Source of the DNA: Bugula neritina
Lineage: Eukaryota > Animalia > Bryozoa
Assembly: GCA_964035545.1 (NCBI GenBank)
Contig: OZ037773.1
Span: 1,703,751 to 1,767,750 of the forward strand
DNA: 64,000 nucleotides
Direction: 5' to 3'
Shown here: one piece after another, positions 1 to 64,000 of the stretch
How positions within the stretch are numbered: the first letter of the stretch is position 1
Layout: each line of letters opens with the position of its first letter
The notes under the pieces: generated by a model
Database searches by the model: none
Told to the model about the DNA's origin: nothing
Seen by the model: only the letters and a program-made list of their open reading frames with translations
Translations under genes and position numbers: made by a program

Positions 1-984
1 CAACACCCACATCTAATCAAAACTCACTGAAAAGATCAATTTTCACCAAGAATAATATATTATATCTGTTTATAGGCATGGCATGTAATTATGCAATAGA
101 ATATGTCGTAACTAACCCAGACGTAAGCATGTCAACCCATGTTTACCTGTCAACTGATAAAATTTTTTATCTGTAATTGATGATTTAGGCACACGACTAA
201 TCTCCCCGTGTAGGAAGTCCCAACATAAGCCCACTGACCACAAGGTTGTAAGCCCAAAAGTTAAATCCATAATATAATGGATGATTATACTTTCACCAAT
301 AATCATTTAGTAATAAGTCATATTTTGTGAAGGTTGGTAGCAGATGCAGCCTAGTATGGTGACCCTAAGCTTCATAGCAATGTAATACACAATATGTTCA
401 GTATTTTTAATTTGGAATCGTCATCATAATTGCTGGCAACTTGGAACTAGCTCAAAGTGTGTGTGATATTCTTATACCCATGACACATACAGTGAAAAAA
501 GCTTCAGAAGTTGAATAAAACAGTTTGATACACGCCTCTACATGCTCAGAGCAACTATAAAACTACGTTCATTGATGCGGATGCAAGCATTGCAATAGAT
601 ATACATGTATACATGCTCTCAGAAAAATTACGTCATCAGCTTTCTTCAATAACCTAGAAAATGTGTTTCTCACTCCATCTTCTACTTAGCCTTGGTTCTA
701 ACGTACACATGCATAAACTAACTTCTTGCAAAGTTGAAAGAGCTTAAAATTCTTTATATTATTTAGTTTATATGTCTTTGCTTGAAATCTCAGCCCATAC
801 TTCAAGGTACTATGCTACATATTATGATATATCACATTGCATTTTAATGCGCTATATTGCTTTCTAAGAGATACAGTGGAATTTATTTGTTGTTTGCAGT
901 AGTTCTACTGACTGGCTGTAAATACATATGAGGCTGAATGCTGATTGTGTGTACTGGCGATTCAACATTATAGCATTGTACAAT

Positions 985-1290
985 ACTGTGTATAATACCA
1001 CATATAATACTACATATAATACTACATATAATACTACAAAAATACTACATATAATATGGCATAGAATACTGCATACAACACTGTATAGAATACTCTTCAC
1101 AATACTGAATATAATACTCCATACAATAATAGACACTAGTACATACAATACTGCATACAATACTGCATTCAATAGTGCATACAATACTGAATAAAATACT
1201 GCATACAATACTGCATACAATAGTGCATACAATACTGCATACAATACTGCATACAATACTGCATACAATACTACATACAATAATGCATAC
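985..1290. repeat. 12-bp minisatellite (AATACTGCATAC-type), degenerate
   Basis: Tandem AATACTGCATAC/AATACTACATAT units; explains the low-complexity ORFs at 864-1311. Confidence 0.9.
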
Positions 1291-1555
1291 GTATGCAAAA
1301 ATCAACATCAAGTAAAATACGAGTCATTAGAGTGAAAAATGTGTGAAAGAGATGAATACAGGAAATTCCTTAGTTTCAATTGAACATCAACGTTTAGTAT
1401 TAGTAGAAAACTGAGGGCCAAAGTAACACTGAGCATACAGCTGTCTTTGTAAAAGGAAACTCTTAGCCACTATGAATAGATTCAAGTTTAAAATATTTAT
1501 AAAGTTTTCTATTCTGTCATGTTTTGCTTTGTAAAGTGGCTATATATGTACATAA

Positions 1556-1980
1556 AAGGTAAGTATACAAGGTAACTATGCAAGGTAAGTATACGAGGTA
1601 TGTCTACAAAGTGAGTATACAAGGTAAGTATACAAAGTAAATCTACAAGGTATGCATGTATACAAAGTAAGTATACAAAGTAAGTATACAAGGTAAGTAT
1701 ACAAAGTAAATCTACAAGGTATGCATGTATACAAAGTAAGTATACAAAGTAAGTATACAAGGTAAGTATACAAGGTAAGTATACAAGGTAAGTATACAAG
1801 GTAAGTATACAAGGTAAGTATACAAGGTAAGTATACAAGGTAAGTATACAAGGTAAGTATACAAGGTAAGTATACAAGGTAAGTATACAAGGTAAGTATA
1901 CAAGGTAAGTATACAAGGTAAGTATACGAGGTATGTATACAAAGTAAATCTACAAGGTAAGTATGCAAAGTAAGTATACA
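1556..1980. repeat. 13-bp minisatellite (CAAGGTAAGTATA)n
   Basis: About 30 tandem units, perfect from ~1758 to ~1927; explains the YTYLVYLPCILTL ORFs. Confidence 0.95.
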
Positions 1981-2554
1981 TGATAAGTAGGCCTCAAAAA
2001 TATTTAAAAAGTTGATGACAACATTTCAACATTATTGTAATATAATTTTTTTGTTATGAGCCATGCAGCTTTTTAAAAGTCATAGGTTTTGACAGGCATT
2101 CGCCGTTTTAAATTATGATTTTATATTATTTTGCTTATATTAAAATATTGACAGTTTATTTTATTATATTATTAAATAGAATATAATGTACAGCCCACAC
2201 TTGTTTATAACTTTGCAATGTTAGAGATTTAGATTTCTGAAACCTAGCTATCCCTCTACATGCATGCATGCATACCAACACCATCACCATGCGCTTAATT
2301 CTAATAGAATGTGATTGGTATAGCTGCATACTTTTTCCAGAAGAATTTAAAGGAAGTCTTGATGATCCTTTTTAGGGAAGTGGCACTACAAACTTGCAAA
2401 TCCCCGGAATCCAATGTGTGAATGTGTTAGTAAGTGAAATGGAAGTTGGTAATACCATGCTGTGACCCACATTACTTGGAGATTACCAGATGTAAAGGAC
2501 ACTAAAGACAATCTAATCATCTCCAGATTGCAGATTATATTCAGAGTCGGAGGG

Positions 2555-2622
2555 TATATAAGGGGAGAGTTGAGGAGAGATTTTCATATCATCTTCTAAC
2601 AGCCCAGAAGAATAATATCAAA
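2555..2622 (+). promoter_or_regulatory. TATA box and probable non-coding first exon of the TSR gene
   Basis: TATATAA at 2555-2561, Inr-like TCATATC ~30 nt downstream, donor AA|GTAAGT at 2623; the next acceptor (2997-2998) lies 1 nt before the ATG at 3000. Confidence 0.65.
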
Positions 2623-2999
2623 GTAAGTAGTTGAGTTTACATAATATATAGTTTATTTTGTGTAGTGAACTGGTAGTATGAGTAAAGACTTTGTTAAAAC
2701 CAGTGTTGACTTTAATAAATAACTGAATTTCATACAGTTGAAGTATTATACTTACTAATATTTTAAGAGTTATAAAATCTTACAAGTTATATGCTAATTT
2801 TTAGGTTTTATTTATTTGCTAACATTCACTGAAACTTTTTAAGGATTTTATCAGCAGCTTGGTTAAATAATTCATGTAACAGTAACAGTACCAGTTTTGC
2901 ATAGTTTGTAGAATTATATCGGGAAGTTATATTATGTTTTTAATAATTGATGAAAAATGATGGAAACATAGTATTAATACAAAGCTTTTGTTTTATAGA

Positions 3000-5900
3000 A
3001 TGGTGTCTCGCTCAGTTGTTCTGCTTTCTCTCGCTGCACTCATTGGTAAGTGACTAACTCACCCTGACATTAAACAAGTAACCTTCTGCAACATTTAACT
3101 TGAGCACGACTTTTGAAAGGTAGAGCATTGCTAAAATGACACATGCTTAATAATTTATTTTAGGAGTAACTTTAGCTGCTGGAAGCTATGGGAAACCAAA
3201 ACATGATGATGTAGAGGACATACCAGTAGACCATGATCCAGTTCCCCATAATCCGGATGGTAAGATTTATTTACTAATTTACTACCTAATTGCAATAATG
3301 AACAACTAGATAGTGCCTAAATGCCTACAAAATGAAAAAGTAAATCGTGAGATAGCTTTATTTAGCTGAATTGCCAAGGTTTTAGATTGCTGTTGTTCTT
3401 GAAACTCAAAATTCTGCAAAATCTGATGTTTTGCATTCACTGTTAAGCCCCCTCCCCTCAATTGTATATTTCTAGTAAAATTTTCTTTTTGGTATTTAAT
3501 CGATTTTTGTTGTTGTAAATTTTTACTAAAGAGATGCATTTAAAATAGAGTCCGTTAACAAAAAAGGCAGCAAAGTGAAAAGTATGCTAGTGTATGAAAT
3601 ATAATACTTTAAATAAATCCTAAGCTTACATGATACTGACTAACCAGTAGTGATATATCAGTGGTGTACTTGGCATGATATACAACTTAGTACAGATGAG
3701 GTTGTTGAGGTTGTAGCCACGGATGTTAAATAAACTGGATGTACAATACAAAGTCTTATTGTTGCCATAGAAACAACAATAACTAATGCAATGATTCGCT
3801 ATTTTACAGGTTTTAAGCTAGAAGGTAAATGGAGTTCCTGGAGCTCTTGGTCAAAGTGCAGCAAGACCTGTGATGGTGGATCCCAGAGTAGATCTAGAGT
3901 CTGCCAGAAACCAAAATACCTGAAATATGTTCACAACCGAGTTGTTCCATTCAAATGTAGCGGATCTAGTTCAGAGACCAGAGCATGCAACACACAGGGC
4001 TGTCCAGGCAAGTGAAATAGGCTACGGTGCCTCAGTTAACTGACACTGTATGAAATCTATTAATGGTAAAGTCAAGGGTTATGAAACCCCAAATGAGCAC
4101 TAGGCTTAGCCTAGTTCAATCTATAGTCAATTCTGGGTGTTTCATAGTCTCTAGTACATGAGCCAAAGTGATATAAATTTACTTTTAAGTCAAGCTGTAC
4201 AGTAAATGAGACAGGTGTTTCTAATTATGTAGTTGATGGTATGTGGACACAATGGAGCCAATGGGCAACATGCTGTGGAGGTAAACAACAGTCTAGAATG
4301 AGAACTTGTACCAACCCATCTCCTTCTAATGGTGGTGCTGATTGTGCTGGAGATGATAAGCAGAAAAGACCAGTCGGTAAGATTTTAGGATAAGCACTAT
4401 TTTTAGCAATCTTCCAAGTTTAGAAATAAAACAGTCTAAACATCCAATGCACCAAAAAATTACATTAGTCCTGAAATTTTCTTGATTATGAACAGTCGAT
4501 GGCATGTGGAGCCAGTGGAGCCAATGGGCAACATGTTGTGGAGGTAAACAACAATCTAGAATGAGAACCTGTACCAACCCATCTCCTTCCAATGGTGGTG
4601 CTGATTGTACTGGAGATGACAAGCAAAAAAGACCAATTGGTGAGAATCACAAAAACATTGGACACTGAAATAATTATTTGTAAAACTAATATCAAAGTAT
4701 ATGTCTTTGCAACACACGTGTTGATGCAGGGTTTTTAATTTCCTTAGTTGATGGTATGTGGAGCCAGTGGAGCCAATGGGCAACATGTTGTGGAGGTGAA
4801 CAACAATCTAGAATGAGAACCTGTACCAACCCATCTCCTTCCAATGGTGGTGCTGATTGTGTTGGAGATGACAAGCAAAAAAGACCAGTTGGTAAGAATT
4901 CCGATCAATTTTAAAGATTTATTTGTTTTTTTTAAAAAATTAACCTTTAAAAAATTATTATATGATGGTAAGTTTAATTTTGTTATTTTGATTTTAAAAT
5001 TTTTTTTTTACAGTCAACGGCATGTGGAGCCAGTGGAGCCAATGGGCAACTTGCTGTGGAGGTAAACAACAATCTAGAATGAGAACCTGTACCAACCCAT
5101 CTCCTTCCAACGGTGGTGCTGATTGTACTGGAGATGACAAGCAGAAAAGACCAATTGGTAAGCATCACAAAAAGATTTGACACTGAAATTATCATAAATA
5201 GAACTAGCATCAAAGTATTATGTTCTTGTAAAACAGAAAAATTAATATAGCTTTTTTAATTTCCTTAGTTGATGGTATGTGGAGCCAATGGAGCCAATGG
5301 GCAACATGTTGTGGAGGTAAACAACAATCTAGAATGAGAACCTGTACGAACCCAGCTCCTTCTAATGGTGGTGCTGATTGTACTGGAGATGATAAGCAAA
5401 AAAGACCAATTGGTGAGAATCACAAAATGGTTTGACACAGAAAATATTAATATTAATAGAACAAGTATCCAAGTTATTATACTCTTGCAAAATAGTATTG
5501 CTATAATTAATTTCTATTTCTTTAGTTGATGGCATGTGGAGTCAATGGGGCCAATGGGCAACTTGCTGTGGAGGTGAACAACAATCTAGAATGAGAACCT
5601 GTACAAACCCAGCTCCTTCCAATGGTGGTGCTGATTGTACTGGAGATGATAAGCAGAAAAGACCAGTTGGTGAGATTTTCAAGCAACTTTAAAACATTAT
5701 CTTGTGGTTTTAAAAAAACTCACTAAAAGTATTACATGATATCAAGTTTAGTTTTATCATTTTGGTTATTTTAACTTTTTGATAGTCAATGGTGTGTGGA
5801 CACAATGGAGCCAATGGGCAACATGTTGTGGAGGTGAACAACAATCTAGAATGAGAACTTGTACCAACCCAGCTCCCTCCAATGGTGGTGCTGATTGTGC

Positions 5901-7942
5901 CGGAGATGATAAGCAAAAAAGACCAGTTGGTGAGATTTTAGGACAAACACTATTTTATCAATCTTTTGAAAGTGATCAACAGTTCTAAAAATCCAATATA
6001 CTAACAAAGCGTAATAAAAACCTTCTTTTTTCTAATAGTCAATGGTATGTGGAGCCAATGGAGCCAATGGGCAACATGTTGTGGAGGTGAACAACAGTCT
6101 AGAATGAGAACCTGTACCAACCCATCTCCTTCCAACGGTGGTGCTGATTGTGCTGGAGATGACAAGCAGAAAAGACCAATTGGTGAGAATCACAAAAAGA
6201 TTTTATACTGAAATCATCATAAATAAAACTAGAATCAAAGTAATATTTTCTTGTAAAACAGAAAAATTAATATAGATTTTTTAATTTCCTTAGTTGATGG
6301 CATGTGGAGCCAATGGAGCCAATGGGCAACATGTTGTGGAGGTAAACAACAATCTAGAATGAGAACCTGTACCAACCCAGCTCCTTCTAATGGTGGTGCT
6401 GATTGTGCTGGAGATGATAAGCAGAAAAGACCAATTGGTAAGAATCACAAAACAATTTTACATAGAAATTATTATAAATAGAACTAGCATCAAAGTAATA
6501 TGTTCTTGTAAAACAGAAAAATTAACATAACTTTTTTAATTTCCTTAGTTGATGGTATGTGGAGCCAATGGAGCCAATGGGCAACATGCTGTGGAGGTAA
6601 ACAACAATCTAGAATGAGGACCTGCACCAACCCATCTCCTTCTAATGGTGGTGCTGATTGTGCTGGAGATGATAAGCAGAAAAGACCAATTGGTGAGAAT
6701 CACAAAATGGTTTGACGCAGAAAATATTATTATTAATAGAACATGTATCCAAGTTATTACTCTTGCAAAATAGTATTGCTATAATTAATTTCTATTTCTT
6801 TAGTTGATGGCATGTGGAGTCAATGGAGCCAATGGGCAACATGCTGTGGAGGTGAACAACAATCTAGAATGAGAACCTGTACCAACCCAGCCCCTTCTAA
6901 TGGTGGTGCTGATTGCGCTGGAGATGATAAACAGAAAAGACCAGTTGGTAAGAAATCAATAAAGTTTAAAGACTTATTTTGCACTTTTAGTATAAACTTT
7001 TCTAAATGCTTTACATGATACAAAGCTTACTTTGGTTGTTTTGACTTTTTAAATTTTTAAACAGTCAATGGTATGTGGAGCCAATGGAGCCCATGGGCAA
7101 CATGCTGTGGAGGTGAACAACAATCTAGAATGAGGACCTGTACCAACCCATCTCCTTCCAATGGTGGTGCTGATTGTGCTGGAGATGATAAGCAGAAAAG
7201 ACCAGTTGGTAAGTTATCTAAATGGTGATTAGCATAACTATTGAAAATTTTCCATATCTAAACAAATTTCTTTAGACAGTTGTTAACACTTATATTCATC
7301 ATTTCTCACAGTCAATGGAGTATGGTCCGAGTGGTCAAAGTATAGCTCTTGTTCCAAGACCTGTGGAGGAGGTATACAAACCCGTAAAAGGTTCTGCAAC
7401 AACCCTGCTCCATCTAATGACGGTAGTGATTGCCAAGGAGCTAGTTCTGAGTCCCAGACTTGCAAGAACTTCCCTTGCAAAGGTCAGTCACTTTGAACAG
7501 TATTACCGCTTTTCAAATGCTTGTGACATTTACACAGTGGCTCGAGCTTGATAGGCAATAATCCCATGACTTTTCTTGTTCACAGTTCATTCCTGGTCTA
7601 ACTGGACTCAATGGACAGACTGCTCAAAGCCATGCAATGGCACCAGATCCAGAAGCAGAACTTGTCTCTACTCTCCCAAAGTTCATGGAAAACACTTTTG
7701 TCAAGGCAAGAGTCATGAGAGAGCTCCTTGTAACCAAAGCAAACACTGTAAGTATTTATTGTAAGTTATTAGTATTGGTTTGGTGAGGAATACTTCAGCC
7801 ATCTATTTTACTGTTCTGTTGACACATGAGTTATCTTTCCTTTGCTGCTTGCAATAATTTTGATCAAATTTTTTCATAGGTACATGAACGTGGCTCAAAT
7901 TTGCATGTTTAAACTTTTGTAGGCAATGATGGCTACTACTAA
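3000..7942 (+). CDS. Secreted thrombospondin type-1 repeat protein, ~806 aa, 15 TSR-type modules (3 with six Cys, 12 truncated 4-Cys copies)
   Basis: Coding exons 3000-3045, 3164-3259, 3810-4007, twelve 144-nt exons (4233-4376, 4496-4639, 4748-4891, 5014-5157, 5269-5412, 5526-5669, 5786-5929, 6039-6182, 6294-6437, 6549-6692, 6804-6947, 7065-7208), 7312-7482, 7586-7747, 7923-7942. All introns are phase 1 and the total of 2421 nt is in frame. Signal peptide [20 protein letters not shown]; WxxWxxWxxC and RxRxC motifs; ends CNDGYY-stop; AATAAA at 8041. Confidence 0.92.
4233..7208 (+). repeat. Tandem exon-intron array, 12 units, period ~252-266 bp
   Basis: Invariant 144-nt exons separated by 108-122-nt introns that fall into about four recognisable sequence classes. 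Confidence 0.97.
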
Positions 7943-8798
7943 TCTGTGACTTCTCTAAAGATCTGTGGGATCTTCAACATTCACTAATGTTAAACGCTTG
8001 AGAATTTTGTTATATTCATAACTTTTTCTTTGTTGGTTTAAATAAAATATATTGTTGGCAACCATAACTTTCATCTTCTCTATTTGATTATGATGGTTCA
8101 TGCATAACAGCTCTAAGTGGGTTAAGAAGTTTATACTTAGTTCCATTATAATGACATTCATAAGTGATATTTACGCTCTCTCAAGTAGTAGTTAATGTTG
8201 GTATTGCACTAGTGTAGCATTTAGCCATTGAAAAACTTTAATGAAATGAATAGAGTTGTCTTCTCCATTATTAGACATGGTTTAAAGTGACATTGTATAA
8301 CATTTGTTACTAGAAAAACTTCTAGCTTGTCAGAATTCTGCTTGTAATTCGGACTGACAACTGTGCATGGAGTCACCCTTTGCACATGACTGTTTTAACT
8401 ACAATTATTTTCATCCTTACACTTGATACAGAATCTGTTTTTGGTGATTAATTAACTTTTGCTGTCATGATATTTTAAGATTTAAGGAGCAAGTTATGAT
8501 TTGCAAGTGAAACATCAACAAAGTTTATAGATAATGAAGCTTCTTATTTCTGGTTTGGTCAATGCACAAAATATTATATAAAATAGAATACCAAGAGAGA
8601 TGTTCAACATTAATGACAACGCATGCATGAAGTTGAGGTTATACTTTCAAAATTTCAAGTGAGAGGTGTAAACCCAACTTTAGAATTCGAGTGATTACAA
8701 AAATAATATAAATGATTTGCTATTATGAAGTTGTCTATAAAAAAAGCGTTTTTGAAAGATCTAAAATTTAAGGAGTGACACAGTTTGACCTATTGCAG

Positions 8799-11700
8799 CT
8801 AGTCTGAGTATTTCTCGCAGACAAAGTCAGCAATTCCACTGCAGATAAAGTCATCAAACCCATTGCCATGACTAGGGCCAAAGATCTGAAAACAGTTTCC
8901 AGTACCATCGGGTTGGTGAGCGTTGAAATAATTTGTGTTGACAGGAGAGCCATTGTCCCAGCGCCAGACACCCGTAAGCAGGTCCTTGCTTGCACCAACT
9001 ATGATGATCGAACTGCTCCACTCTACAATGAGTAGCGTCTTTTGTACTTGGTAAGTAAGATGGCACTTTTCTTTAGCCAAAAGACTCATTGTCTATGTAA
9101 CTATGTGACTATGTAACTATGTGACTATGTGACTATGTGACTATGTGACTTTGTGACTATGTGACTATGGGACTATGTGACTATGTGACTATGTGACTAT
9201 GTAAATATGTAACTAGGTAATTTCAGCTTTAAAATATTTGGTGACTTAGGTTAATATGAGTTGTTAGTTTGCGATTAAAGCAAACAAATTTTCAGTTAGA
9301 GATTATCTTAACAGCATAGTTATACTTTGTTTTTCCATTTTAGCCATCTGAATTATAAAAAGACATGTTATGAACAAGGTGATTGAGCACTCAATAAATA
9401 ATCATTGCATTTGTTTGAACAAGTAAGCTGTTTGTTGCAGTTGAGAGAAATATTCAGGAAATTACGCATTGGGTATTAGAATGATCTTTCAATATTCCAT
9501 TACAACTGACGCACACTAATCTGAAAAAAGTAAGACTTTATAAACAATAATGCGATAATTTTTTGAGTACACTGTTATTAGCAGTATTTTGTTTAAAGTC
9601 ACGTAGGAAATCCATAAACACCATGGAGTCTGAAAATCTCTACCGGCAGGTATAAAATTACAAAATATTTGCACTGCAGTCTTCTAAAGTTGTCAATTAT
9701 ACCTGGGCTTGTGGTACGTAGGTGGATGAACCACTCTCTTGACATATCTGTGTCGAATACGGCAAGAGAAGAGTGGAACTGCTGGCAGTAAGCTCGCGCT
9801 TCTGCAGTGTTTCTCCCCATAAACAACCTCATGCAGCTTTTATTAATAGGATTCCGTATCCACCCAACTTCACAAGGTACTGAAGCTAAAAGGTAAACAA
9901 TGATTTGAGTTGCGGTGGCTTACAACTAGCATTCACTAGGCTTCCATGCTTGGAATGGACTCTCATGCGGGTTACATAAAATAAAAACTGCAGGTTCCTA
10001 TGGATAATCTGTACAAATTTAAGAAAAAAGTAATTCAAACTTTTTCAGCCCTTTTATTTTACTGCCAAAAATGCAATCCTGTTGCTGCATCATAAAGTAA
10101 ACAAGCATGGCTAATTTTGAGTCTGTGTGAATAATTAACAGCATTTTTATGTCTCTCATTTTGCTTCAGTATTTGCTAAATTTAGTTTATTAGTTACACA
10201 AAATTTAAGCTGCAATTTTTTAAAGCTAAAAAAAGCATAAAATAATAAAATCTTAGATGAAGTTTATGGTGCATAAAGCAAAAGCTCACTAAAAGTTTTA
10301 GAAATAAAAATATTTGTCAATTTATTTTAGGCTCTGGAATATTTTTAGTTGCAGAAAAAATATATAGATCAAATGTGGTTAGTGATTATATAAAATATAG
10401 TAGCTAAGACAAATAAAATAATTACATTAACCTTGTTATAAATTGAACTGTATCTTAGAAGTATGTCATAGCTTATGGGAGTTGCTGATAATTATTTTTT
10501 CCCATTATATAACCATTTGCCATCAAATGATCTGTTCCCATACTCTGAATTATGTGAATGCCCACCTTCATTCTAACGAACCATTCTAATCGATTTTTGC
10601 GCTTTCAAAAACACTGTTTCCATGCATTAAATAAGAAAGCTTGGCAGATAATGCTAAGCTACGACTTCTTCATGTTTTAATAATGAAGTAGCATAATCAA
10701 TTACAGCAAGTGTGTTTACCTTATGTACATACTACAAATATTACAACAGCATGTTCTACAATTTATATTACACATGACTACATACCACATTATACACTAC
10801 AAATTGGTGACGTTACGCTGTATAGTACTAGACTACATACTGTATACTATATTATACTACATACTACACTACACTACACTACACTACATTATACTATACC
10901 ATATAATGTACTATATAATATACAGTACAACACACTTTATATTACACTATACCACATAATATAATATATACTATGCAATATACTGTACAATATACTACAC
11001 AATATGATATACAATATACTACACTACACCATATATACTATACTATATACTACACTATACTATATAACATACAGCATACCCCACTTGTTATTACACTATA
11101 CCATATATATACTATACTGTACAATATACTATACTATATATACTATACAATATACTACACTATACTATATTATATACTATACTATATTATACTACACTAT
11201 ACTGTCCTATACACTATAATATATTATACTACACTATACTGTCCTATACACTATAATATATTACACTATACTGCACTGTGTGCATTGACAAAGCTTTTAA
11301 ACATAGAATCTGTTTGTTGAGCTTCAAACTACACTTTACCTTTTTCATACAGTGTAGGGGGAGACAACATCACAGGAAGACTCGTGCTTTTTGGGAATGA
11401 CTCGTACTTGGACAGAAAGCAGACTGTTGAGTCAAAGGCATAGGATTGGCAGCTCAAGTCTACAAGGCATTGCAGAGAGCAGACCTCTAAAGAAGAGGCA
11501 GCGAGTGAGGTCACCTGAATCATTACTTTGCCCTCTTTCTTTGAGCTGAGTGCAGCAGAGCCGGCTGAAACTTTCTGCAGATGGATATCGAAAGTATGAC
11601 AAGTAGTAGTGATAAGAACTACTGCTGTTTGCTAATATAGAAGGCAAGTGTATTTTGGGAAGGCAACGTGTATTTTGGGACAACTAGTTAAAATGAGTAT

Positions 11701-11913
11701 GAGTTTTGTGCTTTTAACCCATAATGATAATTTTTAGCAAAACACTTTTTGCTATTTTTTTATTACATTGAATCTTAATTAGAGACATCACATTATAACC
11801 ACAAAGATAATCTATGATATATAAGCTATAGAGGTACACAGTTAATAGATTTTCACCTTGGCAATGAATGTCACCAATACAATAACCAAAATGCAGTAAC
11901 GGCTTCTTGTCAT
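8799..11913 (-). CDS. Secreted PAN/apple-like plus C-type lectin domain protein, ~232 aa
   Basis: Exons 11913-11857 (MTRSRYCILVIVLVTFIAK), 11574-11340 (CSLQC..CQSYAF..CFL, apple-like), 9885-9703 (PCEVGW..SC..ARAYC; an alternative in-frame acceptor lies 6 nt downstream), 9022-8799 (WRW.NG..QPD..NC..FDD..C..FVCE). Phases 0,1,1 are consistent; 699 nt. Confidence 0.85.
9092..9215. repeat. 8-bp tandem repeat (CTATGTGA)n in a lectin intron
   Basis: About 15 direct copies. Confidence 0.95.
10820..11275. repeat. Degenerate (TATAC/TACAC)n microsatellite
   Basis: Low-complexity pentamer tract that produces spurious Y/T/I-rich ORFs. Confidence 0.9.
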
Positions 11914-13849
11914 AATGTTGGGGTGGTATTGAGTTGTCAAAGAGTGTGTGTTTGTGTGCGTGTGCGTGTGCGTGTGCGTGTGTGCGTGTGTGTGTGAACT
12001 GTGAAGGGAGATTTTTATCCACTTATTAGAGCAAATAATGTCACATTTTCCATAAACATAATAATAATATATATATATAAGCATAATTTATGCTGCCTTG
12101 CACATAAAGTTTTTGCTCATCCAATAAAAAGGCAAGTCTGATTAACCTGAAAATAAGCCAACATTAGTGAATATGAGAACTATTGGTAAACATAAATTAT
12201 TTATTTAGTACTTCATACCATTAGCTGAGAGAAAAAACTGGTACTATATGGTACTGCTAAAGTGGAGACATATGTAATTTCATTTCCAAGCTTTGCATTA
12301 TTTAATGGAGTTTTCATCCAATGTTTGGAAACAGCTCCATAGAATGAAACCACACCCATAAGTTCATGCAATCCACAACTACAAATTCATCCGAATAACG
12401 CAAAGTAATGGAATCGCAGGGAACAACACACAACATATGCAACGTGGTGTCAGCTACCACTAGTTCCTGTAGTTATCTAATGGTAAAAATGTCATCTCAG
12501 AAGTAAATTTCACCAAATTAACTTGTTTGAATAACGCTGTAAAACAACTGAACGTTAGTGGCTAGAAAATATTACACCTTCAAGTTGATTGCCTCCAATT
12601 CTATTGTGTTTTACTATAATAGCAGCTTTACATGTTTTCCATATGATAGCAGGCTATGTTATATACACTACCATAATATGTTTAATATACTAGAAAAAAG
12701 TTAAAATATGCCATTATTTATATTCTGCATTATAACATTTTGTATATATTATGCACATATAATCAAATCAATTGCTAAATGTAGTTTCTGTTAGAGATTA
12801 TAAAGATATTCCTGAATGGCTCTCACATGATCTCGTAACACTCAAATAATGTTCTCATAAGTGTTATACTCATTAGGCAATAACTATGAAACACCACAGC
12901 TCAATAGCTGCAGTTTGACATAGTACACAATATGTTAGAGGGGAGGAAGATATTCAGTGTATAACAGGAAATAGCTGCCATTTTGTTTTATGTGACTTCT
13001 TACTTACTTGGATGCTTAATTTAAATATCTCAACACACAAACTAACTAGAACATGCTCTACTTTGTTTGATATGGTAAACTTTTACACTAATAAACAATA
13101 TAAAAAGTGATTTGACAAATAAATGAAGCAAAAGGTTTGGCGGCCATATTTGATCTGATTTTCAGTTGAGGCAGCATAAAATCTAATTTACCAGAAAGCC
13201 CAAATTTTCACAATTATTTTGATACCAAATTTGTTACTATTCCTATTATACAAAGGCCTGTTGTTTTAAGGCTTCATAATTGTAAACAAACTATAATTCC
13301 TAACTTGTTCCAGAGTTGCCAACTTTAAACGCCATTTCCTCGAAACAGTAAAATAAAAATTCTAAAAATGCTAAAATTTTTAAATAGTGTTATCTCGAGT
13401 TCTATTTGCACTAGAGACTTCAAATAAAATGCAAACTGTTTGAAAAAGTCTGCTCTATCACTCCATAGTAATAACTAAGTTTTGAAATTTAATATACAAC
13501 TCCCTGCTTTGTGGTGCCAGGTCACATATTATGATAATGTGATATGTAATGTGTTAAGTATTGTGTGTGTAATGCATTATAATATACATGTATGTTGTGT
13601 TACATATTTAGCATAATAAAATACACATGCTTTAAAATATTTGCTATTACGTCATAGTATGTATTAAAATTTTATGTACATGACTGTATATTAAAAAATA
13701 AAATTGTATTCAATTGAAAGTTTGAAACTTTCAACTAGCCCATTGTGTTTTGGTAAAAAACTCGCACAGAAAATTTGTAGACAACAGAAACAACATTTTC
13801 AAGCTGTGCATGTACTAGAATTACAGTTCTTTCTGTATGATATTCAGAA

Positions 13850-14372
13850 ATCTGTCTGTATGATAAATGGGGAATTTGTCCTTATCATAAAAAGAGAATT
13901 CCTCCATATCATAGAAGAGAATTCCTTTGTATCATAAAAGGAGGATCCCTCCATATCATAATTGGGGAATTCATCTATATCATAGAAGGGAACTCCTTTG
14001 TATCATAAAAGAAGATTCCTCTGCATCATAGGAAGAGAATCTCTCTAGATCAAAGACTGGAAATCTTTCTGCATCATAGAAGGAGGATCTCCTTGTATCA
14101 TAGAAGGGAGATTCCTCTGTATTATGGAAGGAAGATCCTCTTGTATCGTAGAAGGGAGATTCCTCTGTATTATAGAAGGAGGATCCCCTTGTATCCTAGA
14201 AGGGAGATTCCTCTGTATTATAGAAGGAGGATCCCCTTGTATCATAGAAGGGAGATTCCTCTGTATTATGGAAGGAAGATCCCCTTGTATCATAGAAGGG
14301 AGATTCCTCTGTATTATGGAAGGAAGATCCCCTTGTATCACAGAAGGGAGATTCTTCTGTATCGTAAAGAGG
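13850..14372. repeat. 24-bp minisatellite with 48-bp higher-order dimer
   Basis: Alternating TGTATCATAGAAGGGAGATTCCTC and TGTATTATGGAAGGAAGATCCCCT units, decaying leftwards. Confidence 0.9.
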
Positions 14373-14944
14373 GGGTAGACCCAGGTTGCAAAACGAACCT
14401 GTAAATTATTGAACAGCAACATCATTGGCTGAAGTATATGCCGTCGTTATACATGTTGGAGCCAATACACAATGTTGCATACTTTTAATCAATGAAGAAA
14501 AAACTTTATTTCAAAAGTAGAATGTCCTATGTTTTCACATATATCTAATATAAATTAATGAATATTATAAACCATGTTTCACTCCATACAAAGAATAAAT
14601 TGAATTAATTTACTGTTTGCTTACATTTTTCACAGCAGACTACACATCAAATGTCATCTAGAGCTAGAGCAGGAAAGATAAGATAACTCCAGAGAAGATG
14701 ACTACTGGGCCTGGTAAAACTATTTGCATAGAGGGCATGACTCTCAGTTTTGATGTCGGAGCTAATAATGTTAGAGCAGCACGTGCATTGTATTATCAAC
14801 AAATTAACTCCCTCCCACAAAGCACTGCCTCTCCTACAATAGGTGGCTAGGCAACCGTGTCAAATACGCACTCATTTGTGTAATAAATCAATAATGGGTT
14901 TATAAACAGAGTGTTATAAGCTATATAGAACTGCTACCCTGACA

Positions 14945-15206
14945 CTACTATAACTTCTACTACTATAACTTCTACTACTATAACTTCTACTACTAGAACT
15001 TCTACTACTATAACTTCCACTACTATAACTTCTACTACTATAACTTCTACTACTATAACTTCTACTACTAGAACTTCTACTATTACAACTTCTACTACTA
15101 TAACTTCTACTACTACAACTTCTACTATTATAACTTCCACTACTATAACTTCTACTACTAGAACTTCTACTACTATAACTTCTACTACTATAACTTCTAC
15201 TACTAC
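14945..15206 (+). repeat. 15-bp repeat (ATAACTTCTACTACT)n, open as (ITSTT)n; candidate mucin exon
   Basis: About 17 units; the frame NCYPDTT(ITSTT)n is open from an AG at 14927-14928 to a stop at 15210-15212. Confidence 0.85.
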
Positions 15207-15274
15207 ACTGTAAAAGTGACGAGCATGGACACTAGATTTGTTGTGACTGTATACATTATTATATCAGGTATAAT

Positions 15275-16280
15275 ATATAGTATGGTATATGGTATAGTAA
15301 AGTATATAATATAGTATAGTATAGTATATAGTACAGTGTAGTATAGTATATAGTATAGTTTAAAGTATAGTATATGTATAGTATAACATAGCATAGCATA
15401 GTATAGCATAGTATAGTATAGTATAGCATAGTATAGTATAGTATAGTATAGTATAGTATAGTATAGTATAGTATAGTATAGTATAGTATAGTATAGTATA
15501 GTATAGTATAGTAGAGTATAGTATAGTATAGTATAGTATAGTATAGTATAGTATAGTATAGTATAGTATAGTATAGTATAGTATAGTATAGTATAGTATA
15601 GTATAGTATAGTATATAGTATAGTATGTAGTATAGTAAAGTATATAATATAGTATAGTATAGTATAGTATAGTATAGTATAGTATAGTATAGTATAGTAT
15701 AGTATAGTATAGTATAGTAGAGTATAGTATAGTATAGTATAGTATAGTATAGTATAGTATAGTATAGTATAGTATAGTATAGTATAGTATAGTATATAGT
15801 ATAGTATGTAGTATAGTATGTAGTATAGTAAAGTATATAATATAGTATAGTATAGTATAGTATAGTATAGTATAGTATAGTATAGTATAGTATAGTATAG
15901 TAGAGTATAGTATAGTATAGTATAGTATAGTATAGTATAGTATAGTATAGTATAGTATAGTATAGTATAGTATAGTATAGTATAGTATAGTATAGTATAG
16001 TATATAGTATAGTATGTAGTATAGTAAAGTATATAATATAGTATAGTATAGTATAGTATAGTATAGTATAGTATAGTATAGTATAGTATAGTATAGTATA
16101 GTATAGTATAGTATAGTATAGTATAGTATAGTATAGTATAGTAGGTATAGTATAGTATAGTATAGCATAGCATAGCATAGTATAGTATAGTATAGTATAG
16201 TATAGTATAGTATAGTATAGTATAGTATAGTATAGTATAGTATAGTATAGTATAGTATAGTAGGTATAGTATAGTACAGT
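15275..16280. repeat. (TAGTA)n microsatellite, ~1 kb, with repeated interruptions
   Basis: Pentamer array; the TGTAGTATAGTAAAGTATATAA interruption recurs, which indicates block duplications. Confidence 0.97.
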
Positions 16281-16424
16281 GTAGCTTATTGTCTAAAGTT
16301 GAAGCCAGGATATCACCACATGCTGCTTTGCTCCACGTTAAAGTGAAACACAATTTAATTATACACATATATACCTATATACAAACATATATTATATTAT
16401 ACAAATATACATTTTCATCTGTAG

Positions 16425-16557
16425 TTGTCTACCCTTTCACAGAAGCAGTGGTAAATGTGACAATCTATGATACTTCAGTACAAGATGTAAGTATACAGAA
16501 TATATTATATATAATATTATATTACCAATACCAAAGGATTATATACAAATTCATATA

Positions 16558-16626
<69 letters not shown>

Positions 16627-18614
16627 AATGGTAAAATACAAGTATGCAATATACTGCAAACATGTATAACTCAATAAACATTATCAATACCAAAACAATA
16701 TAATAGTATTGTAATAAAATGCATTAAAAATACCGAATAATAATATACTAGCTGCTTTAGATAATATAATACAGCTACCAAATATAAGTAATATAACATA
16801 GTACCTATAATTATGCATGCCAATATAGTACAACTACCAAGTATAAGTAATACAACATTCAATTATATAATATAATACGTATATTACAAAACCAAACGTA
16901 TAAGCCATATATAATATACTCTCACACAAGTTTATAGTCACTATCCCTGTGAGAAACCTCCTGATGGAAAGGGGTTTTTGTTAAATCAGGCTAAGGACTT
17001 ATTTAAATGAGGCACAGGAGTAATTATGACTGGATGCTCTTTATAACATTACCAAAGGCATTTGTTTGGGCTCGAACCCATGACCTCCTGTTTACTTGGC
17101 AAACGCTCTAACCCCTAGACCACTGCTGCTTCCTAATTCATATAATACACTATAATATATTGATTCAGTTTAAGTGCAAACAATTGATAGCTTCTAGAAA
17201 GGTCCTTGTTTTTGCTGGACCAGCTACATTCAAATTAAAGAGACAACTTCAAATAATGTCGTATGTGCCAGTATTAATCATTATTATATATGATAACTTT
17301 TTTATAGGTTACCCATTTAGTATGTTATAGTAATTTCATTATTCTTATGTCATGCTATGATATTTATATAGTGTGGGCAATAATAAATGTTCCTTATATA
17401 GTATGATTCATATATTATATGTTATGCATTATTTTTATTTTATGATATATTCATATAGTATGACAAATATTTCACATTGTCAATATAATATTATATAATA
17501 CATTTAGGTGACAGATGAACTAAAACATCAATTTGCTGACTCACTAACAAGTAAAGCCGAAGAATTTTGTTCCTTGGGTCAATCCAATTGTGCTAAACAA
17601 TTTCGAAAGTAAGAAATGACAGATTAATTACTAATAACAATCATGAGCAGATTATATAAATGAAATATTTACTCTCCTGGTATGTGTTTAAAGATGGGAT
17701 ATAAATAGTAATGCAGCACAGGGAGAAAAAGGGGGAGGGGATAATGTAGTAGCGTCATACTATCATGTCTATCACAATACGTTTTATAATATTTCAGTGA
17801 AAATCTCTCAACTAGTATTGATGCAGTAATAGAAAATAGCCCACATGTCAACTTTACAATATCAATTTCAATCGAAGGAACCAAGTCTAAGGTACCCGAC
17901 GCCAAAGTGTGTGGTAAGGAAACATAACTTACAATCTTGAATGTTCATAACACATGGTTATGATGACATGACTGTAGCAATCACATGATTTCACCTCAAC
18001 AAATACTTGTACTGTTGACCCGACTGGCAGGGTCCGAACTCCCTGGGTACCAGGACGTCTATCGAGAGTCATGAGCCCTTTTCTCCGCAATCAATATCAT
18101 ATCAACAACTTCAGCTTTTGCAGCTAGAATTAATGTAGGCGTGCTGGTTTACTGCAGAATAAATGATTAGTAAGTTAGTGCCTAGTGATAGGTTACTGCC
18201 AGTTACTATCGGCGACTATTAGCTACTGACAGTCACTATAAACTACCATCAGTTATTATCAGTTAGTGTCAGTAAGTAGTTAACTCATGTAACGGTATCA
18301 CTGATCAGGGCATAAGTCATACACAAGCTACTTTAGCAGAAATTGAGTTTTGGGTAACTTTGTATTAAAGTACCAACTGTACTACTGTAGAAATACTGGA
18401 GGAATCAACAGATGATATAGAAAAGGCTATAGAAGGAAGGGAGATATTGTCATGCAATGCTAAGCTGATTGGTATTGCCCCTGATGACCCTACTAACTGG
18501 ATCATGATTGCTGTGTTTGGTACCATCACGGTAGTGTTGCTTGTTGTCGTCATTGCTCTTATCAAAAAAAGTAAAGCTAACAACAACAAAAACAAAACAG
18601 AAGTGCTTCCATAA
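16425..18614 (+). CDS. Single-pass type-I membrane protein, 3' part (juxtamembrane Cys-containing domain, TM helix, short basic tail); 5' exons unresolved
   Basis: Exons 16425-16486, 17508-17608, 17798-17913, 18391-18614 have GT-AG boundaries and matching phases. TM segment WIMIAVFGTITVVLLVVVIALI is followed by KKSK..TEVLP-stop; N-glycosylation sequons NVT, NLS, NFT. Confidence 0.75.
16921..17133 (-). mobile_element. tRNA-derived SINE, copy 1
   Basis: Reverse complement of the element at 22776-22979; A box and B box are recognisable. Confidence 0.9.
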
Positions 18615-18781
18615 ACTATGGCGAGGCTAGAAAACAATGGTGGGAGAGATATATCCGCGGCCTATATAATATAGGTCACTTATATATACACAGGTTGCAT
18701 ATAAGAGCCTATATAAAAATAGGTAACATGTAAAATCAAATATATTTTAACTGAATTGTAATTTATTTTTAATAGACATCC

Positions 18782-19438
18782 TCAATTCGAGTTACAGGTA
18801 TTTTGCAATCTTGTCATCTCATCCTCAAGAGCGGCCATTTTTTCTTCGTATTCCTTTTTAACTTTTTCAACGGCTGAGCTGCAAATATCTGCTTTTTTGC
18901 TCTGACTATTCCGTAAGAGTCCAGATTGCTTGAGTTTGTCTTCCAGGGAAGCCAGAAATGAGTCAGAGTTAGTCTTGGATTTCTGCACCATCTTATTCTT
19001 CAAGGCTTGCAACACTGACTATATAAAAAGTATCATTGGCGTTATTAATATTTAATAATGCATTATATAGCTGATGACATAGCCTTGAAATACTATATAT
19101 TTTTGTATATTTTATATAGAATGCAATTTTCCAAACTTCAGTCACAATCAGACAGTTGTTTTATTGTAACCAGAAAAATAAATATTTAGTAGAAGAACCA
19201 ACAATTGAGTTCATGTTTAGCTTTGTTGCGAGACTTTCAAACAGTACCCCAAAAAGTAACATTGATAAATACAGCTATGGAACTTATGCTATTGCAATTG
19301 CTGATATATATTAGACTTTAGATTAATGAGTTTCTACTTTGTGTGAAAATACTTGCTCACCACCGGCTGCTGTGCCACACCTTCACAGTAGCACGTGACC
19401 AAAAGCAGCAGGCTGATGGGGATCAACACTTTCATCAT
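18782..19438 (-). CDS. Small secreted helical/coiled-coil protein, ~104 aa, unknown family
   Basis: Exon 19438-19361 MMKVLIPISLLLLVTCYCEGVAQQPV (signal peptide, donor GTGAG) joins in phase 0 to exon 19018-18782 (SVLQALKNK...TCNSN-stop); AATAAA 15 nt after the stop (18767-18762). Confidence 0.75.
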
Positions 19439-22400
19439 CTTCTTTACCTGTTGTAGAATTTACCTTACTTGAGCAGTGACACTCGAATTGTCTAAACTAT
19501 GGTGATTTCAGCGTTAGACCTAATTTAAGTTATATTCTTTTATGCTCACAAATAGTTGTGTGATTGAATGGTATATTAGTTTATGTGAATTCGATCCTAC
19601 TAGTCAGGTGTGGTGATAACAGCGTAGGAGCATTTCCTTAGCCTGAGCTCTAATCTACCGGAGTTATCATTGTCGGCAAGCGACTGGATGGTCCCTCAGG
19701 CATCATCATAAACACAAATTATTTAACTCTCTATGTTCAAACAAAAATTATGATCATTGTTCAAACAAAATGTGTAAATATTTTCCGCTGCATGCTAAAG
19801 CACAAAACTCCTTAATAAGGTTCTGGCAAAACTTAGAAAACATTTTACCCAATTAATTTCCGTTATGACTCATACGTCACAGTCTTCATATCACCTTCTG
19901 CATTTCCCCATCTGCATATTATGTTGCCTTCAGCATGTCTGGGCCACTTTCTGCATGTTACCTTCTAATAATATTATACTGCAAGGAAGTTTGTTATATG
20001 CAATCAGCTAGTACTGCTTCTACACACTTATCTGTGTGGGTGTTAAATCTTGGTAAATGGATATTTTACTGTTTCAACGCATGCATGTATGCTTATGAAA
20101 CGCAATAGCAATTACTACTCAATTCTGGGGTGCAAACTGTGATAGTTAGCAACTAATAAATTCTTCCACAGCCATTTCAAGTATCAAAGAAGATTTGTTT
20201 CATTGAATACATTAAATAATTTTATAATTTTATAATTTTAGACAGTCTCAGAATGTAAATGACACTAGATCGATATTTTTTGTAGTACCATGCAGATATT
20301 CTGTCACTTATGACAATTTTTAAAATTTACCTAATCAAATGTATGGAATGCATTCCAGACTATAGCATATGTTTTTGAAAACTGTACAACTTTAAACTTT
20401 CAAATATGTACCGAAATAAAGCTTTACACAACCGCTCAATAATTTGGTAGAATAACTCCCGAAAACATTAATGATTTTGTGGCTGTTGAGCTGTGTTTTG
20501 TTAGCACCAATGGTTATCGTAAACCCGTGCCTAAAGGTTATCTAATGACTTTTTTTAGACGCTTTAACGACTAAAGAGCCGACTTTTAAATAAATAAATC
20601 TAGCCATTCCATTTCAGTTGTTTAATTTAATTTCCGCTGATGAAAGTCCCAGCAATGACTTGAAGTGAATTAATTTTAATAACTATAACTCGATGATTGA
20701 TTGAGTTTAAGGCTTTAAGCCCATAATGATTTAATTAATTATTAATGAATAATATATAATTTTGTTAGTTTTTTTTATATTTTGTGCTTCATTAAATTAG
20801 TATTACATTTAAATTCATGTTTAGTTGATTATGAGAAAATCACTTGAAAATGCCCTTTTACTTTTAGTTTTTTTTTATCAAAAAATGAAATTGATTTTAA
20901 AATGATTAATTTATAAATTAAATATAAATTACTATTACTATAATTATAAATAGTTCAAATATTTTTTTAAATTTAACCGAGGTGACTTAAAATACTAATA
21001 TCAATATTAATAGTAATACCAACTGTTTAATAGTAATACTAATACTAATAGTGATAGTAATACTATTAGTAATAGTAATAGTAATATTGATTAAAGATAT
21101 GGCTAAAATAATGTCATAGCATCAGCTAATAATACTACTACTACTGCTGCTGCCGCTGCTACTACTACTACTGCTACTATTACTGCTACTACGTCTACTA
21201 CTACTACTACTACTACTACTACTAATTTTGCAATTGCAGAAGAAAAAGTGTAGCTAGAATTGAACTTTTACTTTAAGCTTCAACTATAAGTTGTCAGTAT
21301 TAGTATAACTATCACTATTATTAATTCAGTAAGAGTATCAGTAATGAATAAAACTAGATTTAAATGAAAATGTAGCCACTTACTCTTGTTTAATGAGTTA
21401 TCATCAGTTGACAATCACATTTAAACTTAAAGGCAATGGTCAATGGTGGATAGTTGACAGTTACTGTTAGTCGATGACACTATCAGTATTAGTCTAGCTC
21501 TTTTTAAATATAAATTTCAATTTATAAGTCATTTTAGCTTTGCTTTAACTTTAAGTTAATTTCTATTGCTGATCATTGGACTTACTTTAATAGTTTTAAT
21601 TAAGTGCTTTAAGATTAGGTATATTATGATTAACAATTGAATTATTTTTGATAGATGATGCCTACTTCTAGGCCCTAGTTGTTGTAAATTCAAATAATGC
21701 TTATAATAAAATGACAATATTATTTAATAAAAGCAATTTCTTAGGCTATTTCTCTTCTCTGGGTAAAACTTCAAGTAGCATATTGTAATCACAATGTTTA
21801 TTAAATACTAACTTTGTGCTCTATTAAGATGACTCAAGAAATGGCGTCGGAAAGTTAATTATTGATTTAAATTTCAAGATAAGTATCAACATCTTATCAA
21901 CGGTTTAATTTTTAGAGTTCGTTCATATGTTTTTATTGAGTCTTATTACAATAATTTTTTTAAAACATATGCCTGCATTTTATGATAATATACTAATTTT
22001 TGTGAACCTACAAAGAGAGTACGGTCAAATGAATCTACTTATGTGTGTCTAAAAGATCATATACGTAAGTTGAGTAGTGTTTCACTAATAGGAAGCAGTT
22101 GTAATTAGTAACCTGTCATTAGGAGAGGTGGCAAGTTGATTTACTTGTTGATAATGTAATTGTAGGCCTCTAATATTATGATAACTGCTAATGTTATATT
22201 TGATATTACTGTAGCTGTAAATATTACTCATTACTAATTTGTAATTTTTGTTGCAATAAAAATTATTGGTATACACGCAGTTGCTCCTTCTGATAACTCT
22301 GACTGCTAGTTATATTCACTGTAACTATCAGCTAACAGTAATCAATAACTAGTAACTAACCACAGCTACTAACTATTAATTATAAACACTCTGTAATACT

Positions 22401-22525
22401 GATACTGAGTGAGTGTGAGTGATTACAGGTAGAGTTATGTTTTAATAATATTTGTAATAAAACTGTTGTGATAGCTTTAAGACCAAGTCATTATCAGATG
22501 GTTTTCTTAAATATTAGAACTGGGA

Positions 22526-25500
22526 ATGGCAGATGCTGGTGAAGACATATTCATGAAACATTTCAAAGCATTGAAGAGAAAGTGTCCGCCTGCTGATCTC
22601 ACATCTGTCCTTGACCTAGATAACCCTGGGTCTCTTACTAGTGAGGTGTGTTTTGTCTTAGATAGCTTTAATTTTCTTACTAGTGAGGTTTGTTTTGTTC
22701 CAGATAGCCCTGGTTATTTTACCAATAGTTATTGTTGACCTTATTTTACCAACTGAACTGAAAGACTATTGTACAGGGAGCAGCTGTGGTCTAGGGGTTA
22801 GAGCGTTTGCCTAGTAAACACGAGGTCATGGGTTCGAGCCCAAAGGCCATTGGTAATGTTAGGAAGAGCATCCAGTCATAATTGCTCCTGTGCCTCATTT
22901 AAATAAGTCCTTAGCCTGCTTTCCATCATGGGTTTTCTCACAGGGATAGCGACTATAAACTTGCGTGAGTTTTTGTTGTTGAAAGACTATTGTACATTGT
23001 TGTTTATCATTGCAGTTGGGTCATTTTACTTAATTTAGTACACATTGGAAATCTCCAGTTTTTAGCTGTTTTTTTAAATTTAGCTGCTAATGAACATGGG
23101 TTTTTGCCCAAAGCTATTAAAATATCAATAAATACACTAAATAATCAAGGTTCTTCCTAATTTTGATTGATTTCTCCTGTTTCTTTTCTATTTATTTAGC
23201 TAATTTAGATTGCGGACTGTTACGAAGAAAACCGTAACGGTCCGCAATCGAAATTAGCTGAATAATTAGGAAACAACATGAGAAATCAAGCAAGATTAAA
23301 AAGAACCTAATTATTTAGGTGTATTTATTGATATTTTACTAGTTTTGGGCAAAAACCCATGTTCATTAGCAGCTAAATTGTAGAAAATAGCTAAAAACTG
23401 GAGATTTCCAGTGTTTATTAAATTAGGTAAAATGATCCAATTTAATATTGGTTACGGATGAGCTTTACTTGCCCGCCACATGTCTTATATTGTGTAAAAT
23501 TAAGAGGTTCAACTTACCGCTTTTGAAACTCACAAAAATGAATAAATTATTGAAATATATAAGTTTAAGTTGTTTTCTGCAGATATCACAAATCACACCT
23601 AAGGGGGTATCTGCAGACTCCATGTTTGGTTTACTTCCTGTCAGTGAGTGGAGGGCATATGAGCTGCTAGATGTGCCGGGTGCCATTATCATTAGGAACC
23701 CATTCACTGAGAGGCTACGCAGGTACTTTGTGTGCAGATGTCTCTCAGACTATCCTCGTCTGCCCAACATATCCAACCTCGACACATCACCCAGAATCTA
23801 CCCCGAGATCTGGCAGGCTGGCTGCCTCCACAACTCTGATATAAGGTTAAGTAAGCTAGGGCTATGGTGTTGTTTATTCTCGTTTCTTCCCAAATTATTC
23901 ACATTTCAGTATATACCTGTTAGCCTAAATTCTGTAATTTTGATACATACAAGTTTGATGGAGTGTTTGCGCGGCGTCTTTTTAACAGCAATGTTGTGCT
24001 TTTATACAGGGCTAGAAAGTATCTCCATAAGCTGAGATGGGTCACTCTGGGATATCATTATGACTGGACTAAGAAGGTGAGTTATCAACAGCTGAACCAA
24101 CCAGGGCTGTCCAACAGGCAGCCCCCAGGACTGGATGTGGTCCTCAGCCTACATTTAGGTGGGCCTCAAAGGAATAGCAAATAAATTTTTTTTGCACACA
24201 TACATGAATTAGAGTAAAAAAACCACTGTGTTTTTATATACATACTACAAAGCATACAGCATGCAGTAGTGATTGGGACTGCATTGTGTAATGATTCATA
24301 GCGAGTTGGAATAAAGTTATTTGAAACTTACTAATGCTGTGGCCCCCAGCCCAAGCTAAATTTACAATGAGGCCCTCGCCATGAAATATTCTATTTCAGT
24401 TGCCTTCGCTCTAAAATGGTTAGACACCCCCGAGCTCAACTATTACACCTCATGTCACATATCTGGTTTAACTCTCAATATTTCTTGAAAAAAATCGTTA
24501 ACTAAAAGTTGTCTTCTCTCTCAGGTTTACTCACAGGAAAGCTGTAATGATTTCCCTCAAGATCTCTCAGCCACCACGCAGTACATTGTGCGAGCTGTTT
24601 TAGGTGAAACCTGTGCTTTCAAAGCTGAGGCAGCCATTGTGAACTTCTATCATCTAGACTCGTCACTTTCTGGTCACACTGACCATAGTGAGTTTGACCT
24701 TGCAGCGCCACTCATTTCAGTCAGGTATTTGCATTGTAAAATGTTTATAGTAGGCATATATTTTGCTAGTGTGATAATACATATTTCTGTGTTTATAGTA
24801 CATAGTAATGTGTTTATAGTATGTAGTAATGTGCTATAGTATGTAGTAATGTGCTATAGTATGTAGTAATGTGCTATAGTATATAGTAATGTGCTTATAG
24901 TATATTGTAATGTGTTTATAGTATGTAGTAATGTGCTATAGTATGTAGTAATGTGCTTATAGTATATAGTAATGTGCTTATAGTATATAGTAATGTGTTT
25001 ATAGTATATTGTAATGTGCTTATAGTATGCATTATATGAGTCCATATTTTTCTGATTTACCTTCAGCTTTGGCCTGCCCTGCGTTTTCATGATTGGTGGA
25101 CAGACAAAGACCAAGGTCCCACAAGCCCTATATTTGAGAGATGGGGACGTTGTCATTATGTCCGGAAAAGCCCGCATGTCATATCATGCTGTGCCAAAAG
25201 TTTTACCAAAGAACTTTTTCTCTGCAGCTGATAATTCAGATACTTCATCACCTGTTGACAATATTACAATGACTTCTACAGTTAGTCCAAAGTGTAATGA
25301 TGAATGTAGCAAAAGATATCACTCTGAGGAATTTACAGAGCATTCCTTTACCAAGAAAGTTAAATATGATGCGGACACAAGCTGCTTCACTCAGCTAATA
25401 GACTGTGTGCATGACATTGAGTTCTGGAAACCCTATGAGATGTACCTACATGAGTCCCGTATTAATCTAAATGTCCGTCAGTTGTTTGAACCTGGTAAGC

Positions 25501-25574
25501 AGGCTAAGGATTATTGCTGGCCAACAACCGATCCAGCATTTAATTTTGAACAAATTCAGCATAAGAACAGTTGA
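22526..25574 (+). CDS. ALKBH1: AlkB homolog 1, Fe(II)/2-oxoglutarate nucleic-acid dioxygenase
   Basis: Exons 22526-22645, 23583-23845, 24010-24076, 24525-24724, 25067-25574 are in phase. Motifs KLRWVTLGYHYDW, AEAAIVNFY, GHTDHSE (HxD), GDVVIMSG.AR.SYHAVP, RINLNVRQ. Confidence 0.95.
22776..22979 (+). mobile_element. tRNA-derived SINE, copy 2, with 17-bp TSD
   Basis: A box TGGTCTAGGGG, B box GGTTCGAGCCC, AGT anticodon-like loop, (TTG)n tail; TGAAAGACTATTGTACA at 22759-22775 and 22980-22996. Confidence 0.93.
23016..23440. mobile_element. Foldback/palindromic MITE-like element in ALKBH1 intron 1
   Basis: Two ~205-bp imperfect inverted arms (e.g. TTTAGCTGCTAATGAACATGGGTTTTTGCCCAAA and TTTGGGCAAAAACCCATGTTCATTAGCAGCTAAA) meeting at ~23225-23232. 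Confidence 0.85.
24102..24432. mobile_element. hAT-type MITE remnant in ALKBH1 intron 3
   Basis: CAGGGCTGTCCAAC left end and degenerate GTTAGACACCCCCG right end; internal GGGCC/GGCCC motifs; TSD not recognisable. Confidence 0.6.
24790..25030. repeat. 20-21-bp minisatellite (ATAGTATGTAGTAATGTGCT)n
   Basis: About 11 tandem units in ALKBH1 intron 4. Confidence 0.9.
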
Positions 25575-27164
25575 ACATTGAAAGGTCTCTCATATTTTAC
25601 AGACAATTATTTAAATTTATACTTTCAAAGTGATGTAGAAGTTTATTTTTATGTTCTACTGCAATAGCATCTTTTACGTTACATAACACAATATGTATCT
25701 ACTGAGGATGTTTGCTATTTGAAGTGTTGATAATTTTATAACCTTTTATCTTTCAACTTGTAACAATTTACATTATGCATGCAAGTAATGCATCGTACAA
25801 TAATATTGTAATATAGAGTTGTATTTTCCGATTCTTTTCAAATACTTATATACTTAAAGATGGCGTTAGTAACATAAATTATGGCGGTTCAGACAATTAT
25901 TCAGCTTTATGTTTACTTTTTTATCATAAACAATCCTGTAGCCACTTGTTAAAGATCTAAAACAATTGCAAAAGCAAGGCAAAATATATGATATGCATGT
26001 TACCATAGTGATGACAGCCATGCTGTAGTAAATATTTGTTATGCATACCAGAGTTCTTTGCATTGAAAAGTCAATTACATGCTTTCACTACTGATTTGAT
26101 TTTAGGCGACAAATATCTCATAAACCCCCACTACCTTACACATTTGTAAATTCGCTTTTTCACCTGCCAGTTATCTAGAAATTTAAAATAAAGATAAAAA
26201 GCTGTCAGTTAAAACCCCTACCTGTCATTACTAGAATCAGGTTAAACATGCACAGCAAAATCTTTTTTCATAAATTTCATAGTTACCTTTTAGCTGAATT
26301 TTCAGCATTAGGTGCAAATTAAAGACTTGTAATTAGTAATAGAAAGCAAACTTGAATTTACTATATAATATGTTTTGTTTATTATATTCAAGTCAAAGAA
26401 TAAGCATAAACAAAAAATCACATATAACCTGAAAAAACAGCAGTTGACTATTCGCTAATAGCATTGCAGTTAGTTGAAGCGCACTTGCCATGAATGGTTG
26501 ACAATGTGCAGCATGGTTTGTAGAATGGATGTCGAAGTGTCTTATTTCAATTCACCAATGTAGATTTATAAATAGCTGATAGCTGTTTGCGACAGTAAAT
26601 ACACCTAAAACATAACCAATACGAGTTTTAAAGCAGTGCAAGAAATATGAGTAGTGGGGAAAATACAATAAATATTTTGAATTAAATACAAGAAACAATC
26701 TAAAACCTTGTAATAAAATGTTGGCACAAACATGTGTTTTTGAAAACAAATAGTTTACGTCTAACTTGAACAGTAAAATACTTCTAAAATCACAAGAAGA
26801 TAACTCCCGAATCCAACATTTACTAGGGTGAGGCCATTATAATTTATTATCTACAATCTTGTGCAATAGCATAAGAATGGCTTCAGCTGATTAGGAATCC
26901 CTCCAAAGTATCACTTAGGGCTAAGGCTAACAAGTAGCAAATGACTTTTACACAACAATGATTTGGGAGTTGCCTGATCTGAAGTGAAACATTTCACTCA
27001 AAGATTTGTGAAGTTCTTCTTTACATTTACGTTTATAAAAAAGCTTTTAAATATTGGTCCACAAGAAATGACAGAATCGAAGAAAAACAATCGGAGCAAA
27101 CTACGCCTTATTTCGGAGAAGAAGCAAGCTCTTGTATTAATCTAATTATTATGATTTTGCTTTT

Positions 27165-27485
27165 ATCCCAGCAAATAGCTCACCTCTATCCCAGCATATT
27201 ACTCACCTCTATCCCAGCATATTACTCAATTCTGTCCCAGCATATTACCCACCTCCACCACAGCATATTACTTAGCTCTATTCCAGTGTATTACTCAATT
27301 CTGTCCTAGCATATTACTCACTTCTATCCCAGTATATTACTCAATTCTGTCCTAGCATATTACCCACCTCGATCACAGCATATTACTTAGCTATATCCAT
27401 GCATATTACTCACCTCTATCCCAGCATATTACTCACCTCTATCCCAGCATATTACTCAATTATGCCCTAGCATATTACTCACTTC
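27165..27485. repeat. 23-bp minisatellite (CAGCATATTACTCACCTCTATCC)n
   Basis: About 14 diverged tandem units. Confidence 0.9.
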
Positions 27486-27756
27486 ATAACTAAGAGCATC
27501 CAGAGAGTTGATTCTCATTCTTAAACTGTAACGTGTTCCACCAAAGCAATCAAGTTCTGCACTAAGTCAACTGGTCCAATGACTTGAGTTCCATGCACAT
27601 ACAATAAATAATACAGTAGATAATACATTTATACTTCTCCTAAACAAAATGCTGTTGGAAAATACAATGCTTTGAGAAACAATTTGACCGCTAATCTTAG
27701 AACAGCCAAATATGACTAGTTTATAAATTTCAATAGCGGCTGTAATATCTCTCACC

Positions 27757-30700
27757 CGTTAGTCGATGTTGTTATTGAACCAAAGGAGTTAGCGCCGCCC
27801 AGGATCATGGGAAAAAGCATAGGGAACAAAAAAGAGGAAGAAAACCTATAGAAGGAAAAGATGATAAATACGACCGATGGAAAAGGCCTAGCTGAGCATG
27901 ATAAGGTACCACAAGCACACCGATGGACACGAGAGCCAACAAGAATATTGAGCGGACGGGATTATATTAGAATTATTCACCTAAGATATAAAACACTAGT
28001 AACCAACTCGCTAAGGAATAGAATTGGCCCATCTCAAAATATTTAGTACACACAGAAAAAAATTATCAAAAAATAAAATTTGTAGTAGAAAGCTCAAACT
28101 TTGTGATAAGGGTAATTATTAGGTGCTGAATTCAAATATGAAATTATTTTTTGCTATAGGTGCTTAAACTTGACCTTTAACCTCTCAAAAGTCCGCAGTC
28201 CAAAAAAATGGTGAAATATAAATGTTTATATTTTAATAAGCAAAACATGGTTTTAGACTAATATAAGGGCTCTGAATTTAAAAATAATACTAGTTTTTAT
28301 CTGTGATAGACACATTTATACCTTTGGCTTTATAAAGTCAACACCCAAAAAAAATTTATTAAAAATATTGCAGCATAAAGACAAAAGTTTTATGATTGGT
28401 TTTAAACAGAATGACTTTATTTTGGAAAATAATTTTCTACAGACTAAACTTTTAAAATTGACAGCATATGCATACAGCAGGTGCCTTTCCAAACCACTTA
28501 TGAGGTAGGCTAATAGCTTGTTACTTTTTTGTATAAATTGACAGTTCACCAGTAGTCCTATTATATGGAGTACAAGACATTCACACAAACAAAATGCATG
28601 CACAAAACATAAAATATTGTCAACAAACCATGAAATACATATTCACTAACACACTTCCTTCTACCTTATCTACACTCACATCTCCTCCTACAAAAAACAG
28701 TAAGACAAATTATAGAATGTTTGCTAATGTTGATGTTCACATTTAAACTTTCATCATTATTTCACAAGTAGCAGTTGCAGAAACCATGTGAGCTTGAGCT
28801 GATGTTATTGCAGCCCTCTCAATATTTTGCTAGTTGTAGGAGTAGATTGTTTAGTCTACATTTCTATTGTACTGGCTTCATCGTAAGATTTATCTAAACT
28901 TAATTAAGCTGTATATTTCAAGTATGATTTTTATTTTAATCGCTCTTCTGAACTTTCAATTTGTCTATACTTGTTCAGATGTTGACATACCCCTCAGTTG
29001 TTGCTTCCTTCTCTCTTGCTGCTCTTCAGACCACTGCTTTTTTCTGATGAAGCATGGCTCCTAGCAGTGGACTGTTGCCTGGTCTTGAAAGGCATGGAAC
29101 TATTCTATACAATATAAAAACTAAAATATATGAGTTTTTTAGTTTGGTAAGCTATTGAGACTAATGCTTAGAAGAATGAGGGTTAGCTATAATCTAAGTT
29201 ATTGGCTATTAATAACTTAATGCATATGATGATGAAACTAAATAGTTGCAAAACAAGAGCTAGCCTTCAGAATAAAGTTGTATTTAAATTGACTATTAGT
29301 GTTACAAGCTATTACACTATTGACAAGTTGTTAGCAATGATTAATTTGCTTAAGTACCCGTAGCGTACATGTCCGTAGTATAACTTACTCATTCAACTTA
29401 AACCTAAGGAGCTAATCCAAATCACTATTATGTACTAAGTAGATATATTAACATATTAATTTTATTGCAACTTATTCTTAAATTTCTAATTAAATTAAAT
29501 TTATCAAGTGCAAACTATAAAAAATGCCAATAAGCAGGGATCAAGCACTCAGAGTGAGAGTAGTAAGAGTAAGAGTAATCACTTAATGCTTATGTTATTA
29601 AGAAAAGTAATACTAATAGTATTAGTATTGGTAATATCATATTGAGTTCAATATCATTACACTTACAGTTTGAATTTACACATTGCAGTTTACAATATTC
29701 AGTATTGACTATTGAATTCAAAATGAATCATTAAATGGTGAATGGCTACTACAATTTCAATTTGAATTTTAAGTTGCTGATCGCGACAATAAAAGTTTTA
29801 GTTGAATATAAATTATGGCAATTCAAAACTAAAGTCTAAATACGCAAGTGCAATTTAAACTTAATGCATTAAAAAGTTATTTACTTAGTTATTTAGTTCT
29901 TATTTCCCCATTATCATTTATTTTAAATTATTAATATTAATAATAGAAATGTTATGATAAACTTAAAGAGTTACTCGTTATCGTTATGATTGGGATTATC
30001 ATTGTAAGAATTGATAAAACAAAAGAATAAAGCCTTAGAGAAAAATTGACTGAAAGTTATATTGTTTGATAAATATAAAAAGTTATGAGAAGTTTGGAAA
30101 AATACAATTAATACTAACCTGACGAAATAAATGAAAACTAAACCGCTATGCCATCAGATTATTTTCTTGGCAACAAACCGGATGCGCTACTATACTCTAA
30201 ATTCTAGAAGTTTTAAGATGACTTTATTTATGAAAACAAAATTAGATTACTGTGTAATTATTTTATACTTATGAATAAACAAAATAAAAATATATTTTTT
30301 CTTGTAAAAAATGAGTTTGAGCAAAATAATAAAATTTAACTACTTTATTTGAGAGTGTAAACAGAAAGCGTTAGCAATTTCGTTCTCGCGTGCTCATACT
30401 CAATTTACGGACAATTGTTGCGGACAAAAAATTCGTGAGGTTGAAACACTAAAACAGGAATATCTAAACTTGTACTGCTAGGAATTAGACATTCAGCACA
30501 CCAAGAGATTGACAAGCTTTTTTAGAACAGTTTAAGGAAAAAATTATAATCATAATATATATTTATAAAAAAGTTATGCTATGTCAAAGTTGAAATGTGT
30601 TACCCACTGAATTTATTTTTCAGTGGGTAAAATTTATAAACTTGTCATTTTTTCAATAAAAAATGCAAAATATAGCTTAAATATACTAATTTTATAATAA

Positions 30701-30970
30701 ATTAAAATGTTTTTTATTCTGGGACACAGTGAGTTCACATATTTGAAGCATCAGAGAGCTAGACAACATCATTTTTGAAAACCTGTCCTTATTTTGCACT
30801 GTACTAATTATTTTGAGATGAGCCAATAAATAAAGGTGTTTCGGCTTTTTGCCCAGTATGTATCAACACCCCACACACACTCAGTCACATATTACAAACA
30901 TGCCCACAATCACACGGACCACGTGTACACAGGCACAACACCATAGTAGAATATTTATGTAACAATAGAC
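27757..30970 (+). mobile_element. R2-like non-LTR retrotransposon 3' fragment, split by a DNA element
   Basis: 27757-28024 and 30826-30970 are colinear with 42583-42990 (HRWTREPT..HLRYKTLVTNSLRNRI / NKGVSAFCPVCINTPHTLSHILQTC). Confidence 0.88.
28025..30825. mobile_element. 2.8-kb non-autonomous TIR DNA transposon with 2-bp AT target-site duplication
   Basis: TIRs TGGCCCATCTCAAAATATTTAGTACA and TGTACTAATTATTTTGAGATGAGCCA. Removing the element plus one AT restores the R2 codons AGA ATA AAT AAA. Confidence 0.88.
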
Positions 30971-31949
30971 ATCTTTCGTCAAAGCCAACAGATGTAACTA
31001 GGCACTACGGACTCCTGTATTCAAGGGCTGATGGTAATGATGAACTAAGGAAAAATTACTGCCAGTAAACTGGAACTCACCAGGCCAATAGCATTGAGGA
31101 TCTATGGAATGATCACCCATACAAAATTCATCCAGATGTGACAATCTGTAAGGTTGCAATGGGTACCAGCTATCTGCAGGGTCAGCCACTGTGACTACAG
31201 AACTGCTGGGCTCGTCCACGTCAATCCTTGCCAGCCCAGCGCACTTTTGTAGTTGAGAGGGGTGTGTTGGCAACTGACAAAACCCGATTCATTCTAAAAT
31301 TAACTTGTCAGCAAATTCAAATGACCAATGAAAATAAAATAAAAAAGAAACTCATACTAGCTGGACGTCACCCAGGATAAAAAGTTCCAAAACAAAATTA
31401 AACTGAAATTTGCATCATGAACCATCAAAACTATGCCGGATCAGCATAATGCAGACAGATCCGGGCGACAAAGTAGAGCTTGCAAAGTACGACATCGACA
31501 TGGCTGCCTTCAGGGGTGCAAGACTTACTTAACAGACATCCGCAAAGTCAACAAATATAGTTGTAGGAAGCCTCAGGGCAGCTTATCTAGAAGGAGACTG
31601 AGTACCTCTATATTCTTGCACCAAGTGCTGTACCTCTACGTGGTGAGAATCGGTAACACTAACACTGGGACACTTTCCCAGCAGCTAATGGAGGACAGAC
31701 GACTGACAGACAGAATAACCCGAATCTCTTGTATGCTCTCCGGTGTATCATATCCGGTTTGTGACAACTCTGTCTCACTCCATCAAGCAAAGTTCTACTC
31801 TATCATGGCTACACACTCTAGAAGCAGTGCATCATTCACATATAACGATTCAGATGGAGTGAACTGAGCGAACTGGCTTTGCAAGTAGGAACTAGCACAG
31901 TTCAAGCAAGCATTTTAAGATTCCGTGCCTATAGGGTGCGACGCATGTA

Positions 31950-32863
31950 ATCAATTTACATGTACCATCTGTCGCCGATCATTCACCAAAAGGGCAGTCC
32001 TTCCATTACACCTAAGAAAGGCACACAGTGCTCAATACCATGCTACCATACCTATAGTGAGAAAGCAGAGATAGAACTACAAGACTTTATCGGAGGTAGC
32101 AAGATGGGAAGCAAAATTTGAAGGTGCCAGAAACATCAACCAGAAAATTCCAGCAAAGCTGCAATGTATACAATCGAGCAGATCAAAGGAGTTCGTAACA
32201 AGAATCCACAATACCGAGGGATATTAGATACCATCTGGAATGAACCAAACGCAGAAAGTACTACACCAATGGACGAACCAACCACCCAAACAGATGCCAC
32301 CAATGCTGTAGGCCATCAAGCAGCGCTTAAATCTGACTTAAAAAACTTCTAAAATACATTGATTTCGATATGTTATGTACTAAGTTGCCACTTGCAGCGG
32401 ATCCCAAGACACTAATAAGCTGTCAGAGTTTCATAAACAGAGTATTCAAGTCACTCTTTTCTAGCAAAGTACTGAAATTAAAATGAGTGAAGGTCATCCA
32501 CCCAAAGAAGGCGATACTAACAGGTCGGAGAAAGTGCAGATTAGCCTGAAGTCAGATCCTAAGATCGTGACTAACCAGATCATTGCAAGCAGCTATGCAC
32601 AAGATGAAGTGTCAATACCACCATCAGTCAAAGCCTACTGGTGGAATTTATTCCTAACTAGTTTGGCGCCCGACAACAGACAGCTAAAAGCTCAATACAT
32701 CCACAATGAGCTACTTCAACCTATTACACCTGCTGAAATAACCAATATCTTGAACAAAAAGTCAAAAGGATCACCAGGAACAGACGGTTACACCTGGAGG
32801 GACCTAAAGAAGGTTAACATGACTCTCTTAAGGTTGTGTCTCTACCTTTGGCTGATAGGCTAA
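31950..32863 (+). mobile_element. R2-like element N-terminal fragment (C2H2 zinc finger, Myb domain, start of RT), pseudogenised
   Basis: FTCTICRRSF..LHLRKAH; EVARWEAKFEGARNINQKI..YTIEQIKGVR; LLQPITPAEI..SPGTDGYTWRDL; contains stops and frameshifts. Confidence 0.8.
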
Positions 32864-32867
32864 TAAG

Positions 32868-33495
32868 CTGGTCAGGTCAGGTTGATCGCCAACCTGCTAC
32901 TGGTAACCATGTAATCCAGTACTACCTGTTGCATGGGCCGGGCGGTCGGGGACTAAACCGACAACTCCTCTTTTAGAGGGACCTGGAGGAACTAGAAACA
33001 ACATCCACCAGGAAACATCTCGGGCCCATGGAATCCCGTAAGCAATACCATCAGCTGGTAAGGGCGGATGAGTCTCCTACAGACCAACGGTTGTCCATTG
33101 CCATTGGATCAGGGTAAGACAAGCCAAGCCAGTGGCTCTCTGCAGTGCATCATGAGAACCACTTCAATCCACGCACAGCATTCTGCCTGCTAACACTTAC
33201 AAAGCCCTATGACGATTAGAAGGTGGCGACGGGGACAGGGCAGTGAGGCCTGGAAGTCCTCAGCTCCCAGCTAGCACATAGACGGTAAAAGCTTATCAGT
33301 CACTCATCTCTTGGATTGGACAGGAAAAATGTTCGGTAGTGGCTTTCACGACTGAGCAGCACCTCAATCCGAGGAAAGGACTAGAAAATGTGTCCCAGAC
33401 ATGTAGAATTCAAAGAGGTCATCAAGCTACTCACAAACAGCTGTAGGCAGACATCATACTCTACTTACAGGGATAGCAAAGAGATAGAGAGAAGT
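32868..33495. mobile_element. GC-rich non-coding insertion, possibly a non-autonomous element derived from RTE-type LINE UTRs
   Basis: Abrupt GC-rich block that truncates the R2 ORF and ends in a GAGATAGAGAGA-type tail; family resemblance is from memory only. Confidence 0.3.
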
Positions 33496-33893
33496 TGAAG
33501 AGTTCATCTTTAATGGATTTGTCTTCTCATGTATTTTAGTTACTAGTTACAGTTATTTTTTTACAATTATAAAATTCATATTAAATAGTATTTGTGTTGA
33601 CTTTGATTTTTTACAATTTATATTTGTTATTTTTGTTGAGAGTCTAGCTGCGCAAAAGCTAACTGCGCACGTGGGAATTAGTTAGGAGTTAGACATTTTG
33701 GAGAGTTATTGCGAGTTAGTTTAGCGTGGTCGTGTTGTCTATTATCTAATAAAATAGTCATAAAACCTATCCAAGTAAGTTCTGTTTTATATAATAACAG
33801 GCAATAGTAAAGAGACTTCGATAATTAACAGTACAATCCAACTGCAGTAATATTCAGTCTACTAGGAGGTTGTCTAATTATAATTGTTCATCA

Positions 33894-34771
33894 CTTTTAT
33901 AATTGGTCTAAGGTTGACAATAGTTTACATTGCTAATCCCAGCGTAACTATTGGTTGCAAGCAATTAATTATTCATTAATTCTCGCTGTTGCCTGGTTTA
34001 TAACTGCTTATCCCATTCATAGCCAGTTTTATACTGTACACTGCAGTAAGCAGAGGCAGGTTGTGGCAGCAAGAGAATAATCTTTTCTTGTTGTCTTCAG
34101 TTGATACTGAATTTGACAGGTTATCTCTGTTAAAACAGTAGTCATACACTTATCGTAATAACCCCCACAAGTAGTTGTGTAGAGGCATCGTTGGGTCACT
34201 CGCCTTACAGTAAAAATCCTCTAGACTGGTGGCAGCGGTAGAATCAGTTATGGAAGATAAGACTGAAAATAATCGTCCCTTAAATAGCTGAATAAGTAGG
34301 ATTGTTGTTGGTTAAATTCAGGTGAATAAGATGACCGCCCACAACATTGCTGTGTGTTTCACTCCCAACTTCTATCGCTCTAAACCCAACTGCAAGCAGA
34401 TCCAGTTGCAGACAGAGACTGTAGAGATCTGTATCACCAACGTCTTCAACATAGGTCACCAAAAAAATCGAGAAGAAACATCACATGGTATAATTCTCTA
34501 TTCCACAGCTGCAGTGCACTACCCTCAATTAAAACGCTCTGTATAATATTATACATAGCGATAAGCTCTACTTATCTCGCCCAGCTTGGTATATTATTAG
34601 TAAAAAAACAGATCATCATTATAAAATTGAGTGAAGAATATTATTTAACTTTGAAACCCAGAATGAAATAGTGTACTTTGAAAAAAATTAAGAGCTTAAC
34701 TTTTAGGGCAAGTGAGTAGGGGAGAGTGGGGAAGACGGACCAGTGGGTAATATGAACCACCGCTTGATTGA
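33894..34771 (+). repeat. ~875-bp segmental duplication, copy 1
   Basis: Near-identical to 40687-41562 (offset ~6791). Contains a PBS-like motif, a RhoGAP-like exon and the left end of a pogo-like element. Confidence 0.95.
34322..34487 (+). pseudogene. Orphan RhoGAP-like exon (second copy 41113-41278)
   Basis: TTCAG acceptor and G|GTATAA donor; VNKMTAHNIAVCFTPNF matches the C-terminal RhoGAP motif NKMxxxNLAxxFxPxL. Confidence 0.65.
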
Positions 34772-34812
34772 TAAAAAATCTCCCGAGCATCCACATCTCC
34801 CGAGCCATCAAG

Positions 34813-35112
34813 AAATTTGATGGCTCGGGAGATGTGGAGTTGTATCTCCAGCACTTTCAGGAGATTAAAGAGGCTAATGGATGAACAGATGCAGGAGCTC
34901 TGTTACACCTCAAGTGTGCTCCGGAAGGGGCAGTAACCGATTGTGGCAGAGGAAGTACGCTTGAGTTAATCTGCCAGGCCCTGCAAAGCCGGTTTGGCAT
35001 GAGCACTAGGTGTGCTCGTGAAAAGTTACACCAACTGAGATATGAACCGAATAGTTCTCTCCTTGTCCTTGGCTCATAAGTAGAGCGACTAGTCTCAATT
35101 GGGTACCCAGAC
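34813..35112 (+). mobile_element. Gypsy-type gag fragment
   Basis: KFDGSGDVELYLQHFQEIKEANG*..LLHLK..ALQSRFG..AREKLHQLR..VERLVSIGYP, with in-frame stops. Confidence 0.7.
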
Positions 35113-35283
35113 ACTGGGCATCATTTTGAGCAAGGCGCAAGGTATCATTGCTGTTCAGGGCATTTTATCTAATCAAGATTATATTTTTAATATAATAACA
35201 CAATGTGAGGATGTTTTGTCTAACATAATAGGTTACAATTCAGAATTTAATTATGACGCAAATATTGTGGAACTTAGTGATAT

Positions 35284-35555
35284 TGTAATGGGGCGTGGTT
35301 TACACGTCACGCGCACCCCCTGCCAATCACAGAGTTATAGATAACAATCGTATTAAGCCATACAGACAGTTAGTAGTTAGTTGGAGCGTAATTACAGTGA
35401 TGTAAAGTAGCAAGTTCCGTGATACATAGAGATATTTTTTGCATTGTATTATATAATTTAATAAAGCTTCTAATCGAAACTACCCTTGAGTTATCGGTGA
35501 TTAAATGCTAATTAGACTCGCTTGAAAGCCCACATAACTCTTGTATCGCACAACA
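35284..35555 (+). mobile_element. Solo LTR (272 bp) with 4-bp ATAT TSD
   Basis: TGTAA...CAACA termini, internal AATAAA at 35460, ATAT on both sides; absent from the paralogous empty site at ~37107. Confidence 0.85.
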
Positions 35556-35674
35556 ATATTATAATCGCGCTAAATACTATTGTAGTCAGTATACCTAAAA
35601 GCCCTTCGTTACCCAAGGCTAGGAACTCAGTGAATCGTAGCAGTAATATTGCTGCTGTACCTAGCCCAAAAGAT

Positions 35675-36740
35675 GGACACTAATAGCCTCATTACACCCG
35701 CTGACAAAACAAACAACTTTTACAACATGAAAATTATCAACTACAGAAAGCTACTGCACAACATCACTAAGGATTGCGAAAAACTGATCAAAACACACAC
35801 CAAGAAAAAAAACTGTGAAACTAAACATATTGGGAAGTCTCTGCAAATCGAAGACAAAATTAGAACCATTAATACAACTGAGGCATACATAAAACTGACG
35901 GACCATAAGCTTTATTTTATGAACAACTCTTGAGTGCAGACTAATAAATTCAAGTAAAACAGAAATGAGTATTATCAGCAAAAAAATAGACCAGATAAAT
36001 AAGGCTGCAATTCCAAAACTAGCTTTAAATAAAAATTTTTTGGACAAATAATTCTGAGGTAATTAAATGGTTTACAAGTTTAGGTAGCAACAAACGTTTA
36101 TCTTTTGTTGTATTTGACATTGTCGACTTTTCTCTTTTTATCTCTAATGAATTACTCCACACTGCAATTGAATTTGCTGCAGGACATACAACCATAACAG
36201 TTACAGCCCCCACTGTGATTTTCTATGCAAGGAAAATGTTATTATACCAATCTGGCCAACCTTGGAGTAAAAAGTGCGTCCATTATTTGACACCACAATG
36301 GGCAGCTATGATGGTGCACTCTAATTGGCATATTTTTACTTCATAAAGTTAACCAGAAATTAGGAAATACCCTTGGTTTGTATCGTGATGACGCCTAGGA
36401 GTAACAGACACACTGGAAAATATAGATGGGATTAAAAAATCGATGTGCAAAAAAATTTCAAAAACGCAGTTTAAAGATAACCATTGCAGCAAACAAGTCA
36501 ACTACCCAGATATAAATTTTGACGTCAGTAAAATAATACACAAACCCGATGTAAAACACAACAGCAAGATTTCTTATGTAAACTCTAAATCTAATAATCC
36601 ACTCCATATCACAAAAAACATTCCACAAGCCATAAACAACTGAATTTCCAACCTCTTGTCTAGCGAAAAGTTTTAATCAATCAACAAAGATACATCAAGA
36701 AACACTAACTGAAAGTTAAATGACCATGACATAAGATGCA
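35675..36740 (+). mobile_element. Penelope-like retroelement RT fragment (YRDDG type, Naiad/Nematis-like), decayed
   Basis: PADKTNNFY, FVVFDIVDF, FDTTMGSYDGA, GLYRDD, YVNSKSNNP; frameshifts. Region 35117-35870 is partly duplicated at 36945-37412. Confidence 0.8.
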
Positions 36741-37652
36741 ACACAGCTGTTTATTCAATTTATTAATTTTGTGAAGCGCATTATGAATATGACCAACTGG
36801 TGTCTTCTGATGATCAATGTGAGGAGTACCGTACAGTCTTTGGCTTGAAAAATGAGCAATAATTTACTACTGTAAATGACTTGTATGATACTTCTATCAA
36901 TCAGTATAAACAACAGCATGCTCAATGATGCATAAATCAGTTGCGCATCGTTTTGAGCATGGTGCAAGGTATCATTGCTGCGCAGGGCATCTTATCTAAT
37001 CAAGATTATGTTTTTAATATAATAACACCATGTGAGGATGTATGGTGTAACATGATAGCTTATAATTCAGGATCTAATTATGACGCAAATATTGCGGACC
37101 TTAGTGATATAACCAAGCTAAATACTTTTGTAGTCAGTATACCTAAAAGCCCTTCTTTACCCAAGAATAGGAACTCAGTGAATCGTAGCAGTAATAATGC
37201 TGCTGTACCTAGTCCAAAAGATTGACACCAATAGCCTTATTACACCAGCTGGCAAAACAAACAACTTTTACAACATGAAAATTACCAACTACAGAGAGCT
37301 ACTGCACAACATCACTAAGGATTACAAAAACTGATCTAAACACACACCAAGAAAAAATCTGTGAAGCTAATCATATTGGGAGGTCTCTGCAAATCGAAGA
37401 CAGAATTAAAACCAATGAACTCAATAATATCAACTGTAATGGGTACGAGTGTACTTTATAATGTAACCTCGTTGCCGATTGGCTTTGTGAGCCCGAGCAT
37501 GCTCTTTTGCTAGCGGGAGAAAATAGAGCCGGTCGTCCATCATTTCGATTGAGTGAATCTTACTTTTAAACTTTGTTTTTTGTCCTGCTTTATATCTGAA
37601 ACGACTATATTTCTATTTAATTGTGCTTTTTATCACCTCTACTTCGTTAAAC

Positions 37653-39993
37653 ATGTCAAATTCTCCGTATCCTAAGCAAACTAAGGGTCAAAGAAGCAAG
37701 ACCACTGGGTCTCAGTGTTATGCATACAATTGCCACAACTACCAGTACAGCAGTTACAGTAAAGACAAAAAAAATCTCTTTTCACAAGTAAGTGGAGGGC
37801 TTTAGTTACAACAATAAGTAATAGTAATGCATCAACTAGCGTAACAGTAGGCCTAATGGTTGTGGTAACGGTGCTGCTGCCTACTACTAGTACTACTAGT
37901 AGTACTAGTACTAGAGTAGTAGTACTCTACTTCTACTAGTACTGGTAATACTAATACTCTAATGGCTAAGCCTAATGCCATACTTACAGTATCAGTATGA
38001 TACTACTACTATTACTAGCCTACTGCTAGTGTTACTGCTACTAGTAGAGCACTAGTACTACAGCTGCTAGTAGTACTAATACTACTACTACTACCAGTAC
38101 AGGTACTCAGTACTAGTAGTAGTAACTTACTCATAAATTGTTATTATAATTCGAGTATCAGTATGAGAATGAATAGTACTATTACTAATAGTATTATTAT
38201 GACTAAAAATAACAGTAACTACACAATGTGAAAGTCAAAGTGTGAGTGACTCACTCTGAATATCTACTCATATTAATGTCACTATTATTATTGCTAACAA
38301 CTTTATTATGTTGATGTTATTTACAGCAAGCTTATTATTTTCAAAGCATTATATTATATAGGCACTTAGGCAATGCAATTATAATTGTGTCATCTACTCA
38401 GGTGTCTCTTGCTACCCAGTTGTTGTCAGCGAGCTGATCATCCTGAATAGTCGATCAGCAATAGCTAAAGGCTACAAGCAGCCTTCACATCTAAAAGGTA
38501 TCAGTGTCATCACTCCTTTTCTGAAAGATACACGATAATATTTGCTAGGCCTAAAGAATAATGAAGAGATACCTCTGTACAAGCCCAAAAGGTAAATTTC
38601 CTATCAACAAAGAAAGTGTTGCTTATATTTAAGATCTAATATGTGCCTGTCCCTATTTGTGTTATTTACAGACATGTTTGTATTACTGGACTTGTACGTG
38701 CCATTGGACACAGTATTTGGATTGGTGGAAAAACTGTTGGTGCCTAAAATGCTCGACTATCTGCTAATGTATAAATTTTCGCAAGACCATTTAGAGCTTT
38801 TCTTCAATGCAGTTCGCCGTTGTGGTATGCTACAGCTCGGAACAGCTATGCATGAAGCCCAGTATGCATGCACTTATGTTAACATGTTCATTATTTCTTC
38901 TCTTACTCTCTTATCTCTTTCCTTCAGGTGTTCGGTTTTTCACTTTGCTTTGATAGGTGCAACTAAGATGGTCGGTTGGCCCAACTGTGTTGCAAAGTGA
39001 ATTTTTTGCATGAGCTTAGTGGTTAAAATGCATGCAACATGAAGTTTGTTAACTTTTGAAGACCAAGAGACAAAGATAATGAATTTTCAAAAAATTCCAA
39101 AACTGTGGTGTCAAAGCAATTGTGCATTTTTAAAATTAAATGACTTTTTTAGCTTAATTGCATGCAAGGTTTTGCTTGTGTTCTAAAAAACATCATTTTT
39201 TTCTGGGTAAACATAATCCAATCTTTATTTGTGAACAGGCAATTGATGTCCAAGCATTTTTTTAAAGTTGTCTATCTAATATCTGTTTTAGGTGGATGGA
39301 ATAATAACCCATCTGTAACTGGCTTTCAGTCTATCTTTAGAAAATTGGTGACCCGATGTGGTGTACTCCAGGCAACTCAGGAAATTCTAAGACATTAGAT
39401 AACACAACTGCTATTTTCGCTTCAACTAGCTATATTCCACCGTTTTCTCAGAAAGATAATGCGGATTCATGATAAGTTGAAACCTGCTGAAAAAGTAAGG
39501 GTTTTAGCTGGCCCTGTTTTGGGTAATGTTGTCTACATCTCTGGGTGGGTTGTCCGAAAAGCACTAAGAAAAGTAACATGTCTAGAGTGCAGGCAAGCTC
39601 TAGTGAACAAGGAGTGGTGCAGTCTCAAGTATGGTGAGCTCAAAAAACTATTGCATGTTGAAAACAATGGTGGGCTTACTATACCTTCAGATGGAGTTAT
39701 TACCACTTGTTTATGCACTCACAAACACCTAAAAGGCCAAAAGTTCATGAAATTACTTCAGCTACAAATAGATGTGAAGCAAGAAATTGGTAAATATGAC
39801 ATTTGGAATTGCTCAACATTCCATGGAAACATCATTAAGCATTGAAAATCATCATTTCTCCCCTTCAAATTTACTCATTGAAGTATATTATGACTTATTC
39901 CAGCACCACATTGCTAAACTAACAAATATTGCTATGCACTAACTAAATTTCAGGCAATGTAGCAACAAAAGTGTACCGTTTAGAGGCCAGTAA
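37653..39993 (+). mobile_element. P-element/THAP9-type transposase remnant with introns
   Basis: THAP start CYAYNC; YLLMYKFSQDHLELFFNAVRRCG|GWNNNPS..FQSIFRKL; VYISGWVVRK..CLECRQAL; GGLTIPS. Large internal deletion and frameshifts. Confidence 0.88.
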
Positions 39994-40686
39994 TAAGGAT
40001 GTGGGTAATAATTCGTTTAGAAGTTATTACAACAGCGTTTATATTACAACATTAGATAATCACAAATATTGTTAATGCATTAAATTATTATTTTTTGTTT
40101 ATTCTGTAATTCTATTTCAATCACTTATTGCTTTAGGATCAGCACTTAAAAACATAATTTAAAACCTTGAAAGGTTTAAGGAAATCTGTTACTTGCCTGT
40201 GTTGTAAAGCTGTGTTTTACCATCGGTTTTTTTATATTATTTATAAACTTTTATACTTGTTATCCTTACTGTCAGTTTTTATTTATTAAGACTGAAATTT
40301 GCTTTGCTGTTGCTATTCATTTCATTTTGACTAATTTGTTGATCCTATCAATAAATATGTAATGCATTTGTTAGGTTATTACAGTTATTATCATATATAC
40401 TTGAGGTACATGTTTCATAAAATGATAATTAGTCATGAAATTACAAATGCCAAAAATAAAATAAACAGAATAATTGGTTCCCGCTTCACAGTGCTGAATT
40501 TTCATTATTTTTTAGTGTTTACCTCAATTTATAAGCTCTAATAGCTTGCACTTATAATGGATTTTACTACAACTACTGTGTGCAAAACAAGTAGGCGTGG
40601 TTAAGTGTACCACGCTAAGACGGAGCTAAACTATTTGGCCATGCTAAAACGTCCTTGGCCTCTCCAGGTCTATTCCAGCTCAGTGG

Positions 40687-41562
40687 CTTTTATAATTAGT
40701 CTAAGGTTGACAATATTTTACACTGTTAATCCCAGTGTAATTATTGGTTGCAAGTAATCAATTATTCATTAATTGTTGCTGTTGCCTGGTTTATAACTGC
40801 TTATCCCAGTCAGCCAATTTCATATTGTAGACTGCAGTAAGCAAAAGCAGGTTGTGGCAGCAAGAGAATAATCTTTTCTTGTTGTCTTCAGTTGATACTG
40901 AATTTGACAGGTTATCTCTGTTAAAACAGTAGTCATACACTTATCGTAATAACCCCCACAGGTAGTTGTGTAGAGGCACCGTTGGGTCACTCGCCTTACA
41001 GTAAAAATCCTCTGCACTGGTGGCAGCGGTAGAATCAGTTATTGAAGATAAGACTGAAAATAATCGTCCCTTAAATAGCTGAATAAGTAGGATTGTTGTT
41101 GGTTAAATTCAGGTGAATAAGATGACCGCCCACAACATTGCTGTGTGTTTCACTCTCAACTTCTATCACTCTAAACCCAACTGCAAGCAGATCCAGTTGC
41201 AGACAGAGACTGTAGAGATCTGTATCACCAACGTCTTCAACATAGGTCACCAAAAAAATCGAGAAGAAACATCACATGGTATAATTCTCTATTCCACAGC
41301 TGCAGTGCACTACCCTCAATTAAAACGCTCTGTATAATATTATACATAGCGATAAGCTCTACTTATCTCGCCCAGCTTGGTATATTATTAGTAAAAAAAC
41401 AGATCATCATTATAAAATTGAGTGAAGAATATTATTTAACTTTGAAACCCAGAATGAAATAGTGTACTTTGAAAAAAATTAAGAGCTTAACTTTTAGGGC
41501 AAGTGAGTAGGGGAGAGTGGGGAAGACGGACCAGTGGGTAATATGAACCACCGCTTGATTGA
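40687..41562 (+). repeat. ~875-bp segmental duplication, copy 2
   Basis: Near-identical to 33894-34771. Confidence 0.95.
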
Positions 41563-44030
41563 GTGATTCTAGTTTTTTTCTTTATGTCATGTAACATTAC
41601 TGTTCCAGAGTATCACACGCTGCTTCTGCATATGCAATTCTGTTTCCACATACAAGGTGAGTAAATTATAATTATAGGCAAAAAATTTAAATATTTTGAA
41701 TCATAGTTAATCAGAAATATCTTTGCTGTATATCAACTCACAAGTTTAACATTTTCCACAACAGCAACTCAAAATGTGTTAAAGTAACCTGCATAAGCTT
41801 GAGAAGAAAACACTTAGGATTTGTGAAAAAACTTAAAATTTCTCCTTTGATAGCTCGAGGGGTAAAATTGACCCAAGTTCGAGCGGGTAATATGGAACAA
41901 TGGTTGATATTACCCCAACTTTAGGTATCCTATCTGTCAGGTTATTATATATTTTTGAGTCATTAAATGTAGAAATAAACATAATTTAAGACACCAACAA
42001 AGTATTATTTCATTTTGAAACCTGCATGTATTTACTCTGTTTTGAAGGTTTTAAAAAAGCCAAGAAATTCTCCTTGGCTGGCCTGAAAGCCAATCCAGCC
42101 AAGTGTGCTACGTTGAATATTAAGGTGTTATGCGGTAAGTGGGTGTGTGATGACAGACCATTCCTTGAGATAGCTGGCACAAAGGTGACTGCGCTGAGTG
42201 TCACTGACACTTACAAGTATCTTGGTGTGCAGGTAGGCTCAATGAATGTAGGGAGTAACCCCTCAAAGAGCTTGGAGACAGCAGTGAAGAAATTGACAAA
42301 AGCCCCACTTAAACCGCAGCAAAGGTTGTTTTTATTAAGGACCTTCGTAATTCCAAAATTCTACCATGCACTCGTTTTGTCACCTCCGACCGGAAAGGTG
42401 CTGACTCACCTTGACTACATTGTGAGATCAGAATGTAAAAAATGGCTAAAGGTACATATACATTTTGCTAGCGCAAATTTCTATGCACCAGTTAGCGCAG
42501 GAGGGTTAGGAATCCCATCGTTTAGGTATACGATTCGGAGGTTACGATTCGAAAGGGTTGCTAGGTTAACAGATTATGAGGATCCGCTAGTCGAGGCTGT
42601 CATCGATGCGAAAGAGCTAGCACCGCCCAGGATTTTGGGAAAAACCATAGGAAGTAAAAAAGAAGAGGAAAGCCTATGGAAAGCAAAGATGTTAGAAGCC
42701 ACCGATGGAAAGGGACTAGCAGAACACGAAGAAGTCCACAAGCGCATAGATGGACAAGAGAACCAACAAAGATATTAACAGGTAGAGACTTTATCAGAAT
42801 CAACCATCTTAGATACAAAACGCTAGTCACGAACTCGTTGAGGAACAGGATCAATAAAAGCGTTTCAGTGTACTGCCCGGTATGTGTTAATACCCCACAT
42901 ACGTTAAGCCACATGCTACAAACTTGCCCGAGATCTCATGGCCCACGGATACATAGACACAACAGCATAGTTGATTACATTTGTAAAAGGCTGGAAATGA
43001 AAGGGTATGGGGTGCTTTCGGAGCCGCATATCAGGGACGCGTCAGGGCTACTCAAGCCAGACATCGTGTACTGGCACGAAGCCTCGGAAGAGGTGAAAGT
43101 GCTGGACATAGCTATCGTCTCCGACCATGTGGCTCTGGAGGTACCCTATAATGGAAAAGTGGAAAAGTATAACGTCGAGAAAGTAAGGAAATACGCCAGA
43201 GATGTAAGCCAGAAAGAGATGGTGTCGATAGGAGGTTTCATAATAAACTGGAGAGGCGCAATATCGAAGCGAAGCGTGAAATTCTGTAAAGATTTCATTA
43301 GTACGAGAGAACTCCCAATATTGTCATTGAGGACAATGCAATATGGGGTTTACATATACGATATGTGGCACAAGTCGACGGTAATGTTGAATGAAATCGA
43401 GGAAGTGGACTCGTAGGACAGGTTGCATTGTCAAACATTTTTCTAGAATTTTTCAGTCATCATACCTGAAAGACAGGACGGAATATATCCCCTATTAATT
43501 AAATTTAACTTAACCCTTCAGCCATGGGAGACCACCAAATGGTTTAATGAACCTGTTGACTTACCTCGGATAGAGGAAAGACAGGCAAGTGAGAGATCCA
43601 AATTTACTGAAAATATTAAAACTGGACTAAGCCAACGTGAATCTGCTGCAAAATATAGGATTCTACGCACTACTTTTCTTAGGTATGCAGCTCGAAGTTG
43701 AGAGATAAAAAATCAGCACTAGGTCAGAAGGCAGCATTTACCGCAAAAGAGAAATCAAACCTGACAGAATATATCCTAGACTGTTATAAAACATTTTTAT
43801 GGGCTAGGCTTACAAAAAAACCAGAGAGCTAGCATATAGCTACGCAATCAATTTACAAAAAGAAACAATTCCTCAACCTTGGCGTGCGAAGAAAATGGTA
43901 GACAAAGATTGGCTAGAAAGCTCAATGGTGCGGTAAGTCTTCGAACCTTAGAAGCGACCAAACTAGGCAGAGCTTTCAACAGAATGACAATTTCAGAATC
44001 TTTCCATAACCTGGAACATGTCCTTAAGCC
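41507..44030 (+). mobile_element. pogo-like (HTH-psq/DDE_1) DNA transposon remnant interrupted by the R2-like insertion
   Basis: Terminal motif GTAGGGGAGAGTGGGG with GGGGTAA subterminal repeats; 43600-44030 reads GLSQRESAAKYRI.RTT, LTEYIL, DKDWL, EATKLGRAFNR..FHNLEHVL. Confidence 0.65.
42060..43416 (+). mobile_element. R2-like non-LTR retrotransposon, 3' half (RT C-terminus, CCHC knuckle, restriction-like endonuclease), one frameshift
   Basis: GLKANPAKC, YKYLGV, APLKPQQRLFLLR, GGLGIP, CPVC..TLSHMLQTC, RHNSIV, EPHI..LKPDIV..LDIAIV..KVEKY. A 1-bp deletion near 42737 relative to the paralog at ~27905 joins the two ORFs. Confidence 0.92.
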
Positions 44031-44049
44031 TTGACTGGGATGATCATAT

Positions 44050-44690
44050 CAATGCACCGCTGACTACGAGATGGAAAGATTGGATACAATAACTGAAGAA
44101 TATTCGTGTAGATCGATGTATAAAGACAATACGTTTTGGAGGTCAAACAAGCAAAACTGCATCACATCAGCGATGCTAGCGAAAATGAATATGGAGCATG
44201 CTCATATATCAAGCTTATTGATGTTAATGATAAGGGGCATCGCTCATGAATTTTGTCAAAGGCTAGAGTAGCGCCATTAGAGCCTTCTACTATACCAAGG
44301 ATGGAGCTTAAAGGCGCTGTCGTGGCTACTAAACTTAACGAGAAGAGAACTGAAGAGAGAACTGGATATTGAGATTGACGCAACTTACTTCTCGACAGAC
44401 AGCATCATCGTGCCAGGATATATCAAAAACGAAACTACTAAATTCCCACCATACGTGACAAACAGAGCAACTCAGATCAGAAAGTCGACAGAATCCCAAC
44501 AATGGAATCACGTATCTAATACTACAAATTCTGCTGACATGGCATCAAGAAGTATCACAGTTCACCAACTGGATATTTTAGATAGGTTACTGGCCCCGAG
44601 TTCTTATGAAAAACGAATCTGAGAGATGCGCTAGATCAGCAACCACAGAGTTTTGATATCTCGCAATGTTATCAGGAGTTGCACAATGTG
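44050..44690 (+). mobile_element. BEL/Pao LTR retrotransposon RNase H fragment
   Basis: KARVAPLEPSTIPRMELKGAV, TDSIIV.GYI, YVTNRATQIR..QWNHV..NSADMASR. Confidence 0.88.
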
Positions 44691-45679
44691 GTTAAATTGA
44701 GTTATCTGAAAGAAAAATATTATAAAAACAAATTTAAACATACATCTGCAGTTGCCAAGACAGTAGTAACAGTTGGTAATATACTGTAAGGCATATCTTT
44801 AATCGTTCAGTATTTATTTGTTCATGAATACAGACAGTAGACAATAACTTGAATTTTCAGTGATAACCACAAAATTAACTGTTCAACAGTGCTTGTGCAG
44901 ATAGGCTATAGAGATTTGGGCTACAATTATTAGAAGATTGATCGAGCCACACCCAGTTATGTGGTTACTTGCAACTGGCAGTTGGTATGAATTGGTTTTA
45001 TCCCTAGTCATAGTTATTTCAAAATGTATAGTTAAAATTTGATTTTTTAACTACCTTTCTACTAGATATTCTTTCAAATTTACTAGAAAAGACATTAGGT
45101 TTAACTTTAATAGATATTGGCATAGTAGTGCAGACTCAATCATTTGACATTGAGTTGGGTTATAACTTATATTCCATAACTAGGCAATAAATAGCAATTT
45201 CATCGGTGAAAACTGCTTATTGTCAACTTGATTGTATCTAATGCAAGTTAATTTTGAAGTTGTTGTGCCAATATACAAAAAGAAATAAAGGAAAAAAACT
45301 TCGGCCAAAGTTGCTTACTGTCATTATTATGAAAAGAAATTTACAAGTAACATAAAAGACAGCACCTTGGCGGCGAAAGGTGACCATAAAGACATTATAG
45401 AGAATTTCACAATGAAAATGAGCTGTGCAAGTGATGCTGTCAGCTGATGTATCAATCTCAAAAAGAGAGATAAGCTGGCAGGATTTCGACAACATTGCAT
45501 AATAGAGGTAATAAGCACCATGTTTCAACAGGCATTCCCGAAAGCATTTTCTACAGTTAGGTAATAGTTGCATATTGTTGTCATAATAAAATACCACGTT
45601 CCTACTTGAAAGAATTTTAGTTTCAATAAAATTAAAGGCTTTCCAGATCATTAGTAGTAAATCTACGCAAAACCAAAAT

Positions 45680-46500
45680 GCTTATTATCAGCAACAAAAT
45701 AGAAGACCTGATAAATAAGGCTGTAACTCCATAATTAGCTTTAAATAATAAATATTTGGACAATAACTTCTAAGGTAATTAAATGGTTTACAAGTTTAGG
45801 TAGCAACAAACGTTTATCTTTTGTTGTATTTGACATTGTCAAATTTTATCTTTCTATCTCTAATGAAATACTCCACACTGCACTTGAATTTGCTGCAGAA
45901 CATACAACCATAATAGTTACAGATTGCACTATAATTTTCCATGCCAGGAAAATGTTATACCAATATGGCCAACCTTGGAGCAAAAAGTGTGGCTCAGTAT
46001 TTGATATCACAATGGGCAGCTATGACAGTGCAGAATGTCGAACTCTAGTTGGCATATTTTTACTTCGTAAAGTCAACCAGAAGTTTGGAAATACCTTTGG
46101 TCTGTATCATGATGACGGCCTAAAAGTAACCGACACGCTGAAAAACATTGATGGAACTAAAAAATCGATGAAAATTTTTTTTTCAAAAACAATCTAAAAG
46201 TAACTATTGAAGTTAACAAGTCAACTACCTAGATATAAATTTTGACGTCAGTAAAACCATACAGAAACCTCATGTAAAACTTAACAGCAAAATTTCATAT
46301 GTAAACCCTACATTTAACCATCCACTCCATATCATAAGAAACATCCCACAAGCCATAAGCAACAAGCTTTCCCACCTTTCATCTAACGAAGAAGTTTTTA
46401 GTCAATCAACAAAGATACATCAAGAAGCAATAACTAAAAGTGAGTATACATATAGCTTAACATTTCAGCCAACACACATAACTAGTAGACCAAAAAGAGC
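45680..46500 (+). mobile_element. Second Penelope-like RT fragment
   Basis: Paralog of 35970-36720; FDITMGSYDSAEC..LVGIFLL..GLYHDDGL, VNYLDINFD. Confidence 0.85.
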
Positions 46501-46539
46501 GAAAAGCTGAGGAGAAGCCGAAAAAAGTTTACGGAAAGC

Positions 46540-47140
46540 CTGGAGCAATCTACTGCTTTTTGTGTCGAGCGATAAGGGATCATTCTGCTTCAGACTGCAA
46601 CCAGAACAGGTGTTATAACTGTGGCTAAAAGGGCCACTTTGCCAAAAGCTGCACCACCGACTACTGTTGATCCTGCAATGTGCAGGGTCACATAATGGAG
46701 ACATGTGTTGCCGGCGGCGCCCTCTATGCTGCCATAAGAAAGACCAGACGCCATGGGTTCTGACACTGCACTTTATTCAAAGGTAGTGACAAAAAGATCG
46801 AAGATTGATGAGGCTACACCACCACCCCCAGGAATGAACTTCCACGATACGATGTCGTTCTTCTTGAATGGCGTGACTAAACAGAAACTGATCGATCTGG
46901 AGGCATATGACTCCAAGTTCCAGGCAATTGCAGAAAAGAGAGCAGAGGTGGACTGACAAAAAGTCGCTTTGAAGCAAGAGCTTCGGGCAGCTGAGCTTGT
47001 GGAGCCAGCTATGGAGTACATGCAGAAGGCACTTCCGTTGGTTGAACAAAAATTTCTTGATAAAGGCACTTGTTCGACTCGACTCCATATTGCATGAATA
47101 AAACAAAGTCGATTTGCCCACACACTCAAGTGACATTATA
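46540..47140 (+). mobile_element. Retroelement ORF1/gag fragment with three CCHC zinc knuckles
   Basis: CFLC..RDHSASDC, CYNCG*KGHFAKSC, C*SCNVQGHIMETC at ~46555-46706. Confidence 0.65.
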
Positions 47141-47364
47141 TACACTGTTGTGAATTACAATAGTGATCTGAACTATTTAAGCAAAAATCAATCACTTAGA
47201 CCATGCTAGAAGGCAGTTCCGTTACTAACGATGTCACATGAATTAAGTTTTTTTGTTCAACACTAAAACCAGTTTATTGCCATACCTAGAGTTGGGCAGT
47301 CTAATTCTCTGATCTACTTAAAAATCGATCATAAATATGAATATTAGAATATAAGAATATAACT

Positions 47365-48030
47365 TGGTGTCAGCAGTGGGATAAGTTGAATATTTATGTC
47401 ATTTTTGCATTGATTGATCTGTCTTACTTTGAGTCAGTCAAAGTTTTGAGTTATAGAGCAGCCATCTGAAATAATTTTTGAAGTCAATGTACCTGAGAAT
47501 AAACGTAGGCGCAAAGAAATTTTGAAAATTATCTTTTAGCAATAAATTTAAATTTTCGAGAAAAGCTAATCTTACAGATCAGGAGCTACAGAAAAAAAGG
47601 TATCTATAGGAGACAAATGGCATTGTTTCTTCACATAGCTGGCGATGAAACCAATGCACTGATAACTGAGCTTGAGTTCGCTAAGGTAAAAAATAGGGAT
47701 AAGTTGGTTGATGACCTTGATGTTTTTGATACGCATCGTAATCATAAAAAAAGAATTATATGAATATGCTTCCTGGTCCATGTTTCAGTTACCCAACGAG
47801 CCTGTTTACGTTATCTTAAACGGCTTAAAACCCAAGGAAGCCAGCCTGAATTCAAGGATGAAATTAAATCTAAAATGATATTGCTTCGAATAGGTTTTGT
47901 AATTTCTTCAATAAAGTTAAAAGAATGTTTCTTGAGGGAGAACACTATAACACTGAAGAAAGCTGTTAATGACCCCAGGGCTTCCAAGCAAATATTAGTG
48001 CTTGAACAAATAGACATGTTACAACAAATT
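47365..48030 (+). mobile_element. Gypsy-type PBS and decayed gag
   Basis: TGGTGTCAGCAGTGGGAT (tRNA-Leu-type PBS) followed by gag-like ..EIKSKMILLRIG..KLKECFLRENTITLKKAV. Confidence 0.6.
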
Positions 48031-49339
48031 TCAAATTGAGGTTTTAGATATTTTTTGATTGCTGTTAATTTTTGTTGTGTTCTATTATTATGTTTTGATA
48101 AACTGAAGACTTAATTTTATCAACCTTACTCCCAAGGTTTTACAGGAGCTTTTTGGTCATAGCTCTTGGTAAAATATGTTTGATAAAAGAATTTTGTGAA
48201 AGGCTTTGGCACTAGCTTTTTGACTGTCAGCTTTTTTGCTGTGTTAGGAGTTACTGCAGCTCAGAAAGTGAATGAGGGAAGTTGGCTGCACTCATTTGCT
48301 CATTAGTTTGCCTTTTGCTAGAAGATGCAAATAACTTACACGCTATTGCCAAAATAGTTGTATTATTGTATTATGTTATTTGTTGTGTCTAACTAATTTT
48401 AGTGAAAGTTCTGTAAGCAATAACTCTATTGATGAGTGTGAATTTAACTAGAATCTTTGTACTTTTATAGGTTACAGTATTATATGAAAATATAGATTGT
48501 TGACAATAAGCAGTAAATTGCATTGTCATCCATGCCATTCAGCATCCATGCTGTCACACTCATTTGCGAAAGTTGAGTTGAGGGCCTTGCTGAGACGAAG
48601 ACAGTGTAGTAGGATATTTTGATGACTATGAAAGTGAAATCAGCGACTCTGATGGTAAACTTCCAACTTTAAAAGAAGGTAATGACATTGAATATGAAAT
48701 AATATCATATAACCAGTTGCTATCACAAAATGAGAAAACGTTGTTACTGGCATTCAACTTTTACCACAGTCATTGACCGAGAGTGTTACTATCTACAGAG
48801 TCACTGACTGTTAGTCCACTCGATCAATGCCTCCCGTTTTAGCTAGTGTTTGTAGAAGTAAAAGTGAGCTACGCTGTCCTTTCCAAAATGATTGTGTTCA
48901 TTATGATAATCATAATGATTTTGGTGGTGATGATCATGATTGAAATAGTAATGAGTTGACTAATTTTAAATGCAGCTGCTCAAAAATTGCATGTCCTTGT
49001 TTACCTTAACTGATTTGCTTGGCACGTATTTCGATTGCAAAGAGTAGACTGTGGAAGATTTAGATTTAGTTTTGAGAGCTGAATTACAAGCATTAATGAA
49101 TTGGGATTTTAATACTGTTGCTAAAAACAAAGGGCTTATAGCATCATGAAAAACCAGTGTGTAGACAACTTTTCCTTAAACTGCACGATATAGGTCATGA
49201 TAGGCTTGATAGTTTAGTAGCCCACCTCAAACAGGATGGCCTGTGAAAATGGCAAAGAAAACTCCGGTGTAAGAAAAAGTAATACAAGAAGTATCAATCT
49301 CAAATCTACCAAAAGTGTTGTTTGTTTTTCATAAAACTT

Positions 49340-51446
49340 CGCTGAAGAGTATGCCATCAAGCTCGCTGGACGAGTGCCTGGTTTTAAATCTTACAATATA
49401 TTTTTCCGACCATCAAAGATGACCAAGAGTTTTGTCTACAGTCAGTACATCACATGCGAATCAAGTGTCGGTCGTTGGCTCCACTATTTTTAGCAGCTTG
49501 TGGCACTCTACTACCATTTATCATTTTAAGCAGACCAGCTACTAATTTTTGTTGTTACTGTGTAGTAATTCGATCATCTTCTGTTCAGCGGACAAAATAA
49601 AAACAACTATATAATACATTATCCTCTATGGAGGTGCTTACAAAACGAACCAGCCAGAACATTGAACTAAACTTCATGATAGCTGACCACACTAAGTTTT
49701 TCCTTAATCAAACAATACCCTTATAAACAAGTGAATATATTTTAAATGAAAATATAGCAGTGCTCTATTTTATTTTCTAAAAACTACTTATTATATTAAC
49801 ATATTTCATTGTTGTGAAACTTGCTAACACTACTAACAACCTTGAAAGATAAAATTTTATGCTGCAATATAGGAGTAGCAACAAGGAGCTTATTAAAATA
49901 ACAGGGCGTGTTCGTTATAATATTATGATAATTACTTATATTGTAAGCTCCTCGCACTTGTATTTATATTAATACTGCGTTTTATATTATAAATCATTCA
50001 ATCTAATAAACTAGTAAATGATCTACATAATTATAAACGCATGCAAATTATTACCAATTACGACTATACAAATAGGTCATAACACAACAGATTAAGACAT
50101 TATGACAGTGTACACTGTACAGCAACAACTTGCACATTTACCACCATGCTTGCAAAGAAAAAGCCTGTTTGTCAGCTGTTGCGCACTTATCATTTGATTT
50201 TTGGCCAGCAAGTAAGACATGCTTTTCACTACTAATGTTCTTAACACTTTTCTCTCAAGCTTTCTGCCAACATTAATCTTTTAGTAACTATGACTACCAA
50301 ATGATAACTCTTATTTTATATAACTTAGTGTTTGACTATATTAAAAAAGCTAACTATCTAATTAATTGATATTTATTGATTTTATTGTTCTTTTTACAGT
50401 AATCAAAGTTACCGAAATTATTGATTGAATGTTACTTCAATTTTGGCCCTAACTACACTATCTATTCAATTGATTGCAGCCCGGTCTTATTTATTTTAAA
50501 ACACAGCGTAAATGTGCATTGTTTGGTGTCAGCAAGGAAGGTGATTATCAACAGCTGACCTATTTTATTGACGGAGAGCGACAAGTAAGGGAGCCAACAC
50601 CGTGATGCCATTTATTTACGATTACTCAAAGCGTCTTAATGTCAACCATGATGCACCTCTTTTGCTGCATGCAGATAACTGCTGGTATGTGTTTTAATTT
50701 TGATGTCATGTTTCCTAAATTATTTTTTCATTTTAAATATTTTCCTTTCCTTTTTCAAAATGTTACTGTGTAACAATCCAAGCATTTTCTGTTCAGTGGA
50801 CAGAATAAAAACAACTATATGATACATTACCTTCTATAGAAGTGCTTACAAAACGAACCAGCTAGAACATTGAATTAAATTTCATGATAGCTAGCCACAC
50901 TAAGTCTGCCCCTAATCAACATTTTGGCAATATCAAAAGGCACTTTGCAAAAGCTTTTGGTTCTTCCTTGGCAGAGTTAACTCAAGTTTGTCTCCCGCTA
51001 GTGATTTCTTATTCTGTTTTGTTCAGAAAAACAAATAAGTACTTTGTTTGCTATAATTCTTTGATACTTATTATTGGTTTTTGCAGGTTGTCAACAACTA
51101 TGCAGTAAAAACACTGCTTTGATAGTTGGAGATAGTACTGGAGATACTAGGGAAGTGGTCATGTATGACTAGGCTCAATTTCTTCCTCGATTTATCTGCC
51201 GTCTACAACACATACTCTTTTACCATCAGATAGCCCTCACTGCAGAAGTTGATAGGAGATTATGAGACAACTGAAGTTCTTAAAAAGTCTCTTGCTGCTG
51301 TAATTACATCGAAAGGTCCCGACTTTCAAAAGCAGTGGTATTTTTATGAGCAGATCAGGGAGATTTGTGAGTCAGATACTCAAGATCTCTTCTGCATTGG
51401 ACCATCTTTTCCTAAGCTTAAAGGTGAAGCTGTTGAGTCATATTAG
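49340..51446 (+). mobile_element. Sola-like DNA transposase remnant with introns
   Basis: LFGV..E, KGANTV, LLLHADNC|SGQNKNNY, FMIASHTK.APN..FG, KQWYFYEQIREIC; the GQNKN exon is duplicated at ~49580-49712. Confidence 0.65.
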
Positions 51447-52569
51447 ATTATATCTAAACTAAACCATACAAAAATAGAATCATGATACATTTTTCAACAG
51501 CATACAGATAATTATCAATGTTGGTAACAAATATAGCTGGGACATCCAATACTGAGTTTACAACTGTACCATCTGCTGCACCAGCAAGAAAACAGACCAA
51601 AAGGAAAAAATGGCAAAAACATTGTAATGATGGAGTGCAATATTGGAAGTTACAATATTTAATTAATTTTATTCACAATAATTAAAAATATAAGTTTTAA
51701 ATTGTTGGCGATTATTTGCATAACGCACACTGTATATTGTAGGTTTTCACACTCTGTTGTTCCTCAACCATGATGTGCTATTGTAGTGAATTTGTGTACA
51801 CGTCAGAACTCGGGTCCTAATAGCTGAGACCTGTGGAGGGCCCAACAATACAGAGTGCTCTTTCTGCAAACGGAGTTTCACTTCACACCGACGATTACGA
51901 ATCCATGCATAACAACACTCTGTCAACTATTTAGGTCAGGACCTAAAACACCGAAGGTCTCGTATTTAGACGGTACTGAAATGTAAGATTAACCTCTGCC
52001 TATTTGTACAGAGTAGCTAGGCATCTGCCGAGGCATGTGTAACTCTCTCTGCACCAACTTCTGAGATCAAGACATGAAATAAAGGAGGTCCCATGTGTAT
52101 GGGGAAAGAGGGATGCCAGCAGAAACTCTCCACACGGCGCAATTTAGAAACTGCTCAGAAATAACTTTTTTAGGGTAAATTCTTAGAAAATATTATTTGA
52201 ATGCTGTAAAGTTGTAATAATGCACTTGTTATTTTGATTAATGAAGCTCAAATGCTGCTTTTAAATTTTTATTTCATGCTGTTTTAAAAAGAGTTTATGT
52301 CTCAGCTTCAGCTAAATAAGAGTTCAGTAGCTACAACATCTTTTATGGGAATTGTCTGAAATTGAACAATAACCAATACTCTAATTATGGACAGTGTATA
52401 TAAAACTTGCAGTAGTTTGCTCAAAAGAAAAACATAAACCAGTTTATCCAACAGTTAGTGTCATTAGCTATTGTTTGATGTATTACAAGCATAAAAATCT
52501 TATTACATATATAAAAAACTAAATACGATAAATCAAGATGGCGACTGCTACATTTCCTGTATACAAGAA

Positions 52570-53760
52570 CTCAAAGAGTTGTTCTGCAAAACTGCTTTAG
52601 CGAAGAATTGTTGGTTACCTCTGGTGTACCCCAAGGATCAGTCATTGGCCCCAAACTCTTTTTATTGTATATTAACGACCTGCCTGATTGCCTCTCCTGT
52701 AAAGTTAGTTTATTTGCAGATGATACCATCATTTTTACATCTGTAAATAACTCAAATGACTCTGAAAGTTTTGAAAGAGACATAAACAACATATATGAAT
52801 GGTCTATAAAATGGGGCATGTGTTTCAATATTAAAAAGACCCAACTAATGATCTTCTCTAAAAGACCAAATTTTAATGGTACCTACACTTTCACAGGAGA
52901 AAAAGTTAGTGAGGTTGAAGAGGCCAAATATCTAGGCGTCATTATACAAAATAATCTAAAGTTTGCAAACATATAGAGCAAAAAGTTAAAAAGGCCTTTC
53001 AGATCCTGGGGTTGATAAGGCGAACACTATCAAACTCGCCGCGTAAAACAAAATTACTTGCTTTCACTTCCTTATGCCGCCCCATACTTGAGTATGAATG
53101 CCAGGTATTTGACCCTTATACACAAAAACTTGTAAATAAAATCGAGGGAGTTCAAAATCTGGCTATTCGATTTATAGGAAACTTAAAAGGCCGTACTGAC
53201 AGTGTGTCAGAGACCCGATAAAAATTAGGCCTCAGCACTCTGGAAGTCCGTCGTAGGGAGTCGAGAGTGAAGCTCTACAAGAAAATGGTGGGTAGCCCAA
53301 CAGAGATTTTCACTAAATTCTTGGAAGAAAACACCAATCTTGTTAATACTAATGTAACCACGTGTTTTCAGTCACAGAGATTGGTAACATCTCTCTTCAA
53401 ATCCTGGCCTATTTTATCATAGCTTCCTCCTTAGAACAATCAGGGACACTAGAATTGAAATCGGTGTGGAGCAGACTGCTCACTTTTGTTCCCATTGAGC
53501 GTCCCTACCATTGCTTTCTTTTAATAGACCTCTACATCAATACATTTTATTTTGCTTTATGCAGACTGCTCACTTTTGTTCCCATTGAGCGTCCCTACCA
53601 TTGCTTTCTTTTAATAGACCTCTATATGAATACATTTTATTTTGCTCTATACATTAAAAAAATTAGAAAAAAAATTGCCATTATAGTAACTCGTTGATCT
53701 CTGAGGCTTGCACGATGGTCCTACGGGATCCGCTGCAGGATCTACTTCATACAGATACAG
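52570..53760 (+). mobile_element. 5'-truncated CR1/L2-group LINE with 9-bp TSD
   Basis: SGVPQGSVIGPKLFLLYINDL, FADD, KYLGV, RPILEY; (GATACA)n tail; ATACAAGAA at 52561-52569 and 53761-53769; 90-bp tandem duplication in the 3' UTR (53471-53650). Confidence 0.92.
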
Positions 53761-55256
53761 ATACAAGAAGCAACTGAGCATACACCAAATATAAAAAATA
53801 CGGAGAAAATCATAACTTGCTAAGATATAAATTTCAAAAATAGGCGAAGCAGCGGATTTTTTTTACTTTGATTATGGAAGTAAAGTTTTGGCAACAATGT
53901 AAAACATATTTTCCTAAATGTATAAATGAAAAAAAAACTGAAAAAATAGCCTGAAGCTTCTTGAGTAGAACGATACTAAATTTATTGACATTGTCTTCAA
54001 TTAAACACCTGTTGCTAATACTTTAAAAATGTAAACAAATAAAGCTTAAACAATTTTGAAGTACCCAACTTCAACAGCCATTCTTTTCAGAATAGAGATT
54101 TCAGAAAAGTTCAAGCGGGCTTATCAAAATCAGATGATAACTTGAGTTTTATTAACGCTAGGAACATAAAACCAACACCAACTTGTTCAGAGCGTTTTTT
54201 TATACATTGAAACAATAAAATCAATTTTCATAATTTCACCAACATTCCTGGTTTTGTGGTGGTGGTGGGTCACATATTTGATCTTATTAAATTATTATAC
54301 TCATACTGTCTAGTAGTAATACTAATGCAATAACTCGAACAACAACTTATTTTCAGTTTTAAAAAAGTGAAAATAAGGCTTATGATTATTACGTTTACAT
54401 TATGATCATCATTATTAGCAATTCAAATTCGACGCGGTTTAAACAGAAATTACATAATCTCCTACATAATGATGATAAAAACTTCACCTAGCTATGAAAC
54501 TGAAAATCAAAATGCAAATGTTAAATTTAATGTTAGACTTAGCCATAGTGAGAGTCATAGAGTGATAGTGTAACACTAACTGTGACTTAAATTTAATGTT
54601 AATTTACAAACCACTACTAGCCCCAGATCCACATTTACTGATTTAGTGTCAGTTTGACTTTCCCTTTGAGTCGCAGTTGCCGTTGGGCTGCACAAAGTGG
54701 CCATTTGTGCGAACATACGTGGTTCTACTTAAAATTTTATAATTATATAATATTTTAACCTTGAGAGCATCATTAATGGAGTGGTGGTGGATGGTTGTTG
54801 GTGTAGAACTAGAAGTGTTGGCACTGGCATTATCATTATCACTTGATTATTCGGATCAGAAGCGCACGTGTACACCAAGAAGGTCGCAGACGTAATGTGA
54901 GCAGAACTAGTAAGCCAATTAACGACGCTATCTAAATAGCCAATCAGAGCATTTCCAAGTACTACATGCTCCGCCACTGGTCTGCATATAGAAAATTCCG
55001 TGAAGTGAAACTGAAAAAAATAACTAGAAGCAGCCCTGAATCGAGATTGATTGAGTGCAGTAGTTCGGAGTTTCAAGTTGGGGTACAGAGTTTCAACGTA
55101 AATCTTCAACTCTAAACTCGACAATTCCAAGCTATTTCACTCAGACACCCCATTCCAAGCTGCTTATAGAAAGATTCGAAACAAAAGTAAAATATGTAAT
55201 TGTAGTTGTGTAGAGTTTTTAATTTTATTTTAAGTTCAATAATTAATTGATGATCT

Positions 55257-58200
55257 ATGTCGTCGTTTCCTGTTATTAAGTTATTCTCACTTTTTATAAA
55301 GCAATTGAGCAAACCCGCGGCTGGTTACATCAAAAGAAAAGCCAAAGAAAGTTACTTTATTAGGAAATATATTTGCATCCCACCCGCTCAACGTAAGACT
55401 AAGCATCAGCAAGTTTTAGTTTAACTTAAATTGTGTTTATCTTAAAAGGCTAACACTGGCTTATACTTATAGTTAATCACTTAATGTGATAGTTATAAAT
55501 TGTAGCTAGAACAGTATAAGTCCTAAACTTTACATCTTACAACTGATAATAATCAACAATATTATTAATAATGTTGGTAACACTAACATTAACAATATGA
55601 ATATGAATATTAAATATGAGTTTAAATATCGATATGAATACGGTTTCAACTCTGTCTCTTATATTCGTATTCATACTCATACTGGCACTGCCAATTGTAA
55701 ACCGTTGTGGTTTTTGTAGCCAGATCACGATTTTCAAAAAAAATTAAACAGTTCCACTATTAGTTTTTCTTTTCAAAAAATAGAACATTAACTTCAAGTT
55801 CCTAGAGCTATAGTTTAACTTTGCTTAGAGTTAGTCTTGTAGTAAATAATTGTCGTATTACTATTTCGTTTACTATTACTATTAGTGAATTATTTTATCA
55901 TTTATGACCATTAATATTAGTTGTAACTTGTATCTATACTCCTTAGTCCAACCACGGAAAGGGAATATTCTGGTAGTGAGGGCCACATTGTAAACTTCAG
56001 TTTGAGCTGGGGGGGGGGAGAAACCACAGCATCAGTATTTACTATTTTATAAATTACTTTATTGCAAAACTTTTTGAATCATTGCACAGTTAAGTCCCAA
56101 TAGTGATTGCAGGCTGCATGTTTTGTAGCATGTGTAGAAATAAGACATTTAAAAGGTGGTTTTTCGCTCTAATTCTTGTTTACGTGTCAAAACTAATTTT
56201 AGCTCTATGCCTTCGAGGGCCACATAATTGTAGGCTGTGGGCCACATTCATTTATGAAGCCGCCAGTTGGACAGCCCTGCCTTAGTCTTTACTCTTTTAA
56301 TTTAACCTAATACTTAGGCCTACATCGTACACGTTGTCTTCATCTATACTCATAGTGATTGCCATAGTGAAACAGATAGTCGATTCAAATTTCAACTTAA
56401 AGTCAATTTTAGCTTTACAGTCTACTTTTACTTTCAGTCTTGCTCAGTGTCAGTATGAGTATGATTGTCACTCATTCTTAAGTGTCTCAATGCTGACCTG
56501 GTCTCATGACTACAGTGATGAACTCATAATGATAATGGTAATAACTTTCACAAGAACAATAATTATGATTATAATTTCAACATAATGGTACTATAATTAT
56601 TCTACGGACACAAACTGAAACTGAATGCAATAGACTACATTAGTATTGGTGTATTACTGTTACTCGAGGTTTGAAGGTGATCAAAGATCATGCTCATAGT
56701 AATAGTTATACTTGTAGTTTTATTGTTACTATTGGTAATAAATTACTAAATTAATCATTTAGTGCATAGAGTTTTACTATAACTATGAGTATGACTTATT
56801 AGCTCTGCATTCAGTTCCACCATCATTATGATTATGACTATGGGTATTAGTATGTTTAATGGCTAGCAGTAGCTGTATTCCACATATTATTAACATAATA
56901 GCAACATTAATATATTATAATATAATATAATATATTAATGTATACTATACCGATTTTTATTTACATTGATAATGCATAGTTATGATGATCATAATATAAA
57001 ACTTAGTTACAATAAATGCAATATTTATGATTCACTATTTAGCAATTATGTTAGATTATTGTCATTAGAGGATTCAATTCAAAAAATATTTGTTACCATG
57101 GTTATATGACAATTTAATACATAATCAGACTTGTTGTTTTCAAGTGGATGGCATCACATAATTAGGTCACTTTGCTGAATTTAGGACACACTTGATATCT
57201 TCATTTTTCATCTATAAAGCTCTAGCTGCTATTGTATTGGTGTTTTATCTAATACTAGTGAGCTGTTTACAATTAAAACCCTATAATTAAATATTTTTTA
57301 TATTATTAGTCAAATACATAGGTTTTCCTAATAACTTTTACAGCACTGTTTGTGAAACTTATTTTATAATTCACAAATAGCCCAGCTTTTACTCTTTTAA
57401 ATAAGTCAAGTAGTTATCAACTGTTGAAGTAGAGTTATATTAGTAGGATTTTTGTTCTAGTAGTAATAAGTTATTAGAAAAAGAATATAAAAACGTTTAT
57501 TTGCCGATAGGTTCCATCTTGATCTTAACTTTGTTATTCATTTCCAATCTTGAGCTAAAGCTTCAAGCCTGTAGAAAGTCTACTTTGTGTTGTTATTGTG
57601 TTTACAATGTTTCATTCTATTAATTTCTATTGTATTTCATTGATATCTATTAGTAAAATGTCAGAGTAATCTACCTGGAATTGTCATTGAATTTATTTAG
57701 TAACAGCAAGTGTGATTGTCAAACAATATGTTCAATGCTCACCAGTAGTAACACTAACATGTAAACACCTAAGTGTTTTGTCAGCGTCTATAATCGTTGC
57801 AGTTTATCACCGATGTGATGTGAGACTGAGAATCTGGACTTCCGGGGCAAGAAAAAGGTCGGGTTATAAAATACCCCCACTAACAGAGGAAAGAGCCATT
57901 GATGACGGAGCAGATCTTTTGGGAGAGACATTCATATTTGGAGTAGCTGTTGGTTAGTTTCTATCAGTGCAGATTGTACTAAATAAGGTGGATGATTCAT
58001 TTGTATACAATTTATACTGTTGTAATGCCTTACGTGTTACTTATATGTATATGGTATAGTATAGTATAGTATAGTGTATAATATGTATATTACAGTATCT
58101 AGTGCAAGGGTGGGCAACTTCTTTTGCATGAGGGCCAAGTTCAGCAGTCATGATTGTACACATATTAAATTTTATCATAATAAACTAATTTGTCACCAAA

Positions 58201-58905
58201 CCTATGCTGTGTTAATCAGAATCCACATAACAGTTTTTACTTATTTGAGCATTAAAAGAGCCACTGAAAAATGAGCACAGGGCCACAGGTGGCTCTAGGG
58301 CCCCTGTTGCCCATCCCTGCTGTATAGTATAGTAAATACTCGCGCAAGTTTATAGTCACTATCCCTGTGAGAAACCCCTGATAGAAAGGGTTTTTGTGAA
58401 AGCGGGCTAAGGACTTATTTAGATGAGGTACAGGAAGCAATTATGACTGGATGCTCTTCCTAACATCACCATCTATGGCTTTTGTCAGGGCTCGAACCCA
58501 TGACCTTCTCTTTTACTAGGCAAACGCTCAAACCCCTAGACCACGGCTGCTCCCTTGTATAGTATAGTAAATAGTGTATAGTAAATAGTCTAGACTCTAG
58601 TAGATAGACAATTTTCTAGAGTAGTATACACTATACAGACTATTATAATATAACGAAACAAGCTTTACAGGAATTATTATATTCTGTTAGGTTTGCTGGG
58701 CTTTGAGTATCACAGACAGGCGCGTAATTCAGCCATGAAGGAAGAAAAACAAGAGCATAGCCTTAGGAGTTTAACCCGAGATACCAAAAAGTTACGAGAG
58801 CTGGTGAATACGCAGAGTAATGATCTAGATGAGCTGGTGAGGCTAGTCGAAGTCATTCGGAACAAATCTGTGTCAGGCTCCAATCAGAAGCAACCAACTC
58901 GCTGA
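55257..58905 (+). CDS. OPA3: Optic atrophy 3 protein homolog, ~166 aa
   Basis: Exons 55257-55392, 57803-57952, 58691-58905 are in phase (501 nt). FPVIKL..IKQLSKP..YICIPPAQLYH, IPPLTEERAIDDGADLLGETFIFGV, EYHRQ and a C-terminal coiled coil. Confidence 0.93.
55949..56279. mobile_element. hAT-type MITE with 8-bp TSD, left TIR partly deleted
   Basis: Right TIR GTTGGACAGCCCTG; CCTTAGTC at 55941-55948 and 56280-56287. Confidence 0.7.
58105..58319. mobile_element. hAT-type MITE
   Basis: TIRs CAAGGGTGGGCAAC and GTTGCCCATCCCTG. Confidence 0.7.
58339..58555 (-). mobile_element. tRNA-derived SINE, copy 3, with 18-bp TSD
   Basis: Same family as 22776; TGTATAGTATAGTAAATA at 58321-58338 and 58556-58573. 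Confidence 0.92.
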
Positions 58906-58939
58906 GTGAACTTGTAGCGCCCTGTTTGCTGGGAGTAGC

Positions 58940-59078
58940 AGTGCAGTCAGTTAAATGACTCTGAGTAGTACAGTCAGTGACACCACTTTGAGTACTGCAG
59001 TCAGTGACATCACTCTGAGTAGTACAGTCAGTGACATCACTCTGAGTAGTACAGTCAGTGACATCACTCTGAGTAGTG
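58940..59078. repeat. 27-bp minisatellite just 3' of the OPA3 stop
   Basis: About 5 copies of AGTACAGTCAGTGACATCACTCTGAGT. Confidence 0.9.
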
Positions 59079-60561
59079 CTACTCTGTGTTTGTGAAAGTC
59101 CTGTCATTTGCTGTTATGATTATAATAAGTATGATAAATTCAAGGGCATGTAGATATGGATTTTTGGTTTAATTGTTGATAAAGTTTTTCCCAGAATACA
59201 AGTTTGAAATTTAGGATCACTAATTTATTTACCTGCATGAGGTACATAACATACTGCATTAATAGTACATAATATACTCTGTTAATGGTACATAACTTTA
59301 AGAGCTGAGAATAATACCTTTTGTTGCAATAATTTATTATGTGATTTTTATACAGAGTGGTGATGAATAACATAATATATATTATATTGTAAATTGCACC
59401 GTTTTTCACTGTAAAATATTTCCCAATAAAGTTACTATAGTAGCTGTTGAATTTTCAACTGGTAAATTTGTATTCATTTATAGAGTGAGTAGCATAATAA
59501 ACATTAGTACATTTAAATATAGGGAGGCATGCACCTATAATATGCAGTACAGATACCTACCTATGTGCACTATGTATATATAAGTAACACTTGTATAAAT
59601 GCACATCAAGTTAGAGTTTGTAAATTTTACACAGACATACATTCATAGGATGATGGACCGCATGAGGAAAAGTTGCTAGCTGTTATTATTCTAATTGAAT
59701 AATGTTTTAACATAAATATAATGTGTTATTTCATATAATATAACATATTATCATGTTTATACATGATCAATTTTACTAGCTCTAAATAATATATTTTGAA
59801 ACAACATCACCACCTACAGTATTTATTTTTTGTTTTATGTGACCGCATATATAGCCTTTCATAAAGCTTTTGGGTTAATGATGTAAAACTAGTCCATTGT
59901 TTCTGTTCGCAATGTGTACTGAGTAGTGTGTAAATAGTTACGATTCGGATAACACGTGGAGAGTTCAACTCATCAACACAATCGTGTTTCATATTCGATG
60001 ATTTATTTCGTATGAGCCAATAGAGATGCTCATTGCATAATTGCCAGCATCGATAAATGTTTTGGAAATTCCAACTTGCCCAGCGCAAAAGCAGTAGTAT
60101 TATTTGTTACTAAGCGATTGATAAATTCAAGATCATAGTCCGAGCTTACAGCTTTTACGTAATTGGCAGAACTGACAAATTAATTTGAGCCGCATTACCT
60201 GTCACACTTCAAAATAATACACGTGGAGTTGATGACATAATTATGTTTGATGGGTGCGATGACTGGTCACGACCAGCGTGGTGCAATCGATTTTATTGAA
60301 TATAAAAAGAAGTGTGGCGCACAATGGCCTGCATTCGGGTTGGTCAGTATACAACAAAAAAGTTGGATAAATTTACCAGGAGTCATAAAGAAGTATTAAT
60401 TTAAAAAAAAACACTTCACCGCCCTAACTCAGGGTTTAAATTTTAATTTAATTTTCGTTTAAGTTTAACAGTAACTTGATATTATTTTTAATTCAATTAG
60501 ACGTCAGTCTTCGACTTTGTTTGTTTAAAACACGTGCTACTTATATTAATATTTTTCAAGT

Positions 60562-62093
<1,532 letters not shown>

Positions 62094-62587
62094 ACTAAAA
62101 TCTATTTATCATGTGACAATCCACTAAATGAAAATTTACATTTTTATCTATTTTGGTTGTTGAGTTAATTTCCTGTCATAGCAATATTCATTCTTATTGT
62201 ACATAGAAGACTGTTTCTGATATGTGAAGTTGTCTCCCTCTCATCATATCAACTTGAGATTATTTTAACTAGCATGTTGCTGTAATATTATTATCAAACC
62301 TAATTTATATATTTTTATAAAACAAAATTGCATACAATGCAATATGTGTGGTTTTTATGTAACATTATTAAATTTCCTTCATAATATAAAATATTATATT
62401 TTCAAAACTTGTATATACTAAAGGGTCAAGCATCATGAACTGAAGTGTCGAGAATTTGTACTCTAGCGTCACAAATAAAATACCATGTCGAAATTTTACA
62501 TACAACAGAAGAATTTAGCCGTCACCTGTGGAGTTTTATAGTTGGGTCTTAGCAGATCTCTGCATAGACAAGTTGACATATTTATCT

Positions 62588-62595
62588 CGCACACA

Positions 62596-62651
<56 letters not shown>

Positions 62652-62655
62652 CACG
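62588..62655. repeat. (GCAC)n/(AC)n microsatellite
   Basis: Direct tandem repeats. Confidence 0.95.
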
Positions 62656-62781
62656 TACAGGTTACAGGTCACATCTGTTGCAAGAATTTGTGATCAAATA
62701 TTTTGACTTCATGAAGAAATAAGAGAATGCAATTCAATAAGTGGCTCTGGACATAAATTAAAATCTCTCTGTACACTCAAC

Positions 62782-62913
62782 TCAATCTTGTGGTAACCAT
62801 TTGAAATAAGGCAAACAAAATCAACTTTATAAATATATATATATAATATATATATTTATATTTATAAAGTTGATTTTTGTTTGCCTTATTTCAAATGGTT
62901 ACCACAAGATTGA
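62782..62913. repeat. Near-perfect inverted repeat next to a (TA)n tract (62913-63110)
   Basis: ~55-bp arms TCAATCTTGTGGTAACCATTTGAAATAAGGCAAACAAAATCAACTTTATAAATA and its reverse complement, with one 1-nt indel and a TA-rich loop. Confidence 0.9.
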
Positions 62914-62915
62914 TA

Positions 62916-62966
<51 letters not shown>

Positions 62967-63079
62967 GTATATATATATTATACATATATTATACATATAT
63001 CATAATATATATATATATATATATATTATATAATATTATATATATATATATATAATAAATACATATAACTTATACATGC

Positions 63080-63110
<31 letters not shown>

Positions 63111-64000
63111 TGTTTTAATATTTTTACAACAATTTAAATATATGAATATAATATGATTGTTGAAGATTAACTTAAATAACTTAAACTCAATGTTGATTCT
63201 AAAAACCATTGTTGCCCACTTCACTTGCAGCAATTTTGTGTACACAGCTAGTAGATTTTATCTTAACATGTACTGTATTGCTATGATTATATTGATGTAA
63301 ATGTAATATTAATATGGATTTTTCTGTATTATTAACTAACCTGTTCTGTATTTTGAACAGCATACTAAACCTTGAAGAATTGGGTAAGCAACATTTTCAT
63401 TAAACTACAACATTAAACAATTACAACATATGCTAATGCTATCCAATAAGGTAGATGTTTCTTAGTAATCATATTATTATAATAACTTATATTTACTAAT
63501 GTGTGGGACATATGCACTTACTTATCTCTGCAAGCAGATATTTCTAGTATAGTTCTCATTATAAAAACTATATAGTTTGAATTTACTCTCGTTTGTTATA
63601 CTTACTATAGTTTATAACTGTTACTGTTAGAAAGTATGATTCTAGAGGCTTGTGGTAAAGACTTGCTGTGTGCAGCATGTTAATATAGTACTAATTTCAG
63701 TAGCAATGAGTGTATCTGCAGTATTTATTAATATATATTCTAGTACTAATCTATACCATAGCTAAGAGCTATTGAGTCACAACTATATGTAAAGTATATT
63801 ATATCGTTTTTATGATTAAAAACTGAATTAATAGGATTCCATATTTCGAAAAACAGAGTATTTATATTTAGTAATGTTACTGTATTGAATATAATAAACT
63901 TATTTACTCGTTTAACTGACTACGAATCTGTTTTGTGTAGTATAAACTACTATCAGCAGTTCGCTATGGTCGGGTGGTTTTGTTTGGGAATTTATATTGT

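Follow-up and report, generated by a model that had tools for sequence, protein, structure and literature searches.

A tandem array of twelve four-cysteine thrombospondin type-1 repeats with adjacent cysteines in a gene of the bryozoan Bugula neritina

Few extracellular modules are as common as the thrombospondin type-1 repeat (TSR), in which three cystine layers are taken as part of the definition of the fold. In group-1 TSRs, the type present in TSP-1, the six cysteines are bonded C1-C5, C2-C6, and C3-C4, and TSR modules are typically encoded by phase-1 symmetric exons. Tandem arrays of such repeats make up nearly all of the secreted SCO-spondin-like, coadhesin-like, and hemicentin-like proteins of invertebrates (e.g., Mytilus XP_076085385, P0011 in our set). 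Here, we describe a stretch of Bugula neritina DNA (the window, 64,000 nt in total) that encodes 12 copies of a shortened repeat, the mini-TSR, in which C1 and C2 are contiguous and C5 and C6 are absent. The proteins just named are its top sequence matches (45 to 64% identity per repeat) and have the same RTCTNPxPxNGGxxC core, but their repeats are all canonical six-Cys TSRs with a period of 54 to 66 aa. The mini-TSR shares WxxWxxW, RxR, the C3...C4 spacing, and the core TCTNPxPxxGGxxCxG with the group-1 TSRs of human TSP-1 (TSR2 and TSR3; 1LSL, 7YYK, and 3R6B); unlike them, it is without the residues between C1 and C2, the fucosylation site, C5, C6, and a linker between repeats.

The gene, its transcripts, and the repeat array

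The gene lies on the plus strand at positions 3000-7764 and has 17 exons with an open frame of 2418 nt; every intron is in phase 1. Upstream, a putative TATA box (gtatataagg) and a non-coding first exon with a GTAAGT donor were read from the sequence (2550..2623). The exon at 3000..3045 carries the ATG, an N-terminus that looks like a signal peptide by eye, and a phase-1 donor, and the exon at 3164..3259, placed by the splicing model and RNA contigs, completes the signal peptide and adds a short N-terminal stretch rich in His, Asp, and Pro. Indeed, RNA contigs run from the exon at 3810 into this exon (loose end 3809, match 3229-3258). A canonical six-Cys TSR (CSKTCDGG...CNTQGCP; Pfam TSP_1, 40.2 bits) follows at 3810..4007 and is separated from the array by a GC-AG intron (4008-4232). 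Downstream of the array are a second canonical TSR (CSKTCGGG...CKNFPCK) at 7312..7482, which among the canonical repeats of this gene reads nearest to the mini-units, and a last one (CSKPC...CNQSKHC; 34.3 bits) at 7586..7764, which includes the stop codon and ends the protein with KYLL. A likely polyadenylation signal (AATAAA, 8041..8046) is found about 280 nt past the stop. The 805-aa product is thus predicted to contain a signal peptide, 1 canonical TSR, 12 mini-TSRs, and 2 canonical TSRs. Past the N-terminus it has only extracellular modules, with no hydrophobic stretch and no transmembrane segment, and it is, as judged from its sequence, a secreted, mildly basic, rod-like protein made of thrombospondin type-1 repeats only.

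The 12 mini-TSR units were found in frame by a scan for the motif WxxWxxWxxCC, and they occupy exactly the span 4233-7208 that the first-pass annotation had given; Tandem Repeats Finder reported a period of 255 and 11.6 copies over 4230-7213 (score, 2731). All lie on the plus strand, at 4233..4376, 4496..4639, 4748..4891, 5014..5157, 5269..5412, 5526..5669, 5786..5929, 6039..6182 (unit 8, the query for searches and folds), 6294..6437, 6549..6692, 6804..6947, and 7065..7208. All 12 were delimited by the motif scan, exon borders, and splicing model, and the GT..AG joints from unit 9 to unit 10 and from unit 10 to unit 11 are present in RNA contigs. Every one of the 12 unit exons is 144 nt long and in phase 1, with AG before it and GT(A/G)AG after it, and each encodes one 48-aa unit, so that there is one CC pair per 48 aa and no linker. 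The spliced units match the consensus quoted in the first-pass annotation, with the minor variants M4V, S6T, S9G, and Q10P in addition, and the flanking canonical TSRs are also as it described them. On average, two units share 92.7% of their amino acids and 92.5% of their nucleotides. An array of 12 such units cannot have arisen by chance.

The joints 4007>4233, 6437>6549, 6692>6804, and 7482>7586 were present in RNA-type runs of three studies and absent from the DNA-type run. Intron 1 had a depth of <1 in runs X3 and X5 and of ~45 in X2, compared to ~1e5 in exons, and contig depth was present in all exon bins. In the RNA-type runs, 1,900 to 4,800 contigs were stacked on the exons, a contig depth that cannot rank expression. 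The gene is real and abundantly transcribed. Two ways in which the first-pass annotation could have been wrong are thereby removed: the exons are transcribed, since RNA-type contigs carry the predicted exon joints, and the missing cysteines are not supplied by extra micro-exons, none of which was seen between units in these contigs. Word searches with one unit and with the longer open reading frame did not find an annotated or spliced protein of this gene; they matched only ten single-exon open reading frame fragments in two JGI Bugula-associated metagenomes (candidates of 43 to 136 aa for the longer frame). An exhaustive phmmer search listed no protein with more than 64% identity to the unit and no multi-unit reference protein.

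Purifying selection acts on the units (pN/pS, 0.14), and identity between repeat copies is 92% in exons versus 57% in introns. Two related genomes of bugulid bryozoans yielded 31 distinct units, in all of which C14, C15, C26, and C38 are conserved, and the codon for C14 varies between TGT and TGC although the cysteine itself does not. Splice signals, phase, pN/pS, and RNA joints rule out pseudo-exons, chance repeats, and prokaryotic open reading frames. In related contigs, the same flanks enclose 5 units or at least 6. Unequal crossing-over between units of one exon plus one intron (255 bp) may have enlarged the array, which would be located in a tandem pair of paralogues that differ in unit number; the recurrence of intron classes in blocks along the array points to reduplication of multi-unit blocks.

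Derivation of the mini-TSR from the group-1 fold

Three units scanned against Pfam TSP_1 (PF00090) scored 24.9 (unit 1), 26.2 (unit 2), and 27.8 bits (unit 12), above the gathering cut-off of 21.6 bits, and the mini-TSR covers positions 3 to 42 of the 49 of the profile. The nearest solved relative found by phmmer against the PDB is TSR3 of TSP-1 (E ~1e-17). Both this alignment and a MAFFT alignment with 60 canonical TSRs open a gap of 3 residues between C1 and C2; in both, the mini-TSR ends at the C5 column. The unit therefore has four cysteines instead of the canonical six, with C1 and C2 contiguous and the C5 and C6 columns empty, and the adjacency of C1 and C2 and the absence of C5 and C6 that the first-pass annotation had noted were borne out. 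In the 60 canonical TSRs and in TSP-1, the counterparts of C26 and C38 are C3 and C4, and a C26-C38 bond is predicted. No substitution of W5, W8, W11, R22, or R24 occurs among 29 aligned units, so that the WxxWxxW and RxR strands have been kept along with C3 and C4, again as proposed. The two overlapping WxxW motifs per unit (29 in the whole protein) are predicted C-mannosylation sites.

The loss of the three residues that separate C1 from C2 removes the CxxS/TC fucosylation site. Indeed, the POFUT2 consensus C-x-x-S/T-C-x-x-G is present in 0 of 12 units and only in two flanking TSRs (protein positions 64 and 703), which upholds the earlier claim that this site was lost. At the other end, the exon stops at the C5 position; thus, the unit has no C5/C6 tail and abuts the following one without a linker. 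A deletion of 9 nt and an earlier exon end, with the phase unchanged, would be a simple path to miniaturization of the domain. In read-through translations of the introns, no remnant of the lost CNTxxCP tail was seen, and the origin of the new exon end from a cryptic splice donor at the C5 codon is therefore a guess. Judged from these alignments, the mini-TSR is derived from a group-1 TSR and is specific to its lineage.

We infer the details of its fold from homology. AlphaFold2 (AF2) gave a single unit a pLDDT of 79.8 when canonical TSRs were included in the alignment, and the top Foldseek matches of that model were all TSRs (TM, 0.65 to 0.78). As a control, the mini-TSR family alone was used as the alignment; pLDDT fell to 45 and the TSR fold was not recovered. 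Thus, the fold rests on homology and not on independent prediction. The best Foldseek match was the C-terminal TSR of C8 alpha (8B0F_E; also MAC components 3OJY and 7NYC), with a TM of 0.78 over 48 columns and 44% identity. It is aligned to the mini-TSR without the 3-residue gap (query 2-43, chain 509-549), and the CC pair is absent from it as far as the alignment ranges show. C8 alpha carries this TSR as a single domain within a pore-forming MACPF protein, with no tandem array and no functional relation to the bryozoan protein.

Chemical state of the adjacent cysteines

C14 and C15 lie next to each other without another available partner, as C26 and C38 occupy the canonical C3 and C4 columns. 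Secreted proteins seldom exit the endoplasmic reticulum (ER) carrying many free thiols, which argues for a bond within the pair; vicinal disulfides are strained and rare, which argues against it. The best overall explanation, to which we give somewhat less than an even chance, is that the orphan C14-C15 pair of this secreted, putative matrix protein is oxidized to a vicinal disulfide. As a self-contained brace, this bond would replace the bottom layers of cystine in the Cys-Trp-Arg stack. With the Trp-Arg ladder retained and C26-C38 as its top C3-C4 disulfide, the domain could then shrink to 48 aa and stack straight onto the following unit, and the protein may be an abundant structural or matrix component outside the cell. 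A vicinal disulfide is documented in the VWF A2 domain, where its eight-membered ring stabilizes a small extracellular domain (PMC6207679, PMC5814862). There, too, the adjacent cysteines are followed by small residues, but the VWF A2 domain has an unrelated fold and a single site and is a functional analogue only for the putative bond of the mini-TSR.

An exposed CC at the domain junction, 12 times per chain, would suit a cross-linking polymer equally. It is possible, if rather doubtful, that the CC pairs join chains to one another: as cross-linking nodes, they would form up to 24 disulfides between chains, or bond with partner proteins that provide the missing cysteines, to yield an insoluble cuticle, adhesive, or skeletal-organic matrix. 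C14 and C15 are invariant under purifying selection even though C5 and C6 are gone, the pairs are regularly spaced without linkers, the very heavy RNA signal fits a bulk structural product, and the gene is one of a family of tandem paralogues, all of which would be in line with such nodes, as would the presence of TSR-rich proteins in limpet adhesive mucus (PMC7333891). Tyr is scarce in the protein (6 residues) and an obvious partner motif is absent, which speaks against them. In its most specific form, which we consider unlikely to a similar degree, the mini-TSR would be a purpose-built cross-linking module that cures the bryozoan cuticle or larval glue after secretion. Loss of the C5/C6 tail would have turned two buried bottom disulfides into an exposed, redox-active CC at each junction, giving 12 even pairs (24 cysteines) on a stiff Trp-Arg-ladder rod, and a switch after secretion could convert vicinal into intermolecular disulfides or form thiol-quinone or metal links. 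Such a TSR-based structural polymer would be without a described counterpart.

The option of up to 24 free thiols raised by the first-pass annotation, in which C14 and C15 would escape oxidation and take part in metal binding, redox buffering, or thiol-quinone coupling as free dithiols, is improbable. The sequence and conservation of the pair would fit equally, and thiol-rich secreted adhesive proteins such as mussel mfp-6 exist; however, ER quality control would normally oxidize or retain a protein with 24 exposed thiols, and the units offer no metal-ligand context, e.g., no His beside CC. A non-canonical pairing within a unit or between neighbors (C14/C15 with C26/C38, for example), in something other than the classical TSR fold, is very improbable. 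It would accord with the failure of AF2 to find the TSR fold when canonical TSRs are left out of the alignment, and the linker-free array would set the CC turn of each unit beside the C3-C4 end of its successor, as TSR topology suggests (the top, middle, and bottom C layers are described in 10.1101/779553). Nevertheless, the strong group-1 homology includes the whole Trp/Arg ladder and the C3...C4 spacing, and bonds between units would leave the first and last units unbalanced. Finally, it is scarcely credible that the array is decaying, misassembled, or made of cassette exons of which few are used, so that the modelled 12-unit protein does not exist: many contigs join non-neighboring units (6437>6804, 4007>6294, and one joint running backwards), one DNA contig joins 4403>6292, and no contig spans the whole array, but odd joints are the expected product of near-identical unit ends in short contigs, none of the 12 exons is disrupted or out of phase and all are under purifying selection, depth reaches every exon bin, and a related genome has the same architecture.

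The mini-TSR is a selected, heavily transcribed TSR minus two of its three disulfides, one cysteine having been lost from each and the orphans standing side by side. It is a natural experiment in how little covalent bracing the Trp-Arg ladder requires and a candidate for a vicinal disulfide or a built-in cross-link site. If CC is merely a vicinal disulfide, this would be a neat structural footnote; if it cross-links, it would be a new type of biomaterial module. To our knowledge, the molecular composition of bryozoan cuticle and adhesive material is poorly known, and the protein is a concrete, abundant, and presumably secreted candidate for either.

Comparison with other cysteine variants of the TSR

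Among ~1,900 to 3,400 TSRs from 259 related multi-TSR proteins, C1 and C2 are adjacent in ~1%, with C5 and C6 always kept, and no other TSR in this set combines CC with the loss of C5 and C6. Thus, CC with four cysteines is not a common annotated TSR subtype among the related TSRs compared. Literature searches for TSRs with vicinal cysteines, bryozoan TSR proteins, and Bugula spondin or coadhesin found none. The description of the domain as redesigned holds in part: the loss of C5 and C6 from a CC repeat is new, but adjacent C1-C2 and four-Cys states each exist elsewhere. The domain itself is known, and what appears to be new is the combination.

In the other four-Cys TSRs of the set, one bonded pair was lost (C1/C5 or C2/C6). 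They form tandem repeats in Helobdella robusta (T1FB46/XP_009023467, P0027; 21 matched stretches), where C1 and C5 are missing, and in Mactra antiquata (KAL4226070, P0024), where C2 and one tail cysteine are missing. The leech and clam repeats have no orphan cysteine and keep the full length of 51 to 64 aa, whereas the two cysteines lost by the bryozoan unit come from two different disulfides.

Adjacent C1-C2 outside the bryozoan array was found in 21 six-Cys TSRs, which shows that a TSR tolerates CC. They occur as tandem units in unannotated eukaryotic transcripts (P0079, P0151, and P0242 from Logan and P0263 from ENA; L008 and L009, which encode P0079 and P0151, have 50 to 56% GC) and singly in P0269 and an ADAMTS-like protein of oyster (P0015). 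The arrays have a period of 52 to 57 aa and 37 to 48% identity to the bryozoan unit, and the CC state is therefore probably independent in origin. The register (x-x-x-C-C-x-G) is the same as in the mini-TSR, but all 21 keep the tail with C5 and C6, so that their CC is fully partnered.

The mini-TSR array, its gene and its fold

The first-pass annotation had placed twelve mini-TSR units, 48-residue shortened thrombospondin type-1 repeats (TSRs), at 4233-7208, and this was confirmed to the base. TRF returned a tandem array at 4230-7213 (period, 255 bp; 11.6 copies; score, 2731), a six-frame scan found 12 plus-strand ORF pieces with WxxWxxWxxCC in every one, and each piece is preceded by a polypyrimidine-AG acceptor and followed by a GT(A/G)AG donor. 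The unit exons are 144 nt each and in phase 1, with the split codon G|TT providing the leading valine of the following unit. The spliced units have 48 residues and match the consensus of that annotation with a few additional single substitutions; on average, two units share 92.7% of their amino acids and 92.5% of their nucleotides.

The gene lies on the plus strand. Its 5' part comprises a TATA-like box with a first, non-coding exon (~2550-2623), the exon that carries the ATG and encodes a start resembling a signal peptide (3000-3045), a short His/Asp/Pro-rich exon (3164-3259) and a canonical six-Cys TSR exon, TSR-A (3810-4007). The intron after TSR-A (4008-4232) is of the GC-AG type, with the donor CCAG|GCAAGT, and its joint was seen in three RNA-type runs. 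Downstream of unit 12 are a canonical TSR exon at 7312-7482 and the last canonical TSR exon at 7586-7764, which includes the stop codon; AATAAA, the likely polyadenylation signal, follows at 8041. Spliced together, the 17 coding exons form an open frame of 2,418 nt (805 amino acids), and the computed mature product has ~86 kDa, a pI of 8.8, 66 Cys and 44 Trp. Expressed and under constraint, this secreted protein would form a rod of 15 TSR-type modules.

Tested units scored 24.9 to 27.8 bits against Pfam TSP_1 (cutoff, 21.6), covering only positions 3 to 42 of 49 in the profile. The best solved relative was TSR3 of human TSP-1 (7YYK/1LSL; E, ~1e-17), and the HMMER alignment to it placed a gap of three residues precisely at the junction of the adjacent cysteines of the unit. 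When aligned by MAFFT with 60 canonical TSRs, the unit likewise had no counterpart of the three residues that separate C1 from C2, and its final residue fell in the C5 column; the adjacency of C1 and C2 and the loss of C5 and C6, as originally described, were thus borne out. An AlphaFold2 model built on the MAFFT alignment with canonical TSRs reached a pLDDT of 79.8, and its top Foldseek matches were all TSRs (C8 alpha, UNC5, TSP-1, properdin and ADAMTS13; TM, 0.65 to 0.78; probability, 1.0), with E values of 0.006 to 0.02, which are weak, as expected at 48 residues. The control with the mini-TSR family alone as the alignment gave a pLDDT of 45, and therefore the predicted TSR fold rests on homology.

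Several other features were found in the window. Just downstream of the TSR gene, a neighboring gene on the opposite strand contains an exon for the C-terminal half of a C-type lectin domain (8799-9089, minus strand; Pfam Lectin_C, 22.9 bits). An ORF or exon with a 2OG-Fe(II) oxygenase (AlkB-like) C-terminal domain (PF13532, 37 bits) is present at 25089-25574 on the plus strand. Mobile-element remnants on the same strand (38641-39845, 42026-43416 and 52608-52976) comprise a TNP-like RNase H C-terminal piece, two long ORFs that match no Pfam family and an RVT_1 reverse transcriptase fragment (59.5 bits). Dense micro- and minisatellites occupy 979-1989, 10821-11279, 13872-14362 and 14944-16284, among them ~200 copies of TATAG (15276-16284) and a 48-bp minisatellite (13907-14362), and give rise to spurious long Tyr/Leu-rich ORFs.

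Evolution and proposed state of the adjacent cysteines

Over all unit pairs, the Nei-Gojobori method gave a pS of 0.235 and a pN of 0.033 (ratio, 0.14). The introns have a mean identity of 57%, with certain pairs at 87 to 97% (i5/i10; i4/i8/i9). Since the intron classes recur in order (c-a-b-a-a-b, then c-a-a-a-b), they point to reduplication of multi-unit blocks. Among 31 intact units of distinct sequence, taken from the window and from the JGI loci, all four cysteines (C14, C15, C26 and C38) are invariant, and the codon of C14 varies (TGT in 7, TGC in 24).

The canonical TSR at 7312-7482 reads closest to the mini-unit, which is 27 nt shorter through a 9-nt loss (SKT) and the use of an earlier donor of the same phase (18 nt). 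The shortened exon could plausibly, if speculatively, have arisen through a cryptic donor located at the C5 codon or adjacent to it; the introns show no trace of the former tail. POFUT2 consensus sites are present only in two of the flanking TSRs, in line with the earlier proposal that the units have lost their fucosylation site.

In TSRs, three C layers bracket the W/R stack (10.1101/779553). By TSR topology, C26-C38 would be the usual top disulfide, and C14-C15 would lie at the bottom, in the A-B turn, the normal place of C1-C5 and C2-C6; because there is no linker, this pair would directly abut the next unit. We tentatively favor a vicinal disulfide between C14 and C15 as a minimal bottom layer. 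The main rival, which we regard as rather less probable, is that the CC pairs are sites of intermolecular cross-linking in a protein made in bulk for matrix, cuticle or glue. Free thiols at C14 and C15 are unlikely, and an alternative pairing of the four cysteines, such as C14/C15 with C26/C38, is more doubtful still.

Transcription and splicing

Three small RNA-type runs (X2, X3 and X5, from three studies) and one DNA-type run supplied the contigs that were mapped to 3700-7800. The RNA-type runs contained the predicted joints 4007>4233 (the GC-AG intron), 6437>6549, 6692>6804 and 7482>7586; the DNA-type run contained none of the four and instead had contigs that run across exon-intron borders. 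The exons are thus transcribed. In a bin consisting nearly entirely of intron 1, depth was 0.35 to 0.58 in X3 and X5 and ~45 in X2, compared with ~1e5 in exon bins. Each RNA run placed 1,900 to 4,800 contigs on this region, a pile-up that fits a very abundant message, although contig depth cannot rank genes.

Joints that skip or reorder units were also seen (6437>6804, 4007>6294 and 7207>5268, the last of which goes back), as was 4403>6292 in the DNA run. They may stem from repeat ambiguity in short contigs with near-identical unit ends, from exon skipping or from copy number alleles. That the array is an artifact or mostly skipped is very improbable. Extra micro-exons, which could have supplied the missing cysteines, were rejected; the few letters inserted between joints are 1 to 5 nt long and correspond to variant beginnings of units (for example, TCAAC).

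Relatives and rarity of the cysteine pattern

Two JGI metagenomes supply the only close database proteins, ten ORF fragments. The corresponding contigs (L001 to L007) share the gene architecture of the window and are ~82% identical to it across exons and introns, with one flanking exon of L001 at 88%; the window and these contigs would therefore come from related but distinct bugulid bryozoans. L001 has 5 units, and L004, L005 and L007 have at least 6. The gene in L001 (1-7328; JGI 3300003318) lacks the middle canonical TSR, and because its 3' end matches window positions 1-433, it would be a second gene a few kilobases upstream. Judged from these contigs, the family consists of two genes in tandem and varies in unit number. 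The second gene is found on related-species contigs L001 and L002, with a QQ insertion in one unit and a frameshift in another, both of which may be assembly errors.

Searched exhaustively with phmmer, a set of 1.84 billion representatives yielded 5,022 matches, the best 150 of which were long canonical arrays (≤64% identity; periods, 54 to 66 residues) with six Cys per repeat. In these 150 proteins and 109 relatives of the database protein P0079, a sample biased toward long arrays, a regular expression recovered 1,865 TSRs. C1 and C2 were spaced by 3 residues in 1,815 and adjacent in 21 (1.1%), all 21 of which kept the tail Cys pair; a CC, four-Cys TSR is thus not a common subtype in this sample.

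Eighteen of the 21 are located in four unannotated proteins (P0079, P0151, P0242 and P0263), whose eukaryotic transcripts encode arrays of six-Cys TSRs with adjacent C1 and C2. This six-Cys subtype itself seems to be new to the literature. L008 and L009 (Logan SRR22103517), the contigs that encode P0079 and P0151, have 50 to 56% GC, and both proteins have a hydrophobic C terminus, which may serve as a GPI signal or a transmembrane segment.

The profile search for other CC TSRs proposed in the first-pass annotation was run locally with the unit and yielded 3,362 domains. Among 2,942 intervals between neighboring domains, 2,417 had six Cys and 136 had four (~12 of the latter being six-Cys repeats halved by the search). 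No four-Cys interval among those listed combines CC with the absence of C5 and C6, nor does any of the 21 CC units; therefore, the parts of the pattern have precedents in the searchable set and the combination has none. The mini-TSR is real and a novel form of an established domain. Long four-Cys TSR arrays are present in two uncharacterized annotated proteins, T1FB46 of the leech Helobdella robusta (P0027), without C1 and C5, and KAL4226070 of the clam Mactra antiquata (P0024), without C2 and one tail Cys; in both, the two ends of one disulfide (C1/C5 or C2/C6) are gone together.

Follow-up and report, generated by a model that had tools for sequence, protein, structure and literature searches.

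The 26.5-kb space between ALKBH1 and OPA3 in a 64,000-nt stretch of the Bugula neritina genome (the window) is filled with transposon remains that point in one direction: all 15 independent insertions that could be oriented, belonging to 13 families, read on the + strand, and no minus-strand insertions were found. Judging from the sequence, we tentatively read this block as a compact bryozoan uni-strand piRNA cluster of the flamenco type, which would diverge from a housekeeping-gene promoter and keep every transposable element (TE) class in antisense only; we give this reading a probability of about 0.4.

The TE block extends from 27754 to 54278, rather than ending at 53760 as a previous sequence-only reading had proposed, and at least 85% of it is transposon debris. 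ALKBH1 lies on its left and ends before it, while OPA3, named by reading its N-terminal motif, lies on its right and starts after it, with the ATG at 55258. Both are complete + strand genes, and the block does not lie within an intron of any + strand gene. As previously claimed, no intact host gene lies between them: Pfam gave no convincing host domain there, and the weak matches are RhoGAP (1.6e-4 and 5.8e-3), located within a duplicated TE-associated segment, and two others at ~0.003-0.006. The sequence-only reading had also named an intron of a minus-strand host gene as a competing explanation; both neighbors are on the + strand, the block yielded no domain-bearing minus-strand ORF, and the Pfam scan of ORFs found no minus-strand coding exon or domain at the block edges or inside. 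No tRNA or Rfam genes were found in the block. The CpG observed/expected ratio is ~0.5 everywhere and is uninformative. The single public sequencing run that matches the stretch is DNA, with contigs continuous across OPA3 intron 1 and a flat depth of ~140, and no RNA run contained at least 1/20 of the words of the 49.5-55.5 kb segment.

Direct Pfam searches of the short window ORFs are insensitive (the 30.8-37.4 kb region gave only zf-C2H2 and a weak RhoGAP match), so the segments were oriented through better-preserved copies at other loci of the genome (L001-L024). Each repeated segment was matched to such copies, and its orientation was set by their Pfam-verified ORFs and by tblastn back to the window. 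The local duplicates at 40687-41562 and 36942-37414 were left out of the count of independent insertions. The features are listed in Table 1.

Table 1. Features of the ALKBH1-OPA3 interval, with positions in the window.
Feature	Position	Strand	Evidence or description
ALKBH1 upstream exon	24489-24836	+	phmmer vs solved ALKBH1 chains, E 3e-9
ALKBH1 last coding exon	25056-25571	+	phmmer vs solved ALKBH1 chains, E 8e-13
R2-like non-LTR fragment 'a'	27754-28024, 30825-30964	+	97-99% identical to L008
Young non-autonomous DNA transposon	28025-30824	unoriented	26-bp TIRs, 3-bp AAT target duplication
APE-type LINE, 5' region	30982-31529	+	78% identical to L018 4219-4738 (L018 minus strand)
Old R2-like/RLE-type non-LTR N-terminal region	31608-32857	+	zf-C2H2; 68-69% identical to L023, L024
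Second APE-LINE family, 5' region	32872-33492	+	84-85% identical to L020 3545-2956
Gypsy (L001 family)	33511-34261, 34807-35115	+	LTR; 510-bp insert; leader and gag N-terminus
Solo LTR, another Gypsy family	35284-35558	+	94-96% identical to both LTRs in L021, L022
Penelope-like fragment	35659-36716	+	80% identical to L011, L012
Tandemly duplicated junction	36942-37414	+	local duplicate of 35115-35868 (self-BLAST)
P-element/THAP9-like DNA transposon	37405-40689	+	TNP-like_RNaseH_C 8e-9, THAP9_C 0.006, on + ORFs
Local duplicate (97%) of 33894-34771	40686-41562	+	LTR 3' part and downstream segment (self-BLAST)
Pogo-like short element	41508-42072, 43609-44029	+	82-84% identical to L010
R2-like non-LTR fragment 'b'	42062-43586	+	84% identical to L007; 5'-truncated, 3' end present
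BEL/Pao pol remnant	44124-44369	+	Peptidase_A17 in two + ORFs, 4e-7
Second independent Penelope-like fragment	45654-46612	+	80-83% identical; tblastn to L011 ORF, aa 196-512
CCHC ORF fragment, Gypsy family	46497-47057	+	81% identical to L013
Dispersed ~390-bp repeat	48140-48532	unoriented	>40 copies, 66-83%, on both genome strands
Unclassified 5.7-kb element R_J	48597-54278	+	collinear with L014, L015 at 66-79%
MITE/SINE-like ~190-bp repeat	49914-50108	unoriented	nested in R_J; many copies, 79-85%
LINE 3' part, tandem-repeat tail	52554-53764	+	nested in R_J; RVT_1 4.7e-17
Two CCAAT boxes (putative promoter)	54915-54944		~320 bp upstream of OPA3 ATG (55258)

In the left part of the block, R2-like fragment 'a' matches the RVT_1 ORF of L007 by tblastn (aa 417-550), and the atlas clusters nearest to it bear the name type-2 retrotransposable element pol; a search for contigs encoding the R2-like ORF has no match on record. 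The fragment is split by the young DNA transposon, which is 99.9% identical to L006, has at least eight full copies at 97-100% and yielded no protein domain. Because it is a non-autonomous TIR transposon, this element has no orientation, in agreement with the sequence-only reading, which could not orient it either. The L018 match of the first APE-type LINE is followed directly downstream by an APE-like region in the same sense, and an assignment of 30982-31462 to the 3' part of a Gypsy element was rejected because tblastx showed an APE-LINE context. The parts of L023 and L024 that match the old R2-like region lie just upstream of RVT_1 ORFs, and zf-C2H2 is found on + ORFs of the window. The matching part of L020 likewise lies upstream of ORFs with Exo_endo_phos and RVT_1 that read in the same direction. 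The Gypsy remnant is 84-93% identical to L001, L002, and L003, which carry ORFs for PR-RT-RH-INT, with a gag tblastn identity of 91%, and the full Gypsy elements L021 and L022 have their pol ORFs on the strand that matches the solo LTR. The first Penelope-like fragment matches a 700-aa ORF by tblastn (aa 102-460), and its atlas neighbors contain HTH_animal, GIY-YIG, and RVT_1. A single template-switch chimera as the source of the left mosaic (27.7-35.1 kb) is unlikely, since its fragments diverge very differently from their nearest copies (68% to 99%).

In the right part, the P/THAP9-like transposon has many genomic copies at 85-93%. The pogo-like element is split by R2-like fragment 'b', and its L010 copy is unbroken across the insertion point and has an ORF with HTH_psq (9e-7). 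Fragment 'b' matches the L007 RVT_1 ORF by tblastn (aa 242-637). If the R2-like element targeted the pogo-like element site-specifically, the insertions would not be independent; this was rejected, as other copies have different 3' flanks. The BEL/Pao remnant, for which no DNA-level copies of its segment were found elsewhere in the genome, was placed by elimination and motif reading within the unique segment 44030-45654. The CCHC ORF of L013 carries zf-CCHC and follows RH-INT on the pol strand. R_J, which carries two nested insertions (Table 1), has a 377-aa ORF without a Pfam domain; atlas and homologue searches returned only uncharacterised proteins, with E values of 1e-34 to 1e-73 for the homologues. 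The nested LINE is 91-94% identical to L016, L017, and other copies, with a read depth of ~2-13x baseline.

The oriented families (R2-like, APE-LINEs, Penelope-like, Gypsy, BEL, P/THAP9-like, pogo-like, one unclassified, and a LINE 3' end) represent four TE classes that share the + orientation: non-LTR, Penelope-like, LTR, and DNA transposon. Three repeats have no assignable orientation (Table 1). When each family is counted only once, all 13 are on the + strand, and Pfam detected no TE domains on the minus strand among 118 ORFs of at least 40 aa. The near-total strand bias claimed by the sequence-only reading is even stronger than stated. Of its element labels, the following were also supported: R2-like (three pieces), Gypsy gag, Penelope-like, solo LTR, P/THAP, BEL (Peptidase_A17), pogo-like (HTH_psq), CCHC ORF, and a LINE with RVT_1. 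SINE-like repeats outside the block do occur on both strands by self-BLAST. The independence that it had assumed fails for the two pieces that self-BLAST shows to be local duplicates; the others were counted as independent.

A single shared orientation has a chance of 2^-12 (13 families) to 2^-14 (15 insertions) per block. With a loose correction for a genome of ~8,000 blocks of such size, ~0.05-0.2 chance blocks are expected genome-wide, the expectation being this low because only a minority of blocks have room for at least 13 orientable insertions. Elsewhere in the genome, neighboring TEs of different families are opposite in four pairs and the same in one (few loci, one mosaic excluded), suggesting that co-orientation is not obviously the genomic norm. 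The insertions also vary in age, with nearest-copy identities from 68-70% (old R2-like) to 97-99% (R2-like 'a'). A bias that holds across TE ages suggests a filter acting over a long time and not a single event, and the 99.9% identity of the TIR element to another copy indicates that the block still gains insertions.

We propose that the ALKBH1-OPA3 space may be a long-lived transposon trap that retains only insertions pointing along the + strand. The most likely cause would be that a single long non-coding Pol II transcript is made from the minus strand across the block; it would probably start divergently from the OPA3 promoter region (~54.3-55.0 kb) and run from the OPA3 side toward the ALKBH1 3' end. 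Insertions oriented like this transcript would bring terminators or splice sites and be lost, and antisense insertions would be tolerated or favored if the transcript is processed into antisense piRNAs. The usual TE bias relative to a host transcript is antisense, and because the TEs lie in the sense of both neighbors, a + strand transcript is disfavored and a minus-strand one is favored. A minus-strand piRNA precursor spanning the block, making it a small uni-strand piRNA cluster, is a candidate explanation at the same tentative strength as given above. The anatomy expected of a uni-strand cluster is all present: the block is saturated with TEs, contains no host gene, and has a complete one-strand orientation. 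The wide age range, the Piwi-domain genes, and the two CCAAT boxes lend circumstantial support. Piwi-domain matches occur at six or more genome loci, AGO and PIWI clades pooled, some of them in a tandem group on C2; PIWI1 and PIWI2 have been reported from bryozoans (PMC11114477). The CCAAT boxes that the sequence-only reading had placed at 54915 and 54940 are present in the sequence, and they may equally be explained as the OPA3 promoter alone. The minus strand of the block shows no depletion of AATAAA (36 observed versus 22 expected), which is neutral to mildly negative for a minus-strand precursor. The small size of the block, a bias that extends beyond Gypsy, and the undepleted AATAAA point against the piRNA reading.

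The block resembles the antisense TE bias of host-gene introns in its one-sided orientation over tens of kb. Intronic bias is attributed to the removal by selection of terminators and splice sites in sense orientation; here, in contrast, no gene spans the block and the TEs lie in the sense of the neighbors. It shares nested insertions, local duplications, and mixed classes and ages with ordinary TE graveyards or islands, which are expected to be mixed in orientation, whereas all 15 insertions here are co-oriented. In other animals, piRNA clusters that are uni-strand or have a bidirectional promoter usually also measure tens of kb, and, like them, the block is intergenic and sits next to a housekeeping-type promoter, here one with CCAAT boxes. 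Such clusters are delimited operationally, from the density of mapped small RNAs (e.g., proTRAC), and many of them have hardly any bias in TE orientation, whereas the block was recognized from its sequence. A further comparison is with Drosophila flamenco and the flamenco-like clusters, with which the block shares TE saturation, an absence of host genes, truncated and nested fragments, near-total one-strand orientation, flanking conserved single-copy genes, and a putative promoter at one end. Flamenco-like clusters are defined by having most TE fragments on one strand, opposite to cluster transcription, and by abundant piRNAs antisense to TEs from a single genomic strand (PMC10643416); this one-strand bias is a criterion for finding them (PMC10643416, PMC11400887), and FlaHMM predicts them from it (PMC11400887). 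In the block, 15 of 15 insertions lie on one strand, which would be the one opposite to transcription if the proposed minus-strand transcript exists. However, Drosophila flamenco-type loci measure 227-1085 kb and their bias is driven by Gypsy-family ERVs only (PMC10643416), whereas the bryozoan block is far below this size, has only three Gypsy fragments and one BEL among the 15, and is equally one-sided for its non-LTR, Penelope-like, and DNA elements.

The same orientation evidence would also fit a minus-strand transcription unit without piRNA output, in which ordinary selection against sense-oriented TEs gives the bias. Antisense TE bias within transcription units is well established, and such a unit could be either the large intron of an unannotated minus-strand gene or a long non-coding RNA transcribed divergently from OPA3. 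We consider this rather unlikely, given that the Pfam scan of ORFs revealed no coding exon or domain on the minus strand inside the block or at its edges, both neighbors are complete genes on the + strand, and AATAAA shows no depletion on the minus strand; divergent promoter transcripts are moreover short as a rule, which argues against an OPA3-divergent RNA of this kind. The shared orientation could also be luck in an otherwise ordinary nested TE graveyard, since the genome offers ~8,000 blocks against the per-block chance above, this one was singled out from many windows and only after its pattern was seen, and the two local duplicates show that independence can fail. Luck nevertheless appears quite unlikely, with chance blocks possible at roughly 0.05-0.2 genome-wide and a bias shared by four TE classes and by insertions of widely different ages.

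Orientation-dependent insertion, or selection unrelated to minus-strand transcription, seems improbable as the source of the bias. The A-rich sense strands of resident TEs could draw same-sense target-primed insertions, and the + strand of the block is indeed A-rich, with an AT skew of ~+0.1 over most of it. However, composition-guided priming is applicable only to APE-type LINEs (~3 of 15), and the seven integrase- or transposase-driven insertions show the same bias. Instability of inverted same-family copies could contribute, as the R2-like, Penelope-like, and Gypsy families are each present more than once, but the bias survives the collapse to one insertion per family. Constraints from the two + strand neighbors could be imagined as well; near-gene TE bias, however, disfavors sense-oriented TEs and thus acts against the orientation seen here, not for it.

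The block suits read-based testing because it is small, mostly unique enough for unambiguous mapping, and has two conserved genes at its edges, and the latter also permit synteny comparison among bryozoan species. Should there be no minus-strand transcript, a new explanation would be required for 15 insertions of several TE classes all pointing the same way. To our knowledge, orientation-selected uni-strand clusters have been documented in detail almost only in Drosophila. If the piRNA-cluster reading is true, orientation-selected TE traps are not Drosophila-specific; they would either be old or have arisen repeatedly among animals, and they could be located by strand bias alone in genomes without small-RNA data. 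A validated example from a lophotrochozoan would establish the trap architecture as general, support strand-bias scans for predicting piRNA loci purely from sequence, and provide a first handle on transposon control in Bryozoa.

The block between ALKBH1 and OPA3 (27754-54278) was annotated without a repeat library by searching its pieces against the animal's own genome (216 Mb, 321 contigs). The 28 loci with the best or most intact copies were aligned to the window at the DNA level, and their long open reading frames (ORFs) were scanned with Pfam and then placed on the window by tblastn. Each repeat is oriented by its verified coding strand elsewhere; the method is blind to strand within the window. 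At least 85% of the block is assignable to repeats, and all 15 elements that could be oriented by homology lie on the + strand, with no minus-strand element found in 27754-54278. The near-total strand bias proposed in the sequence-only reading is therefore borne out and strengthened. As a symmetric control, all stop-to-stop ORFs of at least 40 aa on both strands of the block were scanned with Pfam. The + ORFs match RVT_1, TNP-like_RNaseH_C, THAP9_C, Peptidase_A17 and zf-C2H2, and none of the 118 minus-strand ORFs carries a transposon domain. A protein encoded in the block has a hypothetical protein of Bugula neritina among its homologues.

Repeat elements of the block, with window coordinates and orientation
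Element	Position	Strand	Remark
1: R2-like non-LTR 'a'	27754-28024 + 30825-30964	+	97-99% identical to another copy
2: APE-LINE 5' region	30982-31529	+	APE domain follows in homologue
3: old R2-like N-terminal region with zinc fingers	31608-32857	+	
4: 5' region, second APE-LINE family	32872-33492	+	
5: Gypsy LTR, leader, gag start	33511-35115	+	
6: solo LTR, different Gypsy family	35284-35558	+	
7: Penelope-like fragment	35659-36716	+	atlas neighbours with HTH_animal, GIY-YIG, RVT_1
8: P/THAP9-like element	37405-40689	+	
9: pogo-like short element	41508-42072 + 43609-44029	+	HTH_psq in intact relative
10: R2-like 'b'	42062-43586	+	nested in pogo-like element
11: BEL/Pao pol remnant	44124-44369	+	
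12: second Penelope-like fragment	45654-46612	+	
13: CCHC ORF fragment, third Gypsy family	46497-47057	+	
14: R_J, unclassified, 5.7 kb	48597-54278	+	377-aa ORF with real homologues
15: LINE 3' part with RVT_1	52554-53764	+	nested in R_J
2.8-kb non-autonomous TIR transposon	28025-30824	no orientation	26-bp TIRs, 3-bp duplication; nested in R2-like 'a'
Dispersed ~390-bp repeat	48140-48532	no orientation	
MITE-like ~190-bp repeat	49914-50108	no orientation	

In self-comparison, 33894-34771 recurs as a 97% duplicate at 40687-41562, and 35115-35868 is duplicated at 36942-37414. These two local duplicates were left out of the count; the other 15 stand as insertions. Four insertions are demonstrably separate events, since relatives of the elements that they interrupt are continuous at the split: R2-like 'a' contains the TIR transposon, the pogo-like element contains R2-like 'b', and R_J contains both the MITE and the LINE. 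Across the insertions, the closest copy in the genome is between 68-70% and 97-99.9% identical, indicating that the pile accumulated over a long time.

The TIR transposon is non-coding with an AAT target duplication, and at least eight full-length copies exist at 97-100% identity, the one at locus L006 being 99.9% identical. Judged from its copies, the family has been mobile very recently, and the 3-bp duplication suggests that it is PIF/Harbinger-like. The 510-bp segment following the Gypsy LTR (34262-34771 and 41055-41562, a 97% duplicate pair) is not present in the LTR family's other copies and weakly matches the RhoGAP C-terminus (E values of 1.6e-4 and 5.8e-3); this could be a piece captured from a host gene, or a spurious match. 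Elsewhere in the genome (L001, L002, L003, L021 and L022), the Gypsy families of the block have LTR pairs of 96-99.6% identity and long open pol frames, indicating recent activity. Penelope-like copies occur in head-to-head inverted pairs and short tandem arrays (L012, G000:C3:3316000-3321000; G000:C9:2729171-2737166), an arrangement typical of this class.

On one side of the block, ALKBH1 is recognised by two + strand exons, 24489-24836 (E value of 3e-9 against solved ALKBH1 chains) and 25056-25571 (8e-13), and its coding sequence stops at 25571. The gene on the other side, which we take to be OPA3 from an N-terminal motif read by eye, has its ATG at 55258 on the + strand and additional exons near 57.7 and 58.7 kb. 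As both genes are on the + strand, the block is a tandem (+,+) intergenic interval. A tandem repeat array at 27160-27485, past the ALKBH1 3' end and ahead of the block, yields repetitive + ORFs. A short repeat in OPA3 intron 1 (55950-56300) shows ~50-fold read depth versus the single-copy baseline in the single sequencing run containing the stretch, a DNA run. An inverted relative lies at 24102-24400 in ALKBH1. The repeat is SINE-like and present in high copy number, and outside the block it occurs on both strands.

Transcription is the usual cause of one-sided orientation of transposable elements (TEs): insertions sense to a transcript are eliminated for the terminators and splice sites that they bring. 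The TEs of the block are sense to both neighbours, the reverse of what a + transcript (read-through from ALKBH1, or an OPA3 exon further upstream) would lead one to expect. The observed bias instead fits a minus-strand transcript across the block, to which the + TEs would be antisense. In PIWI animals, the uni-strand piRNA precursor is the best known such transcript over pure TE debris, and the candidate transcript could be one. A minus-strand piRNA precursor is our leading reading, with a probability of about 0.4 from the sequence evidence; some other minus-strand transcription unit over the block is unlikely. The genome contains four Piwi-domain loci in tandem within ~43 kb (G000:C2:12874319-12917145), a local expansion of Argonaute/PIWI-family genes, and further Piwi-domain loci on C4, C2 (7.08 Mb) and C216. 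PIWI1 and PIWI2 have been reported in bryozoans (PMC11114477), and strand bias is the criterion for locating Drosophila flamenco-like loci (PMC10643416, PMC11400887). The CCAAT boxes noted in the sequence-only reading are present at 54915 and 54940, ~320 bp ahead of the OPA3 start codon. A bidirectional promoter would fit these boxes, though OPA3 by itself accounts for them. AATAAA hexamers show no depletion on the minus strand of the block (36 observed versus 22 ± 5 expected), a neutral to mildly unfavourable result for the piRNA reading.

Chance, which we consider slightly less likely than another minus-strand transcription unit, would give all 15 insertions a shared orientation with a probability of 2^-14 per block, or 2^-12 if the 13 that remain with one insertion per family are counted. 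The genome could be divided into ~8,000 such blocks without overlap, only a minority of them able to hold that many orientable insertions, and we estimate that 0.05-0.2 such blocks would arise by chance genome-wide. In the few loci fetched, neighbouring fragments of different families point in opposite directions four times and in a shared direction once. At L009 (G000:C8:5176500-5185000), Gypsy, P-like, R2-like and pogo-like fragments are co-oriented within ~5 kb; this mosaic could belong to a further block with strand bias, although it is partly a 4-kb tandem duplication of an R2-like 3' end next to a piece of a Gypsy ORF. Some other orientation-dependent process is quite improbable. Were R2-like 'b' site-specific for the pogo-like element, the orientations of the two would be linked, but other copies of R2-like 'b' have unrelated 3' flanks, which rules this out.

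Also against the piRNA reading, the block differs from Drosophila flamenco-type loci in being an order of magnitude smaller and in a bias that is not Gypsy-specific, whereas Gypsy-specific bias is a defining trait of those loci (PMC10643416). Owing to these two differences, the block should not be filed as a member of the flamenco family; by analogy, it may at most work like a flamenco-type locus.
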